A DNA stretch of 64,000 nt from Malacoraja senta (lineage: Eukaryota), in assembly GCA_038087875.1 (NCBI GenBank), contig CM075995.1, positions 3,970,001 to 4,034,000 on the forward strand. The letters are read 5' to 3'. The translations under genes were made by a program, and so were the position numbers. Positions within the stretch are counted from its first letter, which is position 1; each line of letters opens with the position of its first letter. Shown piece after piece: positions 1 to 64,000 of the stretch. A model generated the notes under the pieces. The model searched no databases, was not told where the DNA came from, and saw only the letters and a program-made list of their open reading frames with translations.

Positions 1-283
1 GGTTTGAGATACAGCACAGAAACAGGCCCTTTGACCCACCGGGTCCACACTGTCCAGCAATCCCTGCATATTAACACTATCCTACACACTCTGGGATAAT
101 TTACACTTATCCCAAGCCAATTAACCTACAAACCTGTACGTCTTTGGAGAGGGGGAGGAAACCGAAAATCTCAGAGAAAACCCACATGGTCACGGGGAGA
201 ACGTACAAACTTTGTACAGACAGCACCCATAGTCGGGATCGAACCCAGGTCTCTGGCACTACCGCTGCGCCATCGTGCCACCC
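1..283 (-). mobile_element. tRNA-headed V-SINE (HE1-like)
   Basis: Minus strand has A-box-like GGCGCAGCGGTAG, B-box GGTTCGATCCC, V-domain-like GTTTGTACGTTCTCCCCGTGACC...GGTTTCCTCCC and tail AGGGCCTGTTTC...TGTATCTC. Similar copies recur throughout the window. Confidence 0.85.
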
Positions 284-861
284 AGTGTAAGGCCCATCCT
301 GTTGTGTGCTACAGAGAACCAATTATCAATGATTCAATCCATCTGCCTCGAACAGAGACCCAAGTGTTCTCTTCCCCCACGGCCGAATGATCCCTTCGAC
401 CTGTATCCAACACTGTTTTGTTCTGTTTCTGTGGAGCAGGGTTGCAGTATTTCAGATGCAAATCGTGCCCCACAATAATCAACATGCTGGGGATTAATGC
501 ACCTAGTTCCAGTTTCCACTTCAAGTAATAAGATGGTCTTAAATATCCTTAAAATTAAAATTAAAGGGCACAGGTTTAAGGTGAGAGGGAGGAAAACTCA
601 CCTAACCTGTTCAATAGATATGGATAATTATTCTTATGTTCACCTCCTCATTGTTATGTATATGGTTCCTAGCCAAAGCTTTCCAATAACTTTCCCCCAT
701 TTTACACAACTTCTTAAATGTTAGCTGCACTTTAGTAAATCGTGTTGCCTGAATTTTCATCCGTAAGTCCACACACACCAACCCATCCATAATGCCCAAA
801 TCTAAATATGTCTGCAAGTTGCACCCCTTTAATTATATGCACAGCCTGACCATACTTTCTT

Positions 862-1220
862 AAGTTCATAAGTGATAGGAGCAGAGTTGGGCCATCCGGC
901 CCATCAAGTCTACTCCACCATTCAATCACAGCTGATCTATCTTTCCGTCTCAACCCCATTCTCCTGCCTTCTCCTCATAACCCATGACACCCGTACTGAT
1001 CAAGAATCTATCAATCTCTGCCTTAAAAATATCTATTAACTTGGCCTCCACTGCCTTCTGTGGCTATAATTCCACAGTTTCACTATCCTTTGACTAAAGA
1101 AATTCCTCCTCATCTTTCTAAAGGTATGTTGTTTTATTCTGAGGCTACAACCTCTGGTCCTAGACTCTCCCACTAGTGGAAACATCCTCTCCACACCCAC
1201 TGCATCCAGTCCTTTCACTT
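862..1220 (-). mobile_element. CR1-type LINE 3' fragment
   Basis: ORF 1036-1218 (MFPLVGESRTRGCSLRIK...RRNFFSQRIVKLWN) matches the CR1 ORF2 C-terminus. It is followed by the 3' UTR seen in other copies. Confidence 0.8.
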
Positions 1221-1351
1221 TCTCCTGCTATTTCTCCTCTGATTTCTGCTTGCACACGCTGACCTCTGGAAAATCTCCGATGCTGTTGCGTTGAACCAAG
1301 CCTCTCACATCATCCTACCATCGAGGAAACTGATGGATTCACCAAGTTCTC

Positions 1352-1605
1352 GTGAGGTGGGAGTGGGCAACCAATGGAGGACCTGGGAGGAGGGACCGCC
1401 GTGAGGGGGGTGGGGTGGGAGAGAACAAAGGAGGACCCGGCCTGGGGGAAGCGCTGTGAGGGGGGTGGAGACAAAGGAGGACCAAAGAACAAAGGTGGTA
1501 AACATTGTAACTTTGTCGCTGTCCTTTATGTAGTGACTCTTTGCATACCTTGGGTAAAAATATCACTGTGACTCGTCACATGTGACAATAAAGTATCATT
1601 CATTC
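1352..1605 (+). mobile_element. Purine-rich non-coding retroposon fragment with Rex1/Babar-like 3' tail
   Basis: Ends CACTGTGACTCGTCACATGTGACAATAAA plus (TCAT)n, the same tail architecture as other LINE 3' ends here. Confidence 0.45.
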
Positions 1606-2033
1606 GTCTCTCATGTCTCTAGTTCTACCACCAGTGGTAATATTACCTTCTTAAACATTGCTGTATTTCCCCATTCTGTGTACACCCCTGTGATCTTTGC
1701 AGTGTTGTTCTTCGTAAAGAATATTTTCACTTGATTCCCCCGATTTTCCTGTCGTAGCCTGTATCACTGCTTTGCCATTGTCACTGCTCCACTTGATGCA
1801 TCCCTATTTCTCACACAATGGATGAGTGTCCTGTTAATCTCTCGAGTAGCAAAATCCCAAACGCAATGTTCAAGTAGTATCCTTGCCTTTCTTTTCATTG
1901 ATGCGTGATTAGACGGAAGAGGGTTACAAATAAAACATACTTTAATGATGGCGACACCTCTCGACTAAACTGCAGTGTCTGATAGAAGAATGTATTGAGG
2001 TCAAAGCACATGACACGCCAGTTTTTAAAGTTA

Positions 2034-2350
2034 ACTGGCTGTCCCACTATACGAGCTAATTCAAGAGCTCTCCCGAGTTTAAAAAAAAATCAAACTCGTG
2101 GTAAGCATGTAGAATGTACGTAGCGGGTACGTCGGAGCTCGAGACGTCTCTTAGCGGCTCGTAACACTCACGGCAGGTACTCGGGAAACGCGGTAAGCTC
2201 GTGAAGACTCATGAAGATTTTTCAACATGTTGAAAAATGTCCACGAGAGCCCCGAGTACCTACGAGCGGCTATTACCGTAATTCTCTGAGTTCGAATCAG
2301 GGTAAACTCGGGAGAACTCTTGAATTAGCTTGTACAGTGGGACAGCCCCT
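2034..2350. mobile_element. PIF/Harbinger-type MITE
   Basis: ~45-bp TIRs (GGCTGTCCCACTATACGAGCTAATTCAAGAG... / ...CTCTTGAATTAGCTTGTACAGTGGGACAGCC) with TTA duplicated at 2031-2033 and 2351-2353. Confidence 0.88.
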
Positions 2351-3890
2351 TTATGCTAATTGTATATCACCTACAGCACCCAGATAAATCACAGACGATG
2401 CAGCCATCTTTCAATTTTCTATTCAGTCCAACCAGGCTATGGCTGGGTCCCCATGATGTTATCCAGACACCCTAAGGAGATGGTGGAAGCAGTTAGCTTT
2501 GTGAATTAGGCTGTTTTCTCTCTGAAAATAACTCCTTGGGACTTTAGATAGACACAAAATGCTGGAGTAACTCAGCAGGACAGGCAGCATCGCTGGAGAG
2601 GATTAGATGACATTTTGGGTCGAGACCCTTCAGACTTTGGGGCATCAGTCCTTGGGACTTTAGTTTAGTTTAGTTTACTATCAAATGTACCGAGGTACAG
2701 TGAAGAGTTTTCGGTGGGTGCAGTCCAGTCAGTGGAAAGACTGTACACGATTTCAATCGAGCCGCCCACAGTGTACAGATACATGATAAAGGGAATAATG
2801 TTTAGTGCAAGATAAAGCCAGTAAAGTCCGATTAAAGAAAGTCCGAGGGTCTCCAATGAGGTAGATGGTAGCTCAGGACTACCATAGTTGTCGATGGGAT
2901 GGTTCAGTTGCCTGATGACTCAGGTTATTGACTTCTTCTCACTCTGCCCCCAACCTTACACTTTTCCCTTGTGTTTGCTTCAAGCAGGCTGGTTGCTTCA
3001 ACCACCCCATGTGCCAAACAGTTCCATATCCTCATTAATCTGAGTACAGCACGAGAAAGCAAAATTAACAGCCTTAAACTTTGGTGAGCATGTTTGCAAA
3101 CAAATGCCAATACTATGCATGAACGCACCAATTGTCCTCAATGGCGTCTCAACAGTGAAGACTGGATAGATTTCTGGCTTCTCTGTTGCTCCCTGATCCC
3201 ATCAGGGGATGAGATAACTCGAATACTTTTTTCATGAGTAAATGAAACTCCAAGTCTAAGAGTTTAATTAATTTCTTGTCCGTGTTGAGCTTACTGTCAG
3301 GCCTTTGCTTCTCTTTTAATTACACTGTATTGCCCAATAGTCTTATAGTTTGCCGGGATTAACCCACATGGAAAGGTTTGAAGAGTGCTTTCATTGTTAA
3401 TGAGAAGGTAACTTGCCAATTACATGCACTCTGCAGCCTTCGTGAGACCTTAATCAAACAAAATCCAAACTGCACGCAGCATTTCGAGGGCTCTTTGGCA
3501 AGGCTGTGTGCAGTTTACTAATTCAGCTATTCACACTTTGATTGTACAGCTTCTGATCATCTGTTCAAAGGCAGCTGCTCCATAGAAACACAAATAAGAA
3601 CTTTACTATTCACCAGCTGTCCCGTCTCACACTTGTTTTGTGCTGGGCGAGAATTCAGGTCAGGCGCAGCTTTCGAGACAAGGGAAACAACAACACGGAA
3701 GAGAGACGGAGAGGTTTTTTGTTTTGCTGTCGAGTTGCAGTATGATAGGAACTTAACGTGGAAAGCAAATTCCAAACACGGAATACCGACCCAGCCAGAA
3801 CTCACAGTAGGAAAAGGGGTGCAAAACCTCATGTTTGAGCATCTGCTTGCCGGAAACTTTTAGAGTTAGAGCAAAAACAAAGCCAGGCCA

Positions 3891-4373
3891 GTTTAGTTTA
3901 GTTTGGAGACACAAAGTTTGGAGAAACAGGCTCTTCAGCCCACCGAGTCCGCACCGACCAGCGATCCCTGCACACTAGCATATCTAAAACTCACTAGGGA
4001 CAATTTGCAATTTAGTTTAGAGATACAGCATGGAAACAGGTCCTTTGGCCCACCGAGTCCTCACAGACCAGCGAACCCCATACAATAGCACTATCCAACA
4101 CACACTAGGGACAATTTACAACTTAGTTTAGAGATACAGCATGGAATCAGGCCCTTTGGCCCACCGAGTCTGCACCAACCAGCGAACCCCGTACACTAGT
4201 ACTATCCTACACACACTAGAAGCCAATTAACCTACAAGCCTGTACGTCTTTGGAGTGTGGGAGGAAACCTACGCAGATTACAGGGAGAACGTACAAATTC
4301 TGTACAGACACCACCCGTGGTCAGAATCGAGCCCGGGTCTCTGGCGCTGTAAGGCAGCAACTCTGCCGCTGCA
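3891..4373 (-). mobile_element. V-SINE with two extra tandem 3'-tail copies
   Basis: Three consecutive TTTAGAGA(T/C)ACA...CCCACCGAGTC...GGGACAATTT blocks, then body and head (4230-4373). Confidence 0.8.
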
Positions 4374-4767
4374 CCAAAATAAGTATGTGAACAGGAAAAA
4401 ATATATAACTGAAATAATAAAGAACTGGGAGTTGAATTAAGTTGGAAACTGCAGTAAGACAGAACGGGAAACCTAGGAGCATTTGAGTTTGATCGAGTGC
4501 TCTTCCATTTCCACCACACTCACTGAGAGTACCCAGTTGGAATCACCAAGGCACTCTTCATTGGACCTGACCGGCTTCATCACCAGAAATTAATTTTCTA
4601 TTGTATTTCCACACAATTAAAGCCCAACCCTATCACCTCACAATGGTGATGGTGGATCTGCATGTAAGCTCCAATCATCCCCTGTGGGGAGTGTGTCCTC
4701 TTGACATTCTTCAATAGAAATTCCAAGGTTTTATTGTTAAAGATAGACCAATGTTTGTTAAAAACAC

Positions 4768-4970
4768 AGGTCGACAAAAGTGCTGGAGAAACTCAGCGGG
4801 TGCAGCAGCATCTATGGAGCGAAGGAAATAGGCAACGTTTCGGGCCGAAACCCTTCTTCAGACTGATGGGGGGTGGGGGGGGGGGGAGGGGAGAAGAAAG
4901 GAGAAAGGAAGAGGAGGTGCCCGAGGGCTGAGGGAGAGCTGAGAAGGGGAGGACAGCAAGGGCTACTGGA
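4768..4970 (-). mobile_element. Penelope-like element terminal repeat with hammerhead motif
   Basis: Near-identical to the end of the GIY-YIG element at 22138-22380. Minus-strand CTGAAGAAGGGTTTCGGCCCGAAACGTT at 4834-4861. Confidence 0.8.
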
Positions 4971-5524
4971 AATTAAAATCACATTGAGGTGGGCTGCGAT
5001 GCAGGGAATTCCCATGGTCAATGAGCAGAAAGACCTGGCCACATGTGCTGTATCTGTTCTTTATCCTTTAAAAGCCAGAACCAAAGATTTTTTGGGACCT
5101 TAAATGTAGAGTGGACATTTCTCTTTAATCTGAGGTCTCCACCCAATCTTACCGCTTTAAAGTATGAGTAGCACCAAATTTAAAAAGTTCAAGCTGGTTC
5201 AGAACTCATCATTTATCATTTTAAGGTGCATTTTGTTTCTCAACAAGGGTTTAACGCAAGGGACTTCGTATTTGCGGAGTGGCCAGGGTGCAACTCATCC
5301 TTGATTATGTTGCCGGCCTTGCCGAGGCAGCATGAGGTGTAAATGGAGTCAATGGAATGGCGGTTGGTTTGTGTGATGGTCTGGGCTGCCTTCACAATTC
5401 TCTGCGGTTTCTTACGGTCTTGGATGGAGCTGTTCCCAAACCAAGCTGCAATGCATCATTTAGAGAACACAAAGGCACAACAGTTCGTGCTGTTGCTTTA
5501 CAGGGCTACAGGAAGATACTGATT

Positions 5525-5770
5525 GTGCAGGAAGGAACTGCAGATGCTGGTTTACACTAAAGATAGACACAAAGTGCTGGAGTAACCTTGTCGGTCAGGC
5601 AGCATCTCTGATGAAAAGGAATAGGTAACGTTTCGGCTCAAGACCCTTCTTCTAACTCTTCTACTCGACCTGAAAAGTCACCTATCCATGCTCTCCAGAC
5701 ATCCTGCGTGATCAGCTAAGTTACCCCAGAACGTTGTGTCTTGTTTTGTAATCCAGCATCTGCAGTTTGT
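5525..5770. mobile_element. Fold-back Penelope-derived miniature element
   Basis: Two inverted copies of the Penelope terminal sequence (AACTGCAGATGCTGG...CCAGCATCTGCAGTT). Confidence 0.65.
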
Positions 5771-5963
5771 TGTAGTCTAGATTTCCACAGGTTTGTAATT
5801 TGGTTAGAGATTATTGTGAAGTGACTTTCTTCTTACTGGAGAACGTCACCTATCCATGTTCTCCAGAGATGCTGCCTGACCCATTGAGTTACTCAAGCAC
5901 TATGTGTCCTTTCAGAGGGCAATCGACCTCAGCTTGATGCAAAGGAAAAGATCACTCACACTT

Positions 5964-6160
5964 AAGATAGACACAAAGTGCTGGAGTACCTCAGCGGGTC
6001 AGACAGCATCCCTGGAGAAAAAGGATGGGTGACGTTTCGGGTCGGGACGCTTTTTCAGACCCATACCTTTTCTCCAGAGATGCTGCCTGACCCGCTGAGT
6101 TAGTCCAGCACTTTGTGTCTATCTTTGCTATATACCAGCATCTGCAGTTCCTTTCTACAG
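5964..6160. mobile_element. Fold-back Penelope-derived miniature element
   Basis: AGATAGACACAAAGTGCTGGA... and ...TCCAGCACTTTGTGTCTATCT arms surround a degenerate hammerhead core. Confidence 0.7.
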
Positions 6161-6576
6161 ATTTCAGATTCCTCAGCAAAATTGGTATTCGGCTCGAGAA
6201 AACAATGAGGTCATTCAAACCATTATACAGATGATCAAACCAATAGGCTTCCCCCGAATGATCCACGTGGGGCTGGTCATTCTGTGGTCTGCACCTACCT
6301 GGATGATTTCAGCCACATCAGCCTTTCTGGTCTTGGACCTAGTGAACATCATCCAGTGCTCCTTCCCAATGCGGAACTGTTCTCACCGCTTTTTCACTGT
6401 GGACGAGACAGCTCGGGTAAGCAAATTGTGGAATAGAGTCACATAGCACAGAAACAGGCCCTTCGGCCGAACTAAGCTGGTCCCATTAAACCACGCTAGG
6501 CCCATATTCCCAAAACCTTTTCTATCCACGTTCCTGTCCAAGTGTCTTTTAAATGTCATGATAGTACCAGGCCTCA

Positions 6577-6895
6577 GTGGAGTCACTGTGGCGCAGCGGT
6601 AGAGTTGCTGCCTTACAGCGAATGCAGTGCCGGAGATCCGGGTTCGATCCCGATTACTGGTGCTGTCTGTACGGAGTTTGTGCGTCCTCCCCGTGGCCAC
6701 ATGGATTTTCTCCGAGATCTTCGGTGTCCTCCCACATTCCAAGATGTACAGATTTTGTAGGTTAATTATCTTGGTAAAAGTAAAAATTGGCCCTAGTGGG
6801 TGTAGGATAGTGTTAATGTGCGGGGATCGCTGGTCGGCGCGGACCCGGTAGGCCGAAGGCCCTGTTTCCGCGTTGTATCTATAAACTAAAACTAA
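6577..6895 (+). mobile_element. Full-length V-SINE inserted into a CR1 3' fragment
   Basis: A/B-box head, V-like body and CTAAA tail. GCCTCA is repeated at 6571-6576 and 6896-6901. The CR1 3' sequence (minus, ~6437-7045) continues on both sides. Confidence 0.85.
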
Positions 6896-7329
6896 GCCTC
6901 AACTACCTCCTCTGGCAGCTTGTTCCATATTCCCACCACCCTCGGAGTGAAAAGGTTACCCCTCAGGTTGCTATTAAATCTTGCCCCTATCACTTTAAAC
7001 CTACGTCCTCTCATTTTTTTTATTCACCTACGCTGAGTAAAAGACAGGAGCTCTTTTCATAACCTGATGATACGATGGACTACTTTATAGCCACTGAAAT
7101 AATTTGAAGTTTAGATATCATTGTTATGCAGTAAACACAATAGCAACATAAACACCTCAAGCTACCAGAAACAGAAATTAGGTGGTGACCAGATTATTCT
7201 TTTGAAATGCAGGTTGAAGCTTAAACATTGTCCAGGACTTTCTTACTCTCAAACAGTGCCACGTGATCCTTGGAGGATTGACCAAGCTATCTGGATAAAG
7301 AGGGCGCAGCTTATAAAGTCATAATCATC

Positions 7330-8193
7330 GGGGGGCGCCGTTGAGTATGGCTGCCCTGCCAGCAGCTGTTAGTCTTTTCAACCTTTTAAAAAAAAAATTA
7401 GTTAGTTAAAAGTGTTTTGTTTGGAGATCTTTTAGTCTTTTTATGTGGGGGGGGAAGGGGGAAACTATTTTCTCAGTCCCTACCTGGTCGGAGATGCGGT
7501 TTTTCTCCGAGCCGGATCTTCGCCCCTTCCTCGCGGCCTACGGGCAGACTGGAGCGGCGTTTTCCTGCCGGGACCGGCCAGGACTTCAGCTTCGGCAGCG
7601 GCACAGCACTGAAGCGCCATCACGGAGCGAGCGATGCCTAACCCGGGTCGCCGTGCAGCAAGCTCCGGAGTGCTGTGACCGCCGGCACCAACATCGCGGA
7701 GCTGCGATCTGCGGTCTGCGGTCTGCGGTCTGCGGAGCTTCCAGCCGCGGGCGGCGCTGAACCTTGAACACCGCGGAGCCTGGGATCTCACGACGAGGTC
7801 GCCAGAGTCGGAGCATCGACCAGCGCGGCTCGTGGACTTTGGGAGCCGCGGTCTACTGGGAGGAAGTGGCCGCTCCAGACACTCCGGGCCGCGGAGAGTG
7901 TTCACCCGACGCCAGAGCTCCATCATCCGGCGAGAGGGCCTGAGGCATCGGGCTGCCGTAGCGGAGACTGCAGAGGCCTCAATAGGCCCCGACTATGGGT
8001 GAACTGGGGATGGGACTGGACTTTGCTGCCTTCCCCCACAGTGGGAACCATTGTGGGGGGATGTTTTTATGTTTATTGTTAAATTCTGCTAAATTCTTTA
8101 ATGTTATGTATTATCTTTATTCATGTGCTGCATTTGGCGAATTTCACTACACCAATTGGTGTATGTGACAATAAATGTCTCTAAATCTAATCT
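7330..8193 (+). mobile_element. GC-rich non-coding retroposon, copy A
   Basis: GGGGGGCGCC...ATGGCTGCC head, T-rich spacer, CpG-rich body and TGACAATAAA plus (CTAAT)n tail. Homologous to 29706-30477. Confidence 0.7.
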
Positions 8194-8472
8194 AGTCATG
8201 GAGCTATATAACATGGATACGGACCCTTTGGCCCAAATTAACTATGCCGTCCAAGGCACCTACTTGAGCTAGTCAAGTAGACAAAAATGCTGGAGAAACT
8301 CAGCGGGTGAGGCAGCATCTATGGAGGGAAGGAATAGGTGACGTTTCGGGTCGAGACCCTTCTTCGACTGATGTCGGGGGAGGCGCGAAAAAGAAAGGAA
8401 GAGGTGGAGACGGTAGGTTTGAAACTCTGGAAATAGTTTAGCCAACACTCTGTGCGAAAAACTTGCCCCACT

Positions 8473-9465
8473 GGTGTCACAGGTAGATAGTGTGGTCAAG
8501 ATGGCTTTAGGTACATTGGCCTTCATCAGTTAGGGTACTGAGTGTAGACGTTGAGATGTTATGTTACAGTTGTGCAAGACATCGGTGAGGCCACACTAGG
8601 AGTACTTTGTTCACTTTTGGTCACACTGATATAGGAAGGATGTCATTAAGCTGGAAAGAGTGGAGAGAAGATTTACGAGGATGTTGCCAGGACACTAGGG
8701 GCTGAGCTATAGAGAGAGGTTGGACAGGCTAGGAGTTTCTTCCTTGGAGCGCAGGAGGCTGAGGAGGGGGGATCTTATGGAGGGGTATAAGATCATGAAA
8801 GGAATAGATAGGGTGAATGCACAGTCTTTTACCCTGGGTAGTGGAATCAAAAACAAGAGATCATTCACCGATCGGGAAGAAGGTACAGGAGCCTGAAAAC
8901 TGTAACGACCAGGTTCAGGAACAGCTTCTTCCCTACAGCCATCAGGTTATTAAACACAACAGCAAATAAGCTCTGAACTGCAACAGACTATTATTATTAT
9001 TGCCCTATATTTGTTTATTTATTGAGTATGTGTGAATGTGTATATATACACACTGAACTGTGTTTTACTCCCATTGTGTAGTATGTTTACATATTCTGTT
9101 GTGCTGCAGCACGTAAGAATGTCATTGTCCTATCTGGGACATATGACAATAAAACACTCTTGACTCTTGACTTGTAGAAATAAGATGAGAGGAACAAGAT
9201 TTAATATGGACCCGAGGGTCAACTTTTTCACTCTGAGGGTGGTGGGTATATGGAACGAGCTGCCAGAGGAGGTAGTTGATGCAGATACTATAACAGCTTT
9301 TAAAAGACACTTGGAGAGTACATGGATAGTAAAGGTTTAGAGGGATAAGAGAGTACAAGGTTAAGAGGGATATGGGCCAAACATGGGCAAATGCGACTAG
9401 CTTAGATGGGGCATCTTGGTCGGCATGGATGAGTTGGGCCGAAGGGGCTATTTCCACATTTGTGG
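8473..9465 (+). mobile_element. CR1 3' fragment interrupted by a Rex1/Babar-like 3' fragment (~8862-9173)
   Basis: Degenerate RPHLEY/LERV motifs and GGGCCGAAGGG tail. The insert encodes RFRNSFFPTAIRLLN and ends TGACAATAAA...(CTTGA)n. Confidence 0.7.
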
Positions 9466-11024
9466 GACTCCATACATTTTTACTTAAAATTATAACCAAA
9501 AGCGAAGCAGTCCGGCAGTCCGCAGCAGCGCAGGGATACGAGTGCTGGTAGCAGGTGCATTCAAAGGTTTCCTGCCAAAAAGCTCATTTGCCCCCTCATT
9601 TTCTGTAAGGACTAAATATCAGTCCTTTCATCAGCCTGAAGTGCCATTGCCAGTTTGGGCTGGGCGGGTGTGGGAAGGGGGGGAGCTCTGTAATTACAAA
9701 GGCTGGTTCAATCTGTCCGCTGCCGCCACAGCAGCTGGCACTGTTGCCAGCCCGTACCCTCTGCCTCCCTTTGTTAGCCGTCAGCGTCACGAGACAAAAG
9801 TGGCATTCCCATCATCAAAGCGTTGCCCAGCGTACGAGCCTCTCGGAGCCGATTGGCGTGAAGTAGCAATTGTTCCGAGGCTTCTATTTTAAATTTCACG
9901 GTGGGCATCTGCTTGCACTTAGCTGTAGCAGCAGTGACAAAGGAAGCCCTGCAGGGAAATAGACACGATTTTCCATCCAACTCAAATATGACACATCCGG
10001 TAGTTTGTCCGCTCGGTGCAGGAGCATCTGTTTTCTCTGCTGTCCAAATATTTGACTGTGTGAAATGAATGTCACTGATTAACCCCCCCCCCCCCCCCCC
10101 CTTATTTAAAACTGCCAAGGAGATTCTTTGATTTCCCCTGGAGCAATTGGGATGATAAGGTTTTGTCAACACATCAAAGTATTTGGCATTTAAAACCTGC
10201 GGTAATTGCTTATTTTCCCCCCAATAATTCTGCTGACGTTGAGCACATTCAGTGGTCATTACAAACACACCTGCTCCCACATATGTGCCAAGTCGCAGGT
10301 TTCTTCCAGACTTCCTGGATTTGTAAGTGTCGAGTAATAAACCTAAGGATCTGGCAACCTGTGCTTCGTCCAGGAGGAACTTGCGTTTGTGTAGCGCTGT
10401 TCATGAACTCCAGTAAGTCCCAAACACCTTTGTATTCATTCATTCGTCATCGTTGAAAACATTAGTGACGCAGTGGTGCTGGTTTACGACGGACGCACCA
10501 CACATCTCTGTCCTCCAGTTCCTGCGGACTTCCGCCGCTGGAAGTATAGGATTTTGGTGTGTGTGCTTTATCATCATTCCATACAATGCTATGTACGACA
10601 GTGATCGCAACTTCTACTGAGGTCTGGATGGCCGTCGGTTCGCTAGGAGTTCATCCACCCTTTGACATGTCTTGTTTTTGGCCCTGCTGGGGGTCCACAG
10701 CCCCCTCCTCACCTGGCAAACCAGGTGGGGGTGACGGTTTAGTCGCCGACTATCCGACCATGGAGCAGGTAGCACGGGATTATATGGTACCCGTGGCAGT
10801 GAAGTAAATTTGAGGCACGGGCACCTCTTGCAGCTTTTCACTGTACCGCGGTACACTTGGCGATAAACTAGGTACAATAGACGGTTTGGATACAGTGATA
10901 ACGCAAAAATGTAATGACAACCAAACAATTTTTGTGGGCGGCACAGTGGTGCAGCGGTAGACTACTGCCTTACAGCGCCAGAGACCCGGGTGCGATCCTG
11001 ACATAGGATTGGGGATGTGCAAAG

Positions 11025-11280
11025 ATTGGGGAGAGGTTGGGGAGTCAGTCTATCCCACCACAGAAGGGGGAGGAGTTGTACAGTTTGATAGCCACAGGGA
11101 AAAAGGATCTCCTGTGGTGTTCTGTGCTGCACCTTGGTGGAACCAGTCTCAGGTTGACCAGTGTGTCATGGAGGGGGTGAGCTGTATTGTCCAGGATGCT
11201 CCGCAGTTTGAGGACCATCCACCCCTCCAAGACCATCTCCCATGAATCTAACTCCGCTCCCTGGATGGAGCCAGCAACCT
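11025..11280 (-). mobile_element. Rex1/Babar-like LINE 3' fragment
   Basis: LRSILDNTAHPLH...RRSFFPVAIKLYNSS in ORF 11045-11296. Confidence 0.7.
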
Positions 11281-12618
11281 CTAGACCTAAAGGCAAGAGG
11301 TCTACAGTGCACGGCAGAAATCACAGCTAATCTCAGGCTGTGAATCCGGAGGATGGTGTTCAATGATAATTTTCAGATCCAATATATCAGGGAATAACTG
11401 TCAGAAAGGTAGAAATATTTATCGCAATTAAAAGCAGATTAATTCCTCCAAGTTGCTAAGCCTTCCTCAGCAGCTTCTCCCTCTCCCAAGCCAAGGACTC
11501 CACCATCTCACTATCGCAACTTTAAAAAAGCATTTCGATGGGTATATGGATAGGATGGAATAGGATAAAGGGATATGGGCCAAATGCAGGCAGGTGGGAC
11601 TCGTGTAGATGGGACCTGTTGGTCGGCGTGGGCAAGTTGGGCCTAGGGGCCGATTTCCACGCTGTATGACTATCACTCTATGACATCCAAATGCCAAGGA
11701 AAGCAGACTTGGTCATAAGTTCATAAGTGATAGCAGCAGAATTAGGCCATTCAGTCCATCAAGCCTACTCTGCCATTCAATCATGGCTGATCTATCTCTC
11801 CCTCCCTAACCCCATTCTCCTGCCTTCTCCCCATAACCCCCAACACCCGCACTAATCATATATCCTTCATTAGAACCTGGGAAGAAACGTGGAGTATCCT
11901 TCCTAATCAAGTCACCGAAGCATCTTGGCCATGTGAAACTCGGCAGTTTGAAGAGAAAGACCACCTGCACCAGTTGTAAAAGTAGAGATGAGCTCTCTCC
12001 AGAAATGGCTGCTATAAAACACACTGAGAAATTTGATCCACCAAGTATGCAATACTTTGCCTGTACTTCTTCTTGTCCACACACAAGATTAGAAGTTGTT
12101 CAGCCAGAGCTGAACACGCTTCTTGGCTTCTGCATACAATGGTGTCTGTCTTGTCGCTTCATGTGCTTCTTGTGCGTGGTGGTGGAATGATTGGTGGAAA
12201 CAGGGCCGCGACGTGAACGCTCTTTCCTTGACCCCACTTTGCCTGTTAATAAGATTGACTAACTTTGGCTAACATTGAATTCAAAGTTTGTCTCGATTTA
12301 TAATCTGTGAATGGATGTAAATGGATGTAAAGGTACAGAATGTAAGTGTGAGGGTAGAAGTGTTAAAATGAGAATGGTGTGAGGATTAATTGCAGCCTAT
12401 TGTGTTAGGGAAAGACCAGGAAAACAGATCATTTAGTCCCATCAGATTAATCCCACTGAGGTTTATCCTCCAAGTGAAAAGTTTTTCTGCTTCCACTCAC
12501 CTTTATTGTATTATTTTATTCCTCTTTTCTCCAAACATGCATCATAATTCTTGTGGTGGCATAGTTGCTGCTCTAACCAGTGCATTTTTGTCATTGAAGT
12601 ATAAGTGTTTGGTACTGT

Positions 12619-12828
12619 GGGCAGCACAGCGGCGCAGCGGTAGAGTTGCTGCCTTACAGCGCCAGTGACCCAGGTTCAATCCTGACTACAGGTGCTGTCT
12701 GTATGGAGTTTGTACGTTCTGCCCGTGATCTACGTGTGTTTTCTCTGAGAGCTCCGGTTTCCTCTCACACTTCAAAGACGCACAGGTTTATAGGTTAATT
12801 GGCTTGGTTAAATTGTAAATTGTAAATT
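12619..12828 (+). mobile_element. V-SINE (3'-truncated)
   Basis: GGCGCAGCGGTAGAG, GGTTCAATCC and V-like body. Confidence 0.8.
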
Positions 12829-12830
12829 TC

Positions 12831-14685
12831 CGAAGGTAAGCTAGCCAAGAATATAAAGGAGGATTGTAAAAGCTCCTTTAGGTATGTTAAGAGGAATAAA
12901 TTAGTTCAGACCAAAGTTGGACCCTTAAAGACTGTAAAAGGTGACTTTATTATGGGGAACAAGGAAATGGCATATGATTTGTAAAGGTACTTTGAATCTG
13001 TCTTCACTAAGAAGGACACAGATAATCTTACTGATGTACTAGTGGCCAGAGGATCTGGGGTGACGGAGGAACTGAAGGAAATCCACATTATGCAGGAAAT
13101 GGTGTTGGGTAGACTGATGGGACTGAAGGCTGATAAATCCCCAGGGCCTGATGGTCTGCAACCCAGGGTACTTAAGAAAGTGGCTCCAGAAATTGTGGTC
13201 GCATTGGTGATCATTTTCCAATGTTCTATAGATTCAGGATCAGTTCCTGTGGATTGGAGGGTAGCTAATGTTATCCCACTTTTTAAGAAAGGTGGGAGAA
13301 AGAAAACAGGGAATTATAGACCAGTTAGCCTGACATCGGTGGTGGGGAAGATGCTGGAGTCAATTATAAAAGGTGAAACTTGGATAACAGTAACAGGCAC
13401 ATTTGGATAGCAGTAACAGGATCGGTCCGAGTCAGTATGGATTTACGAAGGTGAAATCATGCTTGACTAATCTTCTGAAATTTTTTAGGATGTAACTAAG
13501 AAATTGGACAAGGGAGGGCCAGTGGATGTAGTGTACATGGACTTTCAGAAAGCATTTGATAAGGTCCCACATAGGAGATTAGTGGGCAAGATTAGGGCAC
13601 ATGGTATAGGGGATAGAGTGCTGACATGGATAGAAATTGGTTGGCAAACAGGTAACAAAGAGTAGGGATTAACGGGTCCCTTTCAGAATGGCAGGTAGTG
13701 ACTAGTGGGGTACCGCAAGGCTCGGTGCTGAGACCGCAGCTATTTACAATATACATCAATGATTTAGATGAAGGGATTCAAAGTAACATTAGCAAATTTG
13801 CAGATGACAGAAAGCTGGGTGGCAGTGTGAACTGTGAGGAGGATGCTGTGAGAATGCTTCCTTGGACAGGTTGGGTGAGTGGGCAGACGCATGGCAGATG
13901 CAGTTTAATGTGGATAAATGTGAGGTTATCCAGTTTGGTAGCAAAAACAGGAAGGCAGATTTTTCTAAATGGTGTTAAGTTGGGGAAAGGGGAAGTACAA
14001 CGGGATCTGGGGGGTCCTTGTTCATCAGTCAATGAAAGTAAGCATGCAGGTACAGCAGGCAGTGAAGAAAGCGAATGGCATGTTGACCTTCATAACAAAA
14101 GGAGTTGAGTATAGGAGCAAAGAGGTCCTTCTGCATGTTGTGCAGGGCCCTAGCGAGACACCTGGAGTATTGTGTGCAGTTTTGGTCTCCAAATTTGAGG
14201 AATAATATTCTCGCTATTGAGGGAGTACCGCGTAGGTTCACGAGGTTAATTCCACGGATTGCGGGAGTGTCATATGCTGAGAGAATGGAGCGGATGGGCT
14301 TGTATACTCTGGAATTTAGAAGGATGAGAGGGCATCTTATTGAAACATATAAGATTATTACGGGTTTGGACACGCTAGAGGCAGGAATCATGTTCCCGAT
14401 GTTGGGGGGAGTCCAGAACCAGGGGCCACAGTTTAAGAATAAGGGTTAAGCCATTTAGAACGGAGATGATGAAACACTTTTTCGCACAGAGAGTGGTGAG
14501 TCTGTTGAATTCTCTTCCTCAGAGGGCGGTGGAGGCCAGTTCTCTGGATACTTTCAAGAGAGAGCTAGATAGGGCTCTTAAAGATAGCCGAGTCAGGGGA
14601 TATGGGGAGAAGGCAGGAACGGGGTACTGATTGTGGATGATCAGCCATTATCACATTAAATGGCGGTGCTGGCTCGAAGGCTGAA
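12831..14685 (+). pseudogene. 5'-truncated CR1 LINE ORF2 (reverse transcriptase), frameshifted, with 3' UTR
   Basis: [36 protein letters not shown] and HLEYCVQFWSP motifs are split over several frames. Closely similar to 49186-51748. Confidence 0.92.
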
Positions 14686-14885
14686 NNNNNNNNNNNNNNN
14701 NNNNNNNNNNNNNNNNNNNNNNNNNNNNNNNNNNNNNNNNNNNNNNNNNNNNNNNNNNNNNNNNNNNNNNNNNNNNNNNNNNNNNNNNNNNNNNNNNNNN
14801 NNNNNNNNNNNNNNNNNNNNNNNNNNNNNNNNNNNNNNNNNNNNNNNNNNNNNNNNNNNNNNNNNNNNNNNNNNNNNNNNNNNNN
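14686..14885. other. Assembly gap (200 N)
   Basis: Run of N. Confidence 1.
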
Positions 14886-15303
14886 TGGCTCAAGCACTTT
14901 CAACTCCCCCTCCCATTCCGTATCTGACCTCTCTGTCCTGGGTCTCCTCCATGGCCACAGCGAGCAACACCAGAAATTGGAGGAAATGCACCTCATATTC
15001 CGCTTGGGCAGTCTACATCCTGGGGCTTGAACATTGAATTCTCCCAATTCTGCTAGCCCTTGCTGTCCCCTCCCCTTCATCAGCCCTCTGGTTGTCTCCT
15101 CCCCTCCCCCAGCTATCAGGCTCCTCCTCCGCCTTTTTTTCCTTTTTCCTTTCTTCTCCCCACCCCCTATCAGTCTGAAGAAGGGTTTCGGCCCGAAACG
15201 TTGCCTATTTCCTTCGCTCCATAGATGCTGCTGCACCCGCTGAGTTTCTCCAGCATTTTTGTGTACCTTCAATTTTCCAGCATCTGCAGTTCCTTCTTTA
15301 ACA
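14886..15303 (+). mobile_element. Penelope-like element 3' part (endonuclease C-terminus plus terminal repeat)
   Basis: Near-identical reverse complement of 22138-22540. Confidence 0.85.
15175..15202 (+). ncRNA. Minimal type I hammerhead ribozyme motif
   Basis: CUGAAGA core, helix II GGGU-UUCG-GCCC, GAAA, then palindromic AACGUU with an NUH triplet. Helix I is very short. Confidence 0.7.
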
Positions 15304-15371
15304 CTCCACCTATCACTCGGCAGGCTTTGTGCCACATCCACCTCTCCTTTCCCCATCTCATAAGGTCATAA

Positions 15372-15539
15372 TGCCCCTGTCCCACTTACGAAACCTGAAC
15401 GGAAACCTCTGGTGACCTTGCGCCCCACCCCAAGGTTTCCATGAGTCGCCAGAGGTTTTGGTCACTCGCCTGGAAAGCCTCCACCGAAGCGTGAGCTGCA
15501 TCTACTGACCAAAGATCCTACAGGATCTTTGCTACCGAC

Positions 15540-15587
<48 letters not shown>

Positions 15588-16191
15588 TCGCGAAGGTGGG
15601 GGCCAGGGACAGCGGAGGTGCGTTGTCTGCGCGATGAAGAGGAAGGTAAACGCCTGCCACAGAGCACTGTAAGTCCTTTAGAGAACGCGGGAGGGAGGGA
15701 CAGAAGGGGAAAGAAGGGGAGACAAGGGGAGAGACAAGGGGAGAGAGAAGAGGAAGAGAGAAGGGGAAGAGAAGGGGGGGGAGAAGGAGTGGAGACAGTT
15801 TTAAGAAGTTTAATAAAGTTAGCGGGCATTTTACCTTCCGGCGGATCTTCTAGGTCCTGAAAACCGATACAAAGATCCTTGCTGAATCTTTGCTGAAAAC
15901 TCCAATGAGCCAATCAAAATGGCCGGTCACCGAAGGAGATTGCCTTCAACTGCTGTAAGTAAATAGCAACCCCACTCCACTGGCTTCGACCAAACGGCAA
16001 GCTAATTTCAGTTGAGGCTGGTTTTGAATTTGTTGAAATAATCGCAGGAACATAGAAGAAGCCTCGACTACGCGGAAACCATTTTCGACCATTAGGGAGA
16101 GTGACCAAAACCTCCGGGAACCCCATGGAAATTGGGTAGGGCGCAAGGTCACCAGAGGTTCCGTTCAGGTTTCCTAAGTGGGACAGGGGCT
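15372..16191. mobile_element. PIF/Harbinger-type non-autonomous element
   Basis: ~65-bp TIRs (GCCCCTGTCCCACTTA.GAAACCTGAACGGAA...). TAA at 15369-15371 and 16192-16194. Inserted into a CR1 tail (CATAAGGT)n and contains an internal (CA)n. Confidence 0.88.
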
Positions 16192-16194
16192 TAA

Positions 16195-16640
16195 GGTCAC
16201 AAGTGATAGGAGCAGAATTAGGCCATTCAGCCCATCGTCTACTCCGCCATTCAATCATGCTCCCTCTATCGCTCCCTCCTAAACCCATTCTCCTGCCTTC
16301 TCCCCATAATCCCTGGCACCCGTACTAATCAAGAATCTATCTATCCCTGCTTGAAAATATCCGTTGACCTCCACATCCTTCTGTGGCAAAAGAAAATATC
16401 CGTTGACCTCCACATCCTTCTGTGGCAAAGAATTCCACAGAATCACCACCCTCTAACAAAAATAAAATCCTCCTCATCTCCTTCCTAAAAGAACATCTAG
16501 TCCTAGACTCTCCCACAAGTGGAAACATCCTCTCCCCATCCACTCTATCCGGGCCTTTCATTATTCTGTACATTTCAATGAGGTTCCCCCATCATTCTTC
16601 TAAACTCTAGTGAGTACAGGCCCAGTGCTGACAAACACTC
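16195..16640 (-). mobile_element. CR1 LINE 3' fragment
   Basis: MYRIMKGPDRVDGERMFPLVGESRTR plus 3' UTR. Confidence 0.75.
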
Positions 16641-17476
16641 CTTGCCCCTAATCCATCAAACTGAAGAAGGACACAAAACGTTATGCAAAAAACATTTCAC
16701 TAAACAGGTGACAATAAATTAAACGAAACAATGTGTGTCCATTCCCTCCACAGATGCTGCCTGGCTCGCTGAGTTCTTCCAGCTTTTTTGTTTTATGCTC
16801 AAGATTCCAGCATCTGCTGACTCTTGTGTCTCTAAATGTCCAGATAACTGGTCTGTTACATGGATGATATTGCATGAGGATAAATATCGGCATAATAACT
16901 AACAAGAGATCTCCCTTCTTTTGGATAGTTTCATGAAATCTTTTTACTCAGTGTGAGAAGAGTGCAGATCTCAGTTTAACATCTCATCCAAAAGATGGAA
17001 TGTTGACAGTGTGGAACTCAAGTGCTCTGATGTGCAGTATTTACATAGCGAATGATGACCTAGAATGCATTACCAGGGTGGTGGTGGAAGCAGATACGAT
17101 AGTGGTGTTTAAGAGGCTTTTGGATCGGCATGTGGAAGTGCAGGGAGTAGAGGGATGTGCATCATGTACAGGCAGATGAGATCAGTTTAACTTGGCATCA
17201 TGTTTGGCACAATCATTGTGGGTCGAAGAGCCCGTTCCTGTGCTGTACTGTTTTATGTTCTATGTTCTTAGTCTCTAGAGTGAACCTTCACTGAATATAA
17301 TTGTGTTTAGTTTAGTTTGGTTTAGTTTAGTTTAGTTTAGTTTATTAGATCAGTTTATTATCAATGTCACACGTACCGAGGTATAGTGAAAAGCTTTTGT
17401 TGTGTGCTATCCAGTCAAAAAAAAAACTATACTTGATCTACAATCAAGCTGTCCACTGTGCACAGATCAAGGGTAA

Positions 17477-18131
17477 AGGGCCTGTCCCACTTAGGCGATT
17501 TTTTAGGCGACTGCCGGCGACTGTCATAGTCACAGCAGGTTGCCGAAAAACCGGCGACTGAACCCCCCCTACGACAATGTCTACGACAAGCTACAACAAC
17601 CTACCACCTAGTCGACGTCAAGCTACGGCAAGCTACTGGCAACCGGCGACCCATTAGGATGTCCACCTACGACCACCCCTATGACAACCTACGACCACAC
17701 AGGCAACAACCTACGGCAACCAAAGTCAACCTACGTCCACTCGCGACAAGCTATGACAAGCTATGACCCTGTCGACGACAACTGAAGACAATTCAGTCGC
17801 CGGTACCTGTCGCCGGTTGACGTAGGTAGTTGCCAATGGAATTCACCGAAGTCAGCACCGGCGACGACCTACGTCACCTGGTGGCAACCTACGACAGCAC
17901 CTACGTCAGGAGAAGTCAAGCTTGGCTCATTGGCGTCAACCCACTGTCGCAGACTGTCACCGAAATTTTTTGAACATGTTGAAAATCCAGCGGCGACCAG
18001 AAAGACCAGTACGACGCTTTGGGCGACTGAGGAGACTACTCACGACCATACAGGCAACACCCTGGCACTCATGTGGCGACAGCCTAGTCACCTGTAGTCG
18101 CCTAAAAAATAGCCTAAGTGGGACAGGCCTT
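17477..18131. mobile_element. PIF/Harbinger-type MITE
   Basis: TIR AGGGCCTGTCCCACTTAGGCGATTTTTTAGGCGACT. TAA at 17474-17476 and 18132-18134. Internal CTACGAC(A/C) repeats. Confidence 0.88.
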
Positions 18132-18877
18132 TAAAGGGTACCACATTTAGTGCAAAACAAAGTCCGATAAAGTCTGATTAAAAATAATTCAAAGATCTCC
18201 AATAAGGTAGCTGGTATAGTTTAATAAATTTGTAATGAAGTGGCTCTTAATAGATCGTACAGGAGTTATCATTACAATGCAAAATAAAAGAAGATTGATT
18301 GCCAATCCCACTCTTACCACTAGATGTTGCTGGTTTACCTTTTCTAAATCATAATGATGTTGGACGTTTAAAATTGCAGTTTCAGAGGTTAGTAGGTACG
18401 ACCAGCATTATAACTATCTATCCGTTGACAGTTTGTAGAGATATCTATAATCTGAGTAAGATTGGTGAAGTTTCAGAGAAAAAGACATGAATCCTGCCCA
18501 CAGTCTTACACCTAAAAAATATAATTTTGAAATTTGCGAGGATGCCAAGAAAAAATTGAATAAATATATGAAATCGACTCATACTCTGATATTGCTAAAA
18601 ACTAGACTTGTCAACTCTGATGTTTCATTTGATTTACTCTGTTACAGGGCAAAGGTTCCATGTGCTGGAGCCACTCAGTGATAGGCAAGATGAGCTTGGA
18701 AGTTTATGTTGATCCACAGTGCCGACACCTCCTCCTCCACTCCCCCTCCCCCCCCCCCCTCACCTCCCCCCTTCACCTCCCCCTCACCCATGTAAACCGA
18801 GCAACACTGAGGTCCTGGGTGCCAGAGTTCTGCCCTGCCTTGGAGGACACGCTAGAGTCAGTGGGGTACCAATAACA

Positions 18878-19425
18878 TTGTGTTCAATTCTGGGCACCAT
18901 GTTAGAGGAAAGATGTTGTCAAGCTGAAGAGGGTACAGAGAAGATTTACGAGGGTGTTGCCAGGGCTAGAGAGTCTGAGCTGTAGGGAGAGGTTGAGTAG
19001 GCTGGGTCTCTATTCCTTGGAGCGCAGGAGGATGAGGGGCGATCTTATAGAGGTGTATGCAATCATCAGAGGAATAGATCGGGTAGATGCACAGAGTCTC
19101 TTGCCCAGAGTAGGTGAATCGAGGACCAGAGGACATAGGTTTAAGGTTAAGGGGAAAAGATTTAATAGGAAGCTGAGGGGTAACTTTTCCACACAAAGGG
19201 ATGTGTGTGCATGGAACGAGCTGCCAGAGGTGGTGTTGAGGCAGGGACTATTGCAACATTTAAGAAATAATTAGACAGGTACATGGATAGGACAGGGTTG
19301 GAGGGATATGGGCCAAACGCAGGCAGGTGGGACTATTGTAGCTACCACATGTTGACCGGTGTGGGCAAGTTAGGCCGAAGGGCCTGTTTCCACTCTTTAT
19401 GACTCTAGACTCTATAACTCTATAG
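18878..19425 (+). mobile_element. CR1 LINE 3' fragment
   Basis: MLPGLESLSCRERLSRLGLYSLERRRMRGDLIEVY...WNELP. Tail GGCCGAAGGGCCTGTTTCC is shared with the SINE and ends in (GACTCTA)n. Confidence 0.85.
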
Positions 19426-20400
19426 TCATAGTTCCAGATGGCCAGCTATCTGGACCTGGTGCAATTTGATGTGCACTGATGCTCACCTAGACTAGCTGCA
19501 ACAACTCAAAGAGGGGCAAAGTTTAAAGGAGATGTTCGGGACAATTCTTTTACAAAGAGGGTGAATAGTGCCTGTAACATGTTGCTGGAAATGATGGTTG
19601 AGACAGATGTGATAATGCCATTTGAGACATTTGCATAGGCATATGGATTTGCGTGGAATGGAGGGATATGGATTATGTGCAGCAGAGTTGGTCATAGCAT
19701 CATGCTTAGCCCAGACATTGTGGGCCGAAAGGCCTGTTTTCGTGCTCTATTGTTCTATGTTCTATGTCAACTTTAGCATTCTCATCTTTCCGTCTGATTC
19801 CTTCCATGATCTTGTCCGTTCTGCCAAACTGTATAATCTCCTCCCTGATCTCTGCAACGTTCTCCAATCCTCCCTCCCTCCAGGATCTTTATTCTCCTTC
19901 AGCTTTTGCCTCTTGCATGAATCCAATTTCCTTTTCTAAACCTGGTTTGCCTCAGCTGTCCACTCTCCAATTCATTTCCTCACTGCCTCTGTCCTTAGCT
20001 CCAAGACAAATCTATCTTCTTGATTAAGCAGTTGACCTCCTCACATAACATCTCCTCACACTCTTGTGAAAATCCTAGGAATGTTTTCCTCCAGTAAACC
20101 CATAATATCATTAGGGCGCACAGTGACACAGCGGACAAGTTGCTGCCTTACAGTACAGCACTTACAGCGCGAGAGTCCCGGGTTCGATCCCGACTATGGG
20201 TGCTGTCTGTAAGGAGTTTGGGGCTTAAAAGGGAACACTTAAGAAATGGACTATAATTAATGCAAAGGCCATATAGTCTCAATTTTCAGATAATAATTTA
20301 GTTTAGTTTAGTTTACTTTTTTTATTGTCACGTGTACCGAGGTACAGTGAAAAGGTTTTGTGGCGTGCTAACCAGTCAGCAGAAAGACCATACATGATTA

Positions 20401-20692
20401 CACGCAGCGGTAGAATTGCTGCCTTAGAGTGTGAGAGATCCGGGTTCGATCCCGACTACCGGTGCCTTCCGTACGGAGTTTGTACGTTCTCCCTTTGACT
20501 GCCTGGATTTTCACTGAGACCTTCGGTTGCCTCCCACACTCCAAAGATGTACAGGTAATTGGCTTGGTATAAATGTAAAATTGTCCCTAGTGTGTGTAGG
20601 ATAGTGTTAGCATTAGGATAAGGATCGCTGGTCGGTGCGGACTCGGTGGGCCGAACGGCCCTGTTTCCGCGTTGTATCTCTAAACTAAACTA
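20401..20692 (+). mobile_element. V-SINE
   Basis: Head, body and CTAAA tail as in other copies. Confidence 0.8.
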
Positions 20693-22137
20693 ACCATTGC
20701 AAATTGTTGTTGGTTGATGAGCACAAATCATCCTGAAAGCTTCAGTCCAGCCAAATGAAGAAATGGATTCCAGTAAAATTGGAGTCTAATTTTGAATGCT
20801 AGTTTTGAATGTTAATTTTCCATTTTATTCATTATGTTAACCTACAAAGATTGAGAGAAATAGCACATTGTGGTAATGAATTCTCCAGCTCAATATATTC
20901 TGGATTGTGAATTAAATATATTTTACTCCCATCTGCAAGGCTAGACTAAGTCATTACAAAATAGCAAAGGTTCCCATTAAGTTCAATGTAGACATTTGTC
21001 TGACATTTTTCAGCATTAGGTAGAAATTGCTTAGGTTGAATACATCAGAACCAAGGAACCATTCTTATCCAAGCACCCACCATTTTCCTTTGGTAAATTC
21101 CCTGACATTCCTTTGAATAATATATTTAACTGAAGTATTAACTCATTTATTATAATGGGTTATTACCTAAATTTGTAAATGTACTAGGCAAATGTCAACC
21201 GTTCATTCAGCACACAGTAATTGCTAGAGTTTTGCCATTAGTAGTTCCATTAGTAGTGGCATGCAAGAAAAAACAGAAAAAGAATTAAAGGTCCTGATGA
21301 TTAACTATTAATAAATATGTAGCCTCAGGATAATCAAACCAGTATTCTCAATAAGTTTAGGGCTTAAAAGGGAGCACTTAAGAAATGGACTATAATTAAT
21401 GCAAAGGCCCTATAGTCTCAATGTTCAGATAATAGTTTTATATTTACTTTACCTTGCACTAAACGTTATTCCCTTATCATGTATCAGTACACAGTAAATG
21501 GCTTGATTGTAATCATGTATTGTATTTCTGCTGACTGGTCACAAGGATGTCCTTCCTCAAATTAGGAGACCAAATCTGTACACAATACTCCAGATGTGGT
21601 CTTACCAGAGCCCTATACAACTGCAAAAGAACCTCTTTATTCCTATACTGAAATCCTCTTGTTATGAAGGCCAACATTCCATTAGCTATCTTCACTGCCT
21701 GCTGTACCTGCACGCCAACTTTCAGTGACCGGTGTACAAGGACACCAAGGTCTAGCTGCACCTCCCCCTTACCTAACCTAATTCCGTTGAGATAATAATC
21801 TGCCCCCCTTGTTTTTGCCGCCAAAGTGGATAACCTCACATTTATTTATATTATACTGCATCTGCCACGCATCTGCCCACACACTCAACCTGTCCAGGTC
21901 ACCCTGCAACCTCCTAACATCCTCTTCACAGCTCACACTGCCACCCAGCTTTGTGTCATCCACAAACTTGCTAGTGTTGCTCCTAATTCCCTCTTCCAAA
22001 TCATTAATATATATGGTAAACAGTTGCGGCCCCAACACCGAGCTTTGCGGCACTCCACTCGCCACTGCCTGCCATTCTGTAAAAGACCCGTTCACTCCGA
22101 CTCTTTGCTTCCTGTCTGCCAACCAATTTTCTATCCA

Positions 22138-23147
22138 GGTACACAAAAATGCTGGAGAAACGCAGCGGGTGCAGCAGCATCTATGGAGCGAAGGAAATAG
22201 GCAACGTTTCGGGCCGAAACCCTTCTTCAGACTGATGGGGGGTGGGATGGGGTGGGAGGGGGTGGGAGGGGGTGGGAGGGGGTGGGAGGGGGCGGGCAGA
22301 AGAAAGGAAAAAGGAGGAGGAGGAGCCCGAGGGCTGAGGGAGAGCTAGGAAGGGGAGGAGACAGCAAGGGCTGACAGAATTGTGAGAATTCAATGTTCAT
22401 GCCCCCAGGATGCAGACTCCCCAAGTGGAATATGAGGTGCTGTTGCTCCAATTTCCAGTGGTGCTCACTCTGGCCATGGAGGAGGCCCAGGACAGAGAGG
22501 TCGGATACGGAATGGGAGGGGGAGTTGAAGTGCTGAGCCACCGGGAGGTCAGGTTGGTTAATGCGGACCGAGCGGAGGTGTTCGGCAAAACGATCGCCAA
22601 GCCTACGCTTGGTCTCACCGATGTAGATCAGCTGACATCTAGAGCAGCGGATGCAATAGATGACGTTGGAGGAGATGCAGGTGAACCTCTGTCGCACCTG
22701 GAACGACTGCTTGGGTCCTTGAATGGAGATGAGGGGGGAGGTAAAGCGACAAGTGTAGCATCTCTTGCGGTTGCAAGGGAAAGTGCCCGGGGAGGGGGTG
22801 GTGCAGGGAGGGAAGGGAAGAATTGACAAGGGAGTTACAGAGGGAGCGGTCTTTGCGGAAGGCAGTCAGGGGGGGAGATGGGAAGATGTGGCGAGTGGTG
22901 GGGTCACGTTGGAGGTGGCGAAACTGATGGAGGACTATATGTTGTATGTGACGGCTAGTGGGGTGAACCTCATCTATAGTAGGGGAGGGGAACCCCCGTT
23001 CCCTGAAGAATGAGGACATGTCCAATGCCCTGGTGTGGAACACCTCATCCTGGGAGCAGATGCGGCGTAGACGGAGGAATTGGGAGTAGGGGATGGAGTC
23101 CTTACAGGAAGCAGGGTGGGAAGAAGAGTGGTCTAGATAGATATGGG
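22138..23147 (-). mobile_element. 5'-truncated Penelope-like retroelement
   Basis: RT C-terminus YLDHSSSHP...IPYSQFLRLRRICS, GIY-YIG domain and terminal hammerhead motif (22203-22230). A 16-bp duplication ACCAATTTTCTATCCA lies at 22122-22137 and 23148-23163. Confidence 0.92.
22350..22790 (-). pseudogene. GIY-YIG endonuclease domain of the Penelope-like element
   Basis: CNRKRCYTC...NVIYCIRCSRCQLIYIGETKRRLGDRFAEH...VAQHFN in ORF 22227-22829. Confidence 0.9.
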
Positions 23148-23510
23148 ACCAATTTTCTATCCATGTCAACACCCTACCCCCAATACCATGTGCTCTAATT
23201 TTAGTCACCAGTCTCCCGTGCGGGACCTTATCAAAGGCTTTCTGAAAGTCAAGATACACTACATCCACTGGCTCCCCTTCATCCATTTTACTTGTCACAT
23301 CCTCAAAAAATTCCAGAAGATTAGTCAAGAATGATTTCCCTTTCATAAATACATAAGAATGAATTTGCGCCGTTCTAGTAACAACTTGCATTTGTAGACC
23401 CAAGGACTATCTGGGGCTGGGGACTGGACATTGTGCCTTCCCCCACAGTGAAATCATTGTGGGGGGATGATTTTTGTATGTAATTGTTTGTAATTGTATT
23501 TGTTAGTCTG

Positions 23511-23767
23511 TGTTCAAGATGGCGGTCGGAGGGGAGAGTGGACGCTGGCGCGGCTTCGCTGCCGCTGCTCTCTCCTCAAATTGTGCTTCTGATTTTCTTT
23601 TTTGTGTTTTCGGAAGGAATTCTGTCCCTGATTTGTGTATTGGCCTTTATAACTTTTTTTTTTTAAATTCTGATTATATGTTTCCTATAAATCTCTGTAA
23701 GGTGTCCTTGAGACCTCGGTATAAGGCGCCCGTAAATAAAATTCATTATTATTATTATTATTATTAT
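23511..23767 (+). mobile_element. Short non-autonomous element with YY1-motif head and L2-type tail
   Basis: Starts TTCAAGATGGCGG and ends GTAAGGTGTCCTTGAG...AGGCGCC...AAATAAAATT(TAT)n. A second, head-less copy lies at 63191-63375. Confidence 0.65.
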
Positions 23768-24164
23768 CTTTGATCGGTCTTTGTCTTGCACTAAACGTAA
23801 TTCACGTTATTCCCTTTATCATGTATCTTAACACTGTGGATGGCTCAATTGTAATCATATATTGTCTTTACGTTGACTGGTTAGCATGTAACAATAGCTT
23901 TTCACTGCACATCGGTACATGTGACGATACACTAAACTCACCGATCACGGGTAATACATCAGCATAATGAAACATTCCAAGGTGTTTTATAAGTGTTAAT
24001 GGAGACAATGCAACATTTTGTACCCAAATAAGTATTAGGAAAAGTGATCAAATGATTGATTGAAAAACTATTAGGAAGCATATTAAAGAAGGAGGAAAAG
24101 AAGTGGACAGCATTTCTAGACCAGGAACTAATGAAGATTATCTAGCCGAAGGATAGAAAATCGA

Positions 24165-24805
24165 CTGAGCTTATATACACTTGAATTTAGGATGAGAGAG
24201 GATCTTATAGAAACATATAAAATTCTTAAGGGATTGGGCAGGCTAGATGCAGGAAAAATGTTCCCCATGTTAGGGGAGTCCAGAACCAGGGGTCACAGTT
24301 TAAGAATAAGGGGTAGGCCATTTAGGACTGAGATGAGGAAAAACGTTTTCACCCAGAGATTTGTGAATCTGTGGAATTCTCTGCCATAGAAGGGATGGAG
24401 GGCAATTCACAGGATGTTTCAAGAGAAAGTTCGATTTAGCTCTTAGGGCTAACTGAATCAAAGGATATGGAGAAAAAACACGAACGGGGTACTGATTTTG
24501 GATAATCAGCCAAGATAATCAGCATCCCCCTTCCCATCAGAACTGCCCCCTCCATCGACTCCTTTAAGTCAAGACTAAAAACGTATCTATACTCCCAAGC
24601 CTTTCTTGACATCCTCTGAGCGAGGGCTTTATGTATATATGTATGTAGTTTGTTTGTTTATATTATTCTTATAACAAATGTAAAGCACTTTGGCCAACGA
24701 GAGTTGTTTTTTAAATGTGCTATATAAATAAATGTGACTTGACTTGACGATCATATTGAATGGCGGTGCAGGCTCGAAGGGCAGAATAGCCGACTCCTGC
24801 ATTTA
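24165..24805 (+). mobile_element. CR1 3' fragment interrupted by an L2 3' fragment (24525-24748)
   Basis: CR1 C-terminal ORF 24192-24389. The insert reads PIRTAPSIDSFKSRLKTYLYSQAF and ends GTAAAGCACTTTGG...GTGCTATATAAATAAA (GACTT)n. Confidence 0.75.
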
Positions 24806-25107
24806 TTTTCTATGTTGCATTATGATAAGGAGAGCAGAAACAGCATGAGCTGAAGTTTCTGGAATTCGGAAGGCCAACCTGGAACAGCTTTGCAATAGTT
24901 GAGCCGTGAAGACAGCAATTGTGGGTGCAGACCTGCAATGAGTTGGCAGCAATAACAAACACTGCATTATTTCCTGATTGGAATCCAATCAAACTGAATA
25001 AAGGACAGGCAAAGCAATGGTTTACAATCTGACCTGTAGCTAACATTTAACAAGGAGTTGCAAAGTCTGGCAAAATGGTTACAATTAGGCATTCCTCATG
25101 AACCATT

Positions 25108-25395
25108 AGAGTTGCTGCCTCGCAACGCCAGAGACCCGGGTTCGATCCTGGCCACGGCTGCTTGTCTCTAAGGCACTTGTACATTCTCGCCATGACCTGC
25201 GTAGGTTTTCTCCAGGAGCTTCGGTTTCCTCCCACACTCCAAAGACATGCAGGTTTGTAGGTTAATTGGCTTGGTATTATTATAAATTGTCTCTATTGTG
25301 TGCAGGATAGTGTAAGTGTGGGAAGATCGCTGGTCAGCCTGGACTCGGTGGGCCGAAGGGCCTGTTTCCTCGCTGTATCTCCAAACTAAACTAAA
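25108..25395 (+). mobile_element. V-SINE
   Basis: B-box, V-like body and CTAAA tail. Confidence 0.8.
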
Positions 25396-26099
25396 CGACG
25401 CCTGGCCAGGCCGACCCTGCAGCTCCAAGCCGGAGCCCCACCTGGACAACAGGCCTTTAAGGCCACATTAGGCTCTATGTGTTTAACAATTCCAAACCTG
25501 AAAGGTACAAGACAGCACCAGAAATATGACCACTATTGTGCACGGTCTCAGTGTAATCTACTTGCAGGGGGCAAATTCGACCAGCCGATCGGTTGCAGAC
25601 GTCCCAATGAGGACGAGATCGGCCGCCTCACCCAGCCTGGGCACCATATTTTCAGGGAGCCTTCCGTGGGGGATTTCAAGTGCGCTCTCGTCATTTTGTC
25701 CGATCATTAGTTGACGGAAAATCGGTAGTGGTATAGAGATATAATTGGGGGGTTTTCTTAGCTGATTTCATAGTTACTTCAAAATGTTCATTGCTATTGG
25801 TGTTACACCTTGTTGAGTGCTAGACTGAAAGGTTCATTATTGATTATTATTATATCAGGTCTGCATCACGAGAGGATAGTAACACTTTCTTCAGTTCCTG
25901 CATTTGTAACACATAGCTTTACCATGCACTCTTGACTGTTTTCACCAATTTACAGCTTTATTAAAATATTTAATAATTTGTTATTCTCATAGATTAGCAG
26001 CTTTTCCAATAAACACGGCAGTGTGTGGCCTCAGTATCAGTAGCTGTGCATTTGGTGTAAGCAAAATATTGCTGTTTTGCTAATCAGTGGACAGCATTG

Positions 26100-26284
26100 A
26101 GTTTTGGTGTGGATAGCAAGGCCAGTAACATGGGGACTAGTAGGGACAGAGGTTTAAAGTGCAAGAGAGTTTTGGTGTGGATAGCAAGGCCAGTAACATG
26201 GGGACTAGTAGGGACATAGGTCCACAGTACAAGAGACCTCTGGTGTGGACAGCAAGGTCAGTAACATGGGAACAAGTGGGGACA
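26100..26284. repeat. Minisatellite-like tandem repeat, ~68-bp period, 3 units
   Basis: TGGTGTGGATAGCAAGGCCAGTAACATGGG recurs near 26105, 26173 and (degenerate) 26241. Confidence 0.8.
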
Positions 26285-26479
26285 GTGGTCGACAGTACAA
26301 GAGATTGTGCAGTGCTGGAGCAGTCAGAGAGGCCATGGGGTTAGAGCCGGGTTTGTGAGCAGACTGAGAATGATCTGACCCACTAAGTGTGAAATTTAGT
26401 GCATGCATTTTAAACTAATTATTAATTATCAATTATTAATGAATGTTTTGGTTTGAAGATTATAAACCTAAATCAAAAT

Positions 26480-27065
26480 GTTGTCTTCCTTGTGTCAATT
26501 CCTGGACGTGCACATCTCAGAAGATCTTTCCTGCACCCAGCACACTGATGCAATTATAAAGAAATCCCATCAACGCCTCTACTTCCTGAGAAGATTGTAG
26601 AGATTTGCTGTGTCAGAGAGGCCTTTTTTGAAACTCTACAGGTGTACATTAGAGAGCACATTGACTGGTTGCACCACGGCCTGGTTCGGCAACTTGAACG
26701 CCCAGGAGTGAAGAAGACTGCAAAAAGTGACAAACGTTGCCCAGTCCATCACGGGTTCTGACCTCATCACCATCAAAGGGAATTACAGGAGTCGCTGCCT
26801 CAAAAAGGCAACCAGCATTCATCAGAGACTCACACCACCCTGGCCACACATTCATTTCACTCCCGCCATCAGAAAGAAGGTATGGGAGCCTGAAAACTGT
26901 AACGTCCAGGTTTAGGAGCAGCTTCTTCCCTACAACCATCAGACTATTAAATAATACAACCTCCAAATATGCTCTGAACTACATAGACAAGGGGGCAGTT
27001 TGATTTTGTCTTTTTGCACTATTATTGTTTATTTGTTTGTTTTACATGTGTGTATATATGTAAGT
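26480..27065 (+). pseudogene. Rex1/Babar-like LINE RT C-terminal fragment
   Basis: QRLYFLRRL, TAWFGN, HPGHTFISLPPSERRYGSLKTVTSRFRSSFFPTTIRLLN. The 3' UTR resumes near 28030 and 28305-28408 after further insertions. Confidence 0.75.
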
Positions 27066-27066
27066 A

Positions 27067-28009
27067 TGTGGGACCCGTTGGGCCCCAGCATCACATGGGA
27101 GGGCTGGTCCCCCAACGCAATATTCCACCTCTCCAACAATTCCAATATTGGTGGCCAGTGGGGAGGAGGGGGCTTTCTGGAGTGCTAGTATGGATGTTGT
27201 GGGCTGAAGGGACTGGTTTCCAGAGGGCTAGTATGGACATTGTGGGCCAAATGGATTATTGAGCTTGCGGCTCAGTCACTCAAGCCTGTTGTGCTGGCAG
27301 CTCACTCACTCATGGCTGGTGGGCTGGCAGTTGACACGGCTATTCCTTGAAATTCCATTTCAAGCAGGGTACAAGGCCACCCAATTCAAGTGCAGTTTCT
27401 TAACACTTCAAGCAGGGTGCAAGGCCACCAAATTCAAGTGCAGTTTCATACCATTTCAAGCAGGGTGCAAGGCCACTAAAGACAGCAAGTCGTGACCTCT
27501 CCCTCCTCCATCTTGCAGAAACGGAGCCACTTCTGGGTTTTATTATCCCTCCTCCCCTCCCACCAGAAGGGGCGTGGCCTTCATGGCGTGATTGACAGGA
27601 GAGAGAATCTCAACATTTTTTAAACGCTAATAACTCGGCACCTGATGGGCGGAGGGGGACTGAGTAAGATGGCCAAAAATCACAGCCGTACGTGGTAGCG
27701 CTTTTTCTAAAATCAATATAAAGCGCAAACAGGAAGTGGTCAAGATTAGACTTTTAATTATATAGGCAAGGCAACTTTAATAAGGCAAGGAAACTTTAAT
27801 TAGGCAAGGCAACTTTAGCATTTCCAAACCAAAGGCAACACAGCTTTAGCATTTCCAAACCAAAGGCAACACAGCTTTAGCATTTCCAAACTATATTTTC
27901 AAACCACATTAAGGGCACTGACAGGTCAGTAAAACCACTCACAGTTTAGTAGACATGTGTTCAGTGTTATTCACAGCTCAGACTGAGAGACATGACCCAC
28001 AGGCCCACA
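27067..28009. repeat. Unclassified inserted repeat with internal tandem subrepeats
   Basis: Interrupts the Rex1-like 3' UTR. Weak inverted ends (TGTGGGACCCGTTGGG / GACCCACAGGCCCACA). Internal tandem units at 27355-27476 and 27765-27890. Confidence 0.4.
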
Positions 28010-29195
28010 GTGCTTTCATTCATCTTTTTATATATCCAGGTACACACTCACACACACACACACATACACATATGTATATATATTGAACTTTTTTTCTCGT
28101 TTACATAGAAACAGAAAATAGGTTCAGAAGGAGGCCATTTGGCCCTTTGAGCCTGCACCACCATTCATTGTGATCATGGCTGATTATCCACAATCAGTAC
28201 CCAGTGCTTGCCTTCTCCCCATATCCCTTGATTCCGCTAGCCCCCAGAGCTCTTTTAAATTCATCCAGTGAATTGGCTTCTACCGCCTTCTGTGGCAATG
28301 AATTGTTTACAGTGTACAATGTTTACATATTCTATTGTGCTGCTGCAAGTAAGAATGTCATTGTTCTATCTGAGACATATGACAATAAAACACGCTTGAC
28401 CCTTGACGAGTTCATACGTTTATAAGTTCTAGGAATAGAATTGGGTCATTCGGCCCATCAGTCTATGCTGCCATTCAATCATGGCTGATCTATCTTTCAC
28501 TCTCAACCCCATTCTCTTGCCTTCGCCCCATAATCCCTGACATCTATACGAATCAATGATCTGTCAAACTCCACCTTAAATATATCCATTGACGGCCTCC
28601 GCAGCCTTCTGTGGCAAAGAATTCTGCAGATTCACCACCCCTTGACTGAAGAAATTACTCCTCACCTCCTTTCTAAAGGTATTCCAGTTTCAGTTTCAGT
28701 TTCTGTTTAGTTTATTATCACAAGTACAGAGGTACAGTGAGAAGCGTTATATTCTGTGGCTATGGCCTCCGGTCCTAGACTCTTCCACTAGTGGAAATAT
28801 CCTCTCCACATTCACTCTATCCAGGCCTCGTAGTTGCAAATCAGCGTTGCAGTTTAGAGTTAGTGAGCAGACTGTGTTAAAGTTCTAAAAGCACAAAGGG
28901 ATATAGAGACAGGATTTTGTGGTGCATTGTAATCTTGCACTTAACATTTCTGGAAAGCACTCTACACAAATAATGCCAAAAATGATATCACCATCACTGA
29001 GCATTTGCAGTGTTAACTTTTCCCATCCCAAACATCAGGCGTTCCACTTTGTTTTTTGACACTTCCATCACATTAATACTTTGTACATGTTTGAGATACC
29101 TGTGCAAGCTGTTTCACACTGCCTTTTTTTAAAAATCAGTTTAGTTTCACTCAATGTTTTTTAACCTCTGCAAAACTTTCTTTGAATTTTGCAGT

Positions 29196-29517
29196 TTAGG
29201 TTAGTTTAGTTTAGAGATGCAGCGAGGAAACAGGCCCTTCGGCCTGCTCCGAGCCCGCACCGATCAGCGATCACCGCACACTAACGCTATCTTACACACT
29301 GGGGACAATTTTACATTTACACAATTTTACAAAGCCAATTAACCTACAAACCTGTACTTCTTTGGAGTGTGGGAGGAAACCGAAGATCTTGGAGAAAACC
29401 CACGCAGGTCACGGGGAGAACGTACAGACTCTGTACAGACAGCACCCGTAGTCAGGATCGAACCCGGGTCTCCGGCGCTGTAAGGCAGTAGTTCTACTGC
29501 TAAGCCACAGTGACCGC
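29196..29517 (-). mobile_element. V-SINE
   Basis: Complete tail, body and head. Confidence 0.82.
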
Positions 29518-29705
29518 GAAGAGAAAGCAGTTGTCATTCGTTAGATTTAATGTGGGTCACAAAACCTTTTCTAGGATATAGAAAAGCATTTTCGTTGTCG
29601 TCGAATGTCTGATCCTCACCTAGTGCATTTTTGTGGGTCTATGCGAGCAAGCCAAGCACCAGTATAGCACTTCAATCGATCAATTAAAAAAATGCTCATT
29701 GGTAC

Positions 29706-30477
29706 ATAATAATAATAATAATAATAAGTATTTATATAGCACATTTTCCAATTGATTTGAATCAAAAGCCAAAGTGCTTTACAGTTACTAACCATACAAA
29801 TAATAAAAAGAGATAGAAAAAATGACAACACACTATAAGAGATTTTACACAAACACGAACATCCCCCCACAGTAGAATCTCCACTCTCCACTGTGAGGGA
29901 AGGCACCAAAATGTCCAGTCCTCCTCCTCCTCCTAGTCCACCCGAGGTCGGGGCCAGTTTGAGGCTACTGCAGCCAGTCGCCGCAACGGCAGCCCGATGT
30001 TGTTTGCCCACCCGCATCGGGTGGAAAAGTCCTCAGCAGCTTGGAAATGTCTGGAGCGGCCACTCCTTCCCCAGAGACTGCGACGCCCGTGGATTTCAGG
30101 CCGCGCCGGTTGGAGCTTCGACTCCGCGGTGTCGCCCTCAAACCGCAGACCGCAGACTGCGGCTGCCCGATGTTGGTGGTCGGCGGCCACAGCACTCCGG
30201 AGCGGCGACCCGGCAAGGCATTGCCCGCTCCCTGCTGATGTCCCAGCGCTGTGCTGCCGAAGCTGTGGTCCCCGGCAGGAAACGCCGTTCCAGCCCGATG
30301 GAAGGCCGCATGGGGAGACCGGAGACGCGATTTGGAGGAAAACCGCATCTCTGACCAGGTAGGACTGGGGTTAAAACAGTTCCCCCCCCCCCCCCACATA
30401 GAAAGAATAGACTCCAAAAATAAATGTTCAGACAATAAAAGAGTTAGAGGACGGACTGCAGGCAGGCGGCCATACAT
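29706..30477 (-). mobile_element. GC-rich non-coding retroposon, copy B (L2-type tail)
   Basis: Body homologous to 7330-8193 (CCTACCTGGTC.GAGATGCGG; CTCCGGAGTGCTGTG; TGCGGTCTGCGG). Tail is GTAAAGCACTTTGG...GTGCTATATAAATAC(TTA)n. Confidence 0.72.
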
Positions 30478-31938
30478 GCATTGAGTTTAACAAAAAGACA
30501 TAGAACATAGAACACTACAGCACAGGAACAGGCCCTTCAGCCCACAATCTCTGTGCTGAACATGATGCCAACATCATCACTTATCTACCTGCATATAACC
30601 CATATCCCTCCATTCCATAGATTAGTTTAGTTTAGTTTAGTTTAGAGATACAGCATTGAAACATGCCCTTCAACCCACTCATTCCATGCCAACCATTCAC
30701 AATAGTTCTCTGTTATCCCACTTTTGCATCCACTCACTACACATTAGAGACAATTTACAGAGGCCAATGATGCTCGCACATCTTTGGGTTGTTGACGGAA
30801 ACCGGAACATCCAGACAAAACCCACATGGTCACAGGGAGAGAATGCAAAATCCATACAGAAGCACCTGAGATTAGGATCGAACCTGTGTCTCTGACGCTG
30901 TGAGGCAGCAGCTCTACTTGCAGCGCCGCTCTGTTCAGTTCACACACGGAAATATTAATCTAAAATAATTAATTCATTATAAAATCTTGTCTCCGTGCCC
31001 TTATCTTCAAGCTGCACAAAAATGAAGAAAAAGGCGATTGCCAAAAGGAGATGCAAGAAAACAAAAACATAAGTTTGTGTAATTTTTTAAAGCTCCAACA
31101 ATAAATGTGCATTGAAAGACTGGATTTCAACATTGATGAAGTTGTTAGACATGCTTTGTAACATTCACATACAAATGAATGCACCAGCCCTAACTGGAAG
31201 AGCACAACTAGTTTGTAATTGCTGGGAAATTGTTCATATACATATCTTTATATGTATTTAAATGTTAGGTGCAGCAATATGGTGCTGTTGAGTCTCATGT
31301 TATGGTGAGTGGAGCTAATTGTATTGCAGCTTTCAGATTACTATGTTTTATCCGCAAATATGTGGACTCCTGAACATTCCTACCCTGTCTACTCCACCAT
31401 AATGGTGAATGCTGATAACCTAATCAATATGAAAGGGCACAAATAGCTCAGTGGGTCAGGCAGCATCTCAGGAGAACATGGATAGGTGGTGTTTTGGGTT
31501 GCACCATTCTTGAGTCTCCATGTTCTCCAGTGATGCTGCCTGACCTGCTGAGTTACTCCAGCACTTTGTGTCCTTTTCATAAGTTCACACGTTATAGAAT
31601 TAGGCCATTCGACGCATCGAGTCTACTCCGCCTTCAATCATGGCTGATCTCTGCCTCCTAATCCCATTTTCCTCCCCATAACTCTTGACACCCATTCTAA
31701 TCAATAATTCCTCTATTTCTGCCTTAAAATATCCACTGACGGCCTCCACAGCCCTCTGTGGCAGTAAGTTCCATAATAACCAACCAATTTAAACACTTTT
31801 GAGGAAACTAGAATACCTCAGAGGGAATACAGGACCAGAGGTCAGGATTGAACCCAGGTCACTAGAGCTATCAGGCTGCCAGGCAGTTGCTCTACCACTG
31901 TGCCAAATGCAAGAAGGTGGGACTTAGTATAGTTGGGA

Positions 31939-32756
31939 CATAGATACATAGATACATAGAAAATAGGTGCAGGAGTAGGCCATTCGGCCCTTCGAGCCTG
32001 CACCGCCATTCAATATGATCATGGCTGATCATCCAACTCAGTATCCCGTACCTGCCTTCTCTCCATACCCCCTGATCCCTTTAGCCACAAGGGCCACATT
32101 TAACTCCCTCTTAAATATAGCCAATGAACTGGCCTCAACTACCCTCTGTGGCAGAGAGTTCCAGAGATTCACCACTCTCTGTGTGAAAAACTTTTTCCTC
32201 ATCTCGGTCTTAAAGGATTTCCCCCTTATCCTTAAGCTGTGACCCCTTGTCCTGGACTTCCCCAACATCGGGAACAATCTTCCTGCATCTAGCCTGTCCA
32301 ACCCCATAAGAATTTTGTACGTTTCTATAAGATCCCCTCTCAATCTCCTAAATTCTAGCGAGTATAAGCCAAGTCTATCCAGTCTTTCTTCATATGAAAG
32401 TCCTGACATCCCAGGAATCAGTCTGGTGAACCTTCTCTGCACTCCCTCCATGGCTATAATGTCCTTCCTCAGATTTGGAGACCAAAACTGTACGCAATAC
32501 TCCAGATGTGGTCTCACCAAGACCCTGTACAACTGCAGTAGAACCTCCCTGCTCCTATACTCAAATCCTCTTGCTATGAAAGGCAACATACCATTCGCTT
32601 TCTTCACTGCCTGCTGCACCTGCATGCCTACTTTCAATGACTGGTGTACCATGACACCCAGGTCTCGCTGCATCTCCCCATTTCCTAATCGGCCACCATT
32701 TAGATAATAGTCTGCCTTCCCGTTTTTGCCACCAAAGTGGATAACCTCACATTTAT
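31939..32756 (-). pseudogene. CR1 LINE 3' ~820 bp with open ORF2 C-terminus
   Basis: NKCEVIHFGGKN...LVRPHLEYCVQFWSP...VVNLWNSLP in ORF 32038-32850, followed by a (CTATGTAT)n tail. Confidence 0.9.
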
Positions 32757-32858
32757 TGTTGGCCGGTGCAAATGCAAGAAGGTGGGACTTAGTATAGATG
32801 GGAAATGTTGGCCGTTGTGGGCATGTTGGTCCAAAGGGTCCAGTTTCCACACTGTAAG

Positions 32859-33903
32859 TAGGTATGTTACAAAACCTACCTTCAGCGGCGCTGCAGTTCT
32901 GCCACTGGCCGTGTGCGCGACTTTGGCGCCTTTGAAGGGGGGTGGGGCGAGATTAAAATGCCGTTTTCTCCTGCCTGTCCAAGATATATTTTCTCGGGCT
33001 TCTACCTAATGCTGAAAATTTGTTCCGAGTGCCGTTCTCGGAATTTTTTTTTTTAAACCGCGGGACAATTTCAGCGCTGGAGTAAAATAAAAAGCTACTT
33101 CTAATGCCATCAACGCAGGCAACGGAATGGACCTCACGTACGGGACAAAACATAAGGTAAGTCGTTTATTTTACATATAAACGTGCTTCTTAGGATTATT
33201 TTAATCAAAATTTCATCAGCGAAAATGTGATTATGTAAATATACGAACAGGCAGTGTTTTTCCTGCCGATATGGGGTTTAAATTCACTGCAACCGCAACG
33301 TTCCAATCGATCGCGTTCCACAAAAACCCACTCGCAAGATGATTAAAATGGCCATTAATTTACGGGAATTAAACACTAAATTCCTTCCATTTGGCCTATA
33401 AATTCATGACAATGAGATTTAAAAATCATATTATATTGTGAATTCTTGTGTGAATGTTATTTGGACACTTAGCCTATTTAAAAATGTTAACCTTTTCTTA
33501 AGAAATGGATAGATGTTTAGATCTAGTAATTGAATTTTGTAATTAGCTACAATTAAGTAACTAACTAATTATATGCTTTAATTTCAGGTCATCCAAGTAA
33601 GATTGTTTCATAGTTGTTTCAGAATGCTTCAATCAATAATAACTGAAAATTTCATTCAGTTCTCTTAATTTTTAAGAAAGTTATGGGCTTTTGACTGTCC
33701 TCGATCACAGCTTTTGAGTTAAGTCAATGGAAAAGCAATAGGGAACAAGATGCTAATTTCAGAGTATGAAAATGGCCATAACTTTTTTAATACTGAAGAT
33801 ATGAAAATGAATTAGGTGTCAAATTAAACTTCTTTTTATGCTTTATCTGATGGGATAAACTGCAGACTTGATTTTTAAAATCTCAAATCTTGTAACATTG
33901 CTA
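32859..33903. mobile_element. Non-autonomous DNA transposon (TAG...CTA ends, possibly hAT-related), copy 1
   Basis: Imperfect TIR TAGGTATGTTACAA / TTGTAACATTGCTA. CTGTAAG is repeated at 32852-32858 and 33904-33910. Second copy at 37606-42247. Confidence 0.78.
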
Positions 33904-34688
33904 CTGTAAGTCTCTGTGACTCTATGACACTAATTACAATCATGTCAAACAAAGCACCGTTGGCTCAATTAACCCAACCCCATATCCTCCGACATTGATG
34001 AATGAAACCATAGATAGCAGCGAAGATGATGAGAATATAATTATTTATTTTTATAACTTCCGACATGATATTCAGAATGCTATTTTTTTCCAAAGCATTT
34101 ATTTATCAAGAAATGAGAACATCTTTGGCTGTCAAGGATACTCAACAGTAGCTTGGTGAAAGCAGTGTGTTCATTGATGTTGCTGTTCATATTCTGATTC
34201 TTCCATTGAAATATGTTTCAATATAGATAGTGAAAGAATAAGCAAGCATCATCGTGTTAAAACATTTCTAAAGCTAAGATGAGTAGGTAGAATAAATGTA
34301 ACAGCAACAACAGATTGCAGTTATATAACATCATTAATGCAGTTAAAATATCCAAAGGGACTTACAAAATTCAATCCAAAATCACATGGTGAGTAATTGG
34401 AAGCAGGAATCAAGGGCTTGGTTAAAGGGGAGCGTTATGCCTGTCTGCATCTGCTCCTTCAATGTGCTTCTTTAAAACATTAAGGAACACCTTAAGGGAG
34501 GAGATGCAGAGAAGCTTGATCATTTAAGGAGGGAATATAAGACCAAAAGTCTTAGGCAAAAGAAGTCTTGATGGAAGTTAAAAATTGTGAGCAAATAGAA
34601 ATGGAGATGTGAGAGATGTAAGATTTCAGAATCATTCAGACAGAGCAAAGAGTGAAGCCTTCCTGGAATTTGTAAACAAGTAAAAATT

Positions 34689-34995
34689 GGGCCGGCACTG
34701 TGGCACAGCGTTAGAGTGGCTGCCTTACAGCGCCAAAGATCCAGGTTCGATCTTGACTACGGGTGCTGTCTGTACAGAGTTTGTACGTTCTCCCCGTGAC
34801 CACGTGGGTTTTTTGAGTGCTCTGGTTTCCTTCCACACTCCAAAGACGTACAGGTTTGTCGGTTGAATTGACTTTGGTAAGTTGTAAAATTGTCCCTAGT
34901 GTGCAGAATAGTGTCAGTGTACTTGGTGTTCGTCAGTCGGTGCGGAATGGGTGGGCCGAAGGGCCTATTTCCGCGCTGTATCTCTAAAGCCTAAA
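34689..34995 (+). mobile_element. V-SINE
   Basis: Head, body and tail present. Confidence 0.82.
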
Positions 34996-35426
34996 GAACA
35001 AGAATTAGTTAAATTGATCAAATATAAGTGATAGGCAGATATAACGCATGTTATTGTCATTCACAATATCCCAACAAAGTTATGCAGTAAACAGGATGTG
35101 CCCAGCAACAACCCACAAGTAAGTAAATGAAATAAATGACAGGGTAATGTTTTGGGACATTGAGGGAAAACATGTTTGCCATGGCATTAGGAAAAATACC
35201 ATTATCTTAGATGAACTATACTAAAACAAGAAAAGTACCACAACTTAACGTGACATCCGTGGAGATGTAGCATTCCCTCGGTACTGCATTGAAACATCGA
35301 TCCCTATTATATATGTTCAAATCTAGAATGTGGCCTTCACTCGCATACTGGATGCAGTACTAACTGTGCAATTTTTATTTTACACAGAGAGTAGTGAGGG
35401 CCTAATATCTATTTCCAGGGGTGGTG

Positions 35427-35745
35427 ATTTAGTTTAGTTTAGAGATACAGAGCAGAAACAGGCCCTTCGGCCCACCGAGTCTGCATCGACCAGCGATCCC
35501 CGCACATTAACACTATCCTACGCACACTAGGGACTATTTACACCTACACCGAGCCAATTAACCTACAAGCCTGTACGTCTTTGGAGTGTGGGAGGAAACC
35601 GAAGATCTCGGAGAAAACCCACGCGGTCACGGGTAGAACGTCCAAACTCCGTACAGACAGCAGCCGTACTCGGGATCGAACCAAGGTATCCGGCTCTGCA
35701 AGTGCTGTAAGGCAGCAACTCTACCGCTGGGCCACCGTGCCGCCC
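35427..35745 (-). mobile_element. V-SINE, full length
   Basis: Starts GGGCGGCACGGTGG on the minus strand and ends (CTAAA)n. Confidence 0.85.
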
Positions 35746-36440
35746 TAAATGGGTGGATCTACCTACAGGCAGATGATATTAGGTTAACAGTACAGTTCCT
35801 GTACTGTACTGTTCTAACTTCTATGTTCTATGTTATAATAGAACTCAGAGAGATTAATGAACTAACTTGGAATATAGTAATTATTGATGGAGAGTGTTCA
35901 GAGCTTTAAGTAGAAGTTATAGATAGGATTTAGCCATAGACAGAGAAACAAGAGAAAAGCCAGAAAGCCTTGATGCTAAATATATGCATTCATCTTTGAC
36001 CACTTTGTCAGAAAAGGAGTTTAAAATATTTACATTATTCTACAAAATGCTGCTGGGCCAGTTAAAAATAGCAAAACTGAGATTTTTTATAGGGCATAGG
36101 GATTGAGAGAGACAGAGCCACAGCCAAATTGTGATGAAGTCCAGGCATCATCTAACCTTGAGTCTTGAGTTCTTGAGTCTGAAGAAGGGTTCCGACCCGA
36201 AACATCACTCATCCTCTTTCGCCGGAGATGCTGCCTGACCCACTGAGTTACTCCAACACGTTGTGTCTATCCTGTTGCTATCTTTCCAACACACATTCCA
36301 GAAAACTTCTGAAAGGTCAGAAAAAAGACACAAAGTGCTCGAGAAACTCAGCAGGTCAGCCGGCATCTCTGGAGAGCCCAGAGGATAGGTGACGTTTCGG
36401 GTTGTGATACTTCTTCAGACTTCTTCGGGGGGGGAGGAGG

Positions 36441-36456
36441 AGGGAGAGGTAGAGGG

Positions 36457-36488
<32 letters not shown>

Positions 36489-36660
36489 AGGGAGAGGGAG
36501 AGGGAGAGGGAGAGGGAGAGGGAGAGGAGAGGGAGAGGGAGAGGGAGAGGGAGAGGGAGAGGGAGAGGAGAGGGAGAGGGAGAGGGAGAGGGAGAGGGAG
36601 AGGGAGAGGAGAGGGAGAGGGAGAGGGAGAGGGAGAGGGAGAGGGAGAGGGAGAGGGAGA
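36441..36660. repeat. (GGAGAG)n / (GA)n polypurine microsatellite
   Basis: Direct inspection. It adjoins a Penelope terminal fragment (36325-36420). Confidence 0.95.
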
Positions 36661-38624
36661 AGGACAGGGAGAGATTAAGGATTAATGTTATGGTGATTTG
36701 GTGCAATAAGGCAAAGCGAATTGGACAAGGATCCAACGAGTAAAGACAAAATGGCTACAGGCTTAGACGTTAATAGATTGGAGGTTGTGCATAATGAAAG
36801 TGTACATTGCTACACCATCAGAAGAGGGCAGGCCACATCCGAGCTGCTTGTGAGTAATGATTCAGAAGCTTATATTAATGAACGGTTTTCTACATCCCTT
36901 CACTTTATTTGAAGTGTATTGGCTGTTAATTACATTAAATATGACGGGTAAGATGCAAACTCCTACAAAACTGCAAAGTGATAATTGTCTGAAAATGTTT
37001 TCTGTAATGTTGATCGAGGGATTAAAATTGGCCAGACAACAGTGATAACTCATCTGCGCTTTGCCAAAACAGTTCCTTGCAGATTTGTTACATTCCCCCA
37101 AATGAACAACTCAGAAACTCATCTTAACATCTTGTCAAAAAGCTGACACCATGAACAGTACAGTACTCTTCACGGCTACAGTGGAGAGTCGGCTGAGGTA
37201 CTTGTGCCCTACAATGTGTTTTGAACCCACAAAGTTTGGGCTCAAAGGCAACTATGAAGCAACACAGTGGTGCAGCGGTAGAGTTGCTGCCTTACAGAGC
37301 CAGAGACTGGGTTCAATCCTGACGACGGGCGCTGTCTGTACGGAGTTTGTACATTCTCCCTGTGACCACGTGGGTTTTCTCCAGGTGCCCCGGTTTCCTC
37401 CCACGCTATAAAGTCGTACAGGTTTGTAGGTTATTTGGCTTTGGTAAAGATTGTCAATTGTCCTGTGTAGGATAGTGTTAAGGGATCGCTAGTCGGCACA
37501 TACTCGGTGGGCCAAACCTTCTGAACCTTCTGAATTTGTAGTCGGCAGGGCAGTACTCTGCATATCGCCAGCTTGGATGTGTTGTGCATACTAACGTGCT
37601 ATTAGTAGGTATGTTACAATACTTATCTTCAGCAGCGCTGCAATTCTGCCACTGGCCGTGTGCGCGATTTTGGCGCCTTTGAGGGGGGGCGGGGTTAAAA
37701 CGCGGGTTTCTCCTACCTTGTCCTGAATTATATTTTGTTGGAGTGCCAGCGTTTGCTGAAAAATCGTTCCGACGGGCGTTTGTGTATTTTCTATTTTTAT
37801 TCGATCGACAAGTTCAGCACTGGAATTATTTTAAAATCAGCTTCGAAAGCTGTCAACGCCGACAACGGGGACGGATTTCACGCACGGGACAGGTAAACGA
37901 AAGCAGTTTATTTTATGTATAAAAGTGCTTCTTAAGAGGCCTTTAATTCACATTTATTAATGCAAAACGGTGATTCTTTTCCCCAAACTAACGGCAGAAT
38001 TTTTCATGCCGATACGGGGTTAAAATCACCGCAAATCAACGTTCCAAATGATCGCGTTCCAGAAAAACCCACTCGCAAGATGATTTAAATGCCCATTAAT
38101 TTACAGGTGTTAAACATTAAATTCCTTCCATTTGGCCTGTAAATCCGTGACAATGAGATTTAAAAATTATGTTATATGGTGAATTCTTGTGTGAATGTTA
38201 TTTGGACACTTAGGCTATTTAAAAATGTTAATCTATTCTTAAGAAATTAATAGATGTTTAGATCTAGTAATTGAATTTTGTAATTAGCTACAATTAGGTA
38301 ACTAACTAATTATATGCTTTAATTTCATGTCATCTAAGTAAGATTGTTTCATATTTGTTTCAGAATGCTTCAATCTATAATAACTGAAAACAAATTTCAG
38401 TTCTCTTAATTTTTACGAAAGTTATGGGCTTTTGACTGTCCTCGATCACAACTTTTGTGTTAAGTCAATGGAAAAGCAATAGGGAACAAGATGCTAATTT
38501 CTGAGTATGAAAATGGCCATAATTTTTTTTATACTGATGATATGAAAGTGAATTAAAGGTCTGTCTCACTGTGCGAGTTGACCCACGAGTGACCCCGAGT
38601 GAAAGACTCGTGGTTGCGTACGAT

Positions 38625-40432
38625 ACTTCCGGAAGTGGCGGCGCTGTTGCACAGCTGCGGCTCGCCTGCAGTCCGTCTGTTTTTACTTTTTTTGTTGTTT
38701 TCTTTTGTCCTGTTTTAGTTAAATGTTAGTTTATTGGGTTGTGTACGTGTGGGGTGGGGGGGGGGGGTGAAACATGATTTTTGTCTCTTCCTTCGGGGAA
38801 TGCGACTTTTTCTTGTCGTATCCCCCTTCTAGAATAGAATAGAATAGAATAGAATAGAATAGAATAGCCTTTTATTGTCATTCAGACCGAAGTCTGAACG
38901 AAATTGAAGCAGTCGTACATAAAACAACAATAAACACACATTAACATCCACCAAAGTGAGTCCACCCAACATCTCCTCACTGTGATGGAGGCAAAAGTCT
39001 TAGGTCTGCAGTCTCTTCCCTCCTCTTCTCCCTCTGCGCTGAAGCGATACCCCCCGGGCAATGTTTCCCGCGGCTCAAACACCGCGGCCCGGGGTGGTCG
39101 AAGCTGCCGCCCACCAGTCCTGCAAACGCAGCCGCTGGCCCGCGGCCGAACCCCGGACTCAGGCCACCACCACCAGAACACCGTCCCAGCCACCCTCACG
39201 TGAGTACCATCTTCAGCCTCGGTCTGGGCTGCCCTGACATGGGCGTCGCTTCTCCCTCGGGCCGGGCCACCCCGACATGGGCATCGCTTCTCCTCCCGGC
39301 CGGGCCACCCCGACATGGGCATCACTTCTCCCCCCGGCTGGGCCGCCCCGACATGGGCACCGAACTTCCCTCGGGCTGCGAGCGCCGCACCTCCCTGAGC
39401 TCGGCCGCTCCAACGGGAGCCTCGTTCCACCCTTGGGCTCCCCGCCCTCACGAGAGCGCCACAACCTCACGGGAGCACTGTTCCAGCCCTGAGCCGGACC
39501 GCCCTCATGGGAGCGAGCTCAGGGCGAGTCCTGACGGGCTCTGCCTCCGGAGCCTCGAGGTCATCAGCTCCATTAGGCCTCAACGCAGACGGAGGCAGAG
39601 AAGGGGAATACGACAAAAAAGTCGCATTCCCCCGCAGGGAGAGACTGCAAACCCCGTTACAACCCCCCACCCCCCCCCAAAACACAAACTAAAAACCAAA
39701 AACTAGACTAACCAAAACAAAATAAACAACACAAAAAACACAAACAAACAGGACTGCCGATGAGCCGCTGAAGCCAGTGCCGCGCCGCCACTTCTCTGCC
39801 TCCGTCTGCGCTGAGGCCTAATGGCGGAGCTGCTGGCCTCCAACTCCAACTGCGACCGACCGACCTCGAGGCTCCGGAAGCAGAGCCAGGACTTACCAGC
39901 GCGGGGCTGGCCGGCTTCAGGGCTGCAGTGGCGTTCCAGCGGTGGCGACCGAGGACGCTGGTGGCGACCTGAGTCCGGAGGCTCGGCCGCGGGCCCGGTG
40001 GACGACATCATCGGGTGCTCGCAGGTCACAGGTGGGTGACCTGTTTTTCTGGGGCTCCCGCAACTACAGCTGCGTCCGCTGGACTGGAGGGCGGCAGCTT
40101 CGGCCGCCCCGGGCCGCGGAGTTTGAACCGGCCCGTCGCGGAGCGGAGCTCGGATTCAGCCGCGGGACTGACTTGCCATCACCCAGCGGGGTCACAACGT
40201 CAGAAGCCTGGATCGCCTCAGTGCAGAGGGAGAACAAAGAGGGAAGAGACAGAGACTTTAAGACTTTGCCTCCATCATAGTGAGGAGGTGCCTGGTGAAC
40301 TCACTGTGGTGGATGTTAATTTGTGTTTATTGTGTGTTTTGTTATTTATTATATGTATGACTGCAGGCAACGAAATTTCGTTCAGACCGAAAGGTCTGAA
40401 TGACAATAAAGGAATCTAATCTAATCTAATCT
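38625..40432 (+). mobile_element. GC-rich non-coding retroposon, copy C (split by copy D)
   Basis: Head ACTTCCGGAAGTGGCGGCG. Body resumes at 39791. Tail TTCAGACCGAAAGGTCTGAATGACAATAAA(CTAAT)n. Confidence 0.72.
38831..39790 (-). mobile_element. GC-rich non-coding retroposon, copy D, nested in inverse orientation in copy C
   Basis: Head (GAAG)TGGCGGCGCG, (ATTCT)n tail, CTTCT at both junctions and an internal ~38-bp tandem repeat (39225-39360). Confidence 0.75.
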
Positions 40433-40611
40433 ACTACAAGTTTATGATCCAGTGTTTAACCGAGTTCCCACGGGTATGTCTAAGTTTCCCGTTTACTTCT
40501 CATTTCTGCGATGTTCCAAGTTCGTCTCCCGAGTGTACCAAGTTCCTCTCCCGTTAATCTTGAGGCAACAATGTATATCGAAGTGTTGAAAAATCATCAC
40601 ATGTTAAAAAA

Positions 40612-40923
40612 ATGATGTCATGCCAGCCAAAGAACGTAGAGACTATTGTGTTTGCTGCATGTGTTCTGCACAACCTGATCCGTATCAGAGGTGCAGCTTC
40701 AGGATCAGCAACAGCCATGCAGGACGGTGACTTAGTGGACAGTCAAACAGGGAGAATAACACTAGGTGCGTGGAGGAGTGGTACAAACGACGAGACTTTG
40801 GTGCCACTGCAGTGTTTTCGAGGTAACACGGGGACCAACAGTGCAAAAGAGCAGAGAGACCATCTCTGCTCCTACTATAATTCAGAATTGGGCAGTGTGC
40901 CGTGGCAGGACAGCTTATTTTGA
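40612..40923 (+). pseudogene. Harbinger DDE transposase C-terminal remnant
   Basis: IVFAACVLHNLIR...RDHLCSYY...GSVPWQ is typical of PIF/Harbinger transposase C-termini, and it lies inside TIRs. Confidence 0.85.
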
Positions 40924-43146
40924 GCGGCTGCCGACCACAGGTACATCACTGCATGAGGAGAGCCCACATGCAGAAAAATCCAGTTAATTTCATGTTTAGT
41001 TTAAATCCTGCTGACTTTTCTTTGTTTAACTTTAAGTGTGGATTTTATTTTTTATTGTGGTGTAAAAGTAATTTCATTGCATCTGTCTTTCCTTTAAAAC
41101 GTGGTTATCATGCATCTGCTTATCTGATTGTAGATCTCAAATCTTGTCATTTAGCGCATTGCATTGTATCTTTTATTGCCTGAATTTAGACTAGTGCATT
41201 TCTCAGCTGAATTAGTATATCGTGGAAATACTTTTATTTGTTGATTTTCATGTATGAGAAGCCCTTTTTCAGACCACTGTGTTGTTTGCTGTGGTGCTCC
41301 TTTTCACATGTGCAAAAAAGCGTTTTTTATATTGAACAAGATGAATAAAGACTTTGTTTCACATTCACCGTGCTGTTTGTCTTATTTTCTGATCTACTGA
41401 GAGGGGACAATTTTAAACATTTAAAAAGCACAGCATATGAGGCAGCTGTCCTTAAATCTCATAAATGATTGTGAGAATCAAGATGTGAATATATGTTGCC
41501 TTCCTCTATTTTGTGTTTTATGATGAAAGGAATATGACATTCAAGTCATGAGACTTTGTAGTGATATTAAAATGAAGACTTCCAGACATCAATTTGATCT
41601 TGATAGCAAAGAACTCTCTTTTATTGTGCAATGAAGTAAACAAACAGTGAGAATCAAACGGATCAGCAAAAAGCTTTTCAACACAACACAACACAACACA
41701 AATTTATATATAAACTTCAAGCAATTTTTTCTTTTCAACCCACTCTATCACCTTATCAATAACTTGCTTAACTTTGTTAAGCAGAATTTGTCTTTAAAAA
41801 GTCTAAGTAACTGATATTTCTGTCCCTGATTATTGTTTCTAAAAAGAGTTCCCACGGTAGAATCACGAGTCACAAAGTTAAACGCGCGGGCCACTACGTT
41901 CTTACAACGAGTTTAAAATGTTTCAAATTTTAACTTCAAGAGTACATTTTACTCGTGGAAAAGTTCAAACATGTTTGAACTTTTGCAAGAGTTAACAAGT
42001 TTCACGTGTACCTCCCGTTAGCGCCAAAAGTCGCTAAGTTGCGTCCACGAGTTCCGACGTTCCCGCTACGTTAATTGTACGTGATTACCACGAGTTAAAT
42101 TTGTTTTAAACTCGGGGTCACTCGTGGGTCAACTCGCACAGTGAGACAGCCCTTTTAGGTGTCAAATTAAACGTCTTTTTATGCTTTATCTGATGGGATA
42201 AATTACAGACTTGATTTTTTAAATCTCAAAATGTTGTAACATTGCTACTGTTAGTGCCCCCTTAAAACTGTCTAGTGAAGGTGATTTGACTATATTGTTG
42301 TCTAGTTTATTCCATACCCTTAAGGTTCTTACAAAGAATGAGTTCTTATAAATATATGTCCTGGCGAATAGGGTTTCTATTTGCATATCATTTCTCTTTC
42401 TTGTTCACCTTTCTGTTGAGTATGTTATGTATCTATCTGCAGTTGTGCCCACGATCCCCTTTTGAATCTTGTACAACATGGCTAGTCTGTTCCTTGCCCT
42501 TCCTGTTTCCAGCGTTTCCCACTCCAGGTCGGACAGCATCTGGGTAACACTGCTACCTCTATTGTAGTTCCCGATGCAAGAGCGTGCTGCTTTCCTCTGT
42601 ACCCCTTCTAGTTTGTTGATATGACCAGTTTTGTATGGGTCTCAGGCGCATGAAACGTATTCCAGTAAGGGTCTAACCAATGTTGTATATGCTGTGGTTT
42701 TCACTTCCTTTGGGCAGAACCAGAGGTTTCGTCTGAGGAGTCCTAATGTCCGGTTGGCTTTAGTGACCGTGTTGTCCACGTGTTCCCTCCACGAAAGCTT
42801 GCAAAGGGCCTGTCTCCGCGCTGTATCTCTGAACTAAACTAAACTAAAGTAACCCTATGGTTCTTCTTCTTGAACACTCTCAGGGATGAAGGCTAGTTGC
42901 TTCCACTCCAGTTCTGTGTCTTGAAGTGACTGCTCCGGGCAATGTTGGCCACACAATATAGGCACAGGTTGAGCAGTAGGTATTGGGCTGCTGTGTGCTC
43001 TCGACAAATATAAACAAGATTCTAGGTGCTGTCCCAAATGACGCTGGACTTTTGAGCAGTCATGGGACAGGGATTTCCACGGATGCTGCCTGACCTATCG
43101 ATTGTTACAGTATTTTATTTATTTTATTTAAAATGCTACACAGCTA

Positions 43147-43453
43147 GGGTGGCACGGTGCAGAGAGGGGTCGAGTTGCTGCCTTACAGCACTTACAGCGC
43201 AGGAGACCCGGGTTCGATCCCGACTACTGGTGCTGTCTGTACGGAGTCCGCACGTTCTCCCTGTGACCTGCGTGGGTTTTCTCCGAGATCTTCATTCCTC
43301 CCACACTCCAAAGACGTACAGGTTTATAGGTAAATTGGCTTGGTAAATGTAACAATTGTCCCCAGTGTGTGTAGGGTAGTGTTAATGTGCGGGTATCGTT
43401 GGTCGTCGTGGACGAAGGGCCTATTTCCGCACTGTATTTCTAAACTAAACTAA
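43147..43453 (+). mobile_element. V-SINE
   Basis: Head, body and tail present. Confidence 0.82.
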
Positions 43454-44157
43454 GCAACGTAATGGATTAAACTCTGGGGATGTGGCCAGGATCGACAAAC
43501 AAGGTTTCCATTAACTCAAACTAGCTTTTTAGTTTGGGAAGGGTCATAAGAAGCATTCACAGTGTGTGCCCAACTGCAGTGGAATAATTTGCATTTCAAG
43601 AGAGCTTTTAATGCAGACTTAATTTACAATTATCAATGTTCCACATCATTAATTTTGCCTTACCCCTCACTGACTCACACAGTTGGAATCTATATTAGAG
43701 GTGGTTCCAATTCCACCCTTTTCCATTGCCTTTCTCACTGGAGTTACTTTGAATGTGAATTGAAGAAAGCTAAAAGTAATTTGGGCAGTAAACTTTCTTA
43801 CCTCTGGCTGAAACGCTTTCAACTTCTGTTTACACATTTGAAATAGGAAGATAAAAATGTTCATATTGCAAATGTGTAAACTTTAGTCATAACTCATCAC
43901 CACATATGGTCTAGCTGCCTGTCTCTCTCAGTTGGTATTCGCCCAGATTTCCCACCTACTCTGTTGCAGTCTGCTACTTTTGCAAGGAAAATATCTCCAC
44001 TGGCACTGCGTCTCCTGTCTGTCTTTTCCTCATTCGCAAGTCTCAGCAACAATTGACTGTGTGGATTCACATTCACATCCTTAAGCCAAGGTGCCATCAA
44101 GTTTCATTGATCATGCAATTGTGAGACTTTGGCCACTGAACCGGAAGTCCATGTCCT

Positions 44158-44465
44158 GTTTTAGTTTGGTTTAGTTTAGTTTAGAGATACATCACGGACA
44201 TTGGCCCTTTGGCCCACCGAGTCTGCGCCGACCAGCGATCCCCGCACACTAGCACTATCCTACACACACCAGGGACAATTTATACTCTTTTTATCAAAGC
44301 CAATTAATCAACAAACCTGTACGTCTTTGGAGTGTGGGAGGAAACCTGGAGAAAACCCACGCAGCTCACGGGGAGAACGTGCAGCACAAACTCCATCCAT
44401 CCGCAGTCAGGATCGAACCCAGGATTCTGGCGCTGCAACTCTACCACTACGTCACCCTGCCGCCC
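44158..44465 (-). mobile_element. V-SINE
   Basis: Tail, body and degenerate head. Confidence 0.78.
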
Positions 44466-44689
44466 TTTTAACACAATGTTGGAAGTGCTGTCCTTCGGAT
44501 GTGATGTTACATCATCTGCTATGTTATATCTGCCCTCTTAGTTTTGACATTACGTGGAAGAATAAAATACTGAGCGAATAGGCCATTTTATGGGGTGGAG
44601 TATGATGCCTTGGGTAAATAGAGGATAGATAGATAGTTAAATAGTTGCATAGTTGCTATTTGGCAGACTAAACCTGCTATGTGAGAATA

Positions 44690-45345
44690 AGATGCTGGAG
44701 GAACTCAATGGGTCGGGCAGCATCTCTGGAGGGATTGGGACCCTTTTTCAGACTGATTGGGCAAAGCCATTAAATGGTAGATGGATAAAGATGAGATAGG
44801 GAGCTTCTTGGTTGCAAGATGGGTGGAATAAGTGACAAAGGCCAGCAGTGAAAAGGAGACAAAATGGTGTAAGATAAGGAGAAAAAAGAGTATCAGAGGA
44901 AGGGATGTAGGTGGAAAGGGATGGAGGGAAGGGAAAAGGGGGTAGCTGTGGAAAGTTGGTAGCTGAGATAGTGAGAGAAATTGGTACGCATCCTAGTGGA
45001 GCATAGGGAAGAGAGGGAAAAGGGAGGGGAGGTTTATCTAAAATTGGAGAATTCAATGTTCATACCATTGGGTTGTAAGTGACCCAAGCAGAATATAAAG
45101 TGCTATTCCTCCAGTTTATGGGTGGCCTCACTCTGGCAATGGAGGAGGCCCAGAACAGAAAGATCATTGTGGAGATGAAGTAGAGAGTTAAAATGGTTAG
45201 CAACTGGGAGATCCAGCAGACTTAGGCCCAATGTTTGGTGAAATTGGCACAGGCATCGGTGAAACCTAGTGTTTTGTCTAACACTTGCCAAACACCAAAG
45301 CCCGCTGGTGTCCCAGTTGTTGACCATTTTAACTTCCCTTCCCAT
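44690..45345 (-). mobile_element. Old Penelope-like 3' fragment with a short inverted piece
   Basis: DLPVANHFNS...DLSVLGLLHCQSEATHKLEE in ORF 45103-45375 plus terminal repeat remnant. Confidence 0.7.
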
Positions 45346-46234
45346 TGGAAAAAGATGAATCATGGAAGAGCCCAAAGCAAATCGTCGAGTTTATTGGTTC
45401 TGCACAAGTAGGTGAGGTACAGGTGCAATGAAAATCTTGCATGCAGCAGCATCACAGACAAACATGCAAACATAAATTACACGTAAATTAGACATAAAGT
45501 ACACATAAGTACTGCAAGACAGTGAAAAGAAACAGAGTGCAAAAACCACAATATTAGCATAAAACACAATTTGAAAACAAGTCCATGATAGTGCATGAGG
45601 TGGGCTGTAGTAACATAGAAAAATAGGTGCAGGAGGAGGCCATTGGCCCTTCGAGTGCCAAGGTAGGATTGGGGTATTGGTATTGGTTTATTAATGTCAC
45701 GTGTACCAAGATACAGTGAAAAGCTTTGCGTAATATCCAGTCCATACATGAGTACAATAAAGCCATGCGCAGGTACTACAAAGTGAAAAATACCAATGTG
45801 CAGAATGTAGTGTTACATTATTATAACATTAAATTTACAGAGAAAATTCAGGAGTCAAAGTCAAAGTCAATTTTATTCGTCACATGCTCCCGAAGGTGCA
45901 GTGAAATGAATTTACATACATAGATGCATAGAAAATAGGTGCAGGAGTAGGCCATTCGGCCCTTCGAGCCTGTACCGCCATTCAATATGATCATGGCTGA
46001 ATTTGGAAGCAGGAAAGCAAAAGTGCAAGGGCCGCAATAAGGTAGGTTGAGAGATCAGGTGTAATGGCTTGGCTTATGAGAGGACCATTCAGTAATCTGA
46101 TAATAGCAGGGAAGAAGCTGTTCCTGAAACAGGTAGCACATACTTTAAAGCTTTTGTACCTTCTACCTGACAGGGGAGGGGAGAAGAGGAAATGACTGGA
46201 GTGTGAATGGTCCTAGAATATGTTGTCTGCTTTG

Positions 46235-46527
46235 GACACAAAATGCTGGAGTAACTCAGCGGGTCAGACAGCAGCTCTGGAGAAAAGGAATAGGTTACGT
46301 TTTGGGTCGAGACCGTTCTTCAGACTGAGTCGGGGGAAAGGGAAACGAGAGATATAGATGGTGATATCTCTGGTTTCCCTTTCCCCTGGCTCTCAGTCTG
46401 AAGAAAGATCTCGACCTGAAACATCAGCTATTCCTTCTCTCCAGAGATGCTGTCTGACCCCTTGGGTTACTCCAACTTTTTGTGTCCACCTTCAGTTTAA
46501 AGCAGCATCTGCAGTTCCTTCCTACAC
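46235..46527. mobile_element. Fold-back Penelope-derived miniature element with two opposed hammerhead remnants
   Basis: Inverted arms GGACACAAAA...CAGACTGAG / CTCAGTCTGAAGA...TTTTGTGTCC. Confidence 0.72.
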
Positions 46528-47591
46528 AAGTTTTCTGCTTTCCCATGTCAGCGTGAAGTTAGATGGAGCTGATGAGGGAAATGGACTACATCTACAACTC
46601 TAAACATTCTTGGAGTCTTGAGAAGAACTGTTCCCAAGCAAAGCTGTGAAGCGGCCTCAATAGGATGCTTTCCACTAAACATCAGGAGAAGTCGGTAAGA
46701 GTCATCGGAGACATGATGAACTTCCTCAATCTCCTGAGGAAGTAGAGGCTTTTGTGCACTTTCTTGGCCTTCGTCGGGTGGTGTGGGTTGGTTCAAGAAC
46801 CTGAGATAAGAGTTCTGTTGTTTGTAGCAATATAGCCGTTGATGAACCTGGTGGTGTGTGGGACCGCAGATAGCTGTGAGAAGAGGGCATTGCAGCACTG
46901 TGCAATGCCAAGTAAACTGTAAAAACTAACTGCAGCCAAGTCTCCTTCTTTTTGCTTATCTCAGGAGGATTTTTGTCTTGTGAAATTATGTCACTGACAA
47001 GTTAATTGGATCTCTCAAAACCATTTAACATACTGGTTATATTGAGGAATCTTTCTCCCAGATCTTTCTGGTTGAAATCTGAAGCTGGTTCCCTAGAATA
47101 AAGACTACACACAAATTTGAGAAACAGCACCTCATATTCCACTTGGGCATCTTACAAATCAGCAGTATGAACATTGATTTATCTCATTTCAAGTAACTCC
47201 TGCATTCTTTTCTCCCAAACACCCCCCCCCTCCCCTCCCCCCCTACACCCTAGTCACCCTACTAGTTCCACTGTTTGCATCCTTCTATCCCTGTCATTAG
47301 CACATCTTCTCCTGTCAACAATGGGCCATTGTGGGCTCCACCCTTCCTGAGGTCATGTTCTCTTCTGGCCTTCTCTCTTTCAGTCTGAAGAAAGGTTCTG
47401 ACCCGAATCGTCAGCTATTCCTTTTCTCCAGAGATGTCATCTCACCCACTGAGATACACCAGAATTTCGTGCCCACCCTATATTAAAAGCCAGTTTTCTT
47501 TCTCCCTGCTAATCGTTTCAAACCAGCTCAGATTTTGATCTTAATTCATTTTTTGGGATGTGGGGTCGTAAAGGCAGCATTTATTGCCAAC

Positions 47592-47815
47592 GGTAGACAA
47601 AAATGCTGGAGAAACTCAGCGTCTATGGAGCGAAGGAAATAGGCAACGTTTTGGGCCAAAACCCGTCTTTAGCTCTTAGGCCTAATGGAATCAAGAGTTT
47701 CGGCCCGAAACATTGCCTATTTCCTTCGCTCCATAGATGCTGCCGCACCCTGCTGAGTTTCTCCAGCACTTTTGTCTACCTTCTATTTTCCAGCATCTGC
47801 AGTTCCTTCTTAAAC
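47592..47815. mobile_element. Fold-back Penelope-derived miniature element
   Basis: GGTAGACAAAAATGCTGGAGAAACTCAGC... and its reverse complement enclose a short CR1-derived spacer. Confidence 0.72.
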
Positions 47816-48734
47816 ATTTATTGCCAACGATTGTTTTTGTGACCTCTGTGGCCATCATTGATTTCCATTTTGCTTAAATAAGTGAAAATACTCCTCAGAT
47901 TCTTCAACTGCATCATAAGTTCTTGGTGGACCAATAATTAGGTTGTGACCTAACTTATGAAACTCTTCTAGTTTAATGAGATGTTATTTTTTGTTATATT
48001 AGTGAAGCTCTTTATGCTTTATGCTAGCATAATCAGGATAACCGAGTTCATTTAATTCCTCCAGTGCATTTAATAAAAAATAGTCAGTAAAAATCCTTCT
48101 TCTCTGCATGCTCTTCATTTAAAAAGCAGAGCACCTTCAGAGCACGAATAGCACCTTCAGACAAGCTTAAAAGAACCATGCAAGAAGAAGGGTCTCGACC
48201 AGAAACGTCACCTATTCTTCGCTCCATAGATGCTGCCTCACCCACTGAGTTTCTCCAGCATTTTTATCTACCTTCCATTTTCCCAGCATCTGCAGTTCAT
48301 TCTTAAACATGCAAGAGGGATATGCCATGTTCACAAAGGCAAATCATCATCAAGAGAGAATTAGATTTAGCTCTTAGGGCTAATGGAATCAAGGGTTATG
48401 GGGGGAAAAGCAGGAACAGGGTACCGATTTTGGATGATCAGCCATAGTCATATTGAATGGCGTTGCTGGCTCAAAAGGCCGAATGGCCCTTATATCATGG
48501 ACATGCTCTTCACAAATTTACACAGTGAGACTTCTAAGAATTTCTCAAATGCAAAGTAAACCAAATAGTTCAAAATTATGTGTAGGAAGGATCTGCTGAT
48601 GTCGATTTATACCGAAGATAGACACAAAATGCTGGAGTAACTCAGCAGGACAGGCAGCATCTCCGGAGAAAAAGAATAGGTGAAGTTTTGGTTCTAGACC
48701 CTTCTTCAGACCAGGCAGCAGGTACCCAGACCTG

Positions 48735-49185
48735 TTATGGAGTCATAGAGTTAAACAGTGTGGAAACAGACCCTTCAGCTCAACTTGCCCACATCAGCTA
48801 CACTAGTCCCACCTGGCCACGTTTTGGCTCCTATCCCTCAAAACCTGTCCTATCCATGTACTTGTCTAACTGTTTCTTCAATGTTGGGATAGTCCCAGCC
48901 TCAATTACCTCCTCTGGCAGCTTTTTCCAGACATCCACCACCCTTTGTGTGAAAAAGTTACCCCTCAGATTCCTATTAAATCTTTTCCCCTTTCACCTTA
49001 AACCTATGTCCTCTGGTCCTCGATTCACCTACTCTGGGCAAGGAACTCTGTGCATCTACCTGATCTATTCCTCTCATGATTTTATGCACCTCTATAAAGA
49101 TCACCCTCATCCTCCTGTGCTCCAAGGTCCCAGCCAATTCAACCTCTCCCTATAGCTCAGACCCTCTCGCCAGGCAACATCCTTT
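48735..49185 (-). mobile_element. CR1 LINE 3' fragment
   Basis: Reverse complement of the 18878-19425 type. Confidence 0.78.
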
Positions 49186-51748
49186 GATTTGATAAAGGAA
49201 CGAGGTTAATGAGCCATTAGGAGGTAGTGACCATAATATGATCAGGTTTAATCTACAATTGGAGAGGGAGAAGGGTAGACCGGAGGTGTCAGTGTTATAG
49301 TTGAATAAAGGGGACTATGGGGCCATGAGGGAGGAGCTGGCCAAAGTTGACTGGAAAGATACCCTAGCAGGGATGACAGTGGAACAAGAATGGCAGGTAT
49401 TTCTAGGAATAATACAGAAGGTGCAGGATCAGTTCATTCCTAGGAGGAAGAAAGATTCCAAGGGGAGTAAGGGGCGACCATGGCTGACAAGGGACGTCAG
49501 GGACAGTATAAAAATAAAAGAGAAGTACAACATAGCAAAGATGAGCGGGAAGCAAGAGGATTGGGTAATGTTTAAAGAGCAACAGAAGATAACTAAAAAG
49601 ACAATACGGGGAGAAAAGATGAGGTACGAAGGTAAGCTAGCCAAGAATATAAAGTGGGATAGTAAAAGCTTCTTTAGGTATGTGAAGAGAAAAAAATCAG
49701 TTAAGACCAAAGTTGGACCCTTGAAGACTGAAAAAGGTGAATTTATTATGGGGAACAAGGAAATGGCAGATGAGTTGAACAGGTACTTTGGATCCGTCTT
49801 CACTAAGGAGGACACAAACAATTTTCCTGATATAGTAGTGGCCAGAGGATCTGGGGTGACAGAGGAACTGAACGAAATCCACATTAGGCAGGAAATAGTG
49901 TTGGGTAGACTGATGGGACTGAAGGCTGATAAATCCCCAGGGCCTGATGGTCTGAATCCCAGGGTACTTAAGGAAGTGGCTCTAGAAATCATGGATGCAT
50001 AGGTGATAATTTTCCAATGTTCTATAGACTCAGGATCAGTTCCTGTGGATTGGAAGATAGCTGATGTTATCCCACTTTTTAAGAAAGGCGGGAGAGAGAA
50101 AAGATAAGATAAGATAAGATAAGACTTTATTAGTCCCCTTATTCAGGGGAAATTCAGATGTCCTTGCAGCACACTAATAAAAATACAACATAGTGTTCAA
50201 AAAGAAGTTCAACACAAAAACATCCCCCCACAATGGTTCCTACTGTGGGGGAAGGCACAAAGTCCAGTCCCCATCCTCTTGTCCACCCAGAGTCGGGCCC
50301 ACTGAGGCCTCCACAGTCCCGCCACGGCGCCCAGGGAATTATAGACCAGTTAGCCTGACATCGGTGGTGGGGAAGATGCTGGAGTCAATTATAAAAGATG
50401 AAACAGCTGCACATTTGGATAGCAGTAACAGGATCGGTCCGAGTCAGCATGGATTTATGAAGGGGAAATCATGCTTGACTAATCTTCTGAAATTTTTTGA
50501 AGAAGTAACTAGGAAAATGGACAAGGGAGAGCCAGTGGATGTAGTGTACCTGGACTTTCAGAAAGCATTTGATAAGGTCCCACATAGGAGGTTAGTGGGC
50601 AAAATTAAGGCACATGGTATTGGGGATAGAGTGCTGACATGGATAGAAAATTGGTTGGCAGACCGGAAACAAAGAGTAGGGATTAACAGGTCCCTTTCAG
50701 AATGGCAGGCAGTGACTAGTGGGGTACCGCAAGGCTCGGTGCTGGGACCGCAGCTATTTACAATATACATCAATGATTTGGATGAAGGGATTCAAAGTAA
50801 CATTAGCAAATTTGCAGATGACACAAAGCTGGATGGCAGTGTGAACTGTGAGGAGGATGCTATGAGAATTCAGGGTGACTTGGACAGGTTGGGGGAGTGG
50901 GCAGATGCATGGCAGATGAAGTTTAATGTGGATAAATGTGAGGTTATCCACTTTGGTACCAAAGACAGGAAGGCAGATTATTATCTAAATTGTGTCAAGT
51001 TGAGAAAGGGGGAAGTACACCTGGATCTGGGGGTCCTTGTTCATCAGTCAATGAAAGTAAGCATGCAGGTACAGCAGGCAGTGAAGAAAGCGAATGGCAT
51101 GTTGGCCTTTATAACAAAAGGAGTCGAGTATAGGAGCAAAGAGGTCCTTCTGCAGCTGTACAGGGCCCTAGTGAGACCACACCTGGAGTATTGTGTGCAA
51201 TTTTGGTCCCCTAATTTGAGGAAGGACATTCTTGCTATTGAGGGAGTGCAGCGTAGGTTTACAAGGTTAATTCCCGGGATGGCGGGACTGTCATATGCTG
51301 AGAGAATGGAGCGGCTGGGGTTGTACACTCTGGAGTTTAGAAGGATGAGAGGGTATCTTATTGAAACATATAAAATTGTTAAGGGTTTGGACACGCTAGA
51401 GGCAGGAAACATGTTCCCGATGTTGGGTGTCCAGAACCAGGGGCCACAGTTTAAACATAAGGGTTAAGCAATTTAGAACGGAGACGAGGAAACACTTTGT
51501 TTCACAGAGAGTTGTGAGTCTGTGGAATTCTCAGCCTCAGAGGGCGGTGGAGGCCGGTTCTCTGGATACTTTCAAGAGGGAGCTAGATAGGGCTCTTAAA
51601 GATAGCGGAGTCAGGGGATATGGGGAGAAGGCAGGAACTGGGTACTGATTGGGGATGATCAGCCATGATCACATTGAATGGCGGTGCTGGCTCGAAGGGC
51701 CGAATGGTGTACTCCTGCACCTATTGTCTATTGTCTATTGTCTATTGT
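49186..51748 (+). pseudogene. 5'-truncated CR1 LINE ORF2 (RT), ~2.3 kb plus an insertion
   Basis: ORFs 49301-50002 and 50332-51467 with [32 protein letters not shown] and FADDTKL. (CTATTGT)n tail. Stop at 50000 and frameshift near 51427. Confidence 0.93.
50103..50331 (-). mobile_element. 5'-truncated GC-rich retroposon (copy E) inserted in CR1
   Basis: Matches the 3' body of copy A (GAGGCCTCA...GGACTGGACTTTG.GCCTTCCCCCACAGT) but has a different tail ending AATAAAG(TCTTA)n. Confidence 0.72.
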
Positions 51749-51772
51749 AAAGTTCTGAATGACAATAAAGGA

Positions 51773-51809
<37 letters not shown>

Positions 51810-52392
51810 AATCTTCTCTGTACCCTTTCCAGTTTGACAACATGTTCTCCCAGCTTGACATCTTCCTCCAGGTTTCGCAACATGATCTCTTTCTTTCAAC
51901 TAGCCTGCCCTCACACTTCTGTCATCAATCACTTAAAATACCCGTATGACATGCCCACATCAATAGGACAGCAAGCAGATTGCCCAATGACTGACTGAAT
52001 GCTGCTTGACAGCCTGTCAAATAGACATCCATCTGAGTGTTAAAGAAGGAACTGCAGATGCTGGAAAATCGAAGGTACACAAGCAGACATCCATCTGATC
52101 TGTTTTATGACATTCAACAGAATGTTAACAGGGACTGAAATGAAAACACCTCTTTATTGTTCCAATAATTCTTTAGCAGGGCTACTACACACTGGGGTGG
52201 AAGTAGACTACTGTGAGATGGACAGGATACAAGACCAGCATACAAATTGGCTGCCGAGGTGAGACAGCAGTCAAGTAAATCGATGGTGCCCATGGCCACG
52301 GATAGCAGTTTTTGAACATAAGACAGAACATTTTTCCCAGGCTGGAAATGTCAAAGGCTGCACAATGGCACAGTGATAGATTTGCTGCCTTA

Positions 52393-52570
52393 TGGCCATG
52401 TCCCACTTAAGCGACTTTTTAGGCGACTGCAGGAGACAATGCAGTGACCACAAGTTCGCGGGTGGTTGCCAGGTAGTCGCCTTCATGGTCGTGAGGTTTT
52501 CCCGCATTCTGGGAACTGGTTGCGGCCTCATTATGGTCGCCTGAAAAATCGCCTAAGTGGAACAGGCCCA
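52393..52570. mobile_element. Small PIF/Harbinger MITE inserted in a V-SINE head (SINE ~52366-52846)
   Basis: TIR related to 17477-18131. TTA at 52390-52392 and 52571-52573 reconstitutes the SINE motif GCTGCCTTACAGC. Confidence 0.85.
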
Positions 52571-53724
52571 TTACAGCATCGGGGACCCGAGTTCCATCCT
52601 GACTACGGGTGCCATCTGTACGGGGTTTGTACGTTCTCCCCGTGACCTGCGTGGGTTTTCTCCGGGTGCTCCGGTTTCCTCCCACACGCCAAAAACGTAC
52701 AGGTTTCTAGGTTAATTGGCTTTGGTAAAATTGTAAACTGTCTCTAGTGTGTAAGATAGTGTTAGTGTGCGATGATTGCTGCTCGTCGCGGATTTGGTGG
52801 GCCGAAGTGCTTGTTTCCGTGCTGTATCTCAAAACCAAACTAAACTAGAGGGCAGAGCTTCAAGGTGAGAGGGGCAACATTTAAAGAAGGTGTGCAGAGC
52901 AAGTTTTTTTAACACGGAGAATGGTGGGTGCCACAGAACACACTGCCAAGTGGAGGCAGATACAATAGGAACATCATTGAGGCTTTTGGACAGATGCATG
53001 GATATGTAGGGAATGGAGCAACATAGATCGTGTGCAGACAGAGCAGATTAGTTTAACTTGGCATCATTTTCAGCACAGATGTTCTGGGCTGAACGGCCTG
53101 TTCTTCTGTTCCACTGTTCTGTGTTCCATATTCTTTCAGACAAAGGAGCAGCAGTAAATGTCTGAAGCCTATTCCACCATTCAATATCAGGGCTAATCTG
53201 ATCACAGCCTCAGTTCCACCCTCCTGCCCAGTCTTCATGACCTTGTATTCCCCAACTGTACAAGAAATATTGTATCTCAACTTTAAATATGTTAGTAATT
53301 CAATGTCCACAGCTGTTAGTGTAAAGAACTCTAAAGATGCACGGTGCTCTAATAGTTTAGTTTAGTTTAGAGAGACAGCATAAAACAGGCCCCTTCATCC
53401 AACTGACTGCATGCCGAACATTGATCACCCTTCACACTTTTCTATGTTTCTTTCGCAACCGCACCCTCCTACGCACTATGGACAATTTACAGAGGTTAAT
53501 AGTAAGATTAAACGAGAACTTACCAAGTTTGAAGTTTGATCTTTATTTTATGAGGAGTAACGTTGAGGGATTACGTGAAGAAGACCCCGTCCAGCCGCAC
53601 AGGCGTCAATCTTTCAAAGCAGCGGAGTGACAATCACAGACGATAATTACTGAAGTATGATAGTAAGATGCATAAAGACTTAGAACTACCAGCTTGATCC
53701 TTTTATGAGGGTGGGAGCGGAGGG

Positions 53725-53838
53725 CACGTAATCCCTCAACGTTACTCCTCATAAAATAAAGATCAAACTTCAAGCTTGGTAAGTTCTCGTTTAATCTTAC
53801 TATTTTACTTCGGAGTCACGTGAGTGACTACGTGAAGA
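53725..53838. repeat. DIRS internal complementary region (ICR)
   Basis: Reverse complement of 53498-53577 (one mismatch) fused through ATT to the reverse complement of 58550-58586. Confidence 0.93.
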
Positions 53839-54005
53839 TTTCAAAGCTCTGTGATTTCACACCGTGGATTCAAATCCAGGTGTTCACTGCATCGATTGAC
53901 TCTATTTGAGTAAGCACAATCAACAATGCATAACCACAACATTTGAATGTAATCAGTTAATGGTTTTATTTATTTTAATAAAAGTAACAAAATCAGGCCC
54001 ATTTA

Positions 54006-55001
54006 TTATAATGGGGGATTTAATACTGTATCCAGCACGGCATTACCAAACCCTCTGAGATCTTTAATCTCCTTGTGGTAATACTTGTGAAACATCTGTT
54101 CACTTGCCCATCCTGCGGCCACGAGAATAAGGTCTATTAGCACGTCTGAATCCCTGGCCGCTGATGTTGATGCCGCCCTGGTGGAATGAGATTTAAATTT
54201 ATCAGTATCAATACCTGAATATCTCAACACCTGTTTCAACCATCGTGAAATTGTTTGTGTTGACACTTTCTTATGAGGCTTTTTATGACTAATAAAAAAT
54301 GCCAATTCGGCGCCTCTTAAAACTTTTGTTGTTTCTATGTAACATTTCACATATGTTACTACACACAGTCGTGAATCTGTAGTATATGCTAAAAATTCCA
54401 ACTTGCATCCTGTGAACCCAGGTCTACTTTGCTTCAGTAAATCATAGACATAGAATGTCACGGCATTTTGCCCTACTTTCATTCTATCAATTCTGAGTTT
54501 CTGTAATGTTTGAACTCTCTGCGCTGAAACTAATGCCATGAGCATAACCAATTTCATGGTAATTTTGGATAATGACAGAGTTTCAACTGGATTCCAATTC
54601 CTTAGGAACATCAGTACATCTTTTACATTCCAAATTTCTGTATACCTGGGTCTGGGAGGATTAGAGTTGAAAATTCCTTTCATAAACCTACAGACCCAAG
54701 GATGTGCTCCAAATGGAGTTTGTTCTGATTCACTGCTAAAATATGCAGAGAGTGCACTTCGTGCAGTATTAATTGCACTATAACTTAATTTCAATTCATA
54801 GTGTAGAGTTGAAAGAAACTCTATTACATCTGAAATTTCTGCTGTGTTATATGCAATATTCTTTCCTGAACAAAACACCTCCCATTTCTTTATATAGGAA
54901 ATGTACTGCTTCTGGGTACTATTCCTCCAGGCTGCTGTCATAACATCCACCGTACGGTCTGATAATCTTTTTCCAAGATATGGCCTTCTTAGAATCTGCA
55001 A
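54006..55001 (-). CDS. DIRS tyrosine recombinase (open 331-codon frame; true start uncertain)
   Basis: N-terminal STQKQY...W...LSYSAINTARSALS. Catalytic motifs SAQR, LLKQSR, HSTR, AGW and FHKYY. No stop codons. Confidence 0.9.
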   Translation of the reverse strand: MQILRRPYLGKRLSDRTVDVMTAAWRNSTQKQYISYIKKWEVFCSGKNIAYNTAEISDVIEFLSTLHYELKLSYSAINTARSALSAYFSSESEQTPFGAHPWVCRFMKGIFNSNPPRPRYTEIWNVKDVLMFLRNWNPVETLSLSKITMKLVMLMALVSAQRVQTLQKLRIDRMKVGQNAVTFYVYDLLKQSRPGFTGCKLEFLAYTTDSRLCVVTYVKCYIETTKVLRGAELAFFISHKKPHKKVSTQTISRWLKQVLRYSGIDTDKFKSHSTRAASTSAARDSDVLIDLILVAAGWASEQMFHKYYHKEIKDLRGFGNAVLDTVLNPPL

Positions 55002-55558
55002 ATCAACAAACCAATACGATTATGTAAAGGATGTGATTCATTAGTCACAGGGTGTACAAGCAGTTTAATCTGCTTTGGAATAACCATAAGGGTTTTTTAT
55101 TTTTTTTATATTTTTTTTTCCCCCCCATTTTTAACACCAGTGGGTACCATACCTGTGTAGGCCAATCTGGTACTAACAAAATCCCTGAGGCTGAATCTTG
55201 TTTAATTTTCTGTATGCATTTGTGGATTAAACAAAAATGGTGGAAAAGCACACAGAAACATACCACCCCAATGTAGCGAGAAAGCATCCACCACTACTGC
55301 TCCAGGATCAGGTTCCCATGACACATACGTAGGCAACTGGTGGTTCAATCTTGATGCAAACAGATCAATTTCTGGCATTCCAAATTGTGTGATAATTTGT
55401 GTGAATATTTTCCGATTTAACATCCATTCTGTATTATCATTAAATTTACGTGATCTTTTGTCTGCAATTGTATTAATTTTTACCTGGTAAATATATTGCT
55501 GACAGCCACATTTTTCTGGCAATACCTCAGGTCCAAATTTCATTTGCCAATTTATCAC
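54988..55558 (-). pseudogene. DIRS methyltransferase-like (phage Dam-type) domain, frameshifted
   Basis: IDLFASRLN...DAFSLHW...AFPPF, then LLVPDWPTQVWYP in another frame. Confidence 0.82.
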
Positions 55559-56900
55559 ATGATTCTGATTGTATTACACCCATGTGAATTATGTATGCTA
55601 CAGCTGTAGTATTGTCAACCTGTACCTGAACATGCACATTTCCCATATCAGTGCAATAAGCTCTAAGGCCGTAAAATGCGCCTAATAGCTCTAGGTAATT
55701 GATTCCCAGTTTTTCCAGCAAAGGTACTTCATTCACATTCCACCTACCTCCACAGCTGGAAATCATGTTAGTAGCGCCCCAACTCAGCGCACTTACATCA
55801 GTCTGTCGAGTGACGGAAGGTGTTTCTACCAGAACTTTTCTGGAAGCATTAGAAACATTGTTAATCCACCATTCTATTTCTGTAATGGATTGAATTGTTA
55901 ATTTCATGGGCCTATCAAAATGCCCTCTATTCATTTTTAACACTTGTACCTTAGCTCTCTGTAAACATTGATAATGCAATGGTCCAAACGTGACCGCTGG
56001 AAACCCTGCAATTAATTTGCCTAGCAAGCTTGCCACTTCTCTAATTGAAGGTGTGTCCTCGTTAATGAGTTTTATGCAACCTTCAATTAACTGCAGCTTT
56101 TTATCTTTTGGCAAAGTGATTACCATGTGTTCGGAGTTAATTGTGAACCCTAGGTAATCAATCTTTTTGCTTGGTAACAATTTAGATTTTTGTAGGTGAA
56201 TAATGAAACCTAATTTCTCAAAATGTATTTGGCTGGATACTGACAATTTTGCAGCAGCCAAAGTGTCCCCTACAATGAGGATATCATCTAAATAAGCCAT
56301 TAATACATGGCCCTCAGGTCTTAACAGAGCTAAAATTGGTTTGAGCAATTTAGTGAATAATCTTGGTGCTGAAATCAGACCATTGGGCAATGCTTTAAAT
56401 TGCCATAACTGACATCCAAATTTCAAATATCTTTGATCATTACCATGCATTGCCACAGAATATTATGCATTTTGCAGATCTATGCTTGCCTTGTAGCAAT
56501 TCTTTGTGACTAGCTAAATGGCATTAGTAAATGTTTCCATTTTGAAATGTTTCTATTGTCCATAAAAGTTAAGATTTGTCAGATCGGAAATGATTCTACG
56601 TCCACCATCCCATTTTCTAGGAGAATATTCCTAGGAGAATATTTGACACAAACTGATGGTGTTGTTCTACTGACATTTATATCATCCTTTTCTGCATAAC
56701 ATTTTTCAATTCTCCTTTGATCAACCCATTCTCTTCCTTTGAAAAAAAAATCTGTGACCAGTTTGAATTATGCTGAATTGGAGGATCCAAACGTGGAGAG
56801 AACTCAATTTTGAATCCTACAATGCTACATAGAATAAATGAATCATTTGTTATTGATTGCCATTCTTTTAGGAAGAATCGTAACCTTCCCCCTATTTGTG
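55527..56900 (-). pseudogene. DIRS reverse transcriptase / RNase H, disrupted
   Basis: IGGRLRFFLKEW (ORF 56677-56991). LPNGLISAPRLFTK, YLDD, TDVS...WG, INYLELLG and VDNTTAVAYI (ORF 55527-56456). Confidence 0.92.
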
Positions 56901-58150
56901 AGTGTGAAACATTTGTTGTGTTTCTTACCAGACCAAGCCCCCTAACCTCGGGGTTTGCCACCAGCAGTTGTTGTCCCCTTCTAGTAGGCACATTGTAACC
57001 TCCACGTATCCTCGGTGCAGCACGTCAACGTGTATACGAGAATGATAGGATTGTTCCTTCTCCAGCACCACATTTTGCCTGTAGGGATACTGCCTTCTCA
57101 CCGCTCTGCTCAGCATAGGTGATCCTTTAGTTTCTTTGTTAGATTTTCTCCAAAACAGATTTAGGCATTTGTATATTGGATGGTTTGCAGAGCCTGCATA
57201 CTTAGGATGAATATTTGGTCTTATTGCATTTTTATGAATACAATTTATTTCAAAGTGCGCACTACACATGAGTGCTAAGGCATTTTGTTGTGAATACGAT
57301 ATATAACCTTCATCCAAACCACTGACCCCAGAAATTTCAGCACTTGTGTAATTTCAATTCTTGTGAGCGTAAACCACTGCTCAAATTACCCATATCAAGT
57401 TATTCACTGCTGTAACTGCTACAATTTCCCGGGTCTCATATTTTTTGATAGTCTCATCCATGGTTAATTCCTGGGGCTGATGGGAGAGTAGATAATTTAT
57501 AGTCATAGCTATTTCCTCTCTCAAAGGTTCCCCTGTTACTCTGGGAACAGCAAAGTTTTGTGCCAGCCTTGGAACATTTGTGGCTCTGATAATGGGCTCT
57601 GGTCCTCATTTAAATCATCATCTAAATCTAGATATTCATTTTTATGTTGGGTAATTTCTGGCTCCCCTGTTTCAGGTAAGTCTCTGCCAGATTCCCCCTG
57701 CGCGGGCTCTCTTGTAGGCCCACGGACAGGCAGCCCTGCTTCAGGTGCTGCTGGCGCTGGCTCTATTCTAGGCCAACGCTTCATTATTTTTACTCTTTAT
57801 ATTTGTCGGTGCTGGCACATTTATCATTGCACGTTTGTGCTGCCTTTTGTTCAGGCATTTCTAGTACTGGCTCTCCAATAGGCCAACACATAACTTGCCT
57901 TTTTTCTGGCATTTTTGGGCACTGGATCTCCTGTAGGCCAACCTCTTTAATGTTTCTGCACAGGCACTGATGGCTCTCCTGTAGGCCACCCTTGTGCCTG
58001 TTCCAAGGCACCTCCTGTGCTATACTTCATTGGCCAACACCGACTTAAATCCTCCTGTGGGGGTTCTTTACAAATCATCTGCCCCATAAGGAGTTGTAAA
58101 GTTTTTGACCCTTGCAGTGTAATACTCTTACCTCCGGGTCTGACTCATCC
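56900..58150 (-). pseudogene. Decayed gag-like region of the DIRS element
   Basis: Position upstream of RT and fragmentary ORFs 56925-57317 and 57536-57784. No diagnostic motif recognised. Confidence 0.5.
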
Positions 58151-59375
58151 GACTCTACAGGTCGGGCCGATTTTTTATTTATTTTTTCTCAGCCTTGCGC
58201 CCCGCCGCCGGCGGTTTAACGCACTTTCGACCACAACGGGAGTTAATGGCTTCGCTGCCACTGACTCCCCTGACTAACGCCCGCTACCCTTAGGATCTGG
58301 GATTTTACTACGGTGCGTCCCTGGCCGCCTCTCCTTCCCATTTCTCCATAATAAACTTGAGTGGAGCTCCACCAAACAAGTCTAAACGGGAAGGAAACGC
58401 TCCTGTAAGTGAAAAGTAACCCACTTACCTTCCGACTTTTGTTTTACTTTTGTTTTACTCACCGGCTGGAGGAGCTCGTGCTCCTCCACACGCGGTCATG
58501 AACGCTATGCGTCTGATCGACAATGACGCGTGTGCGGCTGGACGGGGCTTCTTCACGTAGTCACTCACGTGACTCCGAAGTAAAATTAACCTACAAAGCC
58601 ACACGGTTTTGGGATGTGGGAGGAAACCAGAGCACCCAGAGGAAACCCATGAGGTCACAGGGAGAACGTGCAAAATGTTGTTTGCCCAAATCATAGTCAT
58701 AGAGTAATAGAACCATGGAAACAGGTCCTTCGGCCCAACTTGCCCAAACCAGCCATCATGTCCCAGCTACACTAGTCCCACCTGCCTGCATTTGGCCCAT
58801 ATCCCTCCATACCTGTCCTATCCATGTGGAGAAACAGGCCCATTGCTCATGAATTCTTATTATTATAAAGTAAAGGCAGCTCAATGAAGAAAAATGTAGT
58901 TAAGCTCGAATGCAGGAGCAATCTGCCCCAAATCATGATTAATGGGCCTTGCTGGAATTCCGTCATGGTCAACAGTTTTAACTGGTTCTATAATTCATTG
59001 AGGTGCATGTCATAAAAGAAGCTCATTAACATCGTAATGACAAGTTAAAATGCCTCAGCTAACCATAACATCTCATGGCCCATTGATTTTATAAAGCAGT
59101 CTTGACTCTAGTCACAGTGCTGAAAGTAAATGGTGTGGGGATGCTGCCATGAAAGGTACCAAGAGCCCCCTCAAGAGCAGGTTTTGCTCATCATTCTTCC
59201 AATACAGGTGCCTGTCGAGGCAATATAAACACTAGTGCTGAAAGAACAGACTAGTGAATAATGCTGTTGTCAGCAGAATAAGTTAACAAGAAAGGTAAAG
59301 GAATCAACTCTTCAGCTTTCTCACCATCTTCCAATCACGTAACCTTTGCCACCTATGACGACACCCTTGCCACCT

Positions 59376-59655
59376 GTGGCGGCATGTAGAGCTGCTGCCT
59401 TACAGCGCCAGAGACCCGGGTTCGATCCTGCCCACGGGTGCTGTCTGTTCTCCCCATGACCTGTGTAGGTTTTGTCCGAAATCTTCGTTTTCCTCCCATA
59501 CTCCAAAGACGTACAGGTTTGTAGGTCAATTGGTTTGCTATAAATGTAAAATGTGTTGGTGGATAGTGTTAGTGTGCGGGGATCGCTGGTCGGCGTGGAC
59601 TCGGTGGGCTGAAGGGCCTGTTTCCGCAATGAACTCTGATCTAATCTAAACTAAA
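59376..59655 (+). mobile_element. V-SINE
   Basis: B-box, body and tail. Confidence 0.78.
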
Positions 59656-59689
59656 ACTGAACTATACATGGAAGGACTGGGACACCAAG

Positions 59690-60295
59690 ACCACTATCAA
59701 CTGCTTGTTGCTTCAAAGTCATACCATTCATAATTTGGACATGTATCACGTTTTGTTGCAGGAATGAGGTCACATGCAAACTAGAGGAACAGCACCTCAT
59801 GTTTTGCTTGGGAAGCTTACAACCCTAACATATGAACATTGACTTCTCTATTTTTAGGTAACTATAAACCTCCCCACCCTGCCTTCTTTACCCCCCATTT
59901 TTAAATTCCTCTCACTCTTCTCTGTGCCTCACCTGGATTTGCATCTATGTCTCTCCTCTCCCTCCCCTCCCACCTACATTCCTTCCTCTGTGGCTTCACA
60001 ATTCATAATTTTTGCAATCCTCATCTCACACATTTTTACATTTCATCTCCGGCCTTTGCCCGACAATATGCCTATCAAAACCTCCCATCACCTCTATCCA
60101 CCTACCATTTGCCAGGCTTGGTCTTACCCCTGCTCTCTTCCAGCTTTATTTCTCCCCCCTCTAAAATCTGTCTGAAGAAGCAAGTCCGGAACCGAAACAT
60201 AACCGATGCATTTTCTCCGCAGATGCTGCTTGACCCATTGCGTTACCACAGCACTTTGTGTGTTTTTTGTAAACCATCATCTGCAGTTCCATGTT
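59690..60295 (+). mobile_element. Old Penelope-like 3' fragment
   Basis: KLEEQHLMFCLGSLQP-like coding remnant, pyrimidine-rich spacer and GTCTGAAGAAG...CCGAAAC hammerhead remnant. Confidence 0.68.
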
Positions 60296-61159
60296 GTTAC
60301 TCTCCTTGATGAAAGACTCTTGATGGAAGGGCTCTTAAAAATAGCAGAGTCAGGGGATATGGGGAGAAGGCAGGAACGGGGTACTGATTGGGGATGATCA
60401 GCCATGATCACATTGAATGGCGGTGCTGGCTCAAAGGGCCGAATGGCCTACTCCTGCACCTATTGTCTAAGATTTGTCCCACCCCTGCCATTCCTTATTC
60501 TCTCCCACCAACCCCCCCTCCCCCCCCCCCTCACACACACATCAGAGAGATAATACAGAAGCTCAAAGGCACATACCACCAGACTCAGGAACAGCTACTT
60601 CCCCTATGTTTCATGCTTCTGAATTCTATTCCGATTCTCCTCTGTCTTATAGATATGGGTCTTTGTCTCTATCTTTGCACTCTGTCTTTCATTTGCACTT
60701 GTTATATTTGAGTTTGGTTTAATTGTATTTATTGTATTAACAGATTTAATTGGAGAGCATGCAAAACAAAACTTAGCGACAATAATAAATCTAAACCCAA
60801 ACCTAAATAGTGCAATGTATATTTGCCAACTGGCACACAGTAAGGCCCCTTAATTATTTACATAGAAAGACACAGAGTGCTGGAGTAACTCAGCAGGTCT
60901 GAAGAAGGGTTTCGGCCCAAAACGTTGCCTATTTCCTTCGCTATTTCTCCAGCACTTTTTTCTACCTTCGATTTTCCAGCATCTGCAGTTCCTTCTTAAA
61001 AACTCAGCAGGTCAGGCAGCATTTCTGGAGATCGTGAATAGGTGATGTTTCTGGTTGGAACTCTTTCTCAGACTGACCAGTTTTATGGTGACTGTTTTTT
61101 TGATATGTATTGGGAGAACTTCCTGCTCTTCTTTGAAATAATCCCTTTGGAAATTTTAC

Positions 61160-61845
61160 AAGTTCACAAGTTCACAATTTACAGGAGTAGAATTAGGCCA
61201 TTCGGCCCATCAAGTCTAATCTACTCCGACATTCAATCATGGTTGAACTCTACCTCCCAATCCCATTTTCCTGCCTTCTCCCCAAAACCCTTGGCACCCA
61301 TTCTAATCAAGAATTTGTCTATCTCTGCCTTGGCCTCCGCAACTCTCAGTGGTAATGAGTTCCACAGATTAACTACCGTCTGAGTAGAGACATTCCTCCT
61401 CACCTCCTTTCTGAAGGAGCGCCTTTTAATTCTGAGTTTATGACATCTGGACCTAATGGACTCTCCCACCTGGTGTACAAAATCATGAGAGGAATAGATC
61501 GGGTAGATGCACAGAGTCTCTTGCCATGAGTAGGGGAATCGAGGACCAGAGGACATAGGTTCAAGGTGAAGGGGAAAAGATTTAATAGGAATCAGAGGGG
61601 TAACTTTTTCACACAAAGGGTGGTGGGTGTATGAAACAAGCTGCCAGAGTAGGTGGTTGCGGCTGGGACTATCCCATCATTTAAGAAGTAGTTGGACAGG
61701 TACATGGAAAGGACAGGTTTGGGGGGATATGGACCAAGCGCAGGCAGGTGGGACTGGTGTAGCTGGGACATTGTTGGCCGGTGAGGGCAAGTTGGGCCGA
61801 GGGGCCTGTTTCCACACTGTATCACTCTATGGCTCTATGACTCTC
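61160..61845. mobile_element. Two back-to-back CR1 3' fragments (minus 61160-61470, plus 61471-61845)
   Basis: Each matches CR1 C-terminus and 3' UTR types seen elsewhere in the window. Confidence 0.72.
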
Positions 61846-63082
61846 ATGACCACTGGGGACATACAATGGTAATAGCTGGGTAAAGTTTGAGCAAAATCTC
61901 CCACACTCCTTTTCCTATCCACATGTGGCTTAACGTCCAGCCTTATGAAGGAGGGAGAGCATGAAGCCAGCAGGCAGTTACCAAAGAAGTGCTAGTATCA
62001 TTGGTACTAAAGGTACAGAGGGATATGAGCCAAATATGGGCTGGCGGGAGAAGCGTAGGTGGAGCACCTTTGGTTTGATGGAATGGCGGTGCCTGTATGG
62101 TGGTGGTGGGAGAAGGGAATCCCTATTCACATATTTCCAGCGTATGTTCCTTTAATATCCTGGAAAGAACAGCCTGAGGTGAAAAAAGACATCAGAGCAA
62201 ATTTATTGAGATAAATGTACACGGTGTCCTCCTGTCTGGAAATCATGCTGCTACTTGTACCTCATAAGCTAATTGAGAAGCCTCACCTGATAGCACTGCG
62301 ATGAAGAACCGTGAGCTTTGGAACTTGTGACTAATTAGGAATTCAGGGACTTGGAACTGTACTTAACCCGCCGTTACCAGACAAGGCAAGAGCAATTGTC
62401 TCCTTCATAGAATAAATGAGGAAGCAACCTGCTTCCTAGATTTTCCAGATAATTAAACTCTTAAAGTCTGGGTTTTTTTTTTAACCAACTGGCTTTCTGC
62501 CTCCAAAGATCATTCAATGCTGTTGCAAGCACATATTATGATAAATGAGAGTAAACAGACTTTATAAAACACATAGATAATTATAATGTCCTCTAATGAG
62601 GCCTGCACTTGATCAACTCTTACAGGAACTCTCATTATCCCCTACATTATTCTTTACAAAGAAGTTCCTGAAGGTGACCTTTTTATAGCAGTAACCATGG
62701 TTACAGGCCTCTTATCCACCAGCTAAATGACACTGTTCTTGCACAGCAAATATTACTGATTTTAGCAAAAATAATCGCTACATCTCTTCAGGTCTCGGCT
62801 GATTAAATATGAATTCAAAAGAAAAATTGCTCCAGAAATTCAAAATGTGTTTTGCTTACTCATTTGGCAATAACCTTGTGGCACTGAGAATCATGGGATA
62901 TAAAAACATCTTGTACAGGTTTCAGAAGTGCAATCAATCTTCCTTTAGGATCACGCTGGTAAAGATAACATGATGTTTGCTCTGCTTACAGGTTTACTGA
63001 CTGCAAATGTAACTTTAATGATTATTCGATGCAAGTGAAAATATTGTAATCATCACTTATTGTGGGAAGTGATGCAAGTCTC

Positions 63083-63560
63083 AGTTTAGTTTTGTTTAGT
63101 TTAGAGATACAGCGCAGAAACCGGCCCTTTGGCTCACTGAGTCCGCACCGACCAGTGATCCCACACACGGGACATTTTACAATTTTACCCAAATAATAAT
63201 AATAATAATAATAAATTTTATTTGTGGGCGCCTATACAAAAGTCTCAAGGACACCTTACAGAGTTTAACAAAGAAACAAATAATCGGGGTAAAATAAGTT
63301 ATAAAGACATCACCAATACACAAATGAAAGACAGAATTCAATCCAAAGACACAAAAAAGAAAATCAGAAACACAATGTGAGTACCCAAGCCAATTAACTA
63401 CAAACCTGTATGTCTCTGGAGTGTGGGAATAAACCGGAGCTCCTGGAGAAAACCCACGCAGGTCAAGGGGAGAATGTGCAAACTCCGCACCAGTAGTCAG
63501 GATTGAACCCAGGTCTCTGGCACTGTAGGGCAGCAGTTCTACTACCGCTGCACCACCCCT
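63083..63560 (-). mobile_element. V-SINE interrupted by an L2-tailed element (63191-63375)
   Basis: SINE tail at 63083-63190 and body/head at 63382-63560. The insert is homologous to 23580-23767. Confidence 0.78.
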
Positions 63561-64000
63561 ATGTCCTAAAGTTGAAGTCTTATTCATATAGTGCCTTTAT
63601 TGTAAGAGTGAATCTGCAGAGATATCTTGATGTGAGGTTGTGCATCGAATTATCCCACATGGTTAACTTTTGACAAAGGACCTGGACATAAGGTCATAAG
63701 TGATAGGAACAGAATTAGCCTATCAAGTCTACTCTGCCATTTAATCATGGTTGATCTATCTCTTCCTGCCCATTCTCCTGCCTTCTCCCCCATAACCCCT
63801 GACACCCGTACTAATGGGATAGGACAACGATATCACGGAAAGAGAAAAATACCCCTACCCACAACATTACATTCCCTGTCACTGCACCCACCCATGGTTC
63901 TGGTTTTACTGGTGATTTTTATACTTTGCTCTTTCTCAACATTATGAAATATTATTATGTTGTATAATATTCCATCTTGCAAACAAATGTGAGCAGCTAA

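What the first reader, a model, noticed from the sequence alone, without database searches (positions are those of the whole stretch)
7330..50331. Modular family of GC-rich non-coding retroposons with interchangeable LINE tails
Seen: six related pieces, A 7330-8193(+), 23402-23510(+), B 29706-30477(-), C 38625-40432(+), D 38831-39790(-) and E 50103-50331(-). The near-complete copies share one layout: GC head, T-tract, G-tract, 5' hairpin, CpG-rich body, 3' hairpin, tail. They lack tRNA A/B boxes and any recognisable protein. B and C share GCCTGCAGTCCGTCT. The tails differ: B ends in an L2-type tail matching the L2 fragment at 24680-24730, while A, C/D and E end in three different AATAAA-plus-microsatellite tails resembling Rex1/Babar ends. 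Inference: a non-autonomous, probably Pol II-driven retroposon group with a conserved structured core that has switched helper LINEs repeatedly, analogous to V/CORE-SINE superfamilies but without a small-RNA head. I do not recognise it as a named family.
Basis: partly seen in the sequence, partly recalled or inferred. Interest (0 to 1): 0.75.

Follow-up and report, generated by a model that had tools for sequence, protein, structure and literature searches.

The report
Fish retroposon family swapping LINE tails
A family of long, protein-free jumping DNA elements, apparently from a cartilaginous fish, keeps one structured middle section but carries different LINE-type ends, which suggests it has changed the partner element that copies it at least once.

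Summary
The six pieces are real and homologous. One relaxed 3'-hairpin pattern hits exactly these six, with no match in any of 100 shuffles. A and C align end to end (z=17). They form two lineages, A/B/E/F and C/D (100/100 support), and D is nested inside C. No Pol III box pair, Rfam family or conserved reading frame was found. Tails of A, C, D and E are one homologous class that matches the end of an in-window LINE (Rex1-like by recall). B carries an L2-type tail that matches an in-window L2 end. B sits in the core lineage of A and E, so the L2 tail is the derived state. Contigs from one related organism cover B's core and tail at high depth. Another organism covers the core but not the tail. 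No listed contig spans the core-tail joint. Verdict: a high-copy, non-autonomous, LINE-mobilised retroposon group with one cross-clade tail switch well supported. Repeated switching is only suggested, and Pol II transcription is untested. I could not exclude that the core is an unknown LINE's 5' UTR or is already in Dfam/Repbase.

The parts
7330..8193 (+). Copy A, near complete. G-tract 7447-7461, 5' hairpin about 7489-7522, 3' hairpin 8027-8059, Rex1-like tail about 8120-8193
23402..23514 (+). Piece F: 3' hairpin (23434-23465) and T-rich stretch only, 5'-truncated, no tail of its own; cut off by repeat G at 23515
29706..30477 (-). Copy B, near complete. G-tract 30382-30395, 5' hairpin around 30348, 3' hairpin 29864-29905, L2-type stem-loop tail about 29706-29783 ending in (ATT)7
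38622..38830 (+). Copy C, 5' part: head with a 12-nt palindrome of two CCGGAAGT sites (38625-38636; ETS-like by recall), T-tract, G-tract, 5' hairpin
38831..39794 (-). Copy D, nested in C with a 4-5 nt duplication that overlaps its head. 38-nt tandem repeat in the body (39217-39378), 3' hairpin 38948-38993, Rex1-like tail with (TTCTA)n
39795..40432 (+). Copy C, 3' part: body, 3' hairpin 40267-40312, Rex1-like tail from about 40355 with (AATCT)4
50103..50331 (-). Piece E, 5'-truncated: end of body, 3' hairpin 50225-50257, third Rex1-like tail variant with (TCTTA)n; inserted cleanly into a CR1-like RT frame without target duplication
24518..24748 (+). Reference, not a member: 3' end of an L2-like LINE (frame ending FKSRLKTYLYSQAF; clade name recalled) whose tail shares 16-nt and 19-nt exact blocks with B's tail
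   Evidence: (z 10.1)
8863..9170 (+). Reference, not a member: 3' end of a LINE (frame ending SFFPTAIRLLN; Rex1-like by recall) whose tail is of the class seen in A, C, D, E
   Evidence: (A z 6.7, C z 3.5, E z 2.8, D z 1.8, B z 0.7)

Best explanation
A high-copy group of non-autonomous, non-coding retroposons, 770-960 nt long, in a cartilaginous fish (probably a skate; host inferred from recalled repeats). Shown in sequence: all copies share a core of T-tract, G-tract, 5' hairpin, CpG-rich body of variable length and 3' hairpin, in two old lineages (A/B/E/F and C/D). The ends are LINE 3' ends. Inferred mechanism: an RNA made from the GC/CpG-rich head, probably by Pol II, is bound at its 3' stem-loop and microsatellite by the RT/endonuclease of a Rex1-like LINE and pasted by target-primed reverse transcription. 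This explains the 5'-truncated copies (E, F) and the absent or very short target duplications. The Rex1-like tail is ancestral. In the B sublineage a template switch or recombination replaced it with an L2 3' end, and that form then expanded in one host lineage with L2 enzymes. Further exchanges among Rex1-like tails are likely but less certain. The two hairpins are kept under selection on structure, most plausibly for RNA stability or RT engagement (function inferred, untested).
For: Homology and layout. No conserved frame: 5 of 22 A-B indels and 7 of 29 C-D indels are multiples of three; 0 of 10 element ORFs reach a Pfam cut-off. No Pol III box pair in the first 200 nt of 4 of 4 copies, while a control SINE in the window has both boxes. 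No Rfam family at gathering score. Hairpins: 3' stem 14 pairs, 2 with double-sided changes; 5' stem 12 pairs, 5 with double-sided changes. Tails match in-window LINE ends. Core splits C/D from A/B/E/F at 100/100, but in tail scores A goes with C (z 9.0) and B does not (B-C z -1.3, B-D z -1.1); in run X2, contigs cover B's body (summed depth 94,000-544,000 per bin), the joint bin (33,080) and the T-rich/L2 tail (10,600-58,900). In run X4 the core is covered (up to 228,600, patchy) but the three tail bins are 0. At 12 sites I picked, X2 contigs mostly carry B's letter and X4's mostly do not. Further copies of both lineages exist as chance ORFs in other assemblies (P0001, P0002, P0003). E and D are clean single insertions of core plus tail.
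Against: No listed contig spans B's core-tail joint: the longest listed pieces begin at 29852, and the loose-end table was filled by a CR1 tail at the stretch's edge. The tail depth in X2 could come from an autonomous L2 family. Summed depth is by the tool's own warning no copy number, and the unique flank had zero depth, so there is no local baseline. Tails of A and E were each seen once only. Cross-lineage body similarity is weak (A-C z 3.8, B-C 1.3, A-D 0.6, B-D -1.2). Single-copy folding z-scores are weak for some hairpins (A 5' -0.72, D 3' -0.79, E 3' -1.34), and the covariation rests on 4-6 sequences from two lineages. A's and B's tails are themselves somewhat alike (z about 3.2-3.5). 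Pol II initiation was not tested. The names Rex1, L2, YY1 and ETS are recalled and come from no call.
Confidence: 0.58

Rival explanations
1. Bipartite internal-deletion derivatives: the core (head to 3' hairpin) is the long 5' UTR of an uncharacterised autonomous Rex1- or L2-like LINE of this fish, joined to its own 3' end; the B tail is a later exchange.
For: Heads carry motifs that resemble Pol II start-site motifs of LINE 5' UTRs (ATGGC[CT]GCC in A and B, CCGGAAGT in C; identities recalled). A CpG island with internal repeats is typical of LINE 5' UTRs (recalled). PMC13343379 notes repeated subunits near the 5' UTR of some ORF1-less CR1-group elements (passages). Bipartite LINEs are probably Pol II-driven and can lose the 5'/3' link by tail exchange (PMC5786205).
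Against: None of the six pieces runs into coding sequence, and none of the window's LINE fragments carries the core. The 3' hairpin always sits 117-158 nt from the element's end in 5 of 5 tailed pieces. PMC5786205 lists ORF-less bipartite LINEs only for RTE, Ingi, Vingi and R2. All this is weak, since no full-length LINE could be examined.
Confidence: 0.25
2. One or two real families (Rex1-like tail); B, and perhaps A or E, are single-copy chimeras made by a one-off template switch or by an L2 end landing on a core.
For: Each of the A, B and E tails was seen on a core only once in the window; no listed contig bridges B's joint.
Against: In X2 a B-like core type and B's tail region are both deep and within about 3.4-fold of each other (median body 177,105 against tail mean 52,062), and both are missing or scarce in X4. 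The joint bin is covered (33,080). The tail sits at the same spacing as in the other copies.
Confidence: 0.08
3. The elements have no promoter of their own, or use Pol III in a non-canonical way, and are copied from read-through transcripts; or B's L2-like tail arose by stepwise change of an A-like tail and not by exchange.
For: Heads differ between lineages (cross-lineage head z at most 1.7). A and B tails align at about 60%. No transcription data.
Against: Long T-tracts just behind the head would stop Pol III (established knowledge). CpG observed/expected is 0.79-0.92 in the four long copies against 0.49 for the window. B shares 16-nt and 19-nt exact blocks with a true L2 end, hard to reach by drift.
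Confidence: 0.06
4. A decayed protein-coding non-autonomous LINE (HAL1- or Sponge-like, ORF1 only).
For: A and B share an open frame through the G-tract and 5' hairpin (105 and 170 codons).
Against: Indels are not frame-preserving (5 of 22, 7 of 29). No Pfam hit above cut-off. The only protein-level matches are single-member, unnamed clusters, two of them antisense. Long open frames are expected at 68% GC.
Confidence: 0.03

Closest known systems
HCD-SINE superfamilies (CORE, V, Deu, Meta), e.g. HE1, SacSINE1 and CmiSINEs of cartilaginous fish
   Same: Modular head-body-tail build, a shared body used with several LINE tails, tail exchange as a way to change helper (PMC5499810 passages; PMC11481361 abstract; PMC3747384 table passages).
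   Different: No tRNA/5S/7SL head or A/B box pair; 770-960 nt long; CpG-island body; long T-tracts near the 5' end. Similarity to the CORE/V/Deu consensus sequences could not be tested.
ORF-less bipartite non-autonomous LINEs (RTE, Ingi, Vingi, R2 derivatives)
   Same: Non-coding, probably Pol II-driven, LINE 3' end, tail exchange possible (PMC5786205 passages).
   Different: Tails here are Rex1-like and L2-like, clades not listed there as making such derivatives; no parent 5' UTR identified; the same core goes with two LINE clades.
GC-rich-head SINEs of birds (BuceSINE, ManaSINE2)
   Same: GC-rich head of unknown origin without a small-RNA gene, on a LINE-derived tail (PMC4844689 passages).
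   Different: Those carry a bipartite AviRTE tail from one helper. This group has a long structured core, two old lineages and tails from two other clades.
VNTR composite retrotransposons of apes (SVA, LAVA, PVA, FVA)
   Same: Long, GC-rich, non-coding, moved in trans; shared 5' part, variable centre with tandem repeats (38-nt repeat in D, 7-nt repeat in A), different 3' parts (PMC4432496, start of abstract in the search listing).
   Different: Those use L1 and a poly(A) tail throughout and are built from Alu/ERV/L1 parts. Here the 3' ends are stem-loop-plus-microsatellite tails of two helper types.

Membership tests
tRNA/5S/7SL-headed SINEs (incl. CORE, V, Deu superfamilies) | Small-RNA-derived head with Pol III A and B boxes | tested here: not met
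   No A+B pair in the first 200 nt of 4 of 4 copies; D has one A-like match with a mismatch and no B; the control SINE has both. Rfam: none at gathering score; at E<=1 only one bacterial sRNA match far below its cut-off in A, none in B or C/D.
tRNA/5S/7SL-headed SINEs (incl. CORE, V, Deu superfamilies) | Body homologous to a named conserved domain (CORE, V, Deu, Meta) | not testable with these tools
   No SINEBase/Dfam/Repbase library is held. The pieces do not match the window's own abundant SINE.
LINE-mobilised non-autonomous retroposons (general) | 3' end homologous to an autonomous LINE's 3' end, with stem-loop and microsatellite | tested here: met
   B against L2-like end z 10.1; A against the LINE end at 8863-9170 z 6.7; C, E, D weaker against that one end (3.5, 2.8, 1.8) but homologous to A or C. 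Stem-loops fold in the tails.
LINE-mobilised non-autonomous retroposons (general) | Dispersed multi-copy units, 5' truncation, no protein | tested here: met
   Six pieces with unrelated flanks; E and F 5'-truncated; high summed contig depth in two other runs; no conserved frame.
Bipartite non-autonomous LINEs | 5' part colinear with the 5' UTR of the autonomous LINE that gives the tail | not testable with these tools
   No genome held; no full-length Rex1/L2 element in the window; searches for a full-length relative found nothing.
Bipartite non-autonomous LINEs | Pol II transcription from the element's own 5' end | tested here: inconclusive
   RNA run X23 laid 0 of 10,085,944 reads, also none on the CR1 tail in the stretch, so it is no test.
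Rex1/Babar clade as helper | The LINE that donates the A/C/D/E tail class falls in the Rex1 clade by RT phylogeny | tested here: inconclusive
   Only short C-terminal fragments are in the window. One related fragment (46688-46792) hits PF09004 above cut-off, which I associate with Rex1-type ORFs from recall. The atlas gave unnamed clusters only. Rays are reported among the Rex1-richest vertebrates (PMC13343379).
Retrozymes / ribozyme-headed retroelements | Hammerhead or HDV-like ribozyme in the element | tested here: not met
   No Rfam ribozyme match at gathering score or at E<=1; divergent HDV-like folds can escape these models.

The most novel reading that the evidence does not exclude
An old, Pol II-driven, structure-conserved retroposon superfamily of batoid fishes whose core derives from no LINE and no small RNA. 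It has diversified into several high-copy families by picking up tails from several Rex1 lineages and from L2, following helpers that reach rays by horizontal transfer. It would be a Pol II counterpart of the CORE/V-SINE superfamilies and a source of thousands of dispersed CpG-island promoters.
Probability: 0.4. Interest if true: 0.72.

Novelty: new variant of a known kind. Interest (0 to 1): 0.5.

Why it matters
Tail exchange is well known for Pol III SINEs. Protein-free, Pol II-type passengers were, in the review I read (PMC5786205, 2018), reported only for RTE, Ingi, Vingi and R2 helpers. Either leading reading extends that list to Rex1-like and L2 helpers, and the best reading adds a long non-SINE core that survives a change of helper clade. 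The natural tail variants on one core give a ready test of how strictly Rex1 and L2 enzymes read their 3' stem-loops, and of what the two internal hairpins do. A CpG-rich element at thousands of loci also matters for repeat annotation and regulatory studies in skates and rays. It remains a repeat-family finding, with no host function shown.

Tried and rejected
Whole-genome search: no genome is held. Collection scans with the 3'-hairpin pattern: viral contigs gave 2 loci with no further similarity; JGI metagenomes 0; GTDB genomes 2 bacterial loci, one with a 98-nt 66% match around the pattern itself and no profile hit, taken as chance. A tail pattern I tried on the window was too strict and matched nothing. 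Protein search with B's sense ORF: 0 of 63 candidates. Search for full-length relatives of a LINE-end fragment: none; the atlas gave unnamed clusters with low recognition. Pfam on LINE-end fragments: 0 of 3 and 1 of 3. ARAGORN found no tRNA in the window, including the control SINE, so it is uninformative. No RNA holder was listed. RNA run X23 laid no reads anywhere on the stretch: no test. Run X1 laid one contig only. Earlier findings: six look-ups, nothing shown. Literature: nine searches listed no paper that by title or abstract start describes this group; the library lacks most subscription papers, Dfam and Repbase, and I read no supplements. Rejected: coding origin (indels break frame), tRNA-headed SINE (no boxes), ribozyme head (no Rfam match), and treating repeat G (23515-23767) as a member (G against A z 0.0, against C 1.8; only tail likeness to B).
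Full report
Setting. No genome is held for this window. The window is packed with repeats: CR1-like RT fragments, an abundant tRNA-type SINE, a GIY-YIG element and a tyrosine-recombinase retroelement. From recall these look like a cartilaginous fish, probably a skate; no call names the host.

All six pieces are where stated. A relaxed pattern for the 3' hairpin matches 6 places in the window, exactly these six, and none of 100 shuffles gave a match. A profile from A, B and C finds nothing else. A-B align at 63% over 739 columns, A-E at 77% over 185, A-F at 85% over 80, C-D at 76% over head and 3' end, A-C at 60% over 357. Against shuffles that keep 30-nt local composition, so that T-tracts and GC body cannot score by composition alone, z is 57 for A-B, 30 for C-D, 17 for A-C and 8 for B-C, but only 2.8 for A-D and 2.1 for B-D. 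D is nested in C with a 4-5 nt duplication that overlaps its head.

Anatomy. In 4 of 4 long copies the order is GC head, T-tract, G-tract, 5' hairpin with ATGCG and a U-rich loop, body of 383-574 nt at 67-70% GC with 37-54 CpG, 3' hairpin, T-rich stretch, tail. CpG observed/expected is 0.79-0.92 against 0.49 for the window. Between the two lineages the signal sits in the G-tract/5' hairpin block (z 1.3-5.9) and the 3' hairpin block (z 3.8-7.1). Bodies match only weakly (z -1.2 to 3.8) and heads not at all (z at most 1.7). The consensus 3' stem has 14 pairs, 2 with double-sided changes; the 5' stem has 12 pairs, 5 with such changes. This rests on 6 and 4 sequences from two lineages, and single-copy z-scores range from -6.0 to -0.7. 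D's body holds a 38-nt tandem repeat and A's a 7-nt repeat.

Not coding, not a Pol III SINE. Only 5 of 22 A-B indels and 7 of 29 C-D indels are multiples of three. None of 10 element ORFs reaches a Pfam cut-off. The protein searches returned three unnamed single-member clusters that are translations of further copies: P0001 and P0002 antisense to the A type, P0003 sense to the C/D type with yet another body. No A+B box pair lies in the first 200 nt of any of the 4 copies, while the control SINE has both. Rfam gives nothing at gathering score and one sub-threshold bacterial match at E<=1. Heads carry ATGGC[CT]GCC (A, B; the only 2 places in the window) or a palindromic pair of CCGGAAGT (C; one other place in the window). 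I recall these as YY1-like and ETS-like Pol II start-site motifs; that is a lead, not a test.

Tails. A, C, D and E end in one class: an AATTTC-like lead-in, a small hairpin, GAC(T)AATAAA and a pentamer microsatellite. They are homologous (A-C z 9.7, C-D 20, C-E 6.6, A-E 5.2; D-E only 1.8). The window holds a LINE end at 8863-9170 whose frame ends SFFPTAIRLLN and whose tail is of this class (A z 6.7, C 3.5, E 2.8, D 1.8, B 0.7). I call it Rex1-like from recall; a related fragment hits PF09004. B's tail shares exact 16-nt and 19-nt blocks with the LINE end at 24518-24748 (z 10.1), whose frame ends FKSRLKTYLYSQAF, L2-like by recall.

Core and tail disagree. A tree of the 3' core segment splits C/D from A/B/E/F at 100/100; the order within A/B/E/F is unresolved. 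Rex1-like tails occur on both sides of that split and the L2 tail only on B, so the L2 tail is the derived state. A's tail scores higher against C (58) than against E (40) although its core is closer to E, which hints at a second exchange among Rex1-like tails. One loose end: A's and B's tails are also somewhat alike (z 3.1-3.5).

Mobility marks. E is 5'-truncated and sits in a CR1-like RT frame that reads on cleanly on both sides, with no target duplication. D is a clean nested insertion. Both show core plus tail moving as one unit, once each.

Evidence from other runs. Of 24 runs listed I laid 4 on 29560-30560 at 80% likeness. X23 (RNA) laid 0 of 10,085,944 reads and X1 one contig, so neither is a test. 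In X2, summed contig depth is 94,000-544,000 per bin over B's body, 33,080 in the joint bin, 45,000-59,000 over the T-rich stretch and 10,600 at the end of the L2 tail. In X4 the core is covered unevenly (781-228,600), the joint bin at 604 and the three tail bins at 0. Of the 40 variant rows shown (57 in all) I picked 20. At 12 of them X2 mostly keeps B's letter (0.1-25% differ), while in X4 half or more differ at 11 of the 12. At the other 8, B differs from nearly all X2 depth, as private mutations would. So a B-like core type and B's tail are both abundant in X2's organism and both scarce or absent in X4's, where related cores exist. Dividing by the median depth of 16 low-depth contigs I picked (37) gives roughly 4,800 for the body and 1,400 for the tail. 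The tool warns that such sums are no copy number, the unique flank had zero depth, and 40 letters at the microsatellite were skipped, so I take only 'about thousands'. No listed contig spans the joint, and the loose-end table was filled by a CR1 tail at the edge; physical linkage at many loci is inferred, not shown.

Mechanism. Shown: non-coding modular units with LINE 3' ends, 5' truncation and a core-tail conflict. Inferred: Pol II transcription from the CpG-rich head (the T-tracts argue against Pol III), recognition of the 3' stem-loop by Rex1-like or L2 ORF2 in trans, and a template switch or recombination that gave the B lineage its L2 end. Confidence 0.58 for the whole chain. The main rival (0.25) is that the core is the 5' UTR of an unknown autonomous LINE; I could not test it.

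Comparison with what is known. Tail exchange on a shared body is established for tRNA-headed SINEs (PMC5499810, passages; PMC11481361, abstract; PMC3747384, passages; PMC7245038, passages). ORF-less bipartite LINEs are reported from RTE, Ingi, Vingi and R2 only and are thought Pol II-driven (PMC5786205, abstract and passages). Two bird SINEs have GC-rich heads of unknown origin on AviRTE tails (PMC4844689, passages). SVA/LAVA share a 5' part and vary at the 3' end but stay with L1 (search listing). Rays are rich in Rex1 and show many Rex1 and L2 transfers with teleosts (PMC13343379, passages), a setting in which helper turnover would favour tail exchange. Nine searches listed no description of this group, but Dfam, Repbase, most subscription papers and all supplements went unseen, so automated or curated entries may exist.

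Verdict. It works like a SINE superfamily with exchangeable tails but fails the SINE head test; whether it is a bipartite LINE is open. New variant of a known kind, interest 0.5; 0.72 if the core proves independent of any LINE and Pol II-driven.

Noticed in passing
window 23515-23767 (+) and 63192-63381 (-): A second short non-coding repeat family (81% over 197 nt): head beginning CAAGATGGCGG (YY1-like by recall), T-rich body, L2-like tail with (ATT)n, no tRNA boxes. It may be another Pol II-type passenger; it lacks the core of the finding.
   Followed up: partly
window 23402-23514 and 23768-23940 (+): Behind repeat G lies a Rex1-like 3' end of a family also seen at 2655-2870, 17336-17480 and 20300-20405. 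If G split one element, piece F once carried a fourth Rex1-like tail; the spacing (221 nt against 117-158) does not fit well.
   Followed up: partly
window 8120-8193 against 29706-29790: A's Rex1-like tail and B's L2-like tail align at about 60% (z 3.1-3.5); unexplained, chance or a hybrid tail.
   Followed up: partly
window 54006-57900 (-): Decayed tyrosine-recombinase retroelement (DIRS-like by recall): RT (PF00078) at 55527-56462 and phage-integrase-family domains at 54006-55019.
   Followed up: no
window 22227-22865 (-): GIY-YIG endonuclease fragment (below Pfam cut-off), Penelope-like by recall; its short terminal repeat family occurs in many copies, often as inverted pairs.
   Followed up: no
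window 32857-33814 and 37604-38555: Two copies (84% over 966 nt) of an AT-rich repeat, each adjoining a stretch that matches 42110-42255; possibly a DNA transposon.
   Followed up: no
window 8863-9170, 26782-27000, 11048-11200 (-), 46640-46800 (-): Four fragments of Rex1-like LINE C-termini from at least two lineages.
   Followed up: partly
window 51749-51809 (+): An isolated stub of the C/D-type tail (91% over 44 nt) with an (ATCT)n run, attached to the end of a CR1-like copy.
   Followed up: no
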